NCBI GenBank assembly: GCA_030390025.1
Contig: CM059432.1
Coordinates: 9,672,001-9,736,000, forward strand
Source: Squalus acanthias
Taxonomy: Eukaryota
Length of the DNA: 64,000 nucleotides
Direction of reading: 5' to 3'
Shown here: positions 1 through 64,000 of the stretch, in pieces
Layout: every line of letters begins with the position of its first letter
How positions within the stretch are numbered: position 1 is the first letter of the stretch
Notes under the pieces: generated by a model
Told to the model about the DNA's origin: nothing
Database searches by the model: none
Seen by the model: only the letters and a program-made list of their open reading frames with translations
Made by a program: the position numbers and the translations under genes

Positions 1-411
1 TTACCGTGTCCTTAAGTAAATGGGGATGCTGTAACTTGACACAACGAAGCAGCCCGTTCTGGGGACGGGAGGGCTTGTCGGGTTAAACCTCTCTTGATAA
101 AAGCGGTTAACGCACAAAGGAATTACTTGCGCTTTTGAGAGGAATCGGCAGTGATGTTACAATTGCCTTCAGCCATCTGCTGCTAATGGATGTTTCAGGG
201 CCAGCTACTAACACCAGTCACCTTTCAGCATGAGCGAGGTAATGGGTCATTCCATCAATATCCAGACATTAAACGAAAGCGCATGGTTTGAGCTAAGTAT
301 ATATATATAAAAATATATAAATGCAATCAGGGCATCGGTCCGATTTAGTTACAAGAGGTGTTGAGGTGATGGAATGTAACTGTAACTGGGGATGGATTGG
401 CTGGTTACGGT

Positions 412-908
412 GTTTTTTTACATTCGTTCCTGGGATGTGGGCGTCGCTGGCAAGGCCAGCGTTTATTGCCCATCCCTAATTGCCCTTGAGAAGGTGGAGG
501 TGAGCTGCCTTCTTGAACCGCTGCAGTCCGTGGGGTGAAGGTACTCCCACAGTGCTGTTAGGGAGGGAGTTCCAGGATTTTGACCCAGCGACGATGAAGG
601 ATCGGCGATATACTTCTAAGTCAAGATGGTGTGTGACTTGGAGGGAACTTGGAGGTGGTGGTGTTCCCATGCGCCTGCTGCCCTTGTCCTTCTAGGTGGT
701 AGAGGTCGCGGGTTTGGGAGGTGCTATCGAAGAAGCCTTAGCGAGTTGCTGCAGTGCATCTTGTAGATGGTACACATTGCAGCCACGGTACGCCGGTGGT
801 GGAGGGAGTGAATGTTTAAGGTGGTGGATGGGGTGCCAATCAAGCGGGCTGGTTTGTCTTGGATGGTGTCGAGCTTCTTGAGTGTTGTTGGAGCTGCACT
901 CATCCAAG
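412..908 (-). mobile_element. 3' end of a CR1-group LINE (second family, ORF ending ...LQRFKKAAHHHLLKGN*)
   Basis: ORF 476..670 matches the copy at 39983-40335 and ends in the same 3' UTR (gggatgggcaataaa.gctggccttgccagc). The W-NSLP motif is typical of the CR1-group RT C-terminus. Confidence 0.75.
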
Positions 909-1014
909 CCGTGCAGTTTCAAGTCTGCATTGCCCGTTTCCTCCCGACCCCTGAACCCCCATACCCTGAAAATTAGAGCTAGGTTGTTCAGGGGTTATGT
1001 CAGGAAGCACGTCA

Positions 1015-1410
1015 CAGAGCAGGCTGAGGGGTGACCTAATAGAGTACTTTAAGATTATGAAAGGTTTTTGAGAGGGTAGATGTGGAGAAGATGTTTCCAC
1101 TTGTGGAGGGGAATCCAAAACTAGGGGCCATAAATATAAGACAGTCACCAATACATCCAATAGGGAATTCAGGAGAAACTTCTTTACCCAGAGAGTGGTG
1201 AGAATGTGGAACTCGCTATAACAGGGAGTGGTTGAGGCGAACAGTATAGATGGATTTAAGGGGAAGCTAGATAAACACATGAAGGAGGAAGGAATGGAAG
1301 GAAATGCTGATCGGGTGAGATGAAGTAGGGTGGGCAGAGACTCGTGTGGAGCCAGCATTGACCAATTGGGTCGATTGGTCCGTTTCTGTGATGTTAGTTC
1401 TATGTAATTA
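1015..1410 (+). mobile_element. CR1 LINE 3' fragment
   Basis: Encodes degenerate RLRGDLIE...FRRNFFTQRVVRMWNSL followed by a CR1-type 3' UTR. Confidence 0.85.
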
Positions 1411-1824
1411 GATTTAATTAATTTACCTTGCAGGTGGTGAATGTGTGAAATGGACTGCCTGAGGGAGACAGTGGAGGTGGATTGTGCTGATAGATTCAAG
1501 AGGGAGTTTGCATGAATATTTAACAAGGGAAGTGATCAAAGGATATGAGAGCGTGATTATATGATAGTTTTCAGACTTTGAGACTGGCTTGATGAATCAC
1601 AATGGTCTTTGCAGTCCTGGACATCCATAACGTTTGTTAATTCATTATAAGGTGCTAAGAATCATAGGAGAAACACTCACGTTTGAATGATCTGTTAGCA
1701 CATTGTCTCCCAGACCCTAGCATTTTTTTAATGAACATATACTTTGTCAATACATAGATTAAACTGAGGAATTTTGTGCTCAAAGATTTAAAAAAAGTTA
1801 AACACCCAATTTTCCCAGATATAC

Positions 1825-1920
1825 TAAAAACAGAAAATGCTGGAAACACTCAGCAGGTCAGGCAGCATCTGTGGAGAGAGAAACAGAGTTAACTTTCCAG
1901 GTCGATGACCTTTTGTCAGA
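1825..1920 (-). mobile_element. Penelope-like element terminal fragment with a degenerate hammerhead motif
   Basis: Reverse complement of the terminal sequence seen at 27880-27975, 50195-50330 and 60600-60690. The hammerhead core is mutated. Confidence 0.7.
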
Positions 1921-2730
1921 TAAGGTAATTCATACGGAGGTTAAAAAAAATTTAGGGGGCGTATTTGAAGCAACTCAATATATCTAAATAATCAAACGAT
2001 TTCTTATCCTGCCGTTTTGATTCTGCGGAAGTGCAGGTTAAGGTGTTGGTGAGGTAATGTCAGAGGTAGGGTTGTCACTGAGTGGCTCCATTTGGAAATA
2101 GCACCAATCAGCAATCTGTCTCCTAAATACTGACTGGAAGACCTCTGAGCCAATGGAGTTCATTACCAACAAAGTACGCAACATTACTGGAGTATAACAG
2201 ATGGCCTTCGCTGCAATTTATCCTGGGTAATGTTACAATTGACCCTCTTAACAACATAAATTTGAAGCATCTTAGTCAACTAACCACTATTAACCTAGAC
2301 AGCGCGCTCAAATACATCTAAACCTTTACAGACAAGGTCAAATGTAAATCGCCCTGTTGTTAGCAGATAGATACATCAGCATGCAAATAATGTTGCCCAC
2401 TGAGTTAATCACTGTACACCTATTTTGCAATATTTCTACAATCGTATCTCTATTATGATCAGCCATGATCTCATCGAATGGCCTACTCCTGCTTCTATCT
2501 TCTATTTGTTTATTTTACCTCCCAACACCACATCTGTGTCCTTAACTTCTTTTGATACCGTTTTCATTCCGGTTCTACCCTAGCTTATTGGCTGTGAGAG
2601 ACGGTTTAAAAAGCGAGTCTCACTCACCAGTGCCTCCTTCAAAAATCAAAACAGCTACAACATTTGCTGATTAATTTGAACATCCCTGGTTTTGCTTTTA
2701 TGATTTTGCCTTAAAATTAGGTCTTTCTGA

Positions 2731-3088
2731 AGAAAGAAAGACTGGCATTTATACAGCGCCTTTCACAACCTCAGGACGTCCCAAAGCGCTTTACAGCCAA
2801 TGAAGTACTTTTTGGAGTATAGTCACTGTTGTAATGTAGGGAAACGCGGCAGCCAATTTGCGCACAGCAAGCTCCCACAAACAGCAATGTGATAATGACC
2901 AGATAATCTGTTTTTTACTGATGTTGGTTGAAGGATAAATATTGGCCAGGACACCGGGGATAACTCCCCCTGCTCTTCCTCGAAATAGTGCCGCGGGATC
3001 CTTTACGTCCACCAGAGAGAGGAGACGGGGCCTCGGTTTAACGTCGCATCTGAAAGACGGCACCTCCGACAGTGCAGCGCTCCCTCAG
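2731..3088 (-). mobile_element. SacSINE1/Deu-domain SINE, 5'-truncated
   Basis: Matches the recurrent consensus (gacgttaaaccgaggcccc...tggccaatatttatcc...aaagcgctttgggacgtcctgagg) with a (ctttc)n tail. Confidence 0.85.
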
Positions 3089-3767
3089 TTCAAATATTAG
3101 CGTGCACGCGTTTGCCTGCTCACATAAATATCCTTCGCCTGGCATTTTAAAGGAGTCATTAACCAGTTAGCAGCACTCTTAAAACTGCATAGAAAAGTAT
3201 TTCATACGGATCTGTGAAGGATATATACACAGAAATTCGAAGTAGCTGATTTCAAGGCACTCACCTTTTTCGGAATATTTTTGACCCTTCTAATTTGGGA
3301 TAAGAACTCGAGGGCATGGCAGTGAGAGCTAAATTCACACACACAATAGAAATGATGGTCCGGAATATCTTGGGAATATGCTCCATCGTATCAATGTTGT
3401 AGGGCCCGATTTACAGCGCAAAAGGCCGAGGAAATTACGACGCAAGTGGCTTATGCCATTACTTATGCCATGCTGTTACCCTCACCGAAACAGCACTTAA
3501 ATAAATTGTCATAGCTCCGTCACCCGCCCAATTAAATTCAACGGCCAAAGCGAGTTTCCTGACTGGACGCTTGTTTTTCCGCCCCCGCCACTTACGATTC
3601 AATAATAATGGCGCTGGAGTCTTGGCAGCAGAGTGATTTATTGCTCCAAGATCGAATGCGACATCCTAGCCAGCTGATTGAATATTTTTTTATTTGTTTA
3701 TGAGATTGTGGGAGTCGCTGGCAAGGCCAGCATTTATTGCCTGTCCCTAATTGCCCTTGAGAAGGTG

Positions 3768-4322
3768 ATAGAGTCATAATAGAGTCATAACGGCACAGAA
3801 GGAGGCCATTCGGCCCATCGAGTCCACGCCGGCTCTCTGTAGAGCAATCCAGTCAGTCCCATTCCCCCGCTCTATCCCCGTAGCCCTGCAAGTTTATTTC
3901 CTTCAAGTGCCTATCCAGTCTCCCCTTCAAAACATTGAGTGTCTCCGCTTCCACCACATCCGTCGGCAGCGAATTCCAGGTCCTCACCACTCGCTGCGTA
4001 AAAAAGTTTTTCCTCACATCACCCCCCCCCGTATCTCTTGCCCAAAGCCTTAAATCTGTGTCTCCTAGTCCTTGTACCATCAACTAGTGGGAACAGCCTT
4101 TCCCCGTCTAGCCTATCCAAACCCGTCATAATCTTGTACACCTCTATCAAATCGCCCCTCAACCTCCTTTGCTCTAATGAAAACAAATCCAGCTTCTCCA
4201 ACCTGTCCTTGTAGCTGAGATCCCCCCATCCCCGAACCATTCTGGTAAATCTCCTCTGCACCCCCTCAAGGGCCTTCACATCCTTCCTAAAGTGTGGTGA
4301 CCGGAACTGGACGCAATACAGT
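3768..4322 (-). mobile_element. CR1 LINE 3' fragment, inserted into a CR1-group tail (3690-3767 and 4322-4370)
   Basis: ORFs 4019..4345 and 3853..4083 give YCVQF.SPH, RRLRGDLIEVYKI and FFTQRVV. The tail is (TATGACTC)n. Near-identical subfamily to 54740-55418. Confidence 0.9.
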
Positions 4323-4862
4323 GGTGAGCTGCCTTCTTGAACCACTGCAGTCTGTCAGGTTAAGGTACCGTGAGGTAATGTACAAAATCTAACTCATTCA
4401 TATTAAGAACCAAGAACGCAGCTGTACTGAATATCGACTGATGGGATGCTTTTGGGCTAAGGACTGCGTGTAGCCAGTGCTTCAAAGAAATTAACAAGTG
4501 AAATGTTGGTAAGACTGCTGAAGAACCCTGGGCTATGGATATTAATAAGGCTCCTTCATGCCGCAGAGTTGAAGAACTACGTCAAACCCAGTTCCCTTGG
4601 TAGTGTCACCAATCTGAACGAAAATATATTAAAGATCAACAAATGTAGAAAATAACATGAATTTTTGGACACTTAAAGGGACGCTGGTAGTGAGATTGGA
4701 CCACTGGTGGCAATAATTGGTTTTGTGGTTGGCTATGACAATAGGTGAATATTCCTCTCTGTGAATTCACAATGAACTACTCCGTTATAACAATTACCAA
4801 CAAATTAATCAGGATAAAATATAACACTTTGTGCAGCTCTGAGAAAAAGGGCTCTATTAACA

Positions 4863-5325
4863 AGAAAGAAAGAATGAACTCCTGTTTCCGTAGCACCTTA
4901 CACAACCTCAGGACGTCCCAAAGCGCTTTACAGCCAATGAAGTACTTTTGTAGTCACTGTTGTAATGTTGAAAACGCGGCAGCCAATTTGCACACAGCAA
5001 GCTCCCACAAACAGCAATGTGATAGTGACCAGATGATCTGTTTTTAGTGATGCTGGTTGCGGGATAAATATTGGCCCAGGACACCAGGTAGAACTCCCCT
5101 GCTCTTCTTCGACATAGTGCCTTGGGATCTTTTATGTCCACCTGAGAGGGTAGCCAGGGCCTTGATTTAACATCTCATCTGAAAGAGGGCACCTCTGACA
5201 GTGCAGCGCTCCCGCAGTACTGCACTGAGAGTTTTGGCCTGGATTATGGGCTCGTGTTTCTGGATGGGGGCTTGAACTCACAGCCTTGATGGACCCTGAG
5301 TGCCCATCGAGCCACAGCTGACACC
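4863..5325 (-). mobile_element. SacSINE1/Deu-domain SINE, near full-length
   Basis: tRNA-like head at about 5270-5325, Deu body and L2-like tail. Confidence 0.85.
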
Positions 5326-6196
5326 ACACCCCAGCTGTTGGCTCCCACTTTTTTGGGATCTTTTACGTCCACCTGAGAGGTTAGACGAGGCATTGGCCTA
5401 ACGTCTCATCCGGAAGTCATAAACCTTGAGATCTGTGTTGACTATGGTATAATGCCGTGGAAGCATAAAAAAAAATAACATCACCGTACCATTCTAGTTC
5501 TCCGGGCATTCTGTTTTCTGACAAAGAATAATTCTTTCACATATCCTCAAATGATAGCTGAGGGTGTTTTGTCGTTTTGCTTTGCTTTTGCTAAATGATT
5601 CAGAGATGAACCATCATTTGCTGCAGCTTTCTGATTTTTTTTGATTAGCCATACTTTTCCTAAACCACCCCAAAGGCTCAATTCCCGACCTCGGCAAAAT
5701 CCTAGCTTGCCCGTGTCAGCAGCTGTGGGAGAAATCAATACCAAACTAACGAACAGTGCACTTACTGATGTAGTTCGGATTGGCTCGCGCACGTTTGACA
5801 ACTGCTAGCTCCCTAAACTGCCGCTAACCGGTATCCAATGTAGCTCTCGCTTAAATTGAGGGTGAATGGCAATTGAAATGAAAGGCTCCAAAACTCATCG
5901 AAAAGGGACTCAAAATAGAGGAATGAAAGACAAATGTGAAGAATTTTTAATCGGAGGCAATAGTAACCCAGGGAACCTGCTAGCAATGTAATGTGTAAAA
6001 ATGAGCACATCACCTGGAGCTAGCTAACCAGCTCTTTCACAGCCCATTCATCATCCCACTGGAAAAGACAAACAACACATTAGTCTACCCTCCCACTAGT
6101 GCAATAAGGCTATTTACAATACTGCGCTATGAAGTCATCTTTCCTCTCGTATACAATTTGCACCCATTATTTTCCTGCTGGCTTTTACATATAATG

Positions 6197-6580
6197 ATAA
6201 GAACATAAGAATATAAGAATTAGGAGCAGGAGTCGGCCATACGGTCCCTCGGGCCTGCTCCGCCAATCAATAAGATCATGGCTGATCATCGACCTCAACT
6301 CCACTTTCCTGTCCGATCGCCATGTCCCTTGATTCCCCAGGTGTCCAAAAATCTATCGATCTCAGCCTTGAATATACTCAACGACTCAGCATCCGCAGTC
6401 CTCTGGGGCAGAGAATTCCAAAGATTCACAACCCTCTGAGTGAAGAAATTCCTCCTCATCTCGGTCTGAAATGGCCGACCCCTTATCCTGAGACTATGCC
6501 CCCTAGTTCTAGACACTCCAGCCAGGGGGAAACAACCTCTCAGCATCTACCCTGTCAATCCCCTTCAGAATCTTATATGT
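6197..6580 (-). mobile_element. CR1 LINE 3' fragment
   Basis: ORF 6295..6546 (SRTRGHSLRIRGRPF...RRNFFTQRVVNLWNSLP) with a (TTCTTATG)-type tail. Confidence 0.9.
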
Positions 6581-6830
6581 CAACGATGCAATATGACCGA
6601 CAATTAATGCAACATTTTGCCATCTGTAACAGATGTGCAGAAAATAATGACTTACATAATGATTAACCAACCAATAATTCAAGTACCATTCACTGTGCAA
6701 GATCCACAAGTCAATTTACTTGAAGGGAAATAATTCAACCTGCTCATCATCCACATGCCTATATCCACTGCCACATTATCTGCGAGAATAATGTTGCAGT
6801 GATAATCAGAGGCATGAAGATATTCACCTA

Positions 6831-7287
6831 ATGGTTACACTAGAAAAAATGAATTCTGTGCCTGAACAGCCCATTTATGTATGTTGACTGAAGGAAAATC
6901 TATTTTAAACATCCCTGATGACGAGAACTCTAACACAAAGAAGAACTTCTAATGATAGCTATACCACATTAAAATGCAAGTTGAGAAACAGGAACATGGA
7001 GGAACGTTTTTAACAGACATTACTAAGATAGAAAAAGCAGTTGTAGCCAAGGACAACCCAGGGGTGGCTACGGAACCACCAGCAGAACCGACCAGCACTG
7101 TCTTGAGATAAGACCCTCATTAATCTGCAACAAGTGACATGCATGATGAAGTAACCCAACTAAACATTGAACCAACCATGAACAAGGGGATCTTGTTGTC
7201 AGGGATGTTTCAAAAGAGATTTTCCTTCAGTCAACATACATAAATGGGCCGTTCAGGTACAAAATTAATTTTTTCTACTGTAACCAT
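6831..7287. repeat. Long inverted repeat (~88-bp arms at 6831-6918 and 7199-7287, ~280-bp spacer)
   Basis: The arms are reverse complements with a perfect 33-bp core (gcccatttatgtatgttgactgaaggaaaatct). Confidence 0.9.
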
Positions 7288-8635
7288 GGACAAGGGGAAA
7301 AGCCGTGCTTGAATGAGCCAATCATTGAGGTGTACACGCCAGAGCCACGAGAGAAGTTTTGAACATAAAAAATATAAGAACTGACACAATACCTATTTTT
7401 TTACTGCAGTTGGCCAGGATAAACGTATCCTGCTCTAACGAAGAGAAGATGTCTCCAGGACAGGTTCCTATATAATCCGTGTGTTAATCTTAAATGAGCG
7501 CTTGGCTTGGAAAATGTTTGATATTACGTGGTTTAGTAAGTCAACCTGATGCTGTGCTATTTGAAAAGTCTATTGTTTCCACATATACCCATAATACGCA
7601 CGTAGAAATGCAATATCTTGGTTGACTCACCCTGCACTGAGTACGTTACCTAGCTTTGCCACATAGACTGACTTCAATTGGTTTGCGTCAGTTAAAGTTA
7701 CAGCTTTTTATTTTCACATTAATCTGTCGGTGTTATTGCAATGAGTTGTGTTTTAAATATAATACTTTGAAAACATGTGCAGAGAAAATGTTGAAGAATA
7801 TACTTTAGATAATTTTAGTTGGGAAGTGAGAGAAACTTCTGTTGTGCTCAGTAATGTTTGTGCAGGCAATTGATGGACAAAAGGGGGGGGGGGGCGGGGG
7901 GTAAGATTCCTATCCAAGTTGATTAACGGAGGAGGACAGTGAGGTCCATTCCGAGTTCCCCTCGCCTCACCCCAGCATGGGGTCAGTAGCCTTACTGCCC
8001 CGTTAACACCAGCAATGCGGCTTTGTCATCTCTGGTCAGCTGCCAGAACTCCAGAGAGAAAATCCTCCCTCCTGTTTTGTCACATCTAATCAATTGGAAT
8101 CCAACCTGGTCTCTTAAGTCCCTCAGTGTCCACATCATTCCACAGGTGAGAGAACAGGCAAGTAACGTGCTGCCCCCCCCAACTGTGACGTTCCCCTTCC
8201 CTTGGCTGCTGGGAGATGCTGGAGATTGTCACCAGCTGATTCATTCTTTGTTGTTTACCTGCCCTTTGAAGTCATTTGATCACAAACTGCCTGTGTAGGG
8301 AATTGTAAAGAAGAACATGCTAATGAACGTGCTTTGCCACTGTTTCATTAATAAGCAGAGATTTTGAAACCAGAAAAAAATACTTAAGGCCGTGCGCCAG
8401 ATCTCCGCTGTTTTTTTGAAGGAGGGGTGTGTGGGGGATTTACTTCGATCTCCCACCAGACTTATGACAGGAGGCCGAGAGAGCTTCTGTGGAATTTCAG
8501 GGCTGCAAGCCTGATGTGGGACCGAGGTCTCACCAACCCCAGCTGAAACAGATTCAATGATACTTGTGAACATAGCAGCCAGTTTCACAGTTCCAACTTT
8601 CCAACATCTAGGACTGAGAAGACAGAAGGATATTG

Positions 8636-10395
8636 TGTCAGCTGTGGCTCAGTTGGGAGCGCTCTCATCTCTGAGCCAGAAGGTGGTGGGTTGAAGTCCC
8701 ACTCCAGAGACTTGAGCACTGAAATCTAGACAATGTAAGGATCAGGAAAGAGGTTTATGAGAGGTGTACTCAGACAGTAAAGTAAGGGACCTCTTTTGAT
8801 TTGTCCATGGACTTCAGCACATAGCTTAGGCTGACACTCCAGTGCAGTGCTGAGGGAGTGCTGCACTGTCGGAGGTGCTGTCTTTCAGAAGAGAAACATA
8901 GAAACATAGACATAGAAGATAGGAGCAGGAGTAGGCCATTCGGCCCCTCGAGCCTGCTCCGCCATTCAATGTGATCATGGCTGATCATCCAAATTCAGTA
9001 CCCTGTCCCTGCTTTCTCCCCATATCCCTTGATCCCCTTAGCCTTAAGAAATATATCTATCTCCTTCTTGAATATATTTAATGAATTGGACTCAACTGTC
9101 TTCTGTGATAGAGAATTCCACAGGTTCACCACTCTCTAGGTGAAGAAATTCCTCCTCATCTCAGTCCTAAATGGCTTACCCCTTATCCTTAGACTGTGAC
9201 CCCTGGTCCTGGACTCCCCCACAATCGGGAACATCTAGTCTGTCTAGTCCTGTTAGAATTTTATAAGTGTCAATGAGATCCCCTCTCATTCTTCGAAACT
9301 CTAGCGAATACAAGCCCAATCGACCCAATCTCTCCTCATACGTCATTCCTGCCATCCCAGGTATCAGTCTGGTGAATCTTTGCTGCACTCCCTCCATGGC
9401 AAGAACATCCTTCCTCAGATAAGGCGACCAAAACTGCACACAATACTCAAGGTGTGGTCTCACCAAGGCCCTGTACAACTGCAGCAAGACATCCTTGCTC
9501 CTGTACTCGAATCCTCTCGCTATGAAACCCAACATATCATTTGCCTTCTTAACCGCCTGCTGCACCTGCATGCTTACCTTCAGCGACTGGTGCACAAGGA
9601 CACCCAGGTCTCGTTGCACTTCCCCTTTTCCCAATCTATTGCCGTTCAGATAATAATCTGCCTTCCTGTTTTTGACACCAAAGTGGATAACCTCGCATTT
9701 ATCCACATTATACTGCATCTGCCATGCATCTGCCCAATCACCCAACCTGTCCAAATCATACTGGAGTTTCTCTGCATCCTCCTCACAGCACACACGCCCA
9801 CCCAGCTTTGTGTCGTCTGCAAACTTGGAGATATTACATCTAGTTCCCTCGTCTAGATCATTAATATATATATTGTGAATAACTGGGGTCCTAGCACCGA
9901 TCCCTGCGGTACCCCACTAGTCACTGCCTGCCACTCGGAAAAAGACCGTTTATTCCAACTCTTTGCTTTCTGTCTGCCAACCAGTTTTCTATCCAAGACA
10001 GTACCTTACCCCCAATCCCATGTGCTTTAACTTTGCACGCTAATCTCTTATGCGGGACTTTATCGAAAGCCTTCTGAAAGTCCAAATACACCACATCCAC
10101 TGGTTCTCCCTTATCTATTCTACCAGTTACATCCTCAAAAAAATCCAGTAGATTAGTCAAGCATGATTTACCTTTTGACATTAACCATGAGACGTTAAAC
10201 CGAGGCCCTGTCTGCTCTCTCAGATGGACATTAAAGATCCCATGGCACTATTTCGAAGAAGAGCAGGGGAGTTCTCCCTGGTGTCTTGCTCAATATTTAT
10301 CCCTCAAACAACATCACAAAAAAACAGATTATCTGGTCATTATCACACTGCTGTTTGTGGGAGCTCGCTGTGTGAAAATTGGCTGCCGCGTTTCG
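8636..10395 (+). mobile_element. SacSINE1-type SINE split into 8636-8888 and 10188-10395 by a CR1 insertion
   Basis: The head ends at ...gtctttcaga and resumes colinearly at tgagacgttaaaccgagg. Confidence 0.8.
8893..10175 (-). mobile_element. CR1 LINE, 5'-truncated, RT domain with frameshifts
   Basis: ORFs 9921..10181 (SCLTNLL...VDVVYLDFQKAFDKVPH) and 9176..9793 (WQMQYNVDKC...[15 protein letters not shown]), (TTTCTATG)n tail. Confidence 0.95.
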
Positions 10396-11084
10396 AGGAC
10401 CTCGTGTCCACTGCCCTGAGGGTCTGTTACCAGAAACCTGACTTTGTGCTCAGCCAATGGGACCACATATAGGAAATTTGAACGTGTGTTGCACACAATT
10501 TTCCAACTATTAAATTTAAATGGATCAGAAAATCGCATGTAGCACGCACCTGAATGTCCTACTTGCCTTCCTGGTGGGCCTGGAATGGTGAAGTCAAGAA
10601 AGTATTCCTCTGGCACCTTCACGCTAACCAAACCTTTCTCTTTTACAGCAGGTTGTAGACAGAGAGAGGTGGTGGTGGCTGCTTAGGAGATCTGTATCAG
10701 GCTCAGGAAGGTCCTCCAGAGACTTGCAGGAGTATACATCTTCAATAATTGAAGCGAAGCGACGGCTTCTCACTGAAAGACAGCTTGGGGCAAAGTCACA
10801 TTTGAAAAAGTTCCTAGGGAATCTATTGAACCAACCAAGTTCTTTATAAACTTAATTCTAAATGTTTTTAACATTAGTAGAGAGCCTACAGCCATAACTC
10901 TCTGATAGCATCACAATTGAACTGACATCAGGATACCAGTCAGTATTTACTCCATTGTTGAATGAGTTGGCAGCATAACTTGACGTGCTGGCCCCTTGTT
11001 CCTCTATACAGGTAACAGTATTGGGGAACAACAGCTGTAGCTCCTGTGGGCAATGCAGATCAATGCCAATGATTTGCTTTCAAT

Positions 11085-11814
11085 GGGCCAGAAATACGGT
11101 TTTCCGGCTTCCTGCGGGTGCAAGCATCGCGCGTGTACTTACCTACCGCGCCTGCCGTTGTGTTTTGGGCCCACGAGAACTTCGGGTCCTGGGCCTCCTC
11201 CAGCTGCCGGCGCGCAGTGCTTGCGTGTCCCAGGGGCGCAGTTGGTTCGAAGCGTCCCCTGGGATCACGTGGGCCATGGAGAGCCAATCCTAGCAGACCA
11301 TTTTCATTCATAGATTTGACAGGCCCCAAAACAACACCTAAACTTCAAATAAATTACAAATAAAACATCACATTTTTAAAATAACTATAAGTTAAATAAA
11401 TTAACTACTTTAAACAAAAATTTAAATTTTTGAAAAAATTAAAATACTTTTTAACGGTGCTAAAAATAAACTTACCTTTCTTTAAAGTATCTAAAAAAGA
11501 TAAACCTGTTGAAAATTTTTTTAATTGTAATTAATTAACCACTTACCTTGTTAAAAACACGCCTTGCGCCTCCTTTTTAAAAGTGCAGCTTCTTCATACT
11601 TACCTTCCCGGAGAAACCTGAAAAAAACCCGAAGTTCGCTGCGTGCGCGCAGCCTCTCCCGCGCAACGGTTCACCTCTGAACCCCTCCCTTCACGAGACC
11701 GGAAGTTCCGGTTTCCCGCGCATGCGCAGTGCATGCAGGAAACCAGCACTTCAAGTGGCCTTACGGGTGAGTACACAGCGCGTACTCACCCGACAAAAGC
11801 CGAATTTCTGGGCC
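11085..11814. mobile_element. Non-autonomous PIF/Harbinger-type MITE, family C
   Basis: TIRs GGGCCAGAAAT / ATTTCTGGGCC, 3-bp TSD AAT. Homologous in inverted orientation to 23012-23776 and 29584-30326. Confidence 0.8.
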
Positions 11815-12171
11815 AATGTATTTCCATCTCGAGTTTTATCCCTCCACCACCCAGATACCGCCTACTTCTCTAACTTCAAACATCAGGGAAAAACTGATGG
11901 GAATGACTTAATTCGTCTCCATCACCATTGTCAATGCCTGATCGGCTGACAGGAAGTGTGCTTCCGCGGGGCAGGCAGGGTCTACCAGTATTTCTTCTCT
12001 CCAGAGATCAGACTGCGTCACAGCGCTCCATTTACAGGCTTAGCTAACACCTGGTGAAATCTGCGTATTGAGGGCAAATGAGTTGAAAGGTTAATTAAAG
12101 CTGGAATTGCAATGCACATGAGGTTCCAGCATTGGACCGATTCCCACCTGCTGTCACTCACAGCCATTAGA

Positions 12172-12632
12172 AAAAAAAGAAAGACTTGCATTTATATAGC
12201 GCCTTTCACAACCTCAGGATGTCCCAAAGTGTTTTACAGCCAATTAAGTACTTTTGAAGTGGAGTCACTCTTGTAATGTAGGAAACGTGGCAGCCAATCT
12301 GCACACAGCAAGCTCCCACAAACAGCAATAGAACGCAAATAGATAATCAATTTTTTTAGCGATGTTGATTGAGGAATAAATATTGGCCCAGGACACCTCC
12401 CCTGCTCTTCTTCGAAATAGTATCGTGGGATCTTTTACATCCACCTGTAAGAGCAGGCAGGGCCTCGGTTTAACGTCTTATCTGAAAGACGGCACCTCCG
12501 ACAGTGCAGCACTCCCTCAGCACTGCACTAGAGTGTCAGCCTAGATTTATGTGCTCAAGTCTCATGGAGTGGGACTTGAACCCACAACCTTCCGACTGAG
12601 AAATGAGAGTGCTGCCCACTGAGCCACAACTG
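12172..12632 (-). mobile_element. SacSINE1/Deu-domain SINE, full-length
   Basis: tRNA-derived head (tggctcagtggg A box, gttcaagtc B box), Deu body and tail. Confidence 0.9.
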
Positions 12633-13221
12633 AAAGTTAAGACAGGCTGTTGATTATTGATGTCCAACATTGTCCCTGCAAAAAATTAGGTTTATGTGAT
12701 AATTTTGATCCACATATACACAGGTCACAACAAAAAAATTCTCACATAAAGGTTTATAATTGTACATTATCAGCACCAATTCTTTTAGTACAGTCACAAG
12801 TTTATAAGCTGCAGAGTCAATATTAAATTGACATTGCACTGATATATATTCTGAGCAATACAAACATGCTGTTATTGATAAAGCCATTAGAACTTGTGAT
12901 GACATCGCATTAATCAGGTTTATTAAACTGTGAATGGCATTCTTATAGCAGCTTATGATCATGTCCACCTGAGGGAGCACAAGGGCATCTCATCCAAAAG
13001 ACGGCACCGCTGACAGTGCAGCACTCCCTCAGTAACGCACCGAAGCGTCAGCCTAGATTTTGAGCTCAAGTCACTGGAGTGTGACTTAAGGGAATCAAGG
13101 GATATGAGGATCGGGCGGGAAGGTAGAGACAAGGTAGAAGATCAGCCCTTGTCTTATTGAATGGCAGAGCAGGCTCGAGGGGCTGTGTGGCCGACTCCTG
13201 CTCCTATTTCTTATGTTCTCT

Positions 13222-13990
13222 TATTGCCCACCCTTAATTGTACTTGAGAAGTTGGCAGTGAGCCGCCTTCTTCAATACAACTGAGTGGCAGAGGGAAGTT
13301 AAGAGTCAACCATATTAGAAACATAGAAACATAGAAACTAGGAGCAGGAGTAGGCCATTCGGCCCGTCGAGCCTGCTCCACCATTCAATACGATCATGGC
13401 TGATCATCCAAATCCAGTACCCTGTCCCTGCTTTCTCACACAGAATCCCCATCGAGCCTGCACCGACACATATCCCACCCTATCCCCGTAACCCCACGTA
13501 TTTAATCCCCCCTAACATATCCCATCCTATCCCTGTAACCCCACATATTTAATCCCCCCCTAACACTAAGGGTCAATTTATCATAGCCAAATCAACCTAA
13601 CCCGCACATTTTTGGACTGTGGGAGGAAACCCACGCAGACACGGGGAGAGTGTGCAAACTCCACACAGACAGTCACCCGAGGCCAGATTCGAACCCGGGT
13701 CTCTGGTGCTGTGAGGCACCAGTGCTATCCACTATGCCATATTGCTGTGAGTCTGGAGCCAGACTGGGTAAGGACGGCAGATTTCCTTCCCAAAAGGGCA
13801 TTAGTGAACCAGATGGGTTTTTACGACAATCCGGTAGTTTCATGGTCACCATTACTGATACTAGCTTTTTAATTCCAGATTTATTTAATTAACTGAATTT
13901 AAATTCCCCAGCTGCCGTGGTGGGATTTGAACTCTTGTCTCCAGATCATTAGTCCAGGCCTCTGGATCACTAGTCCAGTAGTATAACCAC
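13222..13990 (-). mobile_element. tRNA-derived SINE sharing its 3' tail with the CR1-group LINE at 412-908, interrupted at 13317-13736
   Basis: Head gtggtta...gagttcaaatcccacc, homologous to 28765-29112 and 59195-59470. Confidence 0.7.
13317..13740 (-). mobile_element. HE1-type V-SINE with a CR1-derived 3' tail
   Basis: Head ggcatagtggatagcactggtgcctcacagcaccagagacccgggttcga plus V domain (gtgtggagtttgcacactctccccgtgtctgcgtgggtttcc). Flanked by a CCATATT direct repeat. Confidence 0.85.
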
Positions 13991-14726
13991 GAGAAACCCT
14001 CATTACATTTAAAAAGTACTTGGATATGCACTTGAAGTGCTGTAACCTACAGGGCTACGGACCAAGAGCTGGAAAGTGGGATTAGGCTGGATAGCTCTCT
14101 TTCGGCCACCACAGACACGATGGGCCGAATGGCCTCCTTCTGTGTCGTTAATTTTTATGATTCTATGATTATGCCACCGGACCCCTGAAATTGTTTCCCT
14201 TAGTTTTGCTCCAAGATACTGAAAGGCTAAGGCCTACTCCTGCTCTTAATTCTTATGTTCTTATGAACCCACGATCATCTGACTCAGAAGCAAGTGTGCT
14301 ACCCGGTGAGCCACGGCTGACTCTCCCGGCTCCACAGTCCTCGCGATCTGTTGTCGCTCCAAGCCCTCTCCCGAGAGTTACCCTTGGAACCGCTGCCGGT
14401 GAGGCAAGTGGCCTGAAAGCCCTCTCAGTAAGAAAGCGCGAGCGGCCCGCGGAGGTGTGTGAGGAGCCAGCAGCTTCCGCAAAAAAAAATGTTAATGGGG
14501 CCCGAGGACCCAATTTCGGGCTGTCCTCGGGCTTTCCGATCATCCTGTCTGTGGCCCGAAAATGGACCATATCTGATTTCCACCCCACAATCTTCCACCC
14601 ACACAAATGACAGGAGACATGATTTATGTCGTATCCTGTCACTTGTATCTAACTACAGCGTGCCCACGTTTTACTCTCCCACCACCAACAAAGATGGCAG
14701 GACTAAAGAGGAAATCTGGCCCCTAA

Positions 14727-15666
14727 ATCTATCCAAGTTTGCTGACGATACAAAGCTAGGTGAGACAGTAAGCTGTGAGGAGGACGGAAAGTGCCTGCTC
14801 AGGGATATAGACAGGTTAAGTGAGTGGGCAGTAAGGTGGCAGATGGAGTATAATGTGGGGAAATGTGAGGTTATTCACTTTGGAAGGAAGAATAGAAAAA
14901 CAGAATATTTTTTAAGTGGTGAGAAACTATTAAATGTTGGTGTTCAGAGAGATTTAGGTGTCCTCGTACAGGAAACACAAAAGAGTTAGCATGCAGGTAC
15001 AGCAAGCAATTTAGGAAGGCAAATGGTATGTTCGCCTTTATTGCAAAAGGGTTGGACTACAAGAGTAAGGAAGTCTTGCTACAATTGTACAGGGCTTTGG
15101 TGAGACCGCACCTGGAGTACTGTGCACAGTTGTGGTCTCCTTATCTGAGGAAGGATATACTTGCCTTAGAGGCGGTGCAACGAAGGTTCCCTAGATTGAT
15201 TCCTGGGATGAGAGGGCTGTCCTATGAGGAGAGATTGAGTCGATTGGGCCTATACTCTCTGGAGTTTTGAAGAATGAGAGGTGATCTCATTGAAACATAT
15301 AAGATTCTGAAGGGGATTGACAGGGTAGATGCTAAGAGGTTGTTTCCCCTGGCTGGAGAATCTAGAACTAGGGGGCATAGTCTCAGGATAAGGGGTAGGC
15401 CATTTAAGACTGAGATGAGGAGGAATTTCTTCACTCAGAGGGTTGTGAATCTTTGGAATTCTCTGCCCCAGAGGGCTGTGAATGCTGAATCGTTGAGTAT
15501 ATTCAAGGCTGAGATAGATAGATTTTTGGACTCTCGGGGAATCAAGGGATATGGAGATTGTGTGGGAAAGTGGAGATGAAGTCGAAAATCAGCCATGATC
15601 TCATTGAATGGCGGAGCAGGCTTGAGGGGCCGTATGGCCTGCTCCTGCTCCTAATTCTTATGTTCT
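14727..15666 (+). mobile_element. CR1 LINE 3' part (RT C-terminus, with stops and frameshifts)
   Basis: [19 protein letters not shown] and MRGDLIETYKI motifs in ORFs 14459, 15028 and 15274. Confidence 0.95.
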
Positions 15667-16649
15667 TAAATCTTTTTGCACCTGTGCAATTTCTTGCTTC
15701 TTGGCATCTAGAAAGATTATCCACGGGATCAATGGCAAGAAGAAGCGGAGTAACAGTCAAAGTAGCACGCAGGGCTGGCACAATAATAGTACCATGAAAT
15801 TACTCCAAAACGTTCCAACCAGTAACATCACTGAGCTGTGCGAAAGAAAGCAGATAACTGACGCCGCTCATCAGCAGATTGGTGGGGGAACCAATGTAGT
15901 TTGCTAACTGTCCCCACTGAACGTGAATTGTTGGATGGAAGAAGCTAAGCTGCACATCAGCAGAAGCAACTTCAATGCTTTGGGACCTTGCCTCGTACAC
16001 TGTTGATAACTATTTCAAAGTGTATGATGGGTGAGTAGAAAGGAAAATTCTTAACCTTCATGGTTTTAGCTGCAAGCAAGAATGGCATCATCCTTTACAA
16101 AGAATTTCGGGAGAGCATTCTACAAATGAGGTGATATATTCTAGGTTTGCTATCATTAATGATCAACTATTATTCTCCATAGAGAGACGCAAAAGGGGCC
16201 CCTTTGGGGTCAAGGTGTCTCCAGCTGGCAGTAGAAGTTTAGAATTGCCAACTCTCCTTGGCAAACGCAGTAATCTGGTATCTCAGCCAGCCTGGTCCTC
16301 TGCCACTGTTAATGATCGACTTGTAAACCTGGCTCAATAAGTTGAGTGGGATTCTACTCACTCAGCTCCAGATAACTCCCCAATGGACAGGATGGTCCAA
16401 ACTAGGCAAGCATCATCATTTTAGCTGGTTAAATTCTAGCAGTATCCATCACACACTTGGGCTTCACTAAGATTTGGATCTGCCACTCTCCACTTAAGCT
16501 CTCTGTACTGGGTTCAGTGGGCCATGTTCATACAGGGAGAGAGTGCGCACTTCATATTGGGCAAACATAGACTTTACAGGTTGGTGTCAATGTCGCAGTA
16601 GCTTAAATTGGAGATTCCTGAACATGCCAAACCTGCCAAATTGGCAAAA

Positions 16650-16938
16650 TAACCAGAGGCAAATTGAGGAGATTTTTTTTTTTACGCAGCGAGTTGTTGT
16701 GATCTGGAACGCGCTGCCTGAAAGGGCGGTGGAAGCAGATTCAGTAGTAGCTTTCAAAAGGGAATTGGAGAAATAGTTGAGGGGGAAAAAATTGCAGGAC
16801 TGTGGGGAAAGAGCAGGGGAATGGGACTAATTGGAAAGCTCTTTTCAAAGAGCCGGCACAGGCATGATGGGCCAAATGGCCGAGTGGCCGAATGGCCGAA
16901 TGGCCTTCTTCTGTGCTGTGTCATTCTGTGATTCTATG
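16650..16938 (+). mobile_element. CR1 3' end
   Basis: FFTQRVVVIWNALP followed by the CR1 3' UTR. Confidence 0.85.
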
Positions 16939-17799
16939 CCATGTGTCACGTACCTGGTTTTCTACTTTGCTGGCTGTTTTGTGGTCTTTTTTCCCTCCAT
17001 TGTTAAATATCATACAGTTGCCCGCAATCATTCTGCAAGCGTTGGCTCACACCAATGGCTTGCTCAAAGACCTGAGTGTGTTGTCTTGTTTCCCCCGATT
17101 ATACCCAAGTTCTTCTGACACCTGCCAAGGCAGGGCAAGAACGATGCAGTTCACGGTGATCAGCAGAAATTGTTTTCGGTGATTGCCCAAATCCCTCACA
17201 GCAGCCTCACGGTGAGTTGTCGTGTTTAAATCTGCAGCCTGATACTACTACATATTGATTCATGGTAGAGTAATAATGCATGCAAGACCCTTCATTGCAC
17301 CTGACAGATCACTTGCTGAGTGATTGAATGAGAACCTTTGCAGCTGATGTAAGCCATAGATTTGAGTGTGGACATCCTTAACTTAAAGAACGTATTTACA
17401 GAACAGAAACAGGCCATTCGGCCCAACTGGTCCATGCCCTAGTTTAAGCTCCACACGAGCCTCCTCCCACCCTTCCTCATCTCACGCCAGCAACATAAAC
17501 CTTCTATTCCTTCCTCCCTCCTGTGCTTATCTAGCTTCCCCTTAAATGCATATTGTCAACACACCCAAATCCTTGGGGAAGCCAGCAATGGAATACAATT
17601 GTTTTTGTCACGGCAACTGTTACTCCCTACCTCTGTTGAAACCAATTATAACTGAGACCCTTTTAGAATGGTGTATCAGTCATTCTTTCAATGTAAATGG
17701 ACATCCTCTGTTTGTCTAACTCCTCATCTGATAGGATGCTGCTGGTAGCCAAGATTACCACAAAAGGCGTGGTGTTGTTCTCTCACTATTTTTAGTGAA

Positions 17800-18425
17800 G
17801 CATAGAATGATACAGCACAGAAGGAAGCCATTCAGCCCATCGTGTCTGTGCCGGCTCTTTGAAAGAGCTACCCAATTAGTCCCACTCCCCATAGCCCTGC
17901 AAATTTCTCTTTTCAAGTATATATCCACCTCCCTTTTGAAAGTTACCATTGAATCAGCTTCCACCACCCTTTCAGGTACTGCATTGCAGATCGTAACAAC
18001 TCGCTGCGTTAAAAAGCCTCTCCTCATTTTCCCCCTGGATTTATTGCCAGTTACCTTAAATCTGTGTCCTCTGGTTGTCAACCTTCCTACCAGTGGAAAC
18101 AGTTTCTCCCTATCTACTCTGTCAAATTCCCCCAGTAATTTTGAACGCCTCTATTAAATCTCCCCTTAACCTTCCCTGCTGTAAGGACAAGAATCCCAGC
18201 TTCTCCAGTCTCTCCACGTAATGGAAGTCCCTCATCCCTGGTTACCATTCCGGTCAATCTCCTTTGCACCCTCTCCAAGGCCTTGACATCCTTCCTAAAG
18301 TGTGGTGCCCAGAAATGGACACAATAGGCCAGCTGAGGGCAAAGCAGCGATTTCTAAAGGTTTAGCGTGACTTCATGCCTTGGTACTCTATTGATAAAGC
18401 CAAGGATCCTGCATGGTTTTTTAAC
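17800..18425 (-). mobile_element. CR1 3' fragment
   Basis: TRGHRFKV...FLTQRVV in ORF 17755..18081. Confidence 0.85.
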
Positions 18426-18983
18426 AGCATCTTTATCACTGTGAGGAGTTAATTCCATCAACATCAGCTCTGGGAACTCACCAGCGGCCTGTATCATTTC
18501 CTTTAAATGATCAAAATTTGCACGGCGGCCTACTCGGCAATCCCCAATGAAAGATTTTTATTAGTATCTGGCCGCAGGTTCTCCAACCTGTTTCTAACAT
18601 CATAAACCTTAGTCAGGAACTGGTAATGTCAGAACACAGCAGATGACAGATTTGGTGCTCATGTCGCAGGCGTTTTTGAATGCTGTTAGATCATCGGAAA
18701 TGTCATCTGGCAAACTCTTGATATATGACTGGCACCTGCAACAATATCAATCTATATTGCGTATGATAGCTATTATTAAAGAGTGGATCAAACTGCACAT
18801 TGTGCTAAAACGTAGCAGAATCGGAAGTGTAGGTAAGTGTGCTGTCCTTGGGATGTTTTACTACATTAAAGGGGCTAAATAAATGCAAGTTGTTGTTGTT
18901 GTTGTCCTCCTCACTGATAAAGTGCAAAAGCACATTTATTACCCTGACTTCATAGACTTTTTTGTGGGTTATACTTTAGCAAA

Positions 18984-19415
18984 AAGGTTGTGGGTTCAAG
19001 TTCCACTCCGGAGACTTGAGCACAAAAATCTAGGCTGACACTTCCAGTGCAGTGCTGAGGGAGTGCTGCACTGTCGGAGGTGCCGTCTTTCAGATGAGAC
19101 GTTAAACCGAGGCCCCGTCTGCTCTCTCAGGTGGATGTAAAAGATCCCGTGGCACTATTTCGAAGAAAGGCAGGGGCGTTATCCCCGGTGTCCTGGCCAA
19201 TATTTATCCCTCAACCAACATCACTAAAACAGATTATCTGGTCACTGTCACAGTGTTGTCTGTGGGAGCTTGCTGTGCGCAAATTGGCTGCCGCGTTTCC
19301 TACATTACAACATTACAACAGTGACTACACTTCAAAAAGTACTTCATTGGCTGTAAAGTGCTTTGAGACATCTGGTGGTCGTGAAAAGCGCTATAGAAAT
19401 GCAAGTCTTTCTTTC
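18984..19415 (+). mobile_element. SacSINE1/Deu-domain SINE
   Basis: Colinear with the SINE consensus from the B box to the (tctt)n tail. Confidence 0.9.
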
Positions 19416-19445
19416 TTTTTCGAAGACTCATGTAATCCACAGTAA

Positions 19446-21221
19446 GGCCAGAATTTTACCAGTGCTCAGAGGGCGGGTTTGAAGGCGGGTCCACTGTCAA
19501 AATTACAAAGATCAACAGCGGGTCGATATTCCGCTGTAAACCCGCCTTCTTGTCAGTTTCCCAAGTGTCGGGTCTGTCATTCCTGAACGGACCCGACACC
19601 AAGTGGCGGGTCAGCCAATTTAGATACTTAAAAGCTTGTTAAAAGGTAGTTAAGCACCATTTTCCCATGTACTTACCACTTTACCGGGTTTTTAAAGAGG
19701 TTCCCGGAGAGCGGGTGTCACGTCAGGTAAGTGTGTCGTGCTCTCAATGACACTCCATTGCTGTGAATAGGTGAAAGCTGCAAAAGTGGTATAAAACCTA
19801 CCATTTCACAGCTGTTCACTTCCCAATCTTAGAAGCTGGAGCCTTCATGATTTGGAACCCACTTTTGAGCTTTACGTAGTTTGGAAGTGTTTGGAGTAAA
19901 CTCTCTATCCACTGTCACCTCCTTGGAGCAAGCTCTCTCACCATTGACAGATCGCTTCTGTCATCTCAACTTCAGCTGCTATCTATTCCAGCAACATCGG
20001 TGCCCTTGAAACTATCTCACCTTGGTCCTCGGAAACCCAACACAATCAGCCCCAACACCAGCATCACCGGGCACACCAGCAACAACAACAACAACACCAA
20101 CCTTCTCCGCAATCACCTGATGCTGCACAGGACACAGGGCATCAGCACCCGACCACATTGCTGCCCGGGACGCCAGCGATGACCTCACCATGGCCAGATT
20201 TACTTCACTTGACGCTGTACACCCTGGCTGCCACAAGATGCGCCAGGTTGGCACCACCCCACACCAGCAACATAAAGCATCCCTACAATGCCCAAACCAT
20301 TCCTTTCACACTCATCACCATTGCAGGGGGTACCGTTATGTCTCACCATTCACTGCAACTCACTAAGCCACTTCAAAAGGTGCACACAAATCTGTCCAAG
20401 AACGCAAAGTGTTGAAAATAAAAATTTCAATGTTTGACACCACATTAACAGAAACTTTACATGAACATTGGATAAAATACCCAAGTGCCTACCCTTGTGT
20501 GTTGTTAGTTGGTATGCTTGCAGTAGGATGAGGGTGAGTGTGAGGGGTGGCTAGTGAGATGGGGAAGTGATAATGTAGATAGAGAGGGATGGGTGGAGGT
20601 GCAAGGTAAGTTGGTGTGAGTAAGGATGTGCAGGAGTAGGGGTAGGGAAGGCAGAGTGATGGGGATGTGATAAGTGGCACAGCAGGATGAGGTTGAGTGT
20701 GGCTTTGCAGTAATGTTTTGTGATCTGTTGAGATCATTGAAAGGTTTGCACCACTGCAGCCTGGTCCTCCTTGTGACATCCCTGCTTGTGTCCTCCTGTG
20801 CAATGTGCAACCAGGCTGCGTTAGTCTCCTGGGGAGGTGTCACCCGCCCATTGGAAGGGAAGAGAACCTCCTTGCGTGCTGTGACTCCCTCCATAAGCAT
20901 ATGGAGGGAGTCATGCGAGAGCCTGGGTGCAGCTGTGCACCTCTGTGCAGTGCTTGTCAGTGTTTGCAGCACCTCAATGCTGTAGAGCACTGACAGCGCA
21001 ACTGTCAAAATCAATTTGGACATGGTCCCTTTAAGGAAACCGGCTAATGACGTGTCATCAAATGGCGTCATCAGACCCGCTTCCTTTTAATTGGCCGGGA
21101 ACCTCGCAGGGCGGGCTTAACAAGCCCAATCAACGGAAAATTCTTCTCACAGAGCGGGATGGAAGCGTCCGGCACCTACCTCAGCCGTACTTAGCCTGCC
21201 TCAGTAGGCGAAATCGCGGCC
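19446..21221. mobile_element. Internally deleted PIF/Harbinger transposon, family A
   Basis: Imperfect TIRs GGCCAGAATTTTACC / GGCGAAATCGCGGCC, TSD TAA. Carries a Myb/SANT-like ORF on the minus strand and a Q-rich/C-terminal transposase-like remnant on the plus strand. Second copy at 35762-38173. Confidence 0.85.
20505..21071 (-). pseudogene. Harbinger Myb/SANT-like DNA-binding protein remnant
   Basis: APRLSHDSLHMLMEGV..RKEVLFP...AAWLHIAQE......RTRLQWCKPFNDL follows the NAIF1/MSANTD-like trihelix pattern (PRFS..L.LL..V....LF...W..IA..V...RT..QC.K.FNDL). Confidence 0.75.
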
Positions 21222-21737
21222 TAAAGGTTTATAAAGTGGAGCCTGTAGTCCTCTGAATCGTCCTTCATTTTTGAAATTTCATGTGTTTTGAAGCCTGGAA
21301 TTTTGACGCTCACTCCCTTGCAGTTTTTTAAGATCATCATATTTTTTTTTAAGAAGGTAAGAATTAGGAGCAGGAGTCGGCCATACGGCCACTCGAGCCT
21401 GCTCCGCCATTCAATAAGATCACGAGTGATCTTCAACTCCATTTACCCGCCCGATCCCCAATATCCCTTGATTCCCTTAGTGTCCAGAAATTTTCTCCAC
21501 TTAATGAATTTTCACTGGAATAGGAAGCTCATGGGATCATAAGAAAAGTCCATTTGACGAAATGCCATTTAGCCTACCTAATTCATCTCGCTAGCATTCC
21601 AACTCTCTCAGTCTAGCATCCAGATGTATACTGAGCAGTGCTAAAGTCTGCCTCTTTCTTGTCCTGCCTGCCTGATTATTTCAGACACTCATCACCCATT
21701 GTGTAAAATTGCTTACTATATAGAGTCATAAGTCATA

Positions 21738-22622
21738 GGGGGGAAAATTCAGTTGGTTGCGCCTCCCATTAGCGCCTTAAGAGGGCGCTAATGGGGTGCA
21801 AAGCATCTAGCGCCCGGGCGCGGCGATATTTGCGCCGCTCGCGAAATTAACTAAACATTTTGCGGCGGCGCTAAACAGTACCACCACGATCTCCTGCGCT
21901 GGCAGATCGTGATTTCAGTCGAGTGCGCAACGCCCCGGGAGCGCCCCGGAGCAGATATTGAGTGGCGCCCCCTGCCTTACCGCCTGCCGCTAGCAACGAC
22001 AGGTTGAGGGGAGCGTTTTGCAGTCAGGAAGGGACTGGGGGAGCTCTATTTAAAGGCGACCGCTTCCTGCCTTTTTTTGTTGGTGACATTTTTGAACCAC
22101 ACATTCTGAGAGAGGGACTTCTGGAGCGATTCAACGCTGTTTGAAGGAGTTTTGGGTACTGAGCAGCACTTTGCAGGTTCATTTTGATTTGCCCTTCTTT
22201 TGTATCGATTTAGAAGAGACTGTGGGGGCTGCGCTCTGAGCTCTTTCCCTGGGCCTCTCCATTGTTCTTTCCAGCAGATTTGATGTACAGGTCTCTCCAG
22301 GCCGAGATTCAAGGCTGCAATGAGCAGGATGTGGATGGAAAGCAAGATCAACCCTCCCCTTTAAGAACTGGCCAGCGCCATTGTGTCTGTGTTCCATTGC
22401 TGACTGACATCACATGAGCTTCGCCAGCGCTCTGAGGTAACGCCTCGCTCCTCGGCTTTGCGCCTTAAGACAGATGTGTAGCGCCTGATTTAGCGCTCCA
22501 ATCACCTCCAGGGGCGATAAAAGTCAAGTTTGCAGTCGGAGGCCATAATTAGCGTCAGGCGCTAATCTTTGCGCCCGGCCGATAATTGCGCCCCAAATGG
22601 GGCGATACTGAATTTCTCCCCC
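21738..22622. mobile_element. Harbinger-type non-autonomous element, family B, in a CR1 tail
   Basis: 16-bp TIR GGGGG(G/A)(A/G)AAATTCAGT, TSD ATA, flanks gtcATA|ATAgagtc. Confidence 0.85.
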
Positions 22623-23011
22623 ATAGAGTCATAACGGCACAGAAGGAGGCCATATCTGACCTCAATTTATTTTTCATTAGTTTATACTTGTGATCGCTGG
22701 CCAGGTGATTTAAAAATAATTCTCAATTTTTCAATAAGATTAATGTTACAAATTTTCACAGTTCTCCACGAGATAGTCTCCTGTTCAGCATCACGAGACG
22801 CTCACATAAGTGGACCTCACATGCCCTATGATTAGGAATGCATTTTACTGCACAATATATGGTTACACAATAGCATGACTCAGGGATCATAACAGAGAGA
22901 AAACGAGAAAAAACAAAACTGTCCACTGCACCCCCCTCCTTTGACACTGTGTGTTACCACCTGGAATGAAACTATCTCCCCCTTGGTGTGGAAGCTCTCT
23001 GCATCTGCATT

Positions 23012-23776
23012 GGCCCGAAAATTAGACCTAATACGCGAGAGTACGCATTGTGTACTCTCGCGTATTAGGTCTCCAATTGTCGGTTTCCTGCATGCACTGC
23101 GCATGCGCGGGAAACCGGCACTTCGTGAATTCAAAAGGGGGCGGTTCCTAATTGAACCGTGTGCGCGCTACAGGCTGTGCGCACGCAGTGCACTTAGTTA
23201 TTTTTTCAGCTTTGAACGCGCAGGTAAGTGGTGAACATTTTACACATAAAGAAAGCAGGCGTAGGACCCCCTTTTTACAAGGTAAGTAGTTAATTAAGTG
23301 TTATTTTAAAAAATTTTCAACAGGTTTATCTTTTTTAGAGACTTTAAAGAAAGGTAAGTTTATTTTTATAACATTTAAAAAGATTTAACATTTTTTCAAA
23401 AATTTAATTTTTTGTTTAAAGTGGTTAATTTATTTAACTATACTTATTTTATTAATGTGATGGCTTTTTAAAAAAATTTAATTGAGGTTTAGCTGTTCTT
23501 TTGGGGGGGTATAGTATTCATAGCTTTGACAGGTCTTCCTGTCAAAACTATGAATGAAAGATGGTGTGCTGCCATTGGCTCTAACTGAATCACGTGATCC
23601 CAGAGCTCGCACGAACTAATTGCGTCTCTGGGTCACGCAAGCACTGCACGGTTCCAAGAGAGAGAGCCTTTCAGACTAAAGTTCGTGTGGGCCCGGAGCA
23701 AAAAGGTAGGCGCGGAGTGCGATATCGCGGGGATTCCTTACCCCCGCGGGAACCCTCACTGTTTAATTTCTGGGCC
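23012..23776. mobile_element. Harbinger-type MITE, family C
   Basis: TIRs GGCCCGAAAATTA / TAATTTCTGGGCC, TSD ATT. Confidence 0.8.
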
Positions 23777-24444
23777 ATTATCTATTCGACAAAGCCCCTC
23801 CCCCTCCTCCATCCTCCCCCAGCCAGGCATACTGAAGAAAAACTTACCCCCCTAATTTTAGAATACAAATCGCTTTGGGATGTGCTCAACAACTTCTCAT
23901 TGTCGCAGTGTTGACATAAACAGTTTAATGGCTGCCCTATTTCCCTTCAAGGTGGTTCATTAACAATCCTAACCATCTCATTTGTCCAGTGGCTACAGGC
24001 TTTCTACTATTGAGTGAACACAAAGAATGCAGCTTTCTTGAAAATTTGCCCTTCCTAAACTGAACTTAATATCACATCAATATCAGAACATCAATTGAAA
24101 AGTCCCAAAATGTTGCAATTAGTGAGCGGAGGTAAATAGTGATCATTGAGTGCAATTTTGTGCAGCTATTTTTAAAAGAACATGAGCTTGTTGAGGAGGG
24201 TTCGGAGAAGGACACCAGGGATGATATCAGGATGCGGGGGTATAATTTATGAGGAAGGACTCATGGAATAATACTCATTTTCATTGGAGTAATGAAGGTT
24301 AAGAGAATATGCATTCTTGGCATTTTAAACTGCTAATGAACGGTGTCGATGCAAACAGGTTATTTACCTTAGACTGCGGGCACAGAACTAAACAAAGTGG
24401 TCCCAATGAAGCTGCCACTGTGCAGAGTACAGGCTGTGACGTAA

Positions 24445-24882
24445 AAGAAAAAGAAAGACTTGCATTTATATCGCGCCTTTCACCACCTCAGGACGTCCCA
24501 AAGCGCTTTACAGCCAATGAAATACTTTTTGAAGTGGAGTCACTGTTGTAATGTAGAAAACGCAGCAGCCAATTTGCGCACAGCAAGCTCCCACAAACAG
24601 CAATGTGATAATGACCAGATAATCTGTTTTTTTAGTGATGTTGGTTGAGAGATAAATATTGGCCAGGACACCGGGTAGAACTCCCCCACTCTTCTTTGAG
24701 ATAGTGCCATAGGATCTTTTACGACCACCTGAGAGGGAGAACTCGGTTTAACGTCTCATTGCAAGACGGCGACCACGAGGAATTTTAGCCTGGATTATTT
24801 GGTCAAGGCTGTGGAGTAGGACTTGAACCCATAACCTTCATGACTCAGAGGCGAGAGTGTTACCCACTGAGCCACGGCTGAC
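24445..24882 (-). mobile_element. SacSINE1/Deu-domain SINE
   Basis: Head, body and tail colinear with the other copies. Confidence 0.88.
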
Positions 24883-26749
24883 GTAAGTCTCGCTCTGTAA
24901 ATAGAAAAGGGCGGCTGGCTATGAAAATCTTGTCTGAGAGCTTTGCTGCTAGCTCACTTGCCCAAGAGATGTAAAATCCACTGAGGCGGCCGCTCTTCAA
25001 GGGATGCAGCTCACCATTAAAGGAGAAGTTGTGGTGGTGGCAGAGAAGTGGAGCAATTGTTCCCGAGACCTCGGTGCCTCCCTTTGCTGCTTAAGTTTTG
25101 GAGAGCCTACAGCAGGTGAAGAAGGGTTGGCTTCCCGGCCACCCGGCAGATTGCGGGTTTAGGTTTACGCTCCTGATAATGACGAACCTCTCATCCTCGG
25201 ATCCACCAGTTCTTCCTTTCCATTTGACTTCAAAAGTTCCCCTGATACGCCTGCTGGGCACAGGCTTAGTTCCCATAGTGGGTCTAAAGTGAAGGTCCAA
25301 GGGAGAACGGCTACGGGTCCGAGATCCAAGTGGCCCTCTAGTGGCTTTGTCTCCTGGCCTCGGGCTCCACCCACCACCACACCCCCCCCCGCCCCCCCAC
25401 CTCACAGCAGTAAGGTGGCACTCGTCCCACCACCTCTCGTGGTCGGGTGCCCATGCTGTACCAACCCAGGATTTTGGGATGGGGCAAGCAGTGGGTGGAA
25501 GCGGCAGGCAGAAGATTTTTGCCCCAGCTTTCTGCCACCAGGAGACTTTCTGTGTGGGATTTCTCCCGTCGACGTTCCCATTAATTTTCAGGAATTTCCA
25601 TATATTTTAGGTGTACTCATTACCTTACAACATGCATGGTTAGTGTTCGTTAAGCAGGAGATTTATTCCACGTTCAAAGATGGAAATAAACAGACTGCAA
25701 AGCTTGAATTGAATTCCAGGCCATCAGTTGGCAGACTCTCCAATTAATTATTCTTTACTTATCTTTTTGCAGGATTGAATCAGTTAGAATTTATATTGGA
25801 AATAAAGGTGTTTAATCGTAAAAGAGCAAACAATAGCTGTTAAATGGACCGGCCCTTCTTTTTAAATAATAAATAAATTGAAGTCGCTGAACTCAAATGA
25901 ATTTTATTGTAACCGACTAGGCTAATTTTATAAATATACATAAAAAGATACTTTGCATCTGATTGGCATGTTTTCACTTCGCCTAATTTGTTAAACTCTG
26001 AACTACAGACTTCAAGTAGATTAAAAATCTAATTATAACAGTGTCTTTGTGACACCGCTAATTTATTTCACAGTCCGTTCAAATCTAACATTGAATATCA
26101 TGCGGTTAACAAACAGAAAACAAATGTATTCCTGTTTAGTTTAAATTAACTTAATTTCATAAACACTTAAAACAGTTGCAATTTAATTTTCTCTCAGATG
26201 TTTGCCAATTTGGGTGTTCATTTTATGAATTCAAAATCAAGCAAGTCATGGAGACCAGCAAACTTCTGTTTCCTTTACCTCCGAATGGGCACAATTTCCC
26301 TGGTTTCTCACTTTTTCCAAGTGTTAATTTGAGTTCTGAATGGTGTAACCGGGCAGCATCACCCAGTGGCTGTAGCCCATCGCTCAAAGAAAAACAGAAA
26401 TTCTCATCTGTTTGCTTCGCCCTGTCATTTGTAACGATACCCAGGTAGCAGATTAATAAGAACATAAGAATTAGGAGCAGGAGTAGGTCATTCGGCCCCT
26501 CGAGCCTGCTCCGCCATTCAATAAGATCATGGCTGATCTTCGACCTCAGTCCACTTTCCCGCCCGATCTCCATATCCCTTGATTCCCCAAGAGTCCAAAA
26601 ATCTATCGATCTCAGCCTTGAATATACTCAAAGACTGAGCCTCCACAGCCCTCTGGGGTAGAGAATTCCAAAGATTCACAACCCTCTGAGTGAAGAAATT
26701 CCTCCTCATCTCAGTCTTAAATGGCCTACCCCTTATCCTATGCCCCTCA

Positions 26750-27465
26750 TGTATATCAATCACAAAAAGTTTGCAAGCAGGTACAGCAAGTAATTAGGAA
26801 GGCAAATGGAGTGTTGGCCTTTATTGCAAAGGGAATGGAGTATAAAAGTAGAGAAGTCCTATTACAACTGTACAGGGCGTTGGTGAGACCACACCTGGAG
26901 TACTGTGTACAGTTTTGGTCTCCTTATTTAAGGAAGGATATACTTGCATTGGAGGCAGTTCAAAGAAGGTTCACGAGGTTGATTCCAGAGATGAAGGGGT
27001 TGTCTTATGAAGAAAGGTTGAGCAGGTTGGGCCTATACTCATTGGAGTTTAGAAGAATGAGAGGGGATCTTATTGAAACATATAAGATTCTGAAGGGGCT
27101 TGACAGGGTGGATGCTGAGAGGATGTTTCCCCTCGTGGGGGAATCTAGAACTAGGGGGCATAGTTTCAGAATAAGGGGGCACCCATTTAAAACGGAAATG
27201 AGGAGGAATTTCTTCTCTCAGAGGGTCGTGAATCTTTGGAATTCTCTTCCCCAGAGAGCTGTGGAGGCTGGGTCATTGAATATATTTAAGGTAGAGATAG
27301 ACAGATTTTTGAAAGGTAAGGGAGTCAAGGGTTTTGGGGAGCAGGCAGGGAAATGGAGTTGAGACCAAGATCAGATCAGCCATGATCATATTGAATGGCG
27401 GAGCAGGCTCGAGGGGCCAAATAACCTACTCCTGCTCCTACGTCTTAAGTTCTTATGTTCTTATG
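26750..27465 (+). mobile_element. CR1 LINE 3' part with an open RT C-terminal frame
   Basis: ORF 26721..27362 (KANGVLAFI...[15 protein letters not shown]...FFSQRVVNLWNSLP), (TTCTTATG)n tail. Confidence 0.95.
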
Positions 27466-27504
27466 TAGTTCTAGACTCTCCAGCCAGGGGAAACAACCTT
27501 TCAG

Positions 27505-27975
27505 CTCAGCGTAAGCTCGAGGAACAGCACCTCATCTTTCCTTTAGGCACGCTACAGCCCTCTGGACTCAATATCGAGTTCAACAATTTTAGATCATAAC
27601 CTCAGCTCCAATCACATTTATATTTTATTTTATCCACCCTTTTATTTGTCCCCCCCCCACCTTTTTTTTTTCCTCCTAGAAGCTGGCAGCTGTCCTTCAT
27701 TCTGCCAGTGGATTTCACACTTCATTCAGCCTTAATCTGTCACATTAACACCACCTCTAGCCTTGCATATCTCTTAATGTCTCTTAATGTCTCTGCATCT
27801 CCCCCTTTGTTCCTTTATCCCCTCCCCCTTTTCCCAGCTTTACTCTGGCCTTAAATCTATTTGATTTCCGGCTCTTCCCAGTTCTGATGAAAGGTCATCG
27901 ACCTGAAACGTTAACTCTCTTTCTCTCTCCACGGATGCTGCCTGGCCTGCTGAGTTTTTCCAGCATTTTCTGTTG
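27505..27975 (+). mobile_element. Penelope-like element 3' end
   Basis: 27507-27599 encodes QRKLEEQHLIFPLGTLQPSGLNIEFNNFRS*, resembling the Penelope GIY-YIG C-terminus (RK..E...I..L.TL.P.GLN). It is followed by a pyrimidine-rich tract and a hammerhead motif. Confidence 0.8.
27880..27916 (+). ncRNA. Minimal type I hammerhead ribozyme motif
   Basis: AGTT-CTGATGA-A-AGGTC-ATC-GACCT-GAAAC-GTT-AACT: both core boxes, stem I, stem II and a loopless palindromic stem III. Confidence 0.75.
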
Positions 27976-28764
27976 TTATTTCTCTCAGCATCTACCCTGT
28001 CAATCCCCCTCAGGATCTTATATGTTTCAATGAGATCACCTCTCATTCTTCTAAACCAGAGAGTATAGGCCCATTCTACTCAATCTCTCCTCATAGGACA
28101 ACCCTTTCATCCCAGGAATCAAATAGGGGAATCACTATCTTCTAGATTACACCAATAAAATGTTAAATTCCATCTGTAGTGATACTCAGGGACAGTCAGA
28201 AAGTAGATTAAATGGGGGAATCACTCTCTTCTAGAATCTAGATTACACCAATAAAATTGTAATCGAGTACATATCTGCATGTAACACTAACCCTTCGAGC
28301 ATAATTGACAATTGTACATGCAAATCCAGTGGTCCAATTGATTTGTTTGAATTTGCATATTCAGTCAAATAACACACATTTTTAGTATGAAAGAAAAGAA
28401 AAAGAAAGAAAGACTTGCATTTCTATAGCGCCTTTCACGACCACCGGACGTCACAAAGCACTTTACAGCCAATGAAGTACTTTGGAGTGTAGTCACTGTT
28501 ACAATGTAGGAAAGTCTAGCTCACAAGGTTAAGCTGTTACAGGGCATGATTTTACTTTTATTGTTACCTCCAACGTTTCCCCGTCAAATCACCATTAATG
28601 TCACCTATTATCATACTTCTTCCTTCCGAAGCAGGCGTGAGATAACTCGTCCTGTAAAGTACGCATTGCCCTGGGAGGATTCCATCTCGTGGTCAGTTCC
28701 GATGGGAACAAGGACAGCTGAGCGACTGAAGGTCAATTCAGCTCCAATAACTTATTTTTATTCA

Positions 28765-29112
28765 TTCCCGTTGCCGGCCATTTACTGCCCATTCGTAATT
28801 GCCCTCGAGGAGATGGTGGTGGTGAGCCGCCTTCTTGAAAACCACTGCTAGGCCATCTCAGAGGGCAGTTAAGAGGCAACCACATTGCTGTGAGTCTGGA
28901 GTCACATATAGGCCAGACCGGGTAAGGACGGCAGATTTCCTTCCCTAAAGGACATTAGGGAACCAGGTGGGGATTTTTAAGACAATCCGGTAGTTTCAAG
29001 GTCCCCATTACTGATACTAGCTTTTTAATTCCAAATTTATTGAATTGAATTGAAATTCTCCCAGCGGCCGAGGTGGGATTTGAACTCACGTCTCCGGATC
29101 ATTAGGCCAGGC
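28765..29112 (-). mobile_element. tRNA-derived SINE (same family as 13222-13990)
   Basis: Direct homology (ggtaaggacggcagatttccttccc...attactgatactagctttttaattcc). Confidence 0.75.
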
Positions 29113-29139
29113 CGAAAATAGCATTTCAACTTGGACCTC

Positions 29140-29350
29140 TTTTGGGAATGGGCTGCCATGCTCGATTACTACTTGGACTTTTCATCTCCAAGATCTAAGT
29201 TTGAATCCAGCTCAGACTGATGAGATAAATCTGCTTGCTCTAAGTCTCCTGCGTAAAATCAGTTTGGGTGGCTCCAACTCAATTTCTAATGGGCACAGGT
29301 CCATGGTACAAAATTGCCTCCAACTTGTAGCAATTGTCACTAAATTGGGA
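29140..29350 (+). mobile_element. Ancient LF-SINE-like fragment
   Basis: tttcatctc...tttgaatccagctcaga...aaaatcagtttgggtgg...caatttctaatgggc...caattgtcactaaattgg parallels the LF-SINE consensus as recalled. Not searched. Confidence 0.55.
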
Positions 29351-29426
29351 ATCTTACTTAGGAACTTCAAAAACCATAGCTAATAAGAGAATAAGAAAGG
29401 ATACACTGGTGCCTGGGCTGCTCAAG

Positions 29427-30630
29427 AACAACAACAGCAGCATCAACTTGGGTTTATATAGCACCTTTAACGCAGTAAAACGTCCCAAGGCACTTCACAG
29501 GAGCGTTATCAGACAAAATTTTACACCCAGCCACATAAGGAGATATTCGGACAAGTGACCAAAAGCTTATGTAGAATTACATAGGCCCAAAAATTAGTCT
29601 CAGTACGCGAGAGTACGCACTGTGTACTCTCGCGTATTCTGTCTCCAATTGCCGATTTTCTGCATGCACTGCGCATGCGCTGAAAACCGGCACTTGGTGA
29701 ACTCAAAAGGGGGCGGTTCCTAGGTGAACCGCGTGCGCGCTACAGGCTGCGCGCACGCAGTGCACTTAGTGCTTTGAACGCGCAGGTAAGCATGGAAGAT
29801 TTTGCACATAAAGAAAGGAGGCATAAGACCCTCTTTTAACAAGGTAAGTAGTTAATTAAGTATTATTTTAAAAAATTTTCAACAGGTATATCTTTTTTAG
29901 AGACTTTAAAGAAAGGTAAGTTTATTTTTATAACTTTTAAAAAGATTTAAAAATTTTTCAAAAATTTAATTTTTTGTTTAAAGTGGTTAATTTAATAAAC
30001 TATACTTATTTTATTAATGCGATGGTTTAAAAAAAAAATTTAATTGAGGTTTAGCTGTTCTTTTGGGGTGTATAGATTCATAGCTTTGACAGCCCTTGCT
30101 GTCAAAACTATGAATGAAAGATGGTGTGCTGCCATTGGCTCTAACTGAATCACGTGATCCCACAGCTCGCACGAATTAACTGCGTCTGTGGGATACGCAC
30201 ACACTGCACAGCTGCAGCCTTGAAACTAAAGTTCGTGTGAGCTCGGAAGGAAAAGGCAGGCGCGCAGTGAGATATCGCGGGGAAGCCTTACCCCCGCAGG
30301 AAGGCTCCGTCTTTAATTTCTGGGCCATAGAGTCCACAGCACAGAAACAGGCCATTCGGCCCCACTGGTCCGTGCAAGCGTTTGTGCTCCACACGCGCCT
30401 CCTCCCACCCCTCTTCGTCTAGCCCTATCAGCATACCCTTCCAGCTTGGTCAAAGAGGTAGGTTTTACGGAGAAGGAGAGGCGGCGAGGCTTTAGGGAGG
30501 AAATTCCAGAGCTTAGGGCCGAGGCAGCTGAAAGCACGGTTGCCAATGGTGGGGCGAAGGAAATCGAGGATGCGCAAGAGGGCAGAAATTGGAGGAGCGC
30601 GGAGATCTCGGAGAGTTGTAGTAATTGGGG
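29427..30630 (-). mobile_element. L2 3' end split (29427-29570 and 30445-30630) by a CR1 tail that carries a MITE
   Basis: Pieces are colinear with the L2 at 59500-59997 (GPKLWN.LPK). Confidence 0.7.
29584..30326. mobile_element. Harbinger-type MITE, family C, inserted in a CR1 tail
   Basis: TIRs GGCCCAAAAATTA / TAATTTCTGGGCC, TSD ATA, right flank ATAgagtccacagcacagaaacaggccattcgg. Confidence 0.82.
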
Positions 30631-31494
30631 TTAAATAATATGATTGGGATGGAGTTGGTGGGAGCTGTACTTCTGTATCTAACCAAGCGATGGCTGGCTT
30701 GGGAGGGCTTGATGCTGACACTGAAATCCAAAAGTGAAAAAAAGTCATAGAGTCACAACGGCACAGAAGGAGGCCATTCGGCCCATCGAGTCCATGCCAT
30801 TGTAGCATTGGCAACCCTCACCGTTACCAGAACCAAAGATTCAATATATTTTTTTGATAAAGTGCACATTTCTATGAAAATCCAGCAGTCAACCAATAAA
30901 TTCCACACATCTAATCTGCATTCAAATCTTCATGCATGCTATTTGGTAAATCTAACTGTTGGATGCGTTTGCAATCTGAATCGAGAGATGTTCTGAGGCC
31001 CGTCCATTGCACTGGAGTCAGGCAGCTTGACCAGCAGTACCACTTGGCTTCTGCTACTTTATCTCTGCACATCTACTTTGGTACAGTGGCGCTCTAACCT
31101 TTCGCTTTCCCCTTTATGAAAGGAGAACTTATTTTCAATGCAATTATCAGCTAAAGGCATTTTTTATTCCAATACCTCTAAAATTAGTAAAGTATAATGA
31201 GCACTAAGAATTGATTGTATCCTTAGGGAACATTTTGCATGAAGCGATTCATTTTGCCTCACTAAATTACAAATTATTGATGACGTTGTCACTTTTGCGA
31301 CAAAATTTATTGTTTTATGCATTAACCGAAGTCACGCAATTAGTCCAACCTTAATAAATATTTCTAAATGGACTTTATTTAATTCTTACGCCACTGTGAG
31401 ATTTTGAAGAGCTGTCACTTGTTACTTTTCAATTTTGCTATAAATCTGCATCCATTTTATTGTGAAGTCCCAATAGCCCATTCGATGTGGTGTT

Positions 31495-33190
31495 CACCAT
31501 GGCTCAGTGGGTAGAACTCTTGCCTCCAAGTCCAGACCGTCATGAGTTCAAATTCCTACTACATAAGACTTGAGCCCAAAATCTAGGCTGGCACATCAGT
31601 ACCAGTACTGAGGGAGTGCTGCATTGTCTGGAGGTGTCGTCTTTAGGAACAGACGTTAAACCAAGGCCCTGTCTGCCCTCTCAGGTGGATGCAAAAGGTC
31701 CCATTGCACAATTTTGAAGAAGAGCAGCAGAATTCTCCAATTGTCCTGTCCAATATTTATCCCTCAACCAACACCTGAAAACAGATTATCTGGTCATTAT
31801 CACATTGCTGTTTGTGGGAGCTTGCTGTGCGCAAATTGGCTGTCGCATTTCCCTACATTACAACAGTGACTGTACTTCAAAAAGTACTTATAGAGTCATA
31901 GGGGGAAAAATTCAGTATCGCCCCATTTGGGGCGCAATTATCGGTCGGGCGTAAAGATTAGCGCCTGACGCTAATTATCGCCTCCGACTGCAAACTTGAC
32001 TTTTATCGCCCCTGGAGGTGATTGGAGCGCTAAATCAGGCGCTTCACACCTGTCTTAAGGCGCAAAGGCCGAGGAGCGAGGCGCTAACTCAGAGCGCTGG
32101 CGAAGCTCATGTGATGTCAGTCAGCAATGGAACACAGACACAATGGCCCCGGCCAGTTCTTAAAGGGGAGGGTCGATCTTGCTCTCCAGCCACATCCTGC
32201 TCATTCCAGCCTTGAATCTCGGCCTGGAGAGACCTGTACATCAAATCTGCTGGAAAGAACAATGGAGAGGCCCAGGGAAAGAGCTCAGAGTGCAGCCCCC
32301 ACAGTCTCTTCTAAATCGATACAAGGAAGGGCAAATCAAAATGAACCTGCAAACTGCTGCTCAGTACCCAAAATTCCTTCACACAGTGTTGAATCACTCC
32401 AGAAGTCTCTCTCTCTCTCTCAGAATGCGTGGTTCAAAAATGTCGGCAACAAAAAAAGGCAGGAAGCGGTCGCCTTTAAATAACGCTCCCCCAGTCCCTT
32501 CCTGACTGCAAAACGCTCCCCTCAACCTGTCATTGCTAGCGGCAGGCGGTAAGGCAGGGGGCGCCACTCAATATCCACTCTGGGGCGCTAACGGGGCATT
32601 GCGCACTCGACTGACGTCACGATCTGCCGCCGCAGGAGATCGTGGTGGTACTGTTTAGCGCCGCCGTAAAATGTCTAGTTAATTTCGCGAGCGGCGTAAA
32701 CATCGCCGCGCCCGGGCGCTAGTTGCTTTGCGCCCCATTAGCACCCTCTTGAGGCGCTAACGGGAGGCGCAACCAACTGAATTTCTCCCCCATAGAGTTA
32801 TACAGCACAGAAAGAGGCCCTTCGGTCCATCGTGTCCACACCGGCCATCAAGCCCTGTCTATTCTAATCCCATTTTCCAGCACTTGGTCCGTAGCCTTGT
32901 ATGCTATGGCATTTCAAATGCTCATCTAAATGCTTCTTGAATGTTGTGAGGGTTCCTGCCTCTACCACCCTTTCAGGCAGTGAGTTCCAGATTCCAACCA
33001 CCCTCTGGGTGAAAAAGTTTTTCCTCAAATCCTCTCTAAACCTCCTGCCCCTTACCTTGAAACTATGCCCCCTGGTTATTGACCCCCCTACTAAGGGGAA
33101 AAGTTCCTTTCTATCTTCCCTATAATTTTGCCCCTCATAATTTAGTACTTCATTGGCTGTAAAGCGCTTTGGGACGTCCCGAGGCAGTGA
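31495..33190 (+). mobile_element. SacSINE1 (31495-31889 and 33140-33190) interrupted by a minus-strand CR1 3' end (31890-33140)
   Basis: The SINE resumes at agtacttcattggctgtaaagcg. CR1 motifs are at 32792-33140. Confidence 0.8.
31901..32791. mobile_element. Harbinger-type element, family B, in a CR1 tail
   Basis: TIR GGGGGA(A/G)AAATTCAGT, TSD ATA. Inverted homolog of 21738-22622. Confidence 0.88.
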
Positions 33191-33424
33191 ACATGAAACA
33201 ATGGCCTGCGGTGGATGAACAAAATCAAAAGGTCAAACTTCTAATTTAAAAAATGTATTTTCTCTTTGCTTCCCTTCTCTCCTGATGATGCTGACACTTG
33301 CGGCTATATGATGTCACGGATGCTGGAGCCTCGTCCAATAGCCATTCTTCCCACCTGAGCATAGTCAGCGAGTGACGACAAGTACAAGCCTAATCTTGTC
33401 CTCATCTGAAATGCACATGGAACA

Positions 33425-33707
33425 AAAAGACTTGCCTTTATATCGCGCCATTCATGACCTCAGGATGAAGTACCTTTGAAGTGCAGTCACTGTTGTAATG
33501 TAATTGGCGCACAGCAAGCTCCCACAGACAGCAATGAAATAAATGACCAGATCATCTGTTTTAGCGATGTTGGTTGAGGGATAAATGTTGGCCAGGACAC
33601 TGAGTAGATCTCCCCTGCTCTTCTTCAAAATAGTGGCCATGGGATCTTTTATGTCCACCCAACCGGGGCCTCGGTTTAACGTCTCATCCGAAAGACGGCA
33701 CCTCCGA
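33425..33707 (-). mobile_element. SacSINE1 fragment
   Basis: Deu body and tail. Confidence 0.8.
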
Positions 33708-33844
33708 AAGGGCAGCACGAATGGCATCTGCGCATCTGTAGGTCTGTCAGTCATTTTATCTCAAACGCATGACAGCTAAGGAAGCATTAAAGTCCAATAC
33801 GCAGTGTTTTTTGGACGTGCTATGATGATCTCAGCAGAATACTG

Positions 33845-34555
33845 AGGTCGCCTGAGGAAGAGAGTGTTTGAGGACTTCAAACCCAGCACCAAGCTCATGG
33901 TCTACAGAGCAGTAGTGATACCCGCCCTCCTGTATGCTTCAGAGACATGGGCCATGTACAGCAGGCACCTCAAAGCACTGGAGAGGTCCCACCAACGCTG
34001 CCTCCGCAAGATCCTGCAAATCCATTGGCAGGATAGGCACACCAATGTCAGTGTTCTTGCTCAGGTCAACATCCCCAGCATCGAAGCTTTGACCACGCTC
34101 GATCAGCTCTGATGGACGGGCCACATCGTCCGTATGCCCGATACGAGACTCCCAAAACAAGCGCTGTACTCGGAGCTCCAACACGGCAAGAGAGCCCCAG
34201 GTGGGCAGAGGAAACGCTTCACGGACACCCTCAAAGCCTCCTTGAAAAAGTGCAACATCCCCATCGACACCTGGGAATCCCTGGCCCAAGACCGCACAAA
34301 GTGGAGGAGAAGCATTCGGGAAGACGCCGAACACCTCGAGTCTCTTCGCCGGGAACAAGCGGAAGCCAAGCACAAACAGCGGAAGGAGCGCACGTCAACC
34401 CAAGCACCCCACCCACCCGCCCCTTCAACCACCGTCCGCCCCCACCTGTGACAGAGACTGTAGGTCCCGCATTGGACTCGTCAGTCATCTGAGAACCCAT
34501 TTTTAGTGTGGAAGCAAGTCATCCTCGGTTCCGAGGGCCTGCCTAAGAATAAGAT
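33845..34555 (+). mobile_element. RTE-clade LINE 3' fragment
   Basis: TKLMVYRAVVIPALLYASETW...QRCLRKILQIHWQDR..N...W.GHIVRMPDTRLPKQALYSEL..GKR.PGGQRKRF.D is the typical RTE C-terminus, with one in-frame stop. Confidence 0.9.
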
Positions 34556-34875
34556 AATACTGAGGGAGTGCTGCTTTGTCAGAGGTACCATTGGTTAGAT
34601 GAGACGTTAAACTGTAGCATCGTCTGCCTGTTGAGGTGAACGCAAGAGATCCCCTGGCACTATTCAAATCAAAGGAGGAGGATTCTCCTGGCATCCTAGA
34701 CATCAGAGTAAATGGTCATTGATCTCATTGCTGTTTATGTGTCCTTGCTGTGCACAAATTGGGTGCCATGTCTGCCTACGTAACAATAGCGCCGACACTT
34801 GACTCAACTCATTGGTTGCGAAGCGCTTTGGGATGTCCTGAGTGTGTAAAAGAGGCGAACTAACTGCAAGTTTTT
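34556..34875 (+). mobile_element. Older, diverged Deu-domain SINE
   Basis: Degenerate match to the SINE body and tail. Confidence 0.7.
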
Positions 34876-35344
34876 CCTACTTCACATCATTTTAGTTTTG
34901 ACAAAAAAATTTGTAGAAGGAATTTGTGAAATTGTGCAAATATAGTTGGTCACTATGTGTCCCATTAGTTCAATTCAGATAATTGAAGTATATTAAAATA
35001 AATGACATGGACATTATTAGGCCATTGAATTTTTGCAGTTTTAGAGAATATAAAAATCAATGAAAAGGGAATAAATTACTGTCAACATTGCCTTTGTACA
35101 AATGCACTCAGATCAAATCGCTTTCTCTCCTATTTTAGCTGGCATTAACCGCTTTACTTTATATGATTTAACATCTCTGTTAGAATCGCAGAGAGAGAAA
35201 TTTGATACAAGTGCATTTGGTGCACATACAATAATGCCAACAGTGATTCCTACCCTTTAGTCTTTATCAGCCATGATGTCAGTTTTACTAAACAGCCTGA
35301 AGATTTTGATCCACTTTACTGATGCTCAGAGCTCCACTCAGTAA

Positions 35345-35757
35345 AAGAAAGAAAGAAGACTTGCATTTATATGGCGCCTTTCACGGCCACCAGACGTCTC
35401 AAAGCACTTTACAGCCAATGAAGTGCTTTTGGAGAGTAGTCACTGTTGTAATGTAGGGAAACGCGGCAGCCAATCTGCACACAGCAAGCTCCCACAAGCA
35501 GCAATGTGATAACAACCAGATAATCTGCTTTTGTTATGTTGATTTGAGGAGATAAATATTGGTCAGGACACCGGGGAGAACTTCCCCCGGCTCTATGGGT
35601 TCTTTTGCATCCACATGGGAGAGCAGACGGGGGCTCATCCTCAGCACTGCACTGCAGTATCAGCCTGGATAACGTGTGCAAGTCTCTGGAGTGGGGCTTG
35701 AACTCACGACCTTCTGACTCAGAGGTGAGAATGCTATCCACTGAGTCACGGCTGACA
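35345..35757 (-). mobile_element. SacSINE1/Deu-domain SINE with internal deletions
   Basis: Head and tail intact. Confidence 0.85.
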
Positions 35758-35946
35758 CAAAGGCCATGATTTTGCCGGCGCTCAGTGGGCGGGTTCGGAG
35801 GCGGGTCAGCTGTTAAACTCGCAATGATTGACGGCGGGTTGTAAACCCACCGCGATCCCACCTCCGTGTGAGTTTCCAAAGTGTCGGGTCTGCGATCTCA
35901 GAACAGACCCGACACCAAGCGGTGGGTGAGGCATTTAAGACACTTA

Positions 35947-36605
35947 GGGGCAAAAATAGGGTCGCGCCCCCTTTGGGGCGCTAACTTTGCCGGGGCGCTA
36001 CTTTTAGTGCCCTGAAAAAGTTAGCGTCCCCGTGCCCGAAATTCGATGGTAGCGCCCCAAGCAGGAGGCGGGGCGCTACTGGAAGCACTCCCCCTCCCTC
36101 TTGGGGTGCTCCAGCCCAATATCGCGGCGCGAGTGCCGCAGCGCCACACTCGCCGGCACGTCGCGCCGCGGTACTGCAGGCCTTCCTCGCCTTATTAAAG
36201 GGGAGGGGCCTAGCGCAGCATGATCCGGGGCCCCCGCTGGGCCACCAGGGAGCGGGGGTGTTGGCAAAAGAGCCCAGCACTCAAGAGGAGCGCTGGGCTG
36301 ACGGATGAGGGGGCAGGTGCTGGCAGACAGCCAGCAAAAAAAATGGCCGCCAGGCGCCTCCCCTTTGAATATCGCCGCCCAGGCCAAATGTACACCCCCC
36401 TGACCCTGTCGGACATAGCGTCCGGCGGTACGTCAGGGGGTGCAACCAAAGTTTGCAGCCAGGGCGCGTAGGGGCGCTGCGCATGGCGATGACATCATTG
36501 CCGGAGGCGCAGTGCTGCGGGGCGCTACCGGCTACCGCTGCCGCTAATCTCCCGCTGAATTTCGCGGCACTAATGGGAGGCGCAAAGCAACCGAATTTTG
36601 CCCCC
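35947..36605. mobile_element. GC-rich Harbinger-type MITE nested in the family A copy
   Basis: TIRs GGGGCAAAAAT / AATTTTGCCCCC, TSD TTA. Absent at the equivalent site (about 19628) of the other family A copy. Confidence 0.85.
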
Positions 36606-37490
36606 TTAACTCCTTGTTAATTGCTTGTTGATTGCTATTTTGACAGCCTTTTCCTATTTTTCCACATTTTAAACAGGTTTCACAACATTCGGAGATCACG
36701 TCAGGTAAGTATGTCGGGAGTAGCAGCGAGCTGCATAGTTCACAGCTGCAACTGCAGTATAAAAGCTGAACTCTCACATCTGTTCTCTTTCAAATGTTAG
36801 AGGTTGCTGATTTCAGGATTTTGAAGACACGTTTGATCTGTCTGGAAGCTGAAAGTGTGTGGTCTTAACTCTATATGCACTGTCCCCTCCTTGCAGCAAG
36901 CTCTCTCTCCATTGACAGATCGCTTCTGCCATCTCAACTTCAGCTGCCATCTATTCCAGCAACATCGGTGCCCTTGAAAAAATCTCACCTTGGTCCTCTG
37001 AATCCCTCCACGATCAGCCCCAGCACCAACATCACCAGGCACACCAGCATCACCAACAACAGCACCAACCTTCTGCGCAATCACCTGATGCTGCACAGGA
37101 CACAGGGCATCAGCACCCGACCACATTGCTGCCCGGGAGGCCAGGGTTGGCACCACCATGGCCAGATTTACTTCACTTGACACTGTACACCCTGGCTGCC
37201 ACATGATGTGACAGGTTGGCACCTCCCCACACCCGCACCATAAGACATTCCTAAAATGACCAAGCCATTCCTTTCACACTCATCACCATTGCGGGGGTTA
37301 CCGTTATGTTTCACCGTTCACCGCAACTCACAAAGACACTTCCAAATGTGCACACAAATCTGTCTAATAACGCAAAGTGTTGAAAATAAAGGTTTCAATG
37401 TTTGGCACCACATTAACAGAAACTTTACATGAACATTGCATAACACACCCAAGTGCCTACCCTTGTGTATTGTTAGTTGGTATGATTGCA

Positions 37491-38036
37491 CTAGGATGAG
37501 GGTGAGTGTGAAGGGTGGCTAGTGAGATGGGGAAGTGATAATGTAGATAGAGAGGGATGGGTGGAGGTGCAAGGTAAGTTGGTGTGAGTAAGGATGTGCA
37601 GGAGTAGGGTAGGGAAGGCAGAGTGATGGGGATGTGATGAGTGGCACATGAGTGAGGTTGAGCGTGGCTTTGCAGTAACGTTCCGTGATCTACTGAGATC
37701 ATTGAAAGGTTTGCAGCACTGCAGCCTGGTCCTCCTGACCACATCCCTGCTTGTGTCCTCCTGTGCAATGTGCAACCAGGCTGTGTTGATCTCCTGGGGA
37801 GGTCTCTTCCGCCCATTGGAAGGGAAGAGAATCTTCCTGGGTGCTGTGACTCCCCCCATAAGCAGATGGAGGGAGTCATGGGAGAGCCTGGGTGCAGCCG
37901 TCCACCTTTGTGCAGTGCTTGTCAGTGCTTGCAGCACCTCAATGCTGTAGAACACTGACAGCAGAACTGTCAAAATCAATGTGGCCGTGGTCCCTTTAAG
38001 GAAACTGGCTGATGACGCGTCATCAAATGACGTCAC
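37491..38036 (-). pseudogene. Harbinger Myb/SANT-like protein remnant
   Basis: APRLSHDSLHLLMGGV...ILFPSNGRKRPP....AWLHIAQE...RRTRLQCCKPFNDL. Confidence 0.75.
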
Positions 38037-38639
38037 CAGACCCGCAGGGTGGGCTTAACAAGGCCAATCTACGGAAAACCCTTTTCACAGAGCAGCTGCA
38101 GCCAGGAGCGGGACTGGAACCCGCCAACCAGCTCTCCCGCCGCCATCCCGCCTCTGCTGGGAAAATCCTGCCCAAAGGATATTTAGATTGGGAGACAATT
38201 CAGTAGAATGCACTCCCTCTTAATTTCAAGTTGATAAGTTAGTATATCGAGGCTAAATGATCTCAGGAGGCGCGGTGATGAAATCAGAAGAGAGCAGGTG
38301 CTGGCAGCGGCCCATTGCTTCAAGTTAATGATGGGATGGAACATGAAGAGTTTCTCCTTGCAAACCAAACTCAGATTGCATGACTGTGTGGTAGTGAAAC
38401 ATGATGCCTTCGGGCAGCAGATGAATAAAGATTGCTAGTGGCAGGAATGTCATATCTAAGATGCATTGTAGTCATTTCTAGGCTCCAGAGGCTTAGAAAC
38501 GTCACAAGCAAGCTTCCACTGAGCGAAATGGTGGTGGCCCGCCTCAGTGACAGATGACTCAGATAGTTCAGCAGGCTAGGTGATGGCAGATTAGTGAAGA
38601 CTGTTTGTCATTCCTGAGTAGAAGCAACAAGACCAAGAG

Positions 38640-38850
38640 AAAGACAATTTGCATTTATACAGCGCCTTTCAAATAGTAAAACGTCCCAAGGCGCTTCACA
38701 GGAGCGTTAGCAAACAAAATTTGACACCGAGCCACATGAGGAGAGGAGAGGTAGGCTTTCAGGAGGAGAGAGAGGTAGAGAGGCGGAGAGGTTTAGGGAG
38801 GGAATTTCGAGAGCTTAGGACCTCGGCAGCTGAAGGCACGGCCGCCAATG
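38640..38850 (-). mobile_element. L2 3' fragment
   Basis: Homologous to 59500-59997. Confidence 0.7.
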
Positions 38851-39480
38851 GTGACGAAAATGCTGGTTAGACAGTATTAAAAATTATATTCGGGCCAAGC
38901 AACATTTATCTTTTATGCCATTTGTGCCGTTTCCCTGGGCGGTTATAGCGGGGGACCGGTAGAATCCCGGTGGAATTTCAGCGCCCTTCTATCTGATATT
39001 GTTTAATTTATACTTGATCCATCCATAGATCTGAAAGCAAAAAGGATGCGGCCTCAGCTCTGGCTTCTTTTCTTTTTGATAGCTGGTGAAAGAGTTTTAC
39101 TCATTCACAAAAGTAGACATGTGCGTCAACTATACTTCATTCAGTCACAAAAGAATGATAAGGGTCCCAGTTCATAATGGAAATCTACCACGTAATTTAT
39201 ATTAAGAAACAAGGCTACTGCACATTGTTCACAGCCTGAATGGTGATACAATGCCTGAGTATTGACCACAAGGTTGTTCATCCATCCACTAATCAAAAAG
39301 ATTGAGCATACATTTGCCACAGATCATTATGGTTGATTGAACCAGCATTAACGTATCTGAATGTAACAGTCTATTATCACCCTGCATGGAGGAACGTCAA
39401 GAGAGCAAAATAACATGAAGCTTGGAAGTAATCCTGGTTCCCTCTGCGATAATTTATGTTCAGCATTTCTATCCTGCTTG

Positions 39481-39985
39481 CTTCTTCTTTCGTATGATGG
39501 GAAAAGCTTATTATGGGATGTCTGGTTCGGCTGTCCATTCGATGGCCTTCTGAGATGCCGAGTGGAGAAATGAGGTGCCTCCCGCGACAGATCTCAGTGG
39601 GCAGGTTGATGTGATGTGTTCCACGGTCTGGGACTCACGGCCACAGTCACACTTCGGGGTCGTCCCTCATCTTCCACTTGTGGAGCAGGTGGGCGCATCG
39701 TCCGTGTCCTGTGTGGATTCGGTTGATGGCCGTCCACACTGTCTTCGAGGGAGGTCGAAGTCAGGGACCTCTGCTGTTGGGTCAGTGATGAGGTGTTGGT
39801 TCTTTTTGTTGCATGCGTCCCACGATTCCCTCCATCTGAATAGTGGGTCGATACCAGCTGCATGAATATTGGCTGCTGTTTCCCAGAATGGCCGGCGCAA
39901 TTTTAAGCGCTTTCGTGGTGGGTTTTTCAAGTCTTCGTGAACGGGAAGGTCAATGCTGCTCATGGTTTTTTCCATCTCATGGAGC
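39481..39985 (-). mobile_element. Vingi/Ingi-like (I-group) LINE 3' fragment
   Basis: LPVHEDL..PP..RLK.RRPFW...W...W...N..LITDPT...P.FDLPR then CDCG...QTVEHI...CP, ending in ATACGAAAGAAGAAG. The clade assignment is from recalled motifs. Confidence 0.65.
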
Positions 39986-40335
39986 ACGGTGTCATGCACT
40001 GCAGCAACTCACCAAGGCTTCTTCGGCAGCACCTCCCAAACCCACGACCTCTTCCACCTAGAAGGACAAGGGCAGCAGGCGCTTGGGAACACCATCACCT
40101 GCAAGTTCCCCTCCAAGTCGCACACCATCCTGACTTGGAAATATATCGCCGTTCCTTCATCATCGCTGGGTCAAAATCCTGGAACTCCCTACCAAACAGC
40201 ACTGTGGGAGTACCTTCACCACACAGACTGCAGCGGTTCAAGAAGGCGGCTCACCACCACCTTCTCAAGGGCAACTAGGGATGGGCAATAAATGCTGGCC
40301 TTGCCAGCAACGCCCACATCCCGGGAATGAATTAT
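39983..40335 (+). mobile_element. CR1-group LINE 3' end (same family as 412-908)
   Basis: ORF 39937..40278 MHCSNSPRLLRQHLP...SWNSLPN...LLKGN*. Confidence 0.75.
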
Positions 40336-40804
40336 AAAATAAATCCTGTCTGCCAGCCGCCGGAAGCCCCTGCCTCAAACAGGTGAAAGTTAAATTTAGA
40401 TAGACAAGACTGTCCCGCACACCTTTTTCTGCTATTCTGGCACGGTGGGATGTCAGAAGTAAATCGTTTGTCATAATAGCTCTCGTCTCCCGAGAGAAAG
40501 TAGGATGAGAAGGGAGAAAAGTGGAAAGTCATCACAAAACTGTAACTGGCAACTAATCTCCCACCACCCCATCTCGGAGACCCTCTACTGCCTCCCTACT
40601 CAGAATCTGTAACATCTCCTCTTCATGGCTTTAAGAGGCCTGAGCTTTGTTGTGGGGGGTGGGTAAGGGATGGGGGGAGAATCCTCCTGTTACTGCTCGC
40701 TCTTATGGGTTGTCTTCTCCTTGGAAAAAGAATGCAAAAAGTGGGAATCATGTCATGTTCCTGTGACAGTCAGTAAAACGCTAGTGGCACGCATAATGGG
40801 ACTT

Positions 40805-41282
40805 AGGAAGATGAGGAGGCCATTCGGCCGCTCGAGCCTGCTCTGCCATTCAATTAGATCATGGCTGATCTGTATCTAAACTCCATCTACCTGCCTTGCT
40901 TCCATAACCCTTAATATCCTTAGTTAACAAAAATCTATCAATCTCAGTTTTGAATTTTCAATTGACCCCCAGCCTCAACAGCTTTTTGGGGGAGAGGGTT
41001 CCAGATTTCCACTCCCCTTTGTGTGAAGAAGTGCTTCCTGACATCACCCCTGAATGGCCTGGCTCTAATGTTAATGTTGTACCCCCTTGTTCTGGACACC
41101 CCCAGCAGAGGAAATAGTTTCTCTCCATCTACCCTATCAAATCCTTTAATCGTCTTAAACAGTTCAATTAGATCACCTCTTAATCTTCTCTACTCAACGG
41201 AATACAAGCCTAGTCTATGCAACCAGTCATCATAGTTTAACCCTTTTAGACTCGGTATTGTTCTGGTGAAATTGTGCTGCAT
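40805..41282 (-). mobile_element. CR1 3' fragment
   Basis: Reverse strand reads RLRGDLIE...FFTQR.VE.WN.LP. Confidence 0.8.
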
Positions 41283-42506
41283 TTGGTGCAGGTTCTGGCA
41301 CTAATGCGAATGAAGTGAGAATAGGGCATTCCTGTCCTCCTACTTTGATCTTCTACAGGATCCCTAGCAGATCAAACCTGCAAAGGGGCACCCAGACAAA
41401 CACGGAACTATGACCTGCCCACAAATCCTCGCCAATGGGACAGTCAGCGTGGATCTTGGGAGCGCGCTCAAATACTTAAAGGTAAGATTCTTTTTTACTG
41501 TCTAAATGCACCCCAGGATTTCCAGCTCCAATCGGGACCTTCTGACTGCTGATCTTCATCAACAGCCAGAGGATCCCAATCACGGAGGGATGATATGCAG
41601 ACGCTTAACTGCAGCTACACTGAGATGGGCTGTCTCGTCACTCAGCGCTAGGCCCTGCCACAGGGCGAGGCCTGTTCCAGGGCCTCCCAGAGGCCACGTT
41701 AAGGCGCAGGACAGGAAATCCCTTCCATCATCTGCAACACCTCAATTAGATCACCCCTCAATCTTCTGTACTCGAGGGAATACAAGCCCAGTCTGTGCAA
41801 CCTGTCCTCATTTAGTCCCAGTATCGATTTGGTGAATGAGCGCTGCAGTATAGAATCATAGAAATTTAGGGCACAGAAGGAGGCCATTCGGCCCATCGTG
41901 TCTGCGCCAGTAGGTGCAGGTTCTGGCACCGATGCTTAATGAGTGAGGATGGGGCATTCTTGTCGTCTTGAATTGATTTTCTGCTGGATCGCTCGCTGCT
42001 CAAGCCCCCACCCCCCACAGGGGCACTCAGACAAAGTCTAACACCAGGGTGGAGATGGGAGCAGGGAAACCTACCCTCAAGAAGCAAGGGCTTGGAAGAG
42101 TGACTGAAAGAAGCATGACTGAGGGGTCTGCAGCTGGGCCCAAATCCCTCAAGTTCTTAGACATCCCCACGGAGGTTGATTGGGCCAAATAATGAAATGC
42201 AGACAGCAAATCCTTGGGACTGAGGTTAGGAAATGGTACAGGCCCAGTTGAAGGAGTTGGCCTTGAGAATTGGTGTCAGTGCCACAAAGCCCTGTCCAGC
42301 AATTCAGTGGCAGAAGAAGTTCAAGGAGATTCAAACACAGAAGTGCCTGTCGACAATGGGTACGCACATTGCACTCCCCTCCCGCATCCCCTGATGGCCG
42401 ATCATTGCCTGGACAGGTAAGTTCATTGCAGCACTCAGAGGGTTAATGTTTCGTTCCATTCTGTAAGCTTTACTTCTCCAAAAGAAGTCCTGCCTCCTAC
42501 CTCTAA

Positions 42507-43570
42507 AAGAAAGACTTGTATTTATATAGCACCTTTCACGACCACCAGACGTCCCAAAGCGCTTTACAGCCGATGAAGTACTTCTTGAAGTGTCGTCACT
42601 GTTGTAATGTAGGAAACACGGCAGCCGATTTGCACACAGCAAGCTCCCACAAACAACAATGTGATAATGACCAGATAATTCATTTTAGTGATGATGATTG
42701 AGGGTTAAATATTGGCCCCAGGACACCGGGGAGAACTCCCCTGCTCTTCTTCGAAATACTGCCATGGGATCTTTTCCATAAGAACATAAGAAATAGGAGC
42801 AGGAGTCGGCCATTCGGCCCCTCGAGCCTGCTCTGCCATTCAATAAGATCATGGCTGATCTTCTACCTCATCTCCACTTTCCTGCACTATCCCCATATCC
42901 CTTGATTCCCTTAATATCCAAAAATCTATCGATCTCTGTCTTGAATATACTCAACGACTGAGCCTCCACAGCCCTCAGGGGTAGAGAATTCCAAAGATTC
43001 ACCACCCTCTGAGTGAAGAAATTTCTCCTCATCTCAGTCCTAAATGGCCGACCTCTTATTCTGAAACTGTGACCCCTGGTTCTAGACTCCCCAGCCAGGG
43101 GAAACATCCTCCCTGCATCTACCCTGTCAAGCCTTGTAAGAATTTTGTATGTTTCAATGAGATCACCTCTCATTCTTCTAAACTCTAGAGAATACAAGCC
43201 TAGTCTACTCAATCTCTCCTCATAGGACAAAGCCCCCATCCCAGGAACCAGTCTGGTGAACCTTCGTTGCACTCCCTCTGTGGCAAGTATATCCTTCCTT
43301 AGGTAAGGAGACCAAAACTGTACACAATACTCCAGGTGTGGTCTCACCAGGGCCCTATATAATTGCAGTAAGACGTCTTTACTCTTATGCTCTTTTACGT
43401 CCACCTGAGAGAGCAAACTGAGCCTTGGTTTAACGTCTCATCCGAAAGACAGCACCTCCGGCAGTGCAGCGCTCCCTCGGTACTGCACTGGAGATTCAGC
43501 CGAAGCTTTTGTGCTCAAGTCTCTGGAGCAGGACTTCAGCCTACGACTATCACTGAATCACGGCTAACAC
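42507..43570 (-). mobile_element. SacSINE1 (42507-42776 and 43392-43570) interrupted by CR1 42777-43388
   Basis: The SINE halves join at gggatctttt|ttttacgtccacc. The nested CR1 gives ORF 42868..43416. Confidence 0.88.
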
Positions 43571-44269
43571 CATGTTTTGTTCCCATCAGGAAATAAAGTT
43601 CCTGCAACCCTAAATTATTTCACTATTATGTTCTTCCTCAATTCTTAATTACGCGAATATGTTTATTCAGTTTCAATTCTTCGTTGTTTTAATTCTTGCG
43701 TGATAACTGGCAATTCTCTCCAGTGCACGCATTTTCTAATCTTGAAACCATTGATCCCAGTTCATGCAGTGAGCTTTGCGTTGCCAGCATTGAATAAATG
43801 CTTCAAACATTTAATTATAATAACCCGTACAAAATTGTGCTTCATAATGATGTTAAACTGAAACCGCTGCCTAATTAATTGTACTAATTATAACAATAAA
43901 AAATGTAATTAATAGAAATCAGCTAATGAGCACTTCGGGGAAGATCTTTGTCGATTATTTTCAGTGACTCCAAGCCAAAGAAGCCTAATGCAATAAATTT
44001 AACTATCAAATTGGAAGCGAGAATAAGGGATGCTAACATTAGGGATCTTCAGCAAAATATCAAAAGCAAAATACTGGAAATCTGAAACGCTAACTCTGTT
44101 TCTCTCTCCACAGATGCTGCCTGACTTGCTGAGTATTTCCAGCATTTTCTGTTTTTACTTCAGCAAAATATCTCCAGGTTGTCTTTAACAGAACAATGGG
44201 TTTAATTTTTCCCCATCTCTTGCACTACTTGCTGCTTATTTGTTGCTTATTCTAAAAGTCTTGATTCAG

Positions 44270-45240
44270 TGCCGGATCATCCTGGAGTGCAAAGATACTC
44301 CCTGGCTTCTCTTCTCCACTACCAACCGTCTTCTCAGACCCCTCTCCCCTGCCCTCTACACCCTCGCCTCCCTCAAGTGTGAGGTGCTCATGGACTTCTT
44401 TGTCACGAAGATTGAGACCGTCCCTTCAGCTGTCGCTGTCGCATCCCTCCCGTCCCCTAACCCATCAAGCCAAACTTTCCCCAGGGTTCTTCCCCTGCCC
44501 TAGCCCTGAACTTGCATCTTTCTTTAATTTCTCTCGTATCTTCTCTCATGACTTCTCATGAGACCCACCTCCTGCTCCCTCAACCCTATTCCCACTAAAC
44601 TGCTGACCAGCCAACTTCTCTTCCTGGCCCCCATGCGAGCTGATATTGTTACCTATTCCCTCTCCTCTGGTACAGTCGACCTTTCCTTGCAATCCTTCTA
44701 ACATCACAGCCCCACCTCAAAAAACCCACCCTTGACCCCTCTGCCCTTGCAAATTGCCACCCCCATCTCCAATCTCCCTTTCCTATCCAAACTCCTGGAA
44801 TGTGTTGTCGACTCCCAAATCCGTGACTATCTTTCCCGCAACTCCATGTTTGAACCTCTCCAATTAGGTTTCCACCCCTGCCACAGTACTGAAACAGCCC
44901 TTATCAACGTCACAAATGACATCCTATGTGATTGTGACCATGGTGCATGATCCCTCCGCAACCTCCTTGACCTGTCTGCAGCCTTTGACACGGTTGACCC
45001 CACCATCCTCCTCCAACCTCTCTCCTCCGTTGTTCAGCTGAGCGGAACTGCCCTCACCTGGTTTCATTCTTACCTATGCAGTTGTATCCAGAGAATCTCC
45101 TGCAATGGGTTACCTTCCCGCATCCGCATCATTACCTCTGGAGTCTCTCAAGGATCTCTCCTCGGCCCCCTTCTATTTCTCATTAACACGGCGCTCCTCG
45201 GTCACATCATCCAAAAACACATCATCAGATTCCACACAGG
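44270..45240 (+). mobile_element. L2 LINE internal RT fragment, degenerate
   Basis: PISNLPFLSKLLECVV...GFHPCHSTETALINVTNDIL...LLDLSAAFDTVD are L2 RT motifs. Confidence 0.88.
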
Positions 45241-45319
45241 CACCCGTGGTCACATAAACCTAGCAATAATCATCTGTACCTGCAGTATCCAGTGGTCAAT
45301 TCAACCCATTGACCTACAG

Positions 45320-48300
45320 TTAGGGGAGTAGACAGGCAATTCTGCGGTCACAGACGTGACTCCAGGATGGTATGTTGCCTCCCTGGTGCCAGGGTCAAGG
45401 ATGTCACCGAGCGGCTGCAGAACATTCTGAGGGGGGAGGGTGAACAGCCAGAGGTCATGGTCCATATCGGTACCAATGACATAGGTAGAAAGAGGGATGA
45501 GGTCCTGCAGGCAGATTTCAGGGAGCTAAGAAAGAGATTAAAAAGCAGGACCTCAAAGGTAGTAATCTCCGGATTACTCCCAGTGCCACGCGCTCGTGAG
45601 TATAGAAATAGGAGGATAGTGCAGATGAATGCGTGGCTGGAGAGATGGTGCAGGAGGGAGGGCTTTAGATTCCTGGGGCATTGGACCGGTTCTGGGGAAG
45701 GTGGGACCTGTACAGGCCGGACGGGTTGCACCTCAACATGGCCGGAACCAATATCCTCGCAGAGAGGTTTGCTAGTGCTGTTGGGGAGGGTTTAAACTAA
45801 TTTGGCAGGGAGATGGGCACCAGGATGTAACATTAGAAAGGGGAAATAAAGTGCTCAAAGGATTGAGAGAGGCAGAGGCACTAAAGTAAGAAATTGTAAG
45901 TTATTAGGTGGGGTCAAACTAAGAGAGAGTTACAGGATGGTCTAAGATGGGTTTACAGTGTATGTATGTGAACGCACGAAGCGTAGTAAACAAAGTTGGT
46001 GATCTGCAGGCACAAATAGCCACATGAGAAGGTGATGTTGTGGTCTGGCTCAAAAAATGGCAGGATTGGGTATTAAACATTCCTGGATATAAAGTGTTCA
46101 GGAAAGATAGAGAAGAAAAGATAGGAGGTGGTATGGCAGTATTGGTCAAGGAGAATGTTACAGTGCTGGAGAGGGATGATGTCCTGGAGTGGTCAAGGAC
46201 AGAACCTATATGGCTAGAGTTAAGAAATAATAGAGGTGCCATTACACTACTAGGTGTATTCTATAGGCCACCAAATAGTGGGAAAGCTATGGAGGAGCAA
46301 ATTTGCAGCGAAATTACAGAGACGTGCAAGAATTATAGAGTAGTGATAATGGGGGACTTCAACTATCCTAATATAGACTGGGATCATAATAGTGTTAAGG
46401 GCAGAGAGGGCGAAGAATTTCTGAAGTGTGTTCAGGAGAACTTTCTTGATCAGTACGTTTCCGGCCCGACGAGGAAGTAGGCATTGCTGGATCTGGTTCT
46501 GGGGAATCAGGTGGGTCAAGTGGAGCAAGTGTCAGTAGGGGAACATTTAGGGAACAGGGATCATAGTATCATAAGGTTTAGATTAGCTATGGAAAAGGGC
46601 AGGGAGCAATCTAGAGTAAAAATGTTTAACTGGAGGAAGGCCAATTTCAGTGGGTTGAGAATGGATCTGGCCCGGGTAAACTGGAATCAAAGATTGGCAG
46701 GCAAAACTGTAATGGAACAATGGGCTGCCTTTAAAGAGGAAATAGTTCGGGTACAGTCGAGGTACATTCCCACTAGTGGGAAAGGCAGAGCAACTAAAGT
46801 CAGGGCTCCCTGGATGATGAAAGAGATAGAGAATATGATGAAGCAGAAAAAGAGCGTGTATGACAAATGTCAGGTTGCAAATACATCTGAGAATCAGGCT
46901 ATATTTAGAAAGGTCAGAGAAGTGAAAAAGAAAATAAGAGGGGCAAAGAAAGGGTATGAGAATAAAATGGCAGCCAACCTAAAAGGTAATCCAAAGTCTT
47001 CTATAGACATATAAATAGTAAAAGGGTAGTAAGAGGAGGGGTGGGGCCGATTCGGGACCAAAAAGGAGACCTATGCATGGAGGCAGAGGGTATGGCTGAG
47101 GTACTAAATGAGTACTTTGCATCTGTCTTCACCAAGGAAGAAGATGCTGCCATAGACATAGTGAAGGAGAAGGTAGTGGAGATACTGGATGGGATAAAAA
47201 TTGATAAAGACGAGGCATTAGAAAGGCTGGCTGTACTTAAAGTAGATAAATCACCAGGAGTGGATGGGATGCATCCTAGGATGCTGAAGGAATTGAGGGA
47301 GTAAATCGTGGAGGTACTAGCCATAATCTTCCAATCCTCCTTAGAAATGGGGGTGGTGCCAGAGGACTGGAGAATTGGAAATGTTACACCCTTGTTCAAA
47401 AAAGGGTGTAAAGATAAACCCAGCAACTACAGGCCTGTCAGTTTGACCTCGGTAGTGGGGAAGCTTTTGAAAACAGTAATCAGGGACAAAATTAACAGTC
47501 ACTTGGACAAGTGTGGACTAATTAAGGAAAGCCAGCATGGATTTGTTAAAGGCAAATTGTGTTTAACTAACTTGATTGAGTTATTTGATGAGGTAACAGA
47601 GAGGGTTGATGAGGGTAATGCAGTTGACGTGGTGTACATGGATTTCCAAAAGGCGTTCGACAAAGTGCAACATAATAGGCAAATTGAAGCCCAAGGAATA
47701 AAAGGGACAGTGCAGCATGGATATGGAATTGGTTAAGTGATAGGAAATATAGCGTACTGGAGGAAGGTATACAGTGATGTTCTAGGACCACTGCTTTTCT
47801 TGATATATATTAATGACTTGGACTTGGGTGTACAGGGCACAATTTCAAAAATTTGCAGATGACACAAAACTTGGAAGTATAGTGAACAGTGAGGAGGATA
47901 GTAATAGACTTCAAGAGGACCTAGACAGGCTGGTGGAATGGGCAGACACGTGGCAGATGAAATTTAATGCAGAAAAATGTAAAGTGATACATTTTGGTAG
48001 AAAGAATGAGGAGAGGACATATAAACTAAAGGGTATAATCCTGAAGAGGGTGCACGAACAGAGAGACCTGGGGGTATGTGTGCACAAATTGTGGCAGGGC
48101 AGGTTGAGATAGCTGTTAAAAAGGCATACGGGATCCTGAGCTTCATAAATAGAGGTATAGAGTACAAAAGTGTGGAAATTATGATGAACGTGTATAAAAC
48201 AATGGTTCGGCCCCAACTGGAGTACTGTGTCCAATTCTAGGCACCACACTTTAGGAAGGATGTGAAGGCCTTAGAGAGGGTGCAGAAAAGATTTACGAGA

Positions 48301-48757
48301 ATGGTTCCAGGAATGAGGGACTTCAGTTACGTGGATAGACTGGAGAAGCTGGGGTTGTTCTCCTTGGAGCAGAGAAGATTGAGAGGAGATTTGATAGAGG
48401 TGATCAAAATCATGAGGGGTCTGGACAGAGTAGACAGAGATAAACTGTTACCATTGGCAGAAGGGTCGAGAACCAGAGGACACAGATTTAAGGTGATTGG
48501 CAAAAAAATCAAAGGCGATGTAAGAAAAAACCTTTTTACGCAGCGAGTGGTTATGATCTGGAATGCACTGCATGAGAGGGTGGTGGAGGCAGATTCGAAC
48601 ACGGCTTTCAAAAGGGAATTGGATAAGTATCTGAAGGAATGAAATTTGCAGGGCTACGGGGAAAGGGCGGGGGAGTGGGACTAGCTGAAGTGCTCTTGCA
48701 GAGAGCCAGCACGGGCTAGACAGGCCGAATGGCCTCCTTCTGTGCTGTCACCATTCT
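45320..48757 (+). mobile_element. Near full-length CR1 LINE: ORF1 SGNH-esterase C-terminal part plus disrupted ORF2 (APE endonuclease and RT)
   Basis: ORF1 VCCLPGARVKDV...VHIGTND, endonuclease GVFYRPP/IMGDFNYP/LDLVL/DH, RT NYRPVSLTS, DFQKAFDKV and FADDTKL. Multiple stops and frameshifts. Confidence 0.95.
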
Positions 48758-49889
48758 CTAATTAGGGATGGGTAATAAATGCTGGCCTTACCAGCGATGC
48801 CCACATCCCAGGAACAAATATAAAAAAGATCTGTTTCTCCTGCTGCTGCTGCTGCTGCAATTAGTTTAAATTCAGTTGAAATTACTTTAAATTCAAGTCA
48901 ATTGATCTGCCCTTGGTCCATAAGACCCGTGACCAGTAGTCAATGGAAGCCACACAGGTGTGTCCTGCTCTGCTGCAATAATTAGTTCATTGAAGACAGC
49001 ACTGATCAGCAGTCAATTGAGGCCAATTGAAAAATAGGACCAAGAGCATTAAATCGGTTGATTGATTTGCCCTGCTCTCCCACAGATCAATTGGTTTAAA
49101 AAGTTGAAGAATGGCTCATCTCATCTCGCAATCCCACCCCTCTTTGTGATGCTGGAGGATGTCTTCTTGCAGTCACGAATCGATTCAGTTGCTTGATTGC
49201 GCTGATTCGCGGGAGATTTTGCGTTTGGGCTTACGCTAATGAGTTTGCGCTGAAACTTCGGTGTGACTTCACCGCGGCAGAAACGCCGCAGTGTCCAGCG
49301 CATTCCCGGCGCATATCGACCACTGCAGCCCGAGCGGAAACCCTACACCAGCATAGTGCCTGCAATTGACCAAACTTTACTCTTCTAGAAATTCTGCTCA
49401 TTTCTTTAGAGTGGAAGTCTGACATACTGGGAGTGGAATAGCAGGAAACTGGGGATGAAACTTCAAGATTTCTGTCCCTTGCTCAACCCCAAGACAACTG
49501 GATGAGGGATCAGATCAGGAGAGTAGTTCTGCGAAGTGGAGTGGTTAGAGTGGAAGAATAGCATTTGTGAACTACAGGCATGTTGGAGGAGGAGAATGTC
49601 TCTAAATTGGGGGTAGATTAGAGAGGAAGAATGCCTTTGTCAACAGTAGGGGTTCAGGAGGGGATATGGGGTCTGAGTGGAAGGGGTTGGAGGGGGACCA
49701 TGCCTCTGAATTGCGGAGGGGTTAGGGGAAGAGTGCCTCTGTGAATGAGGGAGGCTAGAGAGAGAAACCGTGTCAGTAAGGGAGAAGAGGGTTTTTGCAA
49801 AGGGGAGGGGGGAGAAGGGCTGTTTAGGTAACTTTTGGAGAATTAACAGACTGGTTAGTCTACTGAGTATAGAGAAACCCAAGGGGCAC

Positions 49890-50330
49890 TTTAGAGCCTT
49901 CTGGACACAACATCGAGTTCAACAATTTCAGACCATAACCTCTACCCCTATTTTTTCAGACGGCAGCTGTTGCTGATGATTCTGCTATTCCCATTTACAC
50001 CTCTTCTAGACCCATCTTTTGTTTCTTTACTTGTCCCATTACCATCTCCCTTTGCTTTGTACAATCATACCTTTTGTCATTTAATCTCTCCTGCTTTCCA
50101 CCCTATCACAGAACTTCCCTTTTGTTCTTTCCTTCCCTCCCCCTTTCCCTGCCCCCACACTTGCTTAAAACCTGTTACAACTCCAACTTTTTCCAGTTCT
50201 GACGAAGGGTCATCGACCTGAAACGTTGACTCTGTTTCTCTCTCCACAGATGCTGCCTGACCTGCTGAGTATTTCCAGCATTTCCTGTTTCTATTTCAGA
50301 TTTCCAGCATCCGCAGTATTTTGCTTTTGC
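49890..50330 (+). mobile_element. Penelope-like element 3' end
   Basis: Degenerate PSG.NIEFNNFR*, pyrimidine tract, hammerhead motif and the same terminus as 27505-27975. Confidence 0.78.
50195..50231 (+). ncRNA. Minimal type I hammerhead ribozyme motif
   Basis: AGTT-CTGACGA-AGGGTC-ATC-GACCT-GAAAC-GTT-GACT. Confidence 0.72.
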
Positions 50331-50894
50331 ATTTATTATTCCAATTTTTTTGGATTAATAATCTATCAATTGTGAACTAAAGAGGTGTTTAAAAATAAAC
50401 CAGAATGCACCTTTTTTTTTAAAGTAAAAATTAAAGCACGTCGATCAGATGGTGCTCAACCTCCTATACTCGAGGGTGCACAAGCCAAATTTATGCAAAC
50501 TGTCTCATAATTTAACCCGCTAACCCCCGGCATTATTCTGGTGAATCTGCGCTGCACCCCCTCCAAGGCCAAGGTAAACCGCCGGGTAGTATTGGAAAAC
50601 CACAAATAAATGGTTAAGCACACCACCAAGAGTGGTGGTGGTGCAAGAAGATGTAGCACAGTTTGGTGGGATGGGCAGATTCAGTCTCCTAATTCCCCGC
50701 AAAATGAGTTCATAGTCTTGGTTAACATGCTGTGCCAGGACAGAAAAGCACTAACATGGAGGTTAGGTATTCTCTCCATGAACAAAGAGTTAAGAGCAGG
50801 TTTTCTAATATTCACCCTCTAGTAATCAGAAGACGTTCGGGGTGGGGGGGGGGGGGGGGGGGGCGGGTAGTGCCCTGATACAGAGCAAGAAAGC

Positions 50895-51470
50895 ATAGAA
50901 TTACTTAGAATGTACAGCACAGAGGCAGGCCATTTGACCCAACTGGCCCATGCTCCACACAAGCCTTCTCTCACTGCTCTTCATCTAATCCTATCAGCAT
51001 AACCTTCTATTCCTTTCTCCCTCAGGTGCTTCTCTAGCCTCCCCTTAAATGCATCTGTGCTATTTGCCTCAACCACTCCCTGTGCTGGCGAGTTCCACAT
51101 TCTCACCACTCTCTGGGTAAAGAAGTTTCTCCTGAATTCCCTATTGGATTTATTAGTGACTATCTTATACTTATGGCCCCTAGTTTTGGTCACCCTCACA
51201 AGTGGAAACATCTTCTCTACATTTACCTGATCAAACCATTTCATAATCTTAAAGACCTCTATTAGGTCACCCCTCAGCCTTCTCTTTTCTAGAGAAAAGA
51301 GCCCCAGGCTATTCAGTCTTTCCTGATAGTTATAAGCTCTCAGTTCTGGTATCATCTTTGTAAACATTTTTTGGTGCCTTCTCCACTGCCTTGATATCCT
51401 TTTTATAATATGGAGACCAGAACTGTGCACTGTATTCCAAGTGTGATCCAACCAAAGTGCTATACAGGTT
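50895..51470 (-). mobile_element. CR1 3' fragment
   Basis: ORF 50981..51451 LEKRRLRGDLIEVFKI...FFTQRVVRMWNS. Confidence 0.9.
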
Positions 51471-52274
51471 AAAGAAAATAGCTTAAGATTTCAAGAGAAA
51501 TTTTAATAATAGAAGAAGGGACATATAAGAAAAATTCTTGCTTTCTTGGATAAAAACTATATGTCCATGAGGAATAAGGGCATTTTTTAATTTTTTACTA
51601 CCCTTTAAGCTCCATGGCTTACTCTCACTCAAGTTTAACTAAAATAGAGTGTTGATAAAACCATGTCAAACTCCTCATCCAACCCTTAACCAGCCCATTT
51701 ATTCGTCCTTAATAAGCATCACTCACCCATAAAGTGTTATCAACTTTTCAAATGTTGACCACTATGAATGACAGTAACAACCCAACTAAAATTACAGAGT
51801 GTCACAAATGGAACTGTGTAAAAAATGAAAGTAAATGTCTACCATAGCTTCACGTCAACCAGAACACATTCTAACCTGAATAAGATTAAACTGCAATTTT
51901 TCCACCTCAAAGGGAAGCCTATCATGAGATCTCGGGTGGGGGGGAGGGTGCGGGGGTGGGGGGGGGAGGTCGGAGGAAATGATAGTCTTATCAAGGGATG
52001 TCACCATATCCAATGTGACACTTCTTCTCCTGCATCTGACAGCTCCTGAACGTTGCCGGCCAGCATTTGAAATGCTTGTTCCTGTTTTAACACTTCACAC
52101 GATCTAGGCAACAAATAGGTTCGGCCTACTTATTCAATTATTTTTGAAGCTGTGTTAGATGTCTGTGTGGATAACTGTTGTCAGTGTGGAATTCTGGTGT
52201 GATAGACCCTTGTGATAGTATATGTTGCTAAGGGAACAGATGTAAAGAAAGAAAAAAAAGCACCAGCGATCTTC

Positions 52275-52675
52275 TGAGAGCAGGGAAGGCTAAGAGGAGA
52301 TTTGATAGAGCTGTTTAAAATCATGAAGGGTTTAGATAGAGTAAATAAAGAGAAACTGTTTCCAATGGCTGAAGGGTCGATAACCAGAGGGCCCAGATTT
52401 AAGGTGATTGGCAAAAGAACCAGAGGCGACATGAGGAAAGGCTTTTTTACGCAGCGAGTGGTTAGGATTTGGAATGCACTGCCTGATAGGGCGGTGGATA
52501 CAGATTCAGTCATAGCCTTCAAAAGGGAATTGGATAAATACTTGAAGTAAAAAAAATTGCAGGGATATAGGGAAAAAGCAGGGGAGTGGGACTAACTGGA
52601 TTGCTCTTCGAAAGAGCCGGCACAGACTCGATGGGCCGAGTGGCCTCCTTCTGTGCTGTGCTATTCGATGATTCT
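52275..52675 (+). mobile_element. CR1 3' end
   Basis: ORF 52302..52550 followed by the 3' UTR. Confidence 0.9.
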
Positions 52676-54739
52676 GTCTGATAACCTGAGTAATACACTT
52701 CAGGGGTTTTCCTGAATAGCGTGCCATCCAGTATTGTGCAGTATTATGGTGTTAGTTACCTTGCGTATTTTGTTAGACGGGATGCACTCTAGAGTTGAGT
52801 TTTACATTATATGCATCATTACTAATAGACTCACAACTCTACTGCTTCACCCACTGAAACCACTGCAATCGCCCTGAACAACATGCAGTCTATTCATCCA
52901 CACAGCTTCCCTCTCCGTCCATGTTACGTTTACACATTTGCAGGCAGCGAGCACAGCATGGTTTGTGGGAACAATTGTACTTTCTCAATCCTGCATCTCA
53001 ACAGCTCCCTCTTTTATACATTTTCACACAAACTCCATTTGCTCAGGTTGGGGGGGGAGGGGTGGGGGGGAGGGGCGGGGGGCTTGGGGGGGTGGTGGAA
53101 TCATAAAGTTATCTAAAACATTGCCCTACTTTTGGGTAATGCTGTGCATTTTAAAGATGATCCCTTAATCTCACTCTGAAACAGCTGAATGTTGCCCCCT
53201 GAAGCTTGCGGTGGTAAAGGGCAGCGTGTACTCAGCCAGTCTCATCAGATTTACTTGCTGACAGTACAGCAATAACCGAACAGCTATAAGATTTTGGTTT
53301 CTTTTTCCCTTGACCGCTGTCCTGTGTGCGTTTGTGCTTTACGCACCCATGCAGCACTTGGCGCTTTTACTAACGATACCTTTTATTCCTAATGACAAAT
53401 TTTCCGAGTGCAGTAACAGAGATATGAGAAATACACACGGCTGTGTTTCGAGGTGATAAATTAGTGTCTGGTTTTCACAGTGCTTTCGAGCTCCCCGCAT
53501 AGTCTTCAAGGATGTAAAGGCAGTTATATCGCATGATGTGAATGCAATTTTAATTCCTGCATAATTTCACCTTATGCAGTGCTATACCGACTGCGCTTAA
53601 AAAAACCAAGATGAAATAGCTGGAATAAATGATCCTTATTGAGAAGTGATCCTACTATTGATGCTGCAATGAAGCGAGAGAGTCAAGTCAACTAACTACC
53701 TCGCAGAATAGAGCTGCCTCATCTTATCCACACAGCATTAGGCAGAGCTCAAGAGCAATTATTCTGAGTACAGGTTCCTACCTCAGTCACTGTATCAGAG
53801 GACCTGCCATGGAAGCCGCAAATCCCCTCCGTCCTTTCTGTCAGCTTTCAGTGATAAATTCAGGCGCTGGTTTCAAACTTGCTGCTGGTCCTGGGACAGA
53901 CACTCCAGGAAATGAGTGTGTTTCGCTCCTGTCAAGAAGTGCTGACGAGAGAATTCAGCAGGGAATTCAGCATTTTAGAAACTATTTCTTGCACTGTTTT
54001 TTTCACGACCTGATCTACATTTGCTCGTTCGAAGGGTCTCCTCGCTGTTTGCTGTCATTGATCCACTGCCTCTTGAACAGCTCAGGCTCTCTGTGAAGAG
54101 GGAGCAGGGGGACTGGAATCAACCAATTAAGAGATGTGTCTGGGTGTCAGTAACAAGAGATGTACACTGACAAACACCCAGTGGTGAATTATTAATGACT
54201 GTCAGACTGAAATGTTAGAACCCCGCACTTGAATAAACATATCCAGAATGATTTAAATGGGGACAGTTCCTATTAGATCTTTTTTTTTTCCTCATCGCCA
54301 TCGTTTGCATAAGAAAACATTTATCGCTGCTGCGTCTGTAATTAATTCAGACAGCAATGAACTCCAAAAAATTCATCTAATTAACCAAGAGGGCCGCGTT
54401 TCAAAGCCTTGAGGTTTGAGAATATATTTTCAAAGACTTAGTCCAATATGATCAAAAATAATTACATTTACCTTCAACTCAGAATAAACAATTTATACTT
54501 TGAAAGCAACTGCAATGCATAATTATGTAACAAAAATTCTATTTAATTTTGTTGTACATCATTTTTGCAAAGCGATCCTCAATGAGTAAAGTGGATCTAA
54601 TTATGATCAACTCGAGTGAAAATACGATGGAAGTTCTGCTTTGCGGATGTTTCTAATTTAATATTGTTGATGCAGTGTCAGCCTCTTTATATTGAGCATT
54701 AAAGGGACATTATTTTTCATGAAAGATGGAGAAAAAAAG

Positions 54740-55418
54740 GTCCCTAAAGGTGGCAGGGCATATTGAGAGAGTGGTTAACAAAGCATATGGGATCTTGGGC
54801 TTCATAAATAGAGGTACCGTGTATAAAAGTAGAGAAGTTATGCTGAACCTTTATAAAGCACTGGTTAGGCCACAACTGGAGTATTGGGTCCAGTTCTGGT
54901 CACCACACTTTGGGAAGGATGTGAAGGCCCTTGAGAGGGTGCCGAGGAGATTTACCAGAATGGTTCCGGGGATGGGGGATCTTAGCTACAAGGACAGGTT
55001 GGAGAAGCTGGATGTGTTTTCATTAGAGCAAAGGAGGTTGAGGGGTGATTTGATAAGAGGTGTACAAGATTATGACGGGTTTGGATAGGCTAGACGGGGA
55101 AAGGCTGTTCCCACTAGTTGATGGTACAAGGACTAGGGGACACAGATTTAAGGTTTTGGGCAAGAGATACAGGGGGGACGTGAAGAAAAACTTTTTTACG
55201 CAGCGAGTGGTGATGACCTGGAACTCTCTGTCGACGGAAGTGGTGGAAGCGGAGACATTCATTGTTTTAAAGGGGAGACTGGATAGGCACATGAGGGAAA
55301 TAAACTTGCAGGGCTATGGGGATAGAGCGGGGGAATAGGACTGACTGGATTGCTCTACAGAGAGCTGGCACAGACTCGATGGGCCGAATGGCCTCCTTCT
55401 GTGTCGTTATGACTCTAT
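54740..55418 (+). mobile_element. CR1 3' part whose (TATGACTC)n tail hosts two transposons
   Basis: ORFs 54726..55088 and 55060..55338. Confidence 0.92.
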
Positions 55419-56308
55419 GGGGGAAAATTCAGTTGGATTGCGCCTCCCGTTAGCGCCTTAAGAGGGCGCTAATGGGGCGCAAAGCAACTAGCGCCCGTGC
55501 GCGGCGATGTTTGCGCCGCTCACGAAATTAACTAGACATTTTGCGGCAGCACTAAACACTACCGCCACGATCTCCTGCGCCGGCCAATCGTGATGTCAGT
55601 AGAGAGTGCAACGCCCCGGTAGCGCCCCAGACCGGATATTGAATGGCGCCCCCTGTCTTACCGCCTGCCGCTAGCAACGACAGGTTGAGGGGAGCGTTTT
55701 GCAGTCAGGAAGGGACTGGGGTGCACTATTTAAAGGCGACCGCTTCCTGCCTTTTTTTGTTGGTGACATTTTTGCACCACGCATTCTGAGTGAGAAAGAA
55801 AGAATGCAGGAGATATTCAAAGCTGTGTTGAGGAGTTTTGGGTACTGAGCAGCACTTTGCAGGTTCTTTCTGGTTTGAGCTTCCTTGCATCGCTTTAGAA
55901 GAGAATATGGGGGCTGCAGTCTGAGCTCTTTCCCTGGGCCTCTCCATTGTTCTTTCCAACAGATTTGATGTGCAGGTCTCTCCAGGCCGAGATTCAAGGC
56001 TGCAATGAGCAGGATGTGGATGGAGAGCAAGATCAACCCTCCCCTTTAAGAACTGGCCGGCGCCAGTGTGTCTGTGTTCCATTGCTGACTGACATCACAT
56101 GAGCTTCGCCAGCGCTCTGAGGTAGCGACTCGCTCCTCGGCCTTTGCGCCTTAAGACAGGTGTGTAGCACTTGATTTAGCGCTCCAATCACCTCCAGGGG
56201 CAATAATAGTCAAGTTTGCAGTCGGAGGCGATAATTAGTGCCAGGCGCTAATCTTTGCGCATGGCCGATAATGGCGCCCCAAACGGGGCGATACTGAATT
56301 TTTCCCCC
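55419..56308. mobile_element. Harbinger-type element, family B
   Basis: TIRs GGGGGAAAATTCAGT / ACTGAATTTTTCCCCC, left flank gactcTAT, right flank TGT (probably a mutated TAT). Confidence 0.88.
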
Positions 56309-56319
56309 TGTGGCTCTAT

Positions 56320-57070
56320 GGGGGAAAAATTCGTTTGCTTTGTGCCTCCCGGGCGCGGCGATGTGAGCGCCGCTTGCGAAATTGACCAGTTGTTTTGCGG
56401 CGGCGCTAAACACTACCGCCACGATCTCCTGCGCCCGCAGATCGTGACGTCAGTCAAGCGTGCAACGCCCCGGTAGCGCCCCAGACCGGATATTGAGTCG
56501 CACCCCCTGCCTTAGCGCCTGCTGCTAGGAATGACAGGTAGAGGGGAATGTTTTCAAGTCAGGATGGGGCTGGGGGAGCGCTATTTAAAGGCGGGCGCTT
56601 CCTGCCTTTTTTTGTCAGCAAAACTTTTGGTTTTAACGCTGTCTTAAGGAATTTTGGCCCTCAGCTTTTGAGGTTCCTAAGCACCGAGCTCTTTCCCTGG
56701 GCCTATCCATTAGTGCTTCCAACACAATTGCTTTTGCGGTCTCTCCAGGCCAAGATTCAAGGCTGCAATGAGCAGGGAGTGGCTGGCCAGCAAGATGGCC
56801 CCTCCCCTTTAAGAACTGGACGGCGCCAGTCTGTCTGGTTTCCATGGTAATTGGCATCGCCTGAGCTTCGGTAGCGATCTGAGGTAGCGCCTCACTCCCT
56901 GACGTTTGCACCTTAAGAGAGGTGTGTCGCGCCTGATTTAGCGCTCAAATCACCTCCAGGGGCGATAGAGGCGAATTTTGCAGTCGGAGGCGATAATTAG
57001 CGCCGGGCGCTAAATTTTGTGCCCGGCCGATATTAATGCCCCAAAATGGGCGATACTGAATTTTTCCCCC
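56320..57070. mobile_element. Harbinger-type element, family B (diverged subfamily)
   Basis: TIRs GGGGGAAAAATTC / GAATTTTTCCCCC, left flank ctcTAT, right flank GATgactc. Confidence 0.85.
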
Positions 57071-57315
57071 GATGACTCGAGGTCAACAATTTGGCAAGGT
57101 CACTTCATTAGAACATAAGAACATAAGAAATAGGAGCAGGGGTCGGCCAGACGGCCCCTCGAGCCTGCTCCGCCATTCAATAAGATCATGGCTGATCTTC
57201 GACATCAACTCCACTTTCCTGCACTATCCCCATATCCCTTGATTCCCTTAGTGCCCAAAATTCTATTGATCTCAGCCTTGAACCTACTCAACGACTGAGC
57301 CTCCACAACCCTCTG

Positions 57316-58665
57316 AAATAGCGGAGCACTTAGCAAATGGGGACAGGATAGGACAGAGTCAACATGGATTTACAAAGGGTAAATCGTGCTTGACTAATCT
57401 ATTGGAATTTTTTGAGGGAGTAACTGGTAAAATAGATGGGGGAGAGCCAGTAGATGTGGTGTACCTGGACTTCCAAAAGGCCTTCGACAAGGTCCCACAT
57501 AAAAGATTAGCATGGAAAATTGAAGCTCATGGGATAAAGGGGAAAGTATTGACGTGGATAGAGAACTGGCTGTCAGATAGAAAACAGAGAGTTGGAATAA
57601 ACGGCTCATTTTCTGAATGGCAGGCAGTAACAAGTGGGGTACCACAGGGATCTGTCCTGGGTCCCCAGCTGTTCACAATTTACATTAATGACCTGGATCA
57701 GGGAGTCGGATGCAGCATTTCCAAATTTGCAGACGACACTAAACTAGGAGGGGGGGTGGGCTCAGAGGAGGAGACCAGGAAGCTCCAGAGCGATTTGGAC
57801 AGACTGGGTGATTGGGCGGATAAATGGCAGATGCACTATAATGTGGACAAGTGCGAAGTTATCCACCTTGGGTGCAGGAACGGGAGGGCAAATTATTATT
57901 TAAATGGCAATAAATTGGGAGAGGGGGAAGTACAGAGAGACCTGGGTGTTCTTGTACACCAGTCACTGAAGGCGAGCATGCAGGTGCAACAGGCGATCAA
58001 GAAGGCAAACGGTATGCTGGCCTTCATAGCAAAAGGGTTGGAATACAGGAACAGGGATACCTTGCTGCAGCTGTACAGGGCACTGGTGAGACCAGACCTC
58101 GAGTACTGTGTACAGTTTTGGTCACCTCATCTGAGGAAAGATGTTCTTGCCATGGAGGGGGTGCAGCGGCGATTCACCAGGCTGATACCAGGAATGGCGG
58201 GATTGACCTATGAGGAGAGACTATGTAGTTTAGGGATGTACACACTGGAGTTTAGAAGATTGAGAGGGGACCTCATAGAAGTGTATAAAATTCTGACAGG
58301 TCTAGACAGACTAGATGCAGAAGGAATGTTTCCCTTGGCGGGTGAGAACAGAACTAGAGGACATAATTTAAGGATAAGGGCTAAACCATTTAGGACAGAA
58401 ATGAGGGGGAATTTCTTCACTCAGAGGGTGGTGAACCTATGGAACTCATTGCCACAGAGGGCAGTGTACGCCAGCTCATTAAATATATTTAAGAGGGAAT
58501 TAGATATATTTCTGCAGGCAAAAGGGGTTAAGGGTTACGGAGAGAAGGCGGGGACGGGATACTGAATTGGAGGATCAGCCATGATCTCATTAAATGGCGG
58601 AGCAGGCTCGAAGGGCCGGATGGCCTACTCCTGCTCCTATCTTCTATGTATCTATGTATCTATGT
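57316..58665 (+). mobile_element. Young 5'-truncated CR1 with an uninterrupted RT frame
   Basis: 391-aa ORF 57390..58565 (DFQKAFDKVPH, GVPQGSVLGP, KFADDTKL) with no stops, (TCTATGTA)n tail. Confidence 0.97.
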
Positions 58666-58771
58666 AGAGAATTCCAAAGATTCACCACCCTTTGAGTGAA
58701 GAAATTCCTCCTCATCTCAGTCCTAGATGGCCGACCCCTTATCCTGAGACTTTGCCCCCTAGTTCTAGACT

Positions 58772-59105
58772 GGAGTGAGCCTTTGGCACATTAGGTAGCA
58801 TTCCCGCCTCTGGGCCAGAAGGTGCAGAGTTCAAACCCTACTCCAGATAGTCCCAGCGAGTAGAGTCGGAGCTCCAGCTCTGAATTCTGGGATGACATCC
58901 AGCGGGATACTCACGTCTGGTGGGTGTGGGTGGCCCCCCACCCTCATCGTATGGGTTGTGGAAGTCCATAAAAGTCTCCCGCCGTGTAGGACTAAACACC
59001 CCATTGGCTGGTATAAAAAATGGTTACAGCTTTGGAAAGAGCATTAATGCGGCCATACTGCCACGAATCCTTCCACTACTTCAAGAAAGACACGAAAAGA
59101 AGAAG
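58772..59105 (+). mobile_element. tRNA-head SINE with an ACGAAAAGAAGAAG tail
   Basis: A-box-like tggcacattagg, B-box gagttcaaacc, flanked by the direct repeat AGTTCTAGACT (58761-58771 and 59104-59114). Confidence 0.75.
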
Positions 59106-59194
59106 TTCTAGACTCTTCAGCCAGGGGAAAAAGCTTCTCAGCATCGATCCTATCATGACCTCTCAGAATCTTATATGTTTCAGTAAGATCATAT

Positions 59195-59470
59195 CATTCA
59201 TAGTGACCATGAAACTACCGGAATGTCATAAAAAACCCATCTGGTTCACTAATGTCCTTTAGGGAAGGAAATCTGCCGTCCTTACCTGGTCTGGCCTATA
59301 TGTGACTCCAGACCCACAGCAATGTGGTTGACTCTTAACTGCTCTCTGAAATGGACTAGCAAGTCACTCAGTTGTATAAGGTGGCTCACCACCGCCTTCT
59401 CAAAGGCAATTAGGGATGGGCAATAAATGCTGGCCTTGCCAGCGACGCCCACATCCCGTGAATTAATTTT
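59195..59470 (+). mobile_element. SINE 3' part (family of 13222-13990)
   Basis: Reverse complement homolog of 28765-29112, ending in the shared CR1-group tail. Confidence 0.72.
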
Positions 59471-59499
59471 TTTAAGTCTTCTAAACTCCAGAGAATATA

Positions 59500-59997
59500 A
59501 CAACAACAACTTGTATTTATATAGCGCCTTTAATGTAATAAAACGTCCCAAGGCGCTTCACATAAGACAAAAAATTTGACACCGAGCCACATAAGGATAA
59601 ATTAGGTCAGGTGACTAAAAGCTTGGTCAAAGAGGTAGGTTTCAAGGAGTGTCTTAAAGGAGGAAAGAGAGGTAGCGAGGCGATGAGGTTTAGGCAGAGA
59701 ATTCCAGAGCTTAGGGCCTAGGCAACAGAAGGCACGGCCACCAATGATTGAGTGATTATAATCAGGGATGCTCAAGAGGGCAGAATTAGAGGAGCGCAGA
59801 TATCTCGGGGGGTTGTGGGGCTGGAGGAGATTACAGAGATAGGAAGGGTCGAGGCCGTGGAGGGATTTGAAAACAAGGATGAGAATTTTGAAATCGAGGC
59901 GTTGCTTAACCGGGAGCCAATGTAAATCAGCGAGCACAGGGGTGATGGGTGAACGGGACTTGGTGCGAGTTAGGACACGGGCAGCCAAGTTTTGGAT
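59500..59997 (-). mobile_element. L2 LINE 3' end
   Basis: ORF 59602..59988 AARVLTRT....ITPVLADLHWLPV..R.DFKIL, (TTG)n tail. Confidence 0.92.
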
Positions 59998-60279
59998 ATA
60001 GGCCCAGTCTACTCAATCTCTCCTAATAGGACAACCCTCTCATCCCAGGAACCAATCTCGTGCACCTCAGAGGCTCCAAGTCCTGAAACGTTAACCTGTC
60101 CTTAGCTGTTTTTCTATTGTACTGACGCCACAAGTTGTGAGGCACGGGTCTTGAACAGATTATGGCTCACACTAAAGATAAACTTGCCAGAGTCACGAAG
60201 GTTGACAGCCAGGAAGACCCCGGTCTTAGCGTATCTGGCCAATTGAGAGACCTGTGCATCAGAAGCTGGCGACGCACTT

Positions 60280-60760
60280 TACAGCCTTCCGGACTCAATA
60301 TCGAGTTCAACAATTTCAGATCATAACCTCGGCCCCTACCACATATATACATATATATATATATACATTTTATCCACCCTTTTGGTTCGTGCCTTTTTCC
60401 CTTTTTTTTCTCTCTCTCCCCCTACGGCAGCTGTCTCTCATTCTGCCAGCATTTCACACCTCACCTTTTGTTTCTTAAGCTGTCCCATTACCATCTCGTC
60501 TTGCCTTGAGCATCTCTTAATGTCTCTACTTACCATAGTTATTCCTCCCCCCAGCCTCCCCCTTGCTTTTTTATCTGTTTCATTTCCTGCTTTGTTCTCA
60601 GTTCTGACGAAGGGTTTCGACCTGAAACGTTAACTCTGTTTCTCTCTCCACGGATGTTGCCTGGCCTGCTGAGTTTTTCCAGCATTTTCTGTTGACGTTA
60701 GTACTGTATCAGTGTGTTTTTTCTCTTGTTGAATTCTGGCCCACCTGCTGTGGATTGCCA
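60280..60760 (+). mobile_element. Penelope-like element 3' end
   Basis: TLQPSGLNIEFNNFRS* followed by the terminal repeat sequence. Confidence 0.78.
60600..60635 (+). ncRNA. Minimal type I hammerhead ribozyme motif
   Basis: AGTT-CTGACGA-AGGGT-TTCG-ACCT-GAAAC-GTT-AACT, with a UUCG loop on stem II. Confidence 0.75.
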
Positions 60761-60867
60761 GCATTTTCTTTGTTTTTTTTAATTTTGGATTTCATCGTTT
60801 TTTTAAATCTCTGCATTTCTAATCGTTTCTTAAAGGGATATCACCACCTCAAAAGGCAGATATTGGT

Positions 60868-61735
60868 CATAGAAACATAGAAAAATAGGAGCAGGAGTAG
60901 GCCATTCGGCCCTTCGAGCCTGCTCCGCCATTCAATATGATCATGGCTGATCCTCTATCTCAATACTATATTCCCGCTCTCTCCCCATACCCTTTGATGC
61001 CTTTTGTGTCTAGAAATCTCTCTATCTCCTTCTTAAATATATTCAGTGACTTGGCCTCCACAGCCTTCTGTGGTAGAGAATTCCACAGGTTCACCACGCT
61101 CTGAGTGAAGACATTTCTCCTCATCTCAGTCCTAAATGTTCTACCCCGTATCCTGAGACTGTGACCCCTCGTTCTAGACCCCCCCCAGCCAGGGGAAAGA
61201 TCCTCCCTGCATCCAGTCTGTCTAGCCCGGTCAGAATTTTATACGTTTCAATGAGATCCCCTCTCATTTTTCTAAACTCTAGTGAATGCAGGCCTAGTTG
61301 ACCCAATCTCTCCTCATACGACAGTCCTGCCATCCCAGGAATCAGTCCGGTGAACCTTTGCTGCACTCCCTCTATGGCAAGTACAGGAATCCCGCCCCAA
61401 CTGCGGTTTTGCCATACGCGGATTTCACGTATACACGGTTTCCACTCTGCGCCAATTTTTGCCAACCGCGGCAGTGAAATTCGCGTATCCATGGTTTTTA
61501 ATTTAAGAATAAGGTAAATAACATGATTTTTATGCTTTTTATATGCTTTTTATATTCTTTTTTATTGTGTTATTTGAACATTTATACTGAATTAGCCAAG
61601 CACGGTTTTACTAACCACAGGGGTTTTCAGGGACGTATCCCCCGCGGTTGGGGAGGGATCCCTGTATATCCTTTCTTAGGTAAGGAGACCAAAACCGCAC
61701 ACAGTACTCCAGGTGTGGTCTCACCAAGGCCCTGG
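60868..61735 (-). mobile_element. CR1 3' fragment interrupted by a TA-TSD MITE
   Basis: CR1 motifs at 60868-61383, resuming at 61665-61735. Confidence 0.88.
61384..61664. mobile_element. Tc1/mariner (Tigger/pogo-like) MITE
   Basis: About 23-bp TIRs CAGGAATCCCGCCCCAACTGCGG / CCGCGGTTGGGGAGGGATCCCTG, TSD TA. Confidence 0.8.
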
Positions 61736-62194
61736 ATAACTGCTAACATGATAAGTTTCTACTGGCTAGGCCATTCAAGAACAGTCTGCCAGATGCCACA
61801 GCAAATTTGCTGTAATCAGAAGTGCTGCAGCAAAATACATTTACTCTATCCTAACCTTCGTTTTATTAGAATCAAGATTTTTTAAAGATGGTAGCATCAG
61901 CGACGTTAATACATAACAGCAACTTACAGTTAGATAACATCTTTCATGTTACAGACGTCCCAAGGTGATTTACAGGGGTTTGAATAACAATGAGCAGGAA
62001 GTCCCATCTGCCTGTTCAGGTGAACACAAGAATCCAATGGTAATTTCTGAAGAAGACCAGTGTCCCAGCTGACATTCCTCGCTCAACTAACATCAGCAAA
62101 AGAGATTAGCTAGCCGTTCATCTCGCTGCTGTTTCTGTGACCTTACTATGTTCAAATTGGCTACCACTTTTACCTACGTAACAGCAGTAACTAC

Positions 62195-62317
62195 AGGGGC
62201 GATTTTCCCATTGGAGACGGGTTGGAGGCGGGTTCCGAACCCGCCCTCACTTTTTGCGATTTTCCCAATTGTCCCACCTCCAAACCCGCCTCCTCGGGGG
62301 CTGGGAAATTCGCCCCC
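62195..62317. mobile_element. 123-bp Harbinger-type mini-MITE inside an old Deu SINE
   Basis: TIRs AGGGGCGATTTTCCC / GGGAAATTCGCCCCC, TSD TAC. Confidence 0.75.
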
Positions 62318-62429
62318 TACATTTCAAATGCAGCCCATCGGTTGCAAAGGACTTTGGGATGTCCTGAGGATGTGAAAAGCCTTATTGGCCCTGGATTTTA
62401 GAGAATTCTAGTTATGTCCCTTCAGTCTC

Positions 62430-62930
62430 TCCCCTCCTTCAAAACCTACCTGTTCAATCTCACTTTCAGTGACCACTCCTTACCCTTCTTCATCCTTTTT
62501 TGGTCCCTTGATGTTTTCAGCCTTTGAGAAGTGTTTTGGGCTATTGCATTAAATGAGCTATTAAAGCGTATGTTGTTGTTGTTGTTGCTGATGACTATTC
62601 CAATGCTTTCCTGGCCGGCCTCCCATCTTCCACCCTCCATAAACTTAAGCTCATTTAAAACTCTGCTGCCCGTATCTTAACTTGGACCAAGTCTCGTTCA
62701 CCCATCACCCCTGTGCTCACTGACCTACATTATCTTCTGATCCACTAACGCCTCGATTTAAAAATTCTCATCCACATGATCGAATCCCTCCATGGCTTCG
62801 CCCCTCCCTATCTTTGTAACCTCCTTGAGCCCTATGGCCCTCCACGATCTCTGTGCTCCTCCAATTCTGGCTCTCTTGCGAATCCCCCACAAGCTCTGGA
62901 ACTCACGCTCTAAACCTCTCCGCCTCTCCA
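62430..62930 (+). mobile_element. L2 fragments
   Basis: L2 tail with (GTT)n at 62430-62590, then degenerate AARILT.TKSRSPITPVL.DLH. Confidence 0.75.
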
Positions 62931-63387
62931 CATAGCATTGACCCTTTATGAAACACACTTTCATTCCATAGAAGATGCAAGTCACTTTTGAAGTGGGGGA
63001 CAATGGTACTATGCATATAGCTCTTCACAGGTCACCTACAAAAACATACTGGCAGGAAAAACACTATGTAGGTTAATGTGTGAAGGTCTGACATGGGATG
63101 GGAAGTGGTCAGGACACAAGGATACAATTTGGCGAGATCAAGTACTTGCTAACCTGTACATAAATACGCTCTGCTTACAAGCTAAGGCTACTCACAGTCA
63201 TCATAAGAGAACAAGAACAGGTGGTGGCTTAACCATATTGAACGTGCTGCCTGAATTCGGGGAGATGGCCCTGACCCTTTTTTGAGCCATGCACCTGTTG
63301 AGGGTATTGCGATGTGTATTGGTGCCACCAATCAGCAAATATCCTCCATTTGTTCTGACCCTTCATCACTGACTCCCTGTCTCAATG

Positions 63388-63850
63388 CTATGAGGAGAGA
63401 TTGGGTCGATTGGGCTTATACTCGCTGGAGTTTAGAAGAATGAGAGGGGAACGCATTGACACTTATAAAATTCTGAAAGGACTGGACAGACTAGATGCAG
63501 GAAGGATGTTCCCGATGGTCGGGGAGTCCAGAACCAGGGGTCACAGTCTAAGGATAAGGGGTAAGCCATTTAGGACAGAAATGAGGAGGAATTTCTTCAC
63601 CCAGAGAGTGGTGAACCTATGGAATTCTCTACCACAGAAGGCAGTAGAGGGCAATTCATTAAATAGATTCAAGAAGGAGTTGGATATATGTCTTAAGGCT
63701 AAAGGGATCAAGGGATATGGGGAGAAAGCAGGGACAAGGTACTGAATTTGGATGATCAGCCATGATCGCATTAAATGGCGGAGCAGGCTAGAGGGGCCGA
63801 ATGGCCTACTCCTGCTCCTATCTTCCATGATTCTATGTTTCTATGATTCT
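63388..63850 (+). mobile_element. CR1 3' end
   Basis: ORF 63401..63745 followed by the 3' UTR and tail. Confidence 0.92.
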
Positions 63851-64000
63851 AGAATGCTCACGGGAGAGGCTGCTTCTGTAAACCAGCTGTATGACACACC
63901 AAAAGTCTTATCATCGTACAAGTCTTGCCTGGGAGCACAGGTACTAATATCTCAGAGAAAGTAGTTAAATTACTTTGAGGATGGTGCACTGAGCTTTGTT

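Follow-up and report, generated by a model that had tools for sequence, protein, structure and literature searches.

Four copies of a non-autonomous PIF/Harbinger element (MITEs c1–c4) lie in the 3′ tails of CR1-type LINEs in the window, a stretch of 64,000 nucleotides of Squalus acanthias DNA. For this family, the CR1-type tail is a very strong insertion hotspot, but not a strictly specific target. We consider it very probable that the pattern as a whole is explained by PIF/Harbinger MITEs with an extended palindromic target, for which the dimer of CR1 tail units is an efficient site. The four copies are as follows:

21738..22622, + strand: MITE copy c1, 885 bp; target duplication (TSD) ATA at 21735-21737 and ATA at 22623-22625
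31901..32791, − strand (inverted relative to c1): MITE copy c2; TSD ATA at 31898-31900 and ATA at 32792-32794
55419..56308, + strand: MITE copy c3; TSD TAT at 55416-55418 and TGT at 56309-56311, one mismatch
56320..57070, + strand: MITE copy c4, 751 bp, a diverged subfamily; TSD TAT at 56317-56319 and GAT at 57071-57073, one mismatch

The coordinates, ends, tail register and both orientations of these copies had been described in the initial annotation, and all hold when the sequence is re-read and compared by blastn. Within the window, c1 is 93.7% identical to c2 and 90.9% to c3 (blastn), while c4 matches the other copies at 82.6-86.6% in two blocks and differs from them in the middle. The termini of all four read GGGGG(R)AAAATTCAG...CTGAATTTYTCCCCC, giving an inverted repeat of ~15-16 bp, and GGGGGRRAAATTCAGT is found at both element ends, in keeping with the terminal inverted repeats of PIF/Harbinger elements. 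Every copy has the junction pattern GACTC-TAT-element-TAT-GACTC, or its reverse complement, inside a CR1-type tail. The orientation of c1 relative to its own host is opposite to that of c2, c3 and c4, and c4 starts one tail unit (11 bp) past the end of c3. Past the tails, the sequences of the c1–c4 hosts are unrelated, by which segmental duplication, an objection anticipated in the initial annotation, is rejected. The left junction of c1 is covered by contigs from two related organisms in public runs; no contig bridging 21738-22622, as expected from an empty allele or an empty orthologous site, was found in four such runs. An alignment skipping from 21421 to 22346 was ruled out as an empty c1 joint because one of its sides measures 22 bases.

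The copies are carried by three hosts:

21720..22653, − strand: c1 host, a 5′-truncated CR1-type 3′ end with tail units at 21720-21737, split by c1
31889..33232, − strand: c2 host, 3′ part of a CR1-type LINE of the second host type, …CTGTGCTG-TATAACTC-TAT-GACTC
54723..57078, + strand: c3 and c4 host, 3′ part of a CR1-type LINE of the first host type, …CTTCTGTGTCGT-TATGACTC…

Past its element, the c1 host continues with one more tail unit and ~20 nt of 3′UTR (22623-22653), and similarity to other genomic copies ends at 22653. The c2 host retains a C-terminal ORF2 fragment at 32864-33232; the c3 and c4 host retains such fragments at 54723-55338, followed by tail pieces at 55408-55418, 56309-56319 and 57071-57078. 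The C-terminal ORF2 fragments that precede the tails match no Pfam family, and an RVT_1 domain occurs only in a different LINE that adjoins an autonomous Harbinger copy. The hosts are assigned to CR1-type LINEs by their 3′-end structure: the 13 CR1-type 3′ ends in the window share a conserved 3′UTR followed by an 8-bp repeat tail of TATGACTC or ATTCTATG-like units. ATTCTRTG(n) has been described as a non-LTR retrotransposon tail (PMC5381603). GACTC-type tails are present on six of the 13 ends and three of these six hold all four elements, a placement that is far beyond chance.

The family assignment is borne out by an autonomous relative of 4,164 bp (L041+L091), the kind of partner that the initial annotation had called for. 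It has a TSD of CAA and starts with the same 20 bases as the MITE. Its coding regions agree with the cut-and-paste PIF/Harbinger identity claimed at the outset, since the same-termini element holds both a transposase and a Myb/SANT ORF. L091:1-579 matches DDE_Tnp_4 (PF13359) at E 2e-34 and PF04827 at E 3.5e-8, as in transposases of the Plant_tran/DDE_Tnp_4 type, and L041:1230-2300 matches PF13359 at E 3e-11. The separate Myb/SANT-like ORF, on the minus strand of L091:2082-2885, matches Myb_DNA-bind_5 (PF13873) at E 7e-10. The MITE and the autonomous element are 81% identical over their first 380 bp and differ at 2-3 bases of the right terminus. These shared ends suggest that the autonomous lineage mobilises the MITE. 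The long autonomous family accounts for 9 of 60 sampled left ends, and the 38,486 element termini counted genome-wide correspond to ~19,000 copies.

Target duplications were scored with a fixed-offset boundary rule; greedy G-run or C-run boundaries absorb flanking G/C and produce false mismatches. By this rule, 51 of 76 full copies across the genome have a perfect 3-bp TSD, and 14 more match at two of the three positions. A 4-bp TSD fits two of the 76 copies and a longer one fits none; duplications of 2, 4, 5, 6 or 8 bp are rejected on the same 76-copy test. That the inverted repeat reaches into the flank is rejected as well, the flanks being direct rather than inverted. The 3-bp length is therefore as first described, whereas the fixed ATA/TAT sequence gives way to a relaxed, TWA-like triplet. 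In 45 non-tail sites, the first position of the triplet is T, A or C (G once), the second is A or T at 41 of these sites, and the third is never C. These sites define a palindromic target, ARASAY-TWA-RTSTYT, in which A at −4 (35/45) and T at +4 (38/45) are the strongest positions. A TWA-biased 3-bp TSD and a preference extending beyond it are both characteristic of PIF/Harbinger elements. The logo is supported independently by the right-flank consensus TATGTCTTTTAA in contigs of four public runs (162-309 contigs per run). In its flanks it agrees with the target published for Harbinger3_DR, AAACACCWGGTCTTT (PMC3016246), and with the 15-bp preference reported for vertebrate Harbinger elements (PMC2836001). 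A CR1-type tail presents GACTC-TAT-GACTC, which amounts to two half-sites 3 bp apart.

The MITEs would thus move by cut-and-paste via the DDE transposase and the Myb-like protein of their ~4.2-kb autonomous relatives. The transposition complex would generate the 3-bp duplication and favour an extended, roughly palindromic target, in which half-sites of 5-7 bp flank the triplet and −4 A and +4 T contribute most. The protein complex probably reads these half-sites directly. An 8-bp CR1-type tail unit provides exactly one half-site (GACTC) and one triplet (TAT). Two adjacent units then amount to two properly spaced half-sites, resulting in a constant register in either orientation. Two-unit tails are scarce but efficiently used, with roughly a third filled, and the majority of copies still land at weaker sites dispersed over 3.7 Gb.

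How far this preference goes can be read from an unbiased sample of 60 copies among the 100 listed. Thirteen lie in CR1-type tails and 47 elsewhere, with 3-bp TSDs of varied sequence. The initial annotation had proposed a sequence-specific element that targets CR1 tails and had named copies lying mostly outside tails as the outcome that would speak against it; that is what the sample shows, and exclusive targeting of CR1 tails is not supported. Nor do nearly all copies share one target, as in the strictly specific Dada elements. The claimed preference itself persists as a very large advantage per site. The sequence TGTGCCGT-TATGACTC-TAT-G…, belonging to one CR1 subfamily, continues into the element in 42 cases, into a second unit in 47 and into something else in 11 (among the matches listed, the first 100 of 2,071). 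At the TAT located 8 bp upstream in the same CR1 family, with left flank GCCGT, 0/100 continue into the element (the first 100 listed of 7,508). Genome-wide, 2,242 junctions of GACTCTAT with the element compare with 3,957 empty GACTCTATGACTC dimers, and GAYTCTAT or GARTCATA adjoins 1,512 of 14,009 exact left ends. Occupancy also varies with host type, 42/100 vs 9/100 among the matches listed; this may be due to host age rather than sequence.

Retention bias, in which elements insert at random and are purged elsewhere but tolerated in dead LINE tails, could in principle lead to an accumulation in tails, as these are presumably neutral ground. However, retention cannot yield a single-base register, nor, in a 3.7-Gb genome that is largely non-coding, an enrichment by four orders of magnitude. 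It is also contradicted by the difference between 42/100 and 0/100 at TATs 8 bp apart (among the matches listed), and we regard it as extremely improbable.

The same counts bear on the question of whether the tail is anything more than one good match among many. A generic Harbinger preference could act alone, with no extra affinity for the CR1 tail and an excess that stems from a diluted matrix of few sites, plus age or chromatin effects. The non-tail logo already agrees with the tail at the majority of informative positions, and an additive matrix, built from 45 non-tail sites only, gives the GACTC dimer a likelihood ratio of 531-1,001. Another repeat-borne site, GACCC-TTG-GTTCC (likelihood ratio 49-886), is likewise occupied above the matrix prediction, with ~61 occupied vs 7,174 empty sites (~0.8%). 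Against this, the class RASAY-TWA-RTSTY, the family's own consensus, reaches 2,544, a ~5-fold better prediction than for the tail, but its occupancy is by our estimate ~10 times lower. By one measure, occupancy is ~10% for the tail (1,243 x 3/8 over 3,957 empties, with a both-halves factor from 8 sites) and ~1% for the consensus class (434 x 3/19 over 6,115 empties, with a factor from 19 sites). Even when all 434 consensus half-junctions are counted as two-sided, the class rises to 6.6%, vs ~10% for the tail by the same measure. As the matrix ranking is the opposite of the occupancy, either the simple model leaves something out or tails are favoured by another factor. We infer that the excess over the additive model reflects an intrinsic affinity for the tail; a generic preference acting alone is possible, but seems doubtful. 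An apparent second hotspot of 8% (5/60 sampled copies at one site in LINE ORF2) proved to be a fluke, with ~61 of 14,009 genome-wide.

Tail copies might also have been multiplied together with their hosts, if a small number of insertions, or even a single one, in the tail of an active CR1 or a CR1-dependent SINE had been spread by composite retrotransposition (3′ transduction). This predicts homologous flanks on the CR1 side and a unique far flank, as is found in every case. In addition, one CR1 subfamily is highly occupied (42/100 among the matches listed), and by eye, similarity among the host CR1 copies is about equal to that among the elements. Nevertheless, the genome-wide data sustain the initial claim of independent insertions. 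Tail copies occur in near-equal orientations (680 vs 832) and in at least three host families, at different unit positions and with double insertions one unit apart. Median pairwise identity is 0.944 whether copies are compared inside the tail class, inside the non-tail class or across the two. On the element tree, the 26 tail copies among 78 are dispersed rather than clustered, with 22 label changes vs a mean of 22.2 for shuffled labels, although this comparison would be a weak test of a master that originated early in the burst. Finally, the left end points away from the body of the CR1 in seven sampled copies; all seven are full length, show no 5′ truncation inside the element and still have the CR1 body beside them. 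Co-copying of the element along with CR1 is unlikely, and composite retrotransposition as the source of the tail copies is, in our judgement, highly improbable.

Among known systems, the zebrafish Harbinger3_DR and Harbinger3N_DR resemble the Squalus acanthias family in being a two-gene PIF/Harbinger element with a non-autonomous partner, a 3-bp TSD and a strong palindromic 15-bp target (PMC3016246, PMC2836001). The Harbinger3_DR flanks AAACAC…GTCTTT fit the shark logo ARASAY…RTSTYT (PMC3016246). The two differ in the centre of the target, which is a relaxed TWA/TAT in the shark family and CWG in Harbinger3_DR. They also differ in the most used natural target, which is the CR1 tail dimer GACTC-TAT-GACTC in Squalus acanthias; the published passages on Harbinger3_DR mention no LINE-tail hotspot. 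In plants, Ping/Pong with mPing and PIF with Tourist MITEs similarly consist of a two-ORF autonomous element mobilising abundant MITEs, with a TWA-type 3-bp TSD and an extended target preference (PMC2836001). The preference of plant PIF/Ping is 9 bp, however, and no repeat family is named as their main landing site in the parts of that report on these elements (PMC2836001). Dada DNA transposons also land in multicopy sequences, which is argued to be harmless, but they belong to another superfamily and are described as strictly specific for small RNA genes, whereas here 13/60 copies occupy the preferred target (PMC3706591, PMC8869645). We found no paper in the literature describing the pairing of Harbinger elements with CR1 tails.

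The family thus offers a measured natural case in which a defined spot in one mobile element is the main landing pad of another, with ~1/3 of the preferred sites filled and a neighbouring control site untouched (among the matches listed). It further suggests that a two-protein transposase of a vertebrate strongly prefers a target as short as 13 bp. It also accounts for recurrent nested patterns that can confuse repeat annotation, such as MITEs that interrupt CR1 tails or stand in tandem at a distance of one unit. The idea of a safe harbour in LINE tails becomes a question of whether GACTC-TAT-GACTC is bound better than a generic palindrome. More speculatively, this Harbinger lineage may have shifted its optimum from the ancestral vertebrate palindrome to the CR1 octamer dimer. 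It would then home to LINE tails, fill ~1/3 of the two-unit tails and rely on continued CR1 activity to supply new high-affinity sites. We put this forward as a tentative and rather unlikely scenario; if true, it would represent a DNA transposon with another transposon's tail as its niche.

The window holds one more element of this type:

35947..36605, + strand: related Harbinger-type MITE of another family, termini GGGGCAAAAATAGG…CCGAATTTTGCCCCC, TSD TTA

It sits in a non-tail site, AAGACAC-TTA-ACTCC, and an identical flank is found at further genomic copies (L113, L114).

Four copies of the element, a non-autonomous PIF/Harbinger transposon (MITE), lie in the window:

21738-22622: c1, MITE copy, flanks ATA / ATA
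31901-32791: c2, MITE copy, inverted relative to c1, flanks ATA / ATA
55419-56308: c3, MITE copy, flanks TAT / TGT
56320-57070: c4, MITE copy, flanks TAT / GAT

These copies start with GGGGG(R)AAAATTCAG and end with CTGAATTTYTCCCCC. Within-window comparison gives 91-94% identity among c1, c2 and c3, and places c4 in a diverged subfamily of 751 bp. Each copy divides the tail of a CR1-type LINE, an 8-bp-repeat 3′ end whose unit consists of the half-site GACTC and the triplet TAT, in the register GACTC-TAT-element-TAT-GACTC. Relative to the host, c1 is oriented opposite to c2, c3 and c4, while c3 and c4 share one tail, separated by a single unit (11 bp). The positions and shared register proposed in the initial annotation are confirmed for all four copies, with one mismatch each in the flanks of c3 and c4. 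Among the 13 CR1-type 3′ ends in the window, six have GACTC-type tails; three of these are occupied, and the vacant three carry just one unit, a spacing of 6 bp or an imperfect dimer (two adjacent units).

The 3.71-Gb assembly, in which the window spans G000:C8:9672001-9736000, contains 14,009 occurrences of the 20-base left terminus (reversed-pattern control: 0) and 38,486 of the 15-base terminus common to both ends. We examined 30 loci from a similarity search and the first 60 of 100 listed left-terminus places, the latter comprising 44 full-length elements of ~885 bp, nine members of a longer family and seven other variants. The autonomous form of the element is this longer family, whose copy L041+L091 measures 4,164 bp, has the same first 20 bases as the MITE, ends in …AATTTTTCCCCC and has CAA on both sides. 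The plus-strand ORF matches DDE_Tnp_4 (E 2e-34) and also Plant_tran, and the minus-strand ORF matches Myb_DNA-bind_5 (E 7e-10), like the two-gene architecture that PMC2836001 describes for PIF/Harbinger. Because an autonomous form with common ends has this architecture, the 885-bp elements are Harbinger MITEs, in agreement with the superfamily first proposed, and the autonomous partner anticipated there has been found. Judging from the common ends, the MITEs were probably mobilised by the L041+L091 lineage. The same 20-base left terminus also occurs in a second Harbinger lineage (L032 and L035; G000:C1, ~0.917 Mb and ~1.442 Mb), whose two copies are 98.6% identical to each other and only ~72% identical to the autonomous family, with a transposase-like open frame. 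Beside the autonomous copy (L091:3400-4422) lies a LINE ORF2 that contains RVT_1 (E 3e-21) and whose C-terminal region resembles in style those preceding the window's CR1-type tails.

By a fixed-offset boundary rule, a perfect 3-bp duplication flanks 51 of 76 full copies, and a further 14 match at two of three positions; under the same rule, a 4-bp duplication fits 2/76 and a longer one 0/76. In the unbiased sample, CR1-type tails, including those of the ATTCTATG type, hold 13 of the 60 left ends (L037, 42, 47, 55, 56, 57, 62, 63, 64, 65, 68, 73, 84). The other 47 lie elsewhere, and the family is therefore not tail-specific.

A palindromic logo, W-A-R-A-S-A-Y, T-W-A-like, R-T-S-T-Y-T-W, emerges from the 45 non-tail sites whose duplication is recognisable, with A at -4 in 35 and T at +4 in 38. 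Contigs of four public sequencing runs aligned to c1 are an independent check on this logo: their consensus beyond the right end reads TATGTCTTTTAA (162-309 contigs per run, agreement ~0.4), and that beyond a related left end AAAAGACAAA or AAAAAACTAA. Harbinger elements are known for extended palindromic targets, spanning 9 bp in plant and 15 bp in vertebrate elements (PMC2836001); for Harbinger3_DR the target is given as AAACACCWGGTCTTT (PMC3016246). The flanks of the shark family fit that target, and the central triplet alone differs. The CR1 tail reads …TATGACTC-TAT-GACTCTAT… and agrees with the logo at -5, -4, -3, -1, +1, +3, +4, +5 and +6. The 8 bp of its period correspond to a half-site of 5 bp and the 3-bp duplication together, which accounts for both the fixed register and the indifference to orientation. 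A second, related Harbinger-type MITE in the window (35947-36605; termini GGGGCAAAAATAGG…CCGAATTTTGCCCCC, TSD TTA) sits at AAGACAC-TTA-ACTCCTTG, a near-consensus non-tail site. Two further insertions in the genome (L113, L114) share its right flank, which probably makes the site another repeat-borne hotspot.

Exact tail flanks adjoin the left terminus as GAYTCTAT in 680 and as GARTCATA in 832 of the 14,009 occurrences, and family-wide there are 2,242 GACTCTAT/GGGGGARAAATT junctions. Empty sites (GAYTCTATGAYTC) are scarce, at 25,556 genome-wide, including 3,957 of GACTCTATGACTC; the reversed control of the latter gives strand counts of 1,238 and 68, which suggests that an unrelated strand-biased repeat contains that word. 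The cleanest measure of tail heat is the fixed-context count at neighbouring TATs. By hand count of the first 100 listed matches out of 2,071, TGTGCCGT-TATGACTC-TAT-G is followed by the element in 42, by a second unit in 47 and by other sequence in 11. At the control TAT one unit upstream, between CR1 body (GCCGT) and GACTC, the element follows in 0 of the first 100 listed out of 7,508. In the second host type, that of c2, which has AACTC as left half-site, it follows in 9 of 100 listed out of 6,299. In the first host type (the CR1 subfamily hosting c3 and c4), an exact second unit accompanies only 8 of 13 occupied sites; allowing for this factor, about one-third of that subfamily's intact two-unit tails are occupied. 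The mean insertion density across the genome is 3.8e-6 per base. The proposal that the family targets CR1 tails therefore stands as an extreme hotspot (42/100 versus 0/100 listed junctions), but not as specificity, with 47 of 60 copies elsewhere. LINE tails may serve the family as an adaptive safe harbour, as first suggested.

The tail likely has an affinity beyond a generic logo match. An additive matrix built from the 45 non-tail sites gives likelihood ratios of 531-1,001 for the GACTC dimer, 121-228 for the GATTC dimer and a mean of 2,544 for the consensus class RASAY-TWA-RTSTY. This class (RASAYTWARTSTY) has 6,115 empty genomic sites, and 434 left termini adjoin RASAYTWA. In 40 of these examined, the right end was visible in 23, the triplet was TWA in 19 of the 23, and RTSTY was also present in 3 of the 19, giving an estimated ~57-69 full matches and ~1% occupancy. 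For the GACTC dimer, ~1,243 half-junctions (the GACTC/GATTC split being a hand count of the first 100 rows each among the GAYTCTAT and GARTCATA matches listed), a factor of 3/8 for both halves being exact and the 3,957 empties give an estimated ~10%. The dimer is thus ~10-fold more occupied than a class that the matrix ranks 5-fold higher. Part of this gap reflects the weakness of a 45-site additive matrix, since GACCC-TTG-GTTCC also exceeds its prediction, holding ~61 of the 14,009 left ends, compared with 7,174 empties (~0.8%). This site precedes the reverse-transcriptase domain of another LINE family by ~325 bp and has been entered repeatedly (L036, L075, L040, L041, L074), with insertions in either orientation and from different subfamilies, among them the autonomous copy. 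The reversed (not complemented) control of RASAYTWARTSTY occurs 21,149 times, a 3.5-fold deficit for the forward word; composition or past site use is conceivable.

Tail copies could also have multiplied by retro-copying of a CR1 + element composite, which would likewise leave the CR1 body at one flank and unique DNA at the opposite one. We consider this very improbable, as neither orientation is rare (680 to 832), no fewer than three host families are involved, and unit positions vary, with double insertions at c3/c4, L003, L019 and L055. Seven sampled copies have their left end pointing away from the CR1 body; every one is full length and retains the body, so LINE-type 5′ truncation within the element is absent from this set. 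When 78 copies are placed on a tree, the labels of the 26 tail copies require 22 changes (shuffle mean 22.2; 271/500 shuffles at or below the observed value), a test that would not detect a master arising very early in the burst; the evidence from orientation and host families is free of this weakness. Tail-tail, non-tail-non-tail and mixed pairs all have the same median pairwise identity, 0.944. The independent insertions argued for initially are thereby upheld.

Strict target specificity is reported for Dada DNA transposons (PMC3706591), and the shark family falls short of it. In the full-text literature, a scope without most subscription journals and Repbase Reports, we found no account of Harbinger elements residing in CR1 tails. 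What is added here is the recognition of a Harbinger family's dominant natural hotspot in a LINE tail, a structural reason for it (unit = half-site + duplication), and per-site occupancy figures with an internal control.

Pairwise divergence between copies is ~5.6%. Contigs from two related organisms (H and I) cover the flank left of c1 and extend into the first 13 bases of the element (22-23 differences over 324 bases), so c1 is older than their split; no empty allele of c1 was seen in contigs of the four public runs aligned to it. Inside c1, many contigs of relatives in runs X15, X17 and X18 connect 22197 to 22418 via CTT, which indicates an abundant deletion-derivative subfamily, ~220 bp shorter, in these relatives. 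An internally deleted copy, L081 (G000:C1, ~18.94 Mb), has bases 1-135 fused to 685-885, the left flank of L031, a CR1 tail as right flank and mismatched duplications, and looks like a rearrangement between two copies.

Follow-up and report, generated by a model that had tools for sequence, protein, structure and literature searches.

Two related MITEs, probably inserted independently, in neighboring repeat units of a CR1 retrotransposon tail

We examined a locus at which the 3' end of a CR1 retrotransposon is followed by two related transposable elements, E1 and E2, within a 64,000-nt stretch of DNA (the window). From left to right, the locus is composed of the following features:

54738-55418, plus strand: 5'-truncated CR1 LINE, with the end of ORF2, the 3' UTR, the first tail unit TATGACTC and TAT (assigned by translation and a paralog match)
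54738-54742, plus strand: AGGTC at the CR1 5' junction, with a second copy at 57080-57084
55408-55415, plus strand: first CR1 tail unit, TATGACTC (from sequence)
55416-55418, plus strand: TAT, left target-site triplet of E1 (from sequence)
55419-56308, plus strand: E1, a non-autonomous element with terminal inverted repeats (TIRs), that is, a MITE, 890 nt long, of the same subfamily as copies A and B
56309-56319, plus strand: spacer TGTGGCTCTAT, made up of TGT (right triplet of E1), GGCTC (remainder of tail unit 2) and TAT (left triplet of E2)
56320-57070, plus strand: E2, a MITE of a second, high-copy subfamily, 751 nt long, 18%-19% from E1, A and B
57071-57078, plus strand: GATGACTC, made up of GAT (right triplet of E2) and the last tail remnant, GACTC
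57080-57084, plus strand: AGGTC, right-hand copy of the CR1 junction sequence

This arrangement of a tail, an 890-bp element, an 11-bp spacer and a 751-bp element matches the original prediction exactly, with its coordinates confirmed. The two transitions it had reported in the spacer are also there: TGTGGCTCTAT differs from TATGACTCTAT at two of 11 positions, both A>G. So is the internal difference between the elements, with 140 of 749 aligned columns differing and four blocks of E1 (about 48, 39, 6 and 47 nt) missing from E2. Terminal inverted repeats (GGGGG(A)AAAATTC) are intact at both E1 and E2; E1, E2, A and B all have arms of 13-15 nt that start with GGGGG at either end, and the ends of the family read GGGGGAAAATT. 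The 3-nt duplication is imperfect at E1 (TAT/TGT) and at E2 (TAT/GAT), and perfect in the remaining eight of the 10 MITE-like shells in the window. Excising both elements, each with one triplet, leaves a three-unit tail, TATGACTC TATGGCTC TATGACTC. E1 and E2 are non-coding elements, and E1 had no Pfam match in any of the six frames. The E elements are CpG-rich, with an observed/expected ratio of 0.78-0.88 (0.50 in the window), and each has 13-16 GCGCC/GGCGC words, compared with a window average of 1.75 per kb; these words are possible subterminal binding sites for a Myb-like helper.

The DNA upstream of E1 translates as the C-terminal end of a CR1-type ORF2, which is followed by a 3' UTR and an 8-nt microsatellite tail. 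We take this piece to be CR1 on the basis of its motifs and of BLAST matches to other CR1-like copies; it is short and gave no Pfam match in any of the three forward frames. The copy is 93% identical to a paralog at 3779-4319. Its tail unit, TATGACTC, differs from the 8-nt unit of the usual CR1 microsatellite, ATTCTRTG (PMC8665684).

We compared positions 54401-57400 with contigs of four of the 21 public runs listed, representing two individuals of organism A and one run each of organisms H and J. A contig from the unique flank runs into the CR1, to 54776, in both organism A runs. In the other two organisms, orthologous contigs align over 54401-54740, with 18 differences in organism H and 22 in organism J over ∼339 nt (flank divergence of 5%-6.5%). 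Past 54740 they continue with 153 and 180 other letters, which had no matching piece among those listed. Since these matches end at the CR1 5' junction, we infer that the CR1 inserted after the split from these two relatives. Contigs of paralogous CR1 copies begin matching at 54738, and the AGGTC found on both sides of the locus is likely a target duplication, or microhomology, of the CR1 insertion.

Two further observations concern neighboring and related CR1 copies. Directly to the right of the locus (57105-58660) lies a CR1 tail fragment in inverted orientation, joined to a longer CR1 piece in forward orientation whose open stretch spans 427 residues (RVT_1, E 2e-23); only ∼26 unique letters lie between this and the studied insertion. 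The tail of the closest paralogous CR1 (3761-3796, minus strand) reads TATGACTC TAT TATGACTC TAT, with the extra TAT exactly at the would-be position of a MITE. This TAT may have been left by an excision in which the duplication was retained, or may be a product of tail slippage; PIF/Harbinger excision is mostly precise, and a retained duplication would be unusual.

The closest relatives of E1 in the window are two solo copies:

21738-22622, plus strand: copy A, solo E1-type MITE with a perfect ATA/ATA duplication in a GACTCTAT tail, in the orientation opposite to the tail
31901-32791, minus strand: copy B, solo E1-type MITE with a perfect duplication in a GACTCTAT-type tail, in E1's orientation relative to the tail

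Only ∼20-30 nt of CR1 are left in the host of copy A, and the host of copy B is a LINE/SINE end different from the others. E1 differs from A in 71/882 aligned columns and from B in 78/889 (8%-9%), and A differs from B in 49/883; the distance between E1 and E2 (140/749) amounts to 18.7%. Among 747 gap-free columns, 102 sites were private to E2. Sites common to E1 and E2 only (eight) were not more frequent than sites common to E1 and A only (seven). A five-row tree joined E1, A and B with a support of 99/100, so that E1 and E2 are not each other's closest relatives, a case that the original prediction had named as refuting it. The distance between E1 and E2 is even along their length and equal to the distances between A and E2 and between B and E2; a search for gene conversion along the length of the pair found no converted patch.

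These comparisons speak to the possibility that the pair arose by a local tandem duplication, in which one element and its tail unit were doubled by unequal crossing-over at the TATGACTCTAT repeat and then diverged. The layout is exactly the one that this process predicts, an element and an 11-nt unit occurring twice in succession, yet E1 groups with A and B and not with E2, and the E2 type is high-copy in three species. If the CR1 is younger than the species split, duplicates formed inside it should be at most ∼6% apart; the observed 18.7% far exceeds the 5%-6.5% that separates the flank from species without this CR1 (Fisher p = 4e-8 for 140/749 vs. 22/339). We therefore rejected a local duplication on the strength of the tree and the dating, barring a later whole replacement of E1 or E2 by gene conversion from another subfamily, and regard it as very improbable. 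The same tree and the youth of the CR1 relative to 18.7% support the earlier claim of two separate insertions 8 bp apart.

The E2 type is clearly a multi-copy subfamily in three species (organisms A, H and J). Summed contig depth, a quantity not equal to copy number, was 11-23 in the unique flank and 28,000-165,000 in the 100-nt bin that holds E2 deletion junctions. Relative to the unique flank, depth was ∼2200-8700-fold in the deletion-bearing interior of E2 in all four runs, and ∼28,000-32,000-fold in the interior of E1. The consistently high depth over the E2 interior makes its deletions look like subfamily traits. No junction of the E1 and E2 pair was spanned by the contigs listed for the four runs, which likewise showed no empty allele of the locus and no allele with one or two elements, and a scan of metagenome, genome and viral contigs for the element-end pattern returned 0 stretches. 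Some contigs join E1 to E2 while skipping 853-863 nt; we rejected these joints as collapsed alleles of the locus, the skip being equal to the offset between homologous positions. The joints run from 55529/55539 to 56393 and from 55712/55713 to 56570/56572; their contigs match E1 to the left of the joint and E2 to the right, which suggests that subfamilies of mosaic or intermediate type exist at other places in these genomes.

The state of the spacer counts against two insertions made in place. Three changes in a tail of ∼19 nt exceed the expectation from the local age (P 0.04-0.10), and the spacer, which differs from the tail's own unit at 2/11 positions, is one deletion away from a tail variant, TGTGGACTCTAT, seen at 30350. 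Both points would be eased if E1, spacer and E2 had been assembled elsewhere and had moved as a unit, a composite transposon, into a two-unit tail: two later changes would then be needed instead of three. Such a unit would have used the left end of E1 and the right end of E2, with TAT/GAT as its outer duplication, and these outer ends do form a valid inverted pair. On the other hand, both inner ends are intact, the two nearest relatives of E1 in the window are solo with clean duplications, and two insertions 8-9 nt apart would still be required at the donor locus. We consider a composite origin unlikely.

A census of 29 rows, less three (two non-tails and one duplicate) and plus two, gave 28 tail-like ends. 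A MITE was present in four of the six GACTCTAT tails and in none of the 22 tails of other types (p = 7e-4), and the E family alone accounted for three of the six (p = 6e-3), counts that are small and that compare tail types of possibly different age. The occupied GACTCTAT tails are those with A, B, the E1 and E2 pair, and D, a member of an unrelated family. All four E-type copies in the window sit at GACTC-TAT-GACT tail sites, at three independent loci. Relative to the tail, the inserted elements point either way, and the LINE/SINE ends that they follow differ; the initial TAT of a tail has no left half-site and was never used. Three additional features are relevant here:

29584-30326, strand not given: D, a MITE of another family with GGCCC ends, at the GACTC-TAT site of a CR1-type tail
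30747-30799, minus strand: empty paralogous tail with an unused GACTC-TAT-GACT site
35947-36605, minus strand: C, a distant relative of E (44% apart) with a TAA duplication, outside CR1 tails

BLAST found no match between D and the E elements. D belongs to a second MITE family, with copies at 29584-30326, 23012-23776 and 11085-11814 (D, F and G), that has GGCCC...AAATT ends and internal hairpins; its members are 72%-87% alike and have a pyrimidine-WWW-purine target in all three cases. Only one of the three, at 29584-30326, is in a CR1 tail. In a 5576-nt contig, a relative of the left end of E1 (15 differences and two gaps in ∼131 nt) lacks a tail flank. Given this contig, the position of C, the one-in-three usage by the D family and one perfect tail site that is empty, the tail preference is not absolute.

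We tallied the flanks of ten MITE-like shells picked by eye. Left triplets were A/T-only in 10/10 shells, with a pyrimidine at -1 in nine, a purine at +1 in all 10, A at -4 in six and T at +4 in nine. The resulting broad motif, A-N-N-Y-WWW-R-N-N-T, occurs at 161 sites in the element-free window, four of them in GACTCTAT-type tails; we rejected it as the sole cause of the clustering, 161 sites being too common. A tighter motif does account for it. The tail site ACTC-TAT-GACT equals the consensus AAACACCWGGTCTTT of zebrafish Harbinger3_DR, as given in PMC3016246, at six of eight flanking positions (chance of about 0.008 over two orientations), compared with four, four and two of eight for other tail units. 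A merged pattern, A-S-W-C-WWW-G-W-S-T, was perfect at only five of 8902 WWW sites in the element-free window, a rarity that is partly post hoc, the pattern having been written after the sites were seen. Three of these five are GACTCTAT tails, and the two outside tails are empty. The E sites match the merged pattern at 8, 8, 7 and 7 of eight positions.

That all four E-type copies lie in tails while two perfect motif sites outside tails stand empty could point to true homing to CR1 3' ends, through an upstream hairpin, a bound protein or integration intermediates, over and above the 11-nt motif. Several observations argue against this: the remnant of CR1 beside copy A is only ∼20-30 nt long and copy B follows the end of a different element, both orientations occur, none of the 22 other CR1-type tails is used, one perfect tail site is empty, and an unrelated MITE family has used the same site once (one of three copies). 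We therefore think such homing rather improbable. From the sequences compared, the specificity looks like a preference, of the type known for PIF/Harbinger, for a short palindromic motif in the DNA; the tail happens to repeat this motif. The original prediction had called the double insertion the strongest single-locus evidence for target specificity. This statement calls for a qualification, given a palindromic motif that the tail repeats, an unrelated element (D) at the same site and more distant relatives (C and the 5576-nt contig) outside tails. The count across loci (4/6 vs. 0/22) outweighs the single double-insertion locus as evidence.

From the anatomy, the split into two subfamilies, the clustering in GACTCTAT tails and the match to the motif, we infer, with a probability of roughly three in four, two independent MITE insertions from two subfamilies, made with a PIF/Harbinger-type motif preference into a CR1 tail that repeats the motif and was there first. 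A CR1 copy with a three-unit (TATGACTC) tail would have inserted after the split from the two relatives. One abundant PIF/Harbinger-type family would next have supplied two MITEs of different subfamilies, which inserted independently and in either order, one at the TAT of unit 2 and the other at that of unit 3, duplicating TAT each time; three point changes would have followed, in the spacer and the right triplet. The transposase complex would prefer an ∼11-nt quasi-palindrome, A-S-W-C-[WWW]-G-W-S-T, which the GACTCTAT unit spells every 8 nt and which is rare elsewhere. The first insertion would leave the adjacent site intact for 8 nt on its near side, so that a second element could land beside the first. 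The CR1 variant would thus scatter rare high-affinity sites genome-wide, and a large fraction of these would be filled by the abundant MITE family. A double insertion is to be expected when MITE copies number tens of thousands and about half of the GACTCTAT tails are occupied.

If this is correct, one repeat builds landing pads for another, with a LINE tail variant spreading a rare Harbinger-type target periodically and MITEs crowding into it, adjacent units included. The double insertion would limit the recognized target to about 8 nt on either side. Filled and empty tail sites, in their thousands, would form a natural dataset from which to read the target code of such an enzyme in vertebrates, and near-irreversible markers for dating relatives would be available in stacked sites. 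A bolder proposal, which we put forward with considerable doubt, is that the E lineage has specialized on the 3' microsatellite of one CR1 variant and that an arms race between transposon and retrotransposon drives LINE tail evolution. The CR1 tail is thought to be a signal needed for reverse transcription. Under this proposal, saturation of tails (about half of the GACTCTAT tails in the window) would disable CR1 source copies and select for CR1 tails that do not spell the motif, such as ATTCTATG, TTTCTATG and TTCTTATG; these three types are free of MITEs in the window.

Sequence features make the E elements likely PIF/Harbinger MITEs. Their TIRs have the G start that, with A, is usual in the PIF/Harbinger (PHIS) group. 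The 3-nt duplication has one mismatch each in E1 and E2 and is perfect in A and B, for which the tail at 30747-30799 provides an empty paralogous site. Read as 5 nt, the duplication suits A and B just as well and fails in three of the six other shells. The extended palindromic target is present, based on only four E sites at three independent loci. The triplet TAT/ATA of the family is not TWA, nor does it fit any of the other PHIS group consensuses (ANT, CWG and TNA) in PMC4482050, and we place the E family in no named group. A search within the window for a transposase gene with E-type ends found none. Two TIR shells at 19446-21221 and 35762-38173 (83% alike, with 3-nt duplications TAA and AAA) contain a decayed Myb-like reading frame. 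One gave a weak Myb_DNA-bind_5 score (18.6 bits, below the cut-off of 21.7) and the other none, and neither had a transposase match. Element C is nested inside the shell at 35762-38173, whose left flank, ACAC, equals a Harbinger3_DR half-site. The E elements and these two shells have similar short ends and gave no BLAST match to each other.

PIF/Harbinger elements are known to have an extended target preference (9 nt in plants and 15 nt in vertebrates), to duplicate 3 nt and to be mobilized by two proteins (PMC2836001 and PMC9179366); a plant PIF consensus was looked for in the literature searched, was not found and plays no part here. That literature held no report of MITEs preferring CR1 tails (subscription papers and Repbase entries lay largely outside the search), and passages of PMC4122938, PMC2213677, PMC5738225 and PMC8437027 held nothing on CR1 tails. 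The principle of extended Harbinger target preference and of hot spots in repeats is already known, and a CR1-tail target is apparently undescribed.

Among known systems, zebrafish Harbinger3_DR and Harbinger3N_DR (Sinzelle et al. 2008, as described in PMC3016246 and PMC2836001) resemble the E family in a 3-nt duplication within an extended palindromic target, and Harbinger3N_DR is, like E, a non-autonomous TIR element. The center of the Harbinger3_DR target is CWG rather than TAT/ATA, and positions +/-2 are swapped (PMC3016246). For E, unlike Harbinger3_DR, a LINE tail provides the motif in large numbers and at regular spacing. Tourist-like MITEs and PHIS elements including NuwaII, as described in PMC2836001 and PMC4482050, share with E G-rich short TIRs, a lack of coding capacity, a very high copy number and a 3-nt duplication with a flanking preference. 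NuwaII even has the same ambiguity between 3 and 5 nt (C|TNA|G, as in C|TAT|G of E), whereas a typical MITE of 100-500 nt is shorter than the E elements (750-890 nt). A precedent for the stacked arrangement comes from Dada-U1A_DR and Dada-U1B_DR, two related, target-preferring DNA transposon families found in tandem in a multicopy target (PMC3706591). Dada makes a 6- to 7-nt duplication and has a strict target in conserved small-RNA genes, and its tandem copies are parted by the duplication alone. In the E family, 4/4 close copies are in tails, with the relative in the 5576-nt contig and C outside them, and E1 and E2 lie at two separate sites, 8 nt from each other, within a microsatellite that is dispensable.
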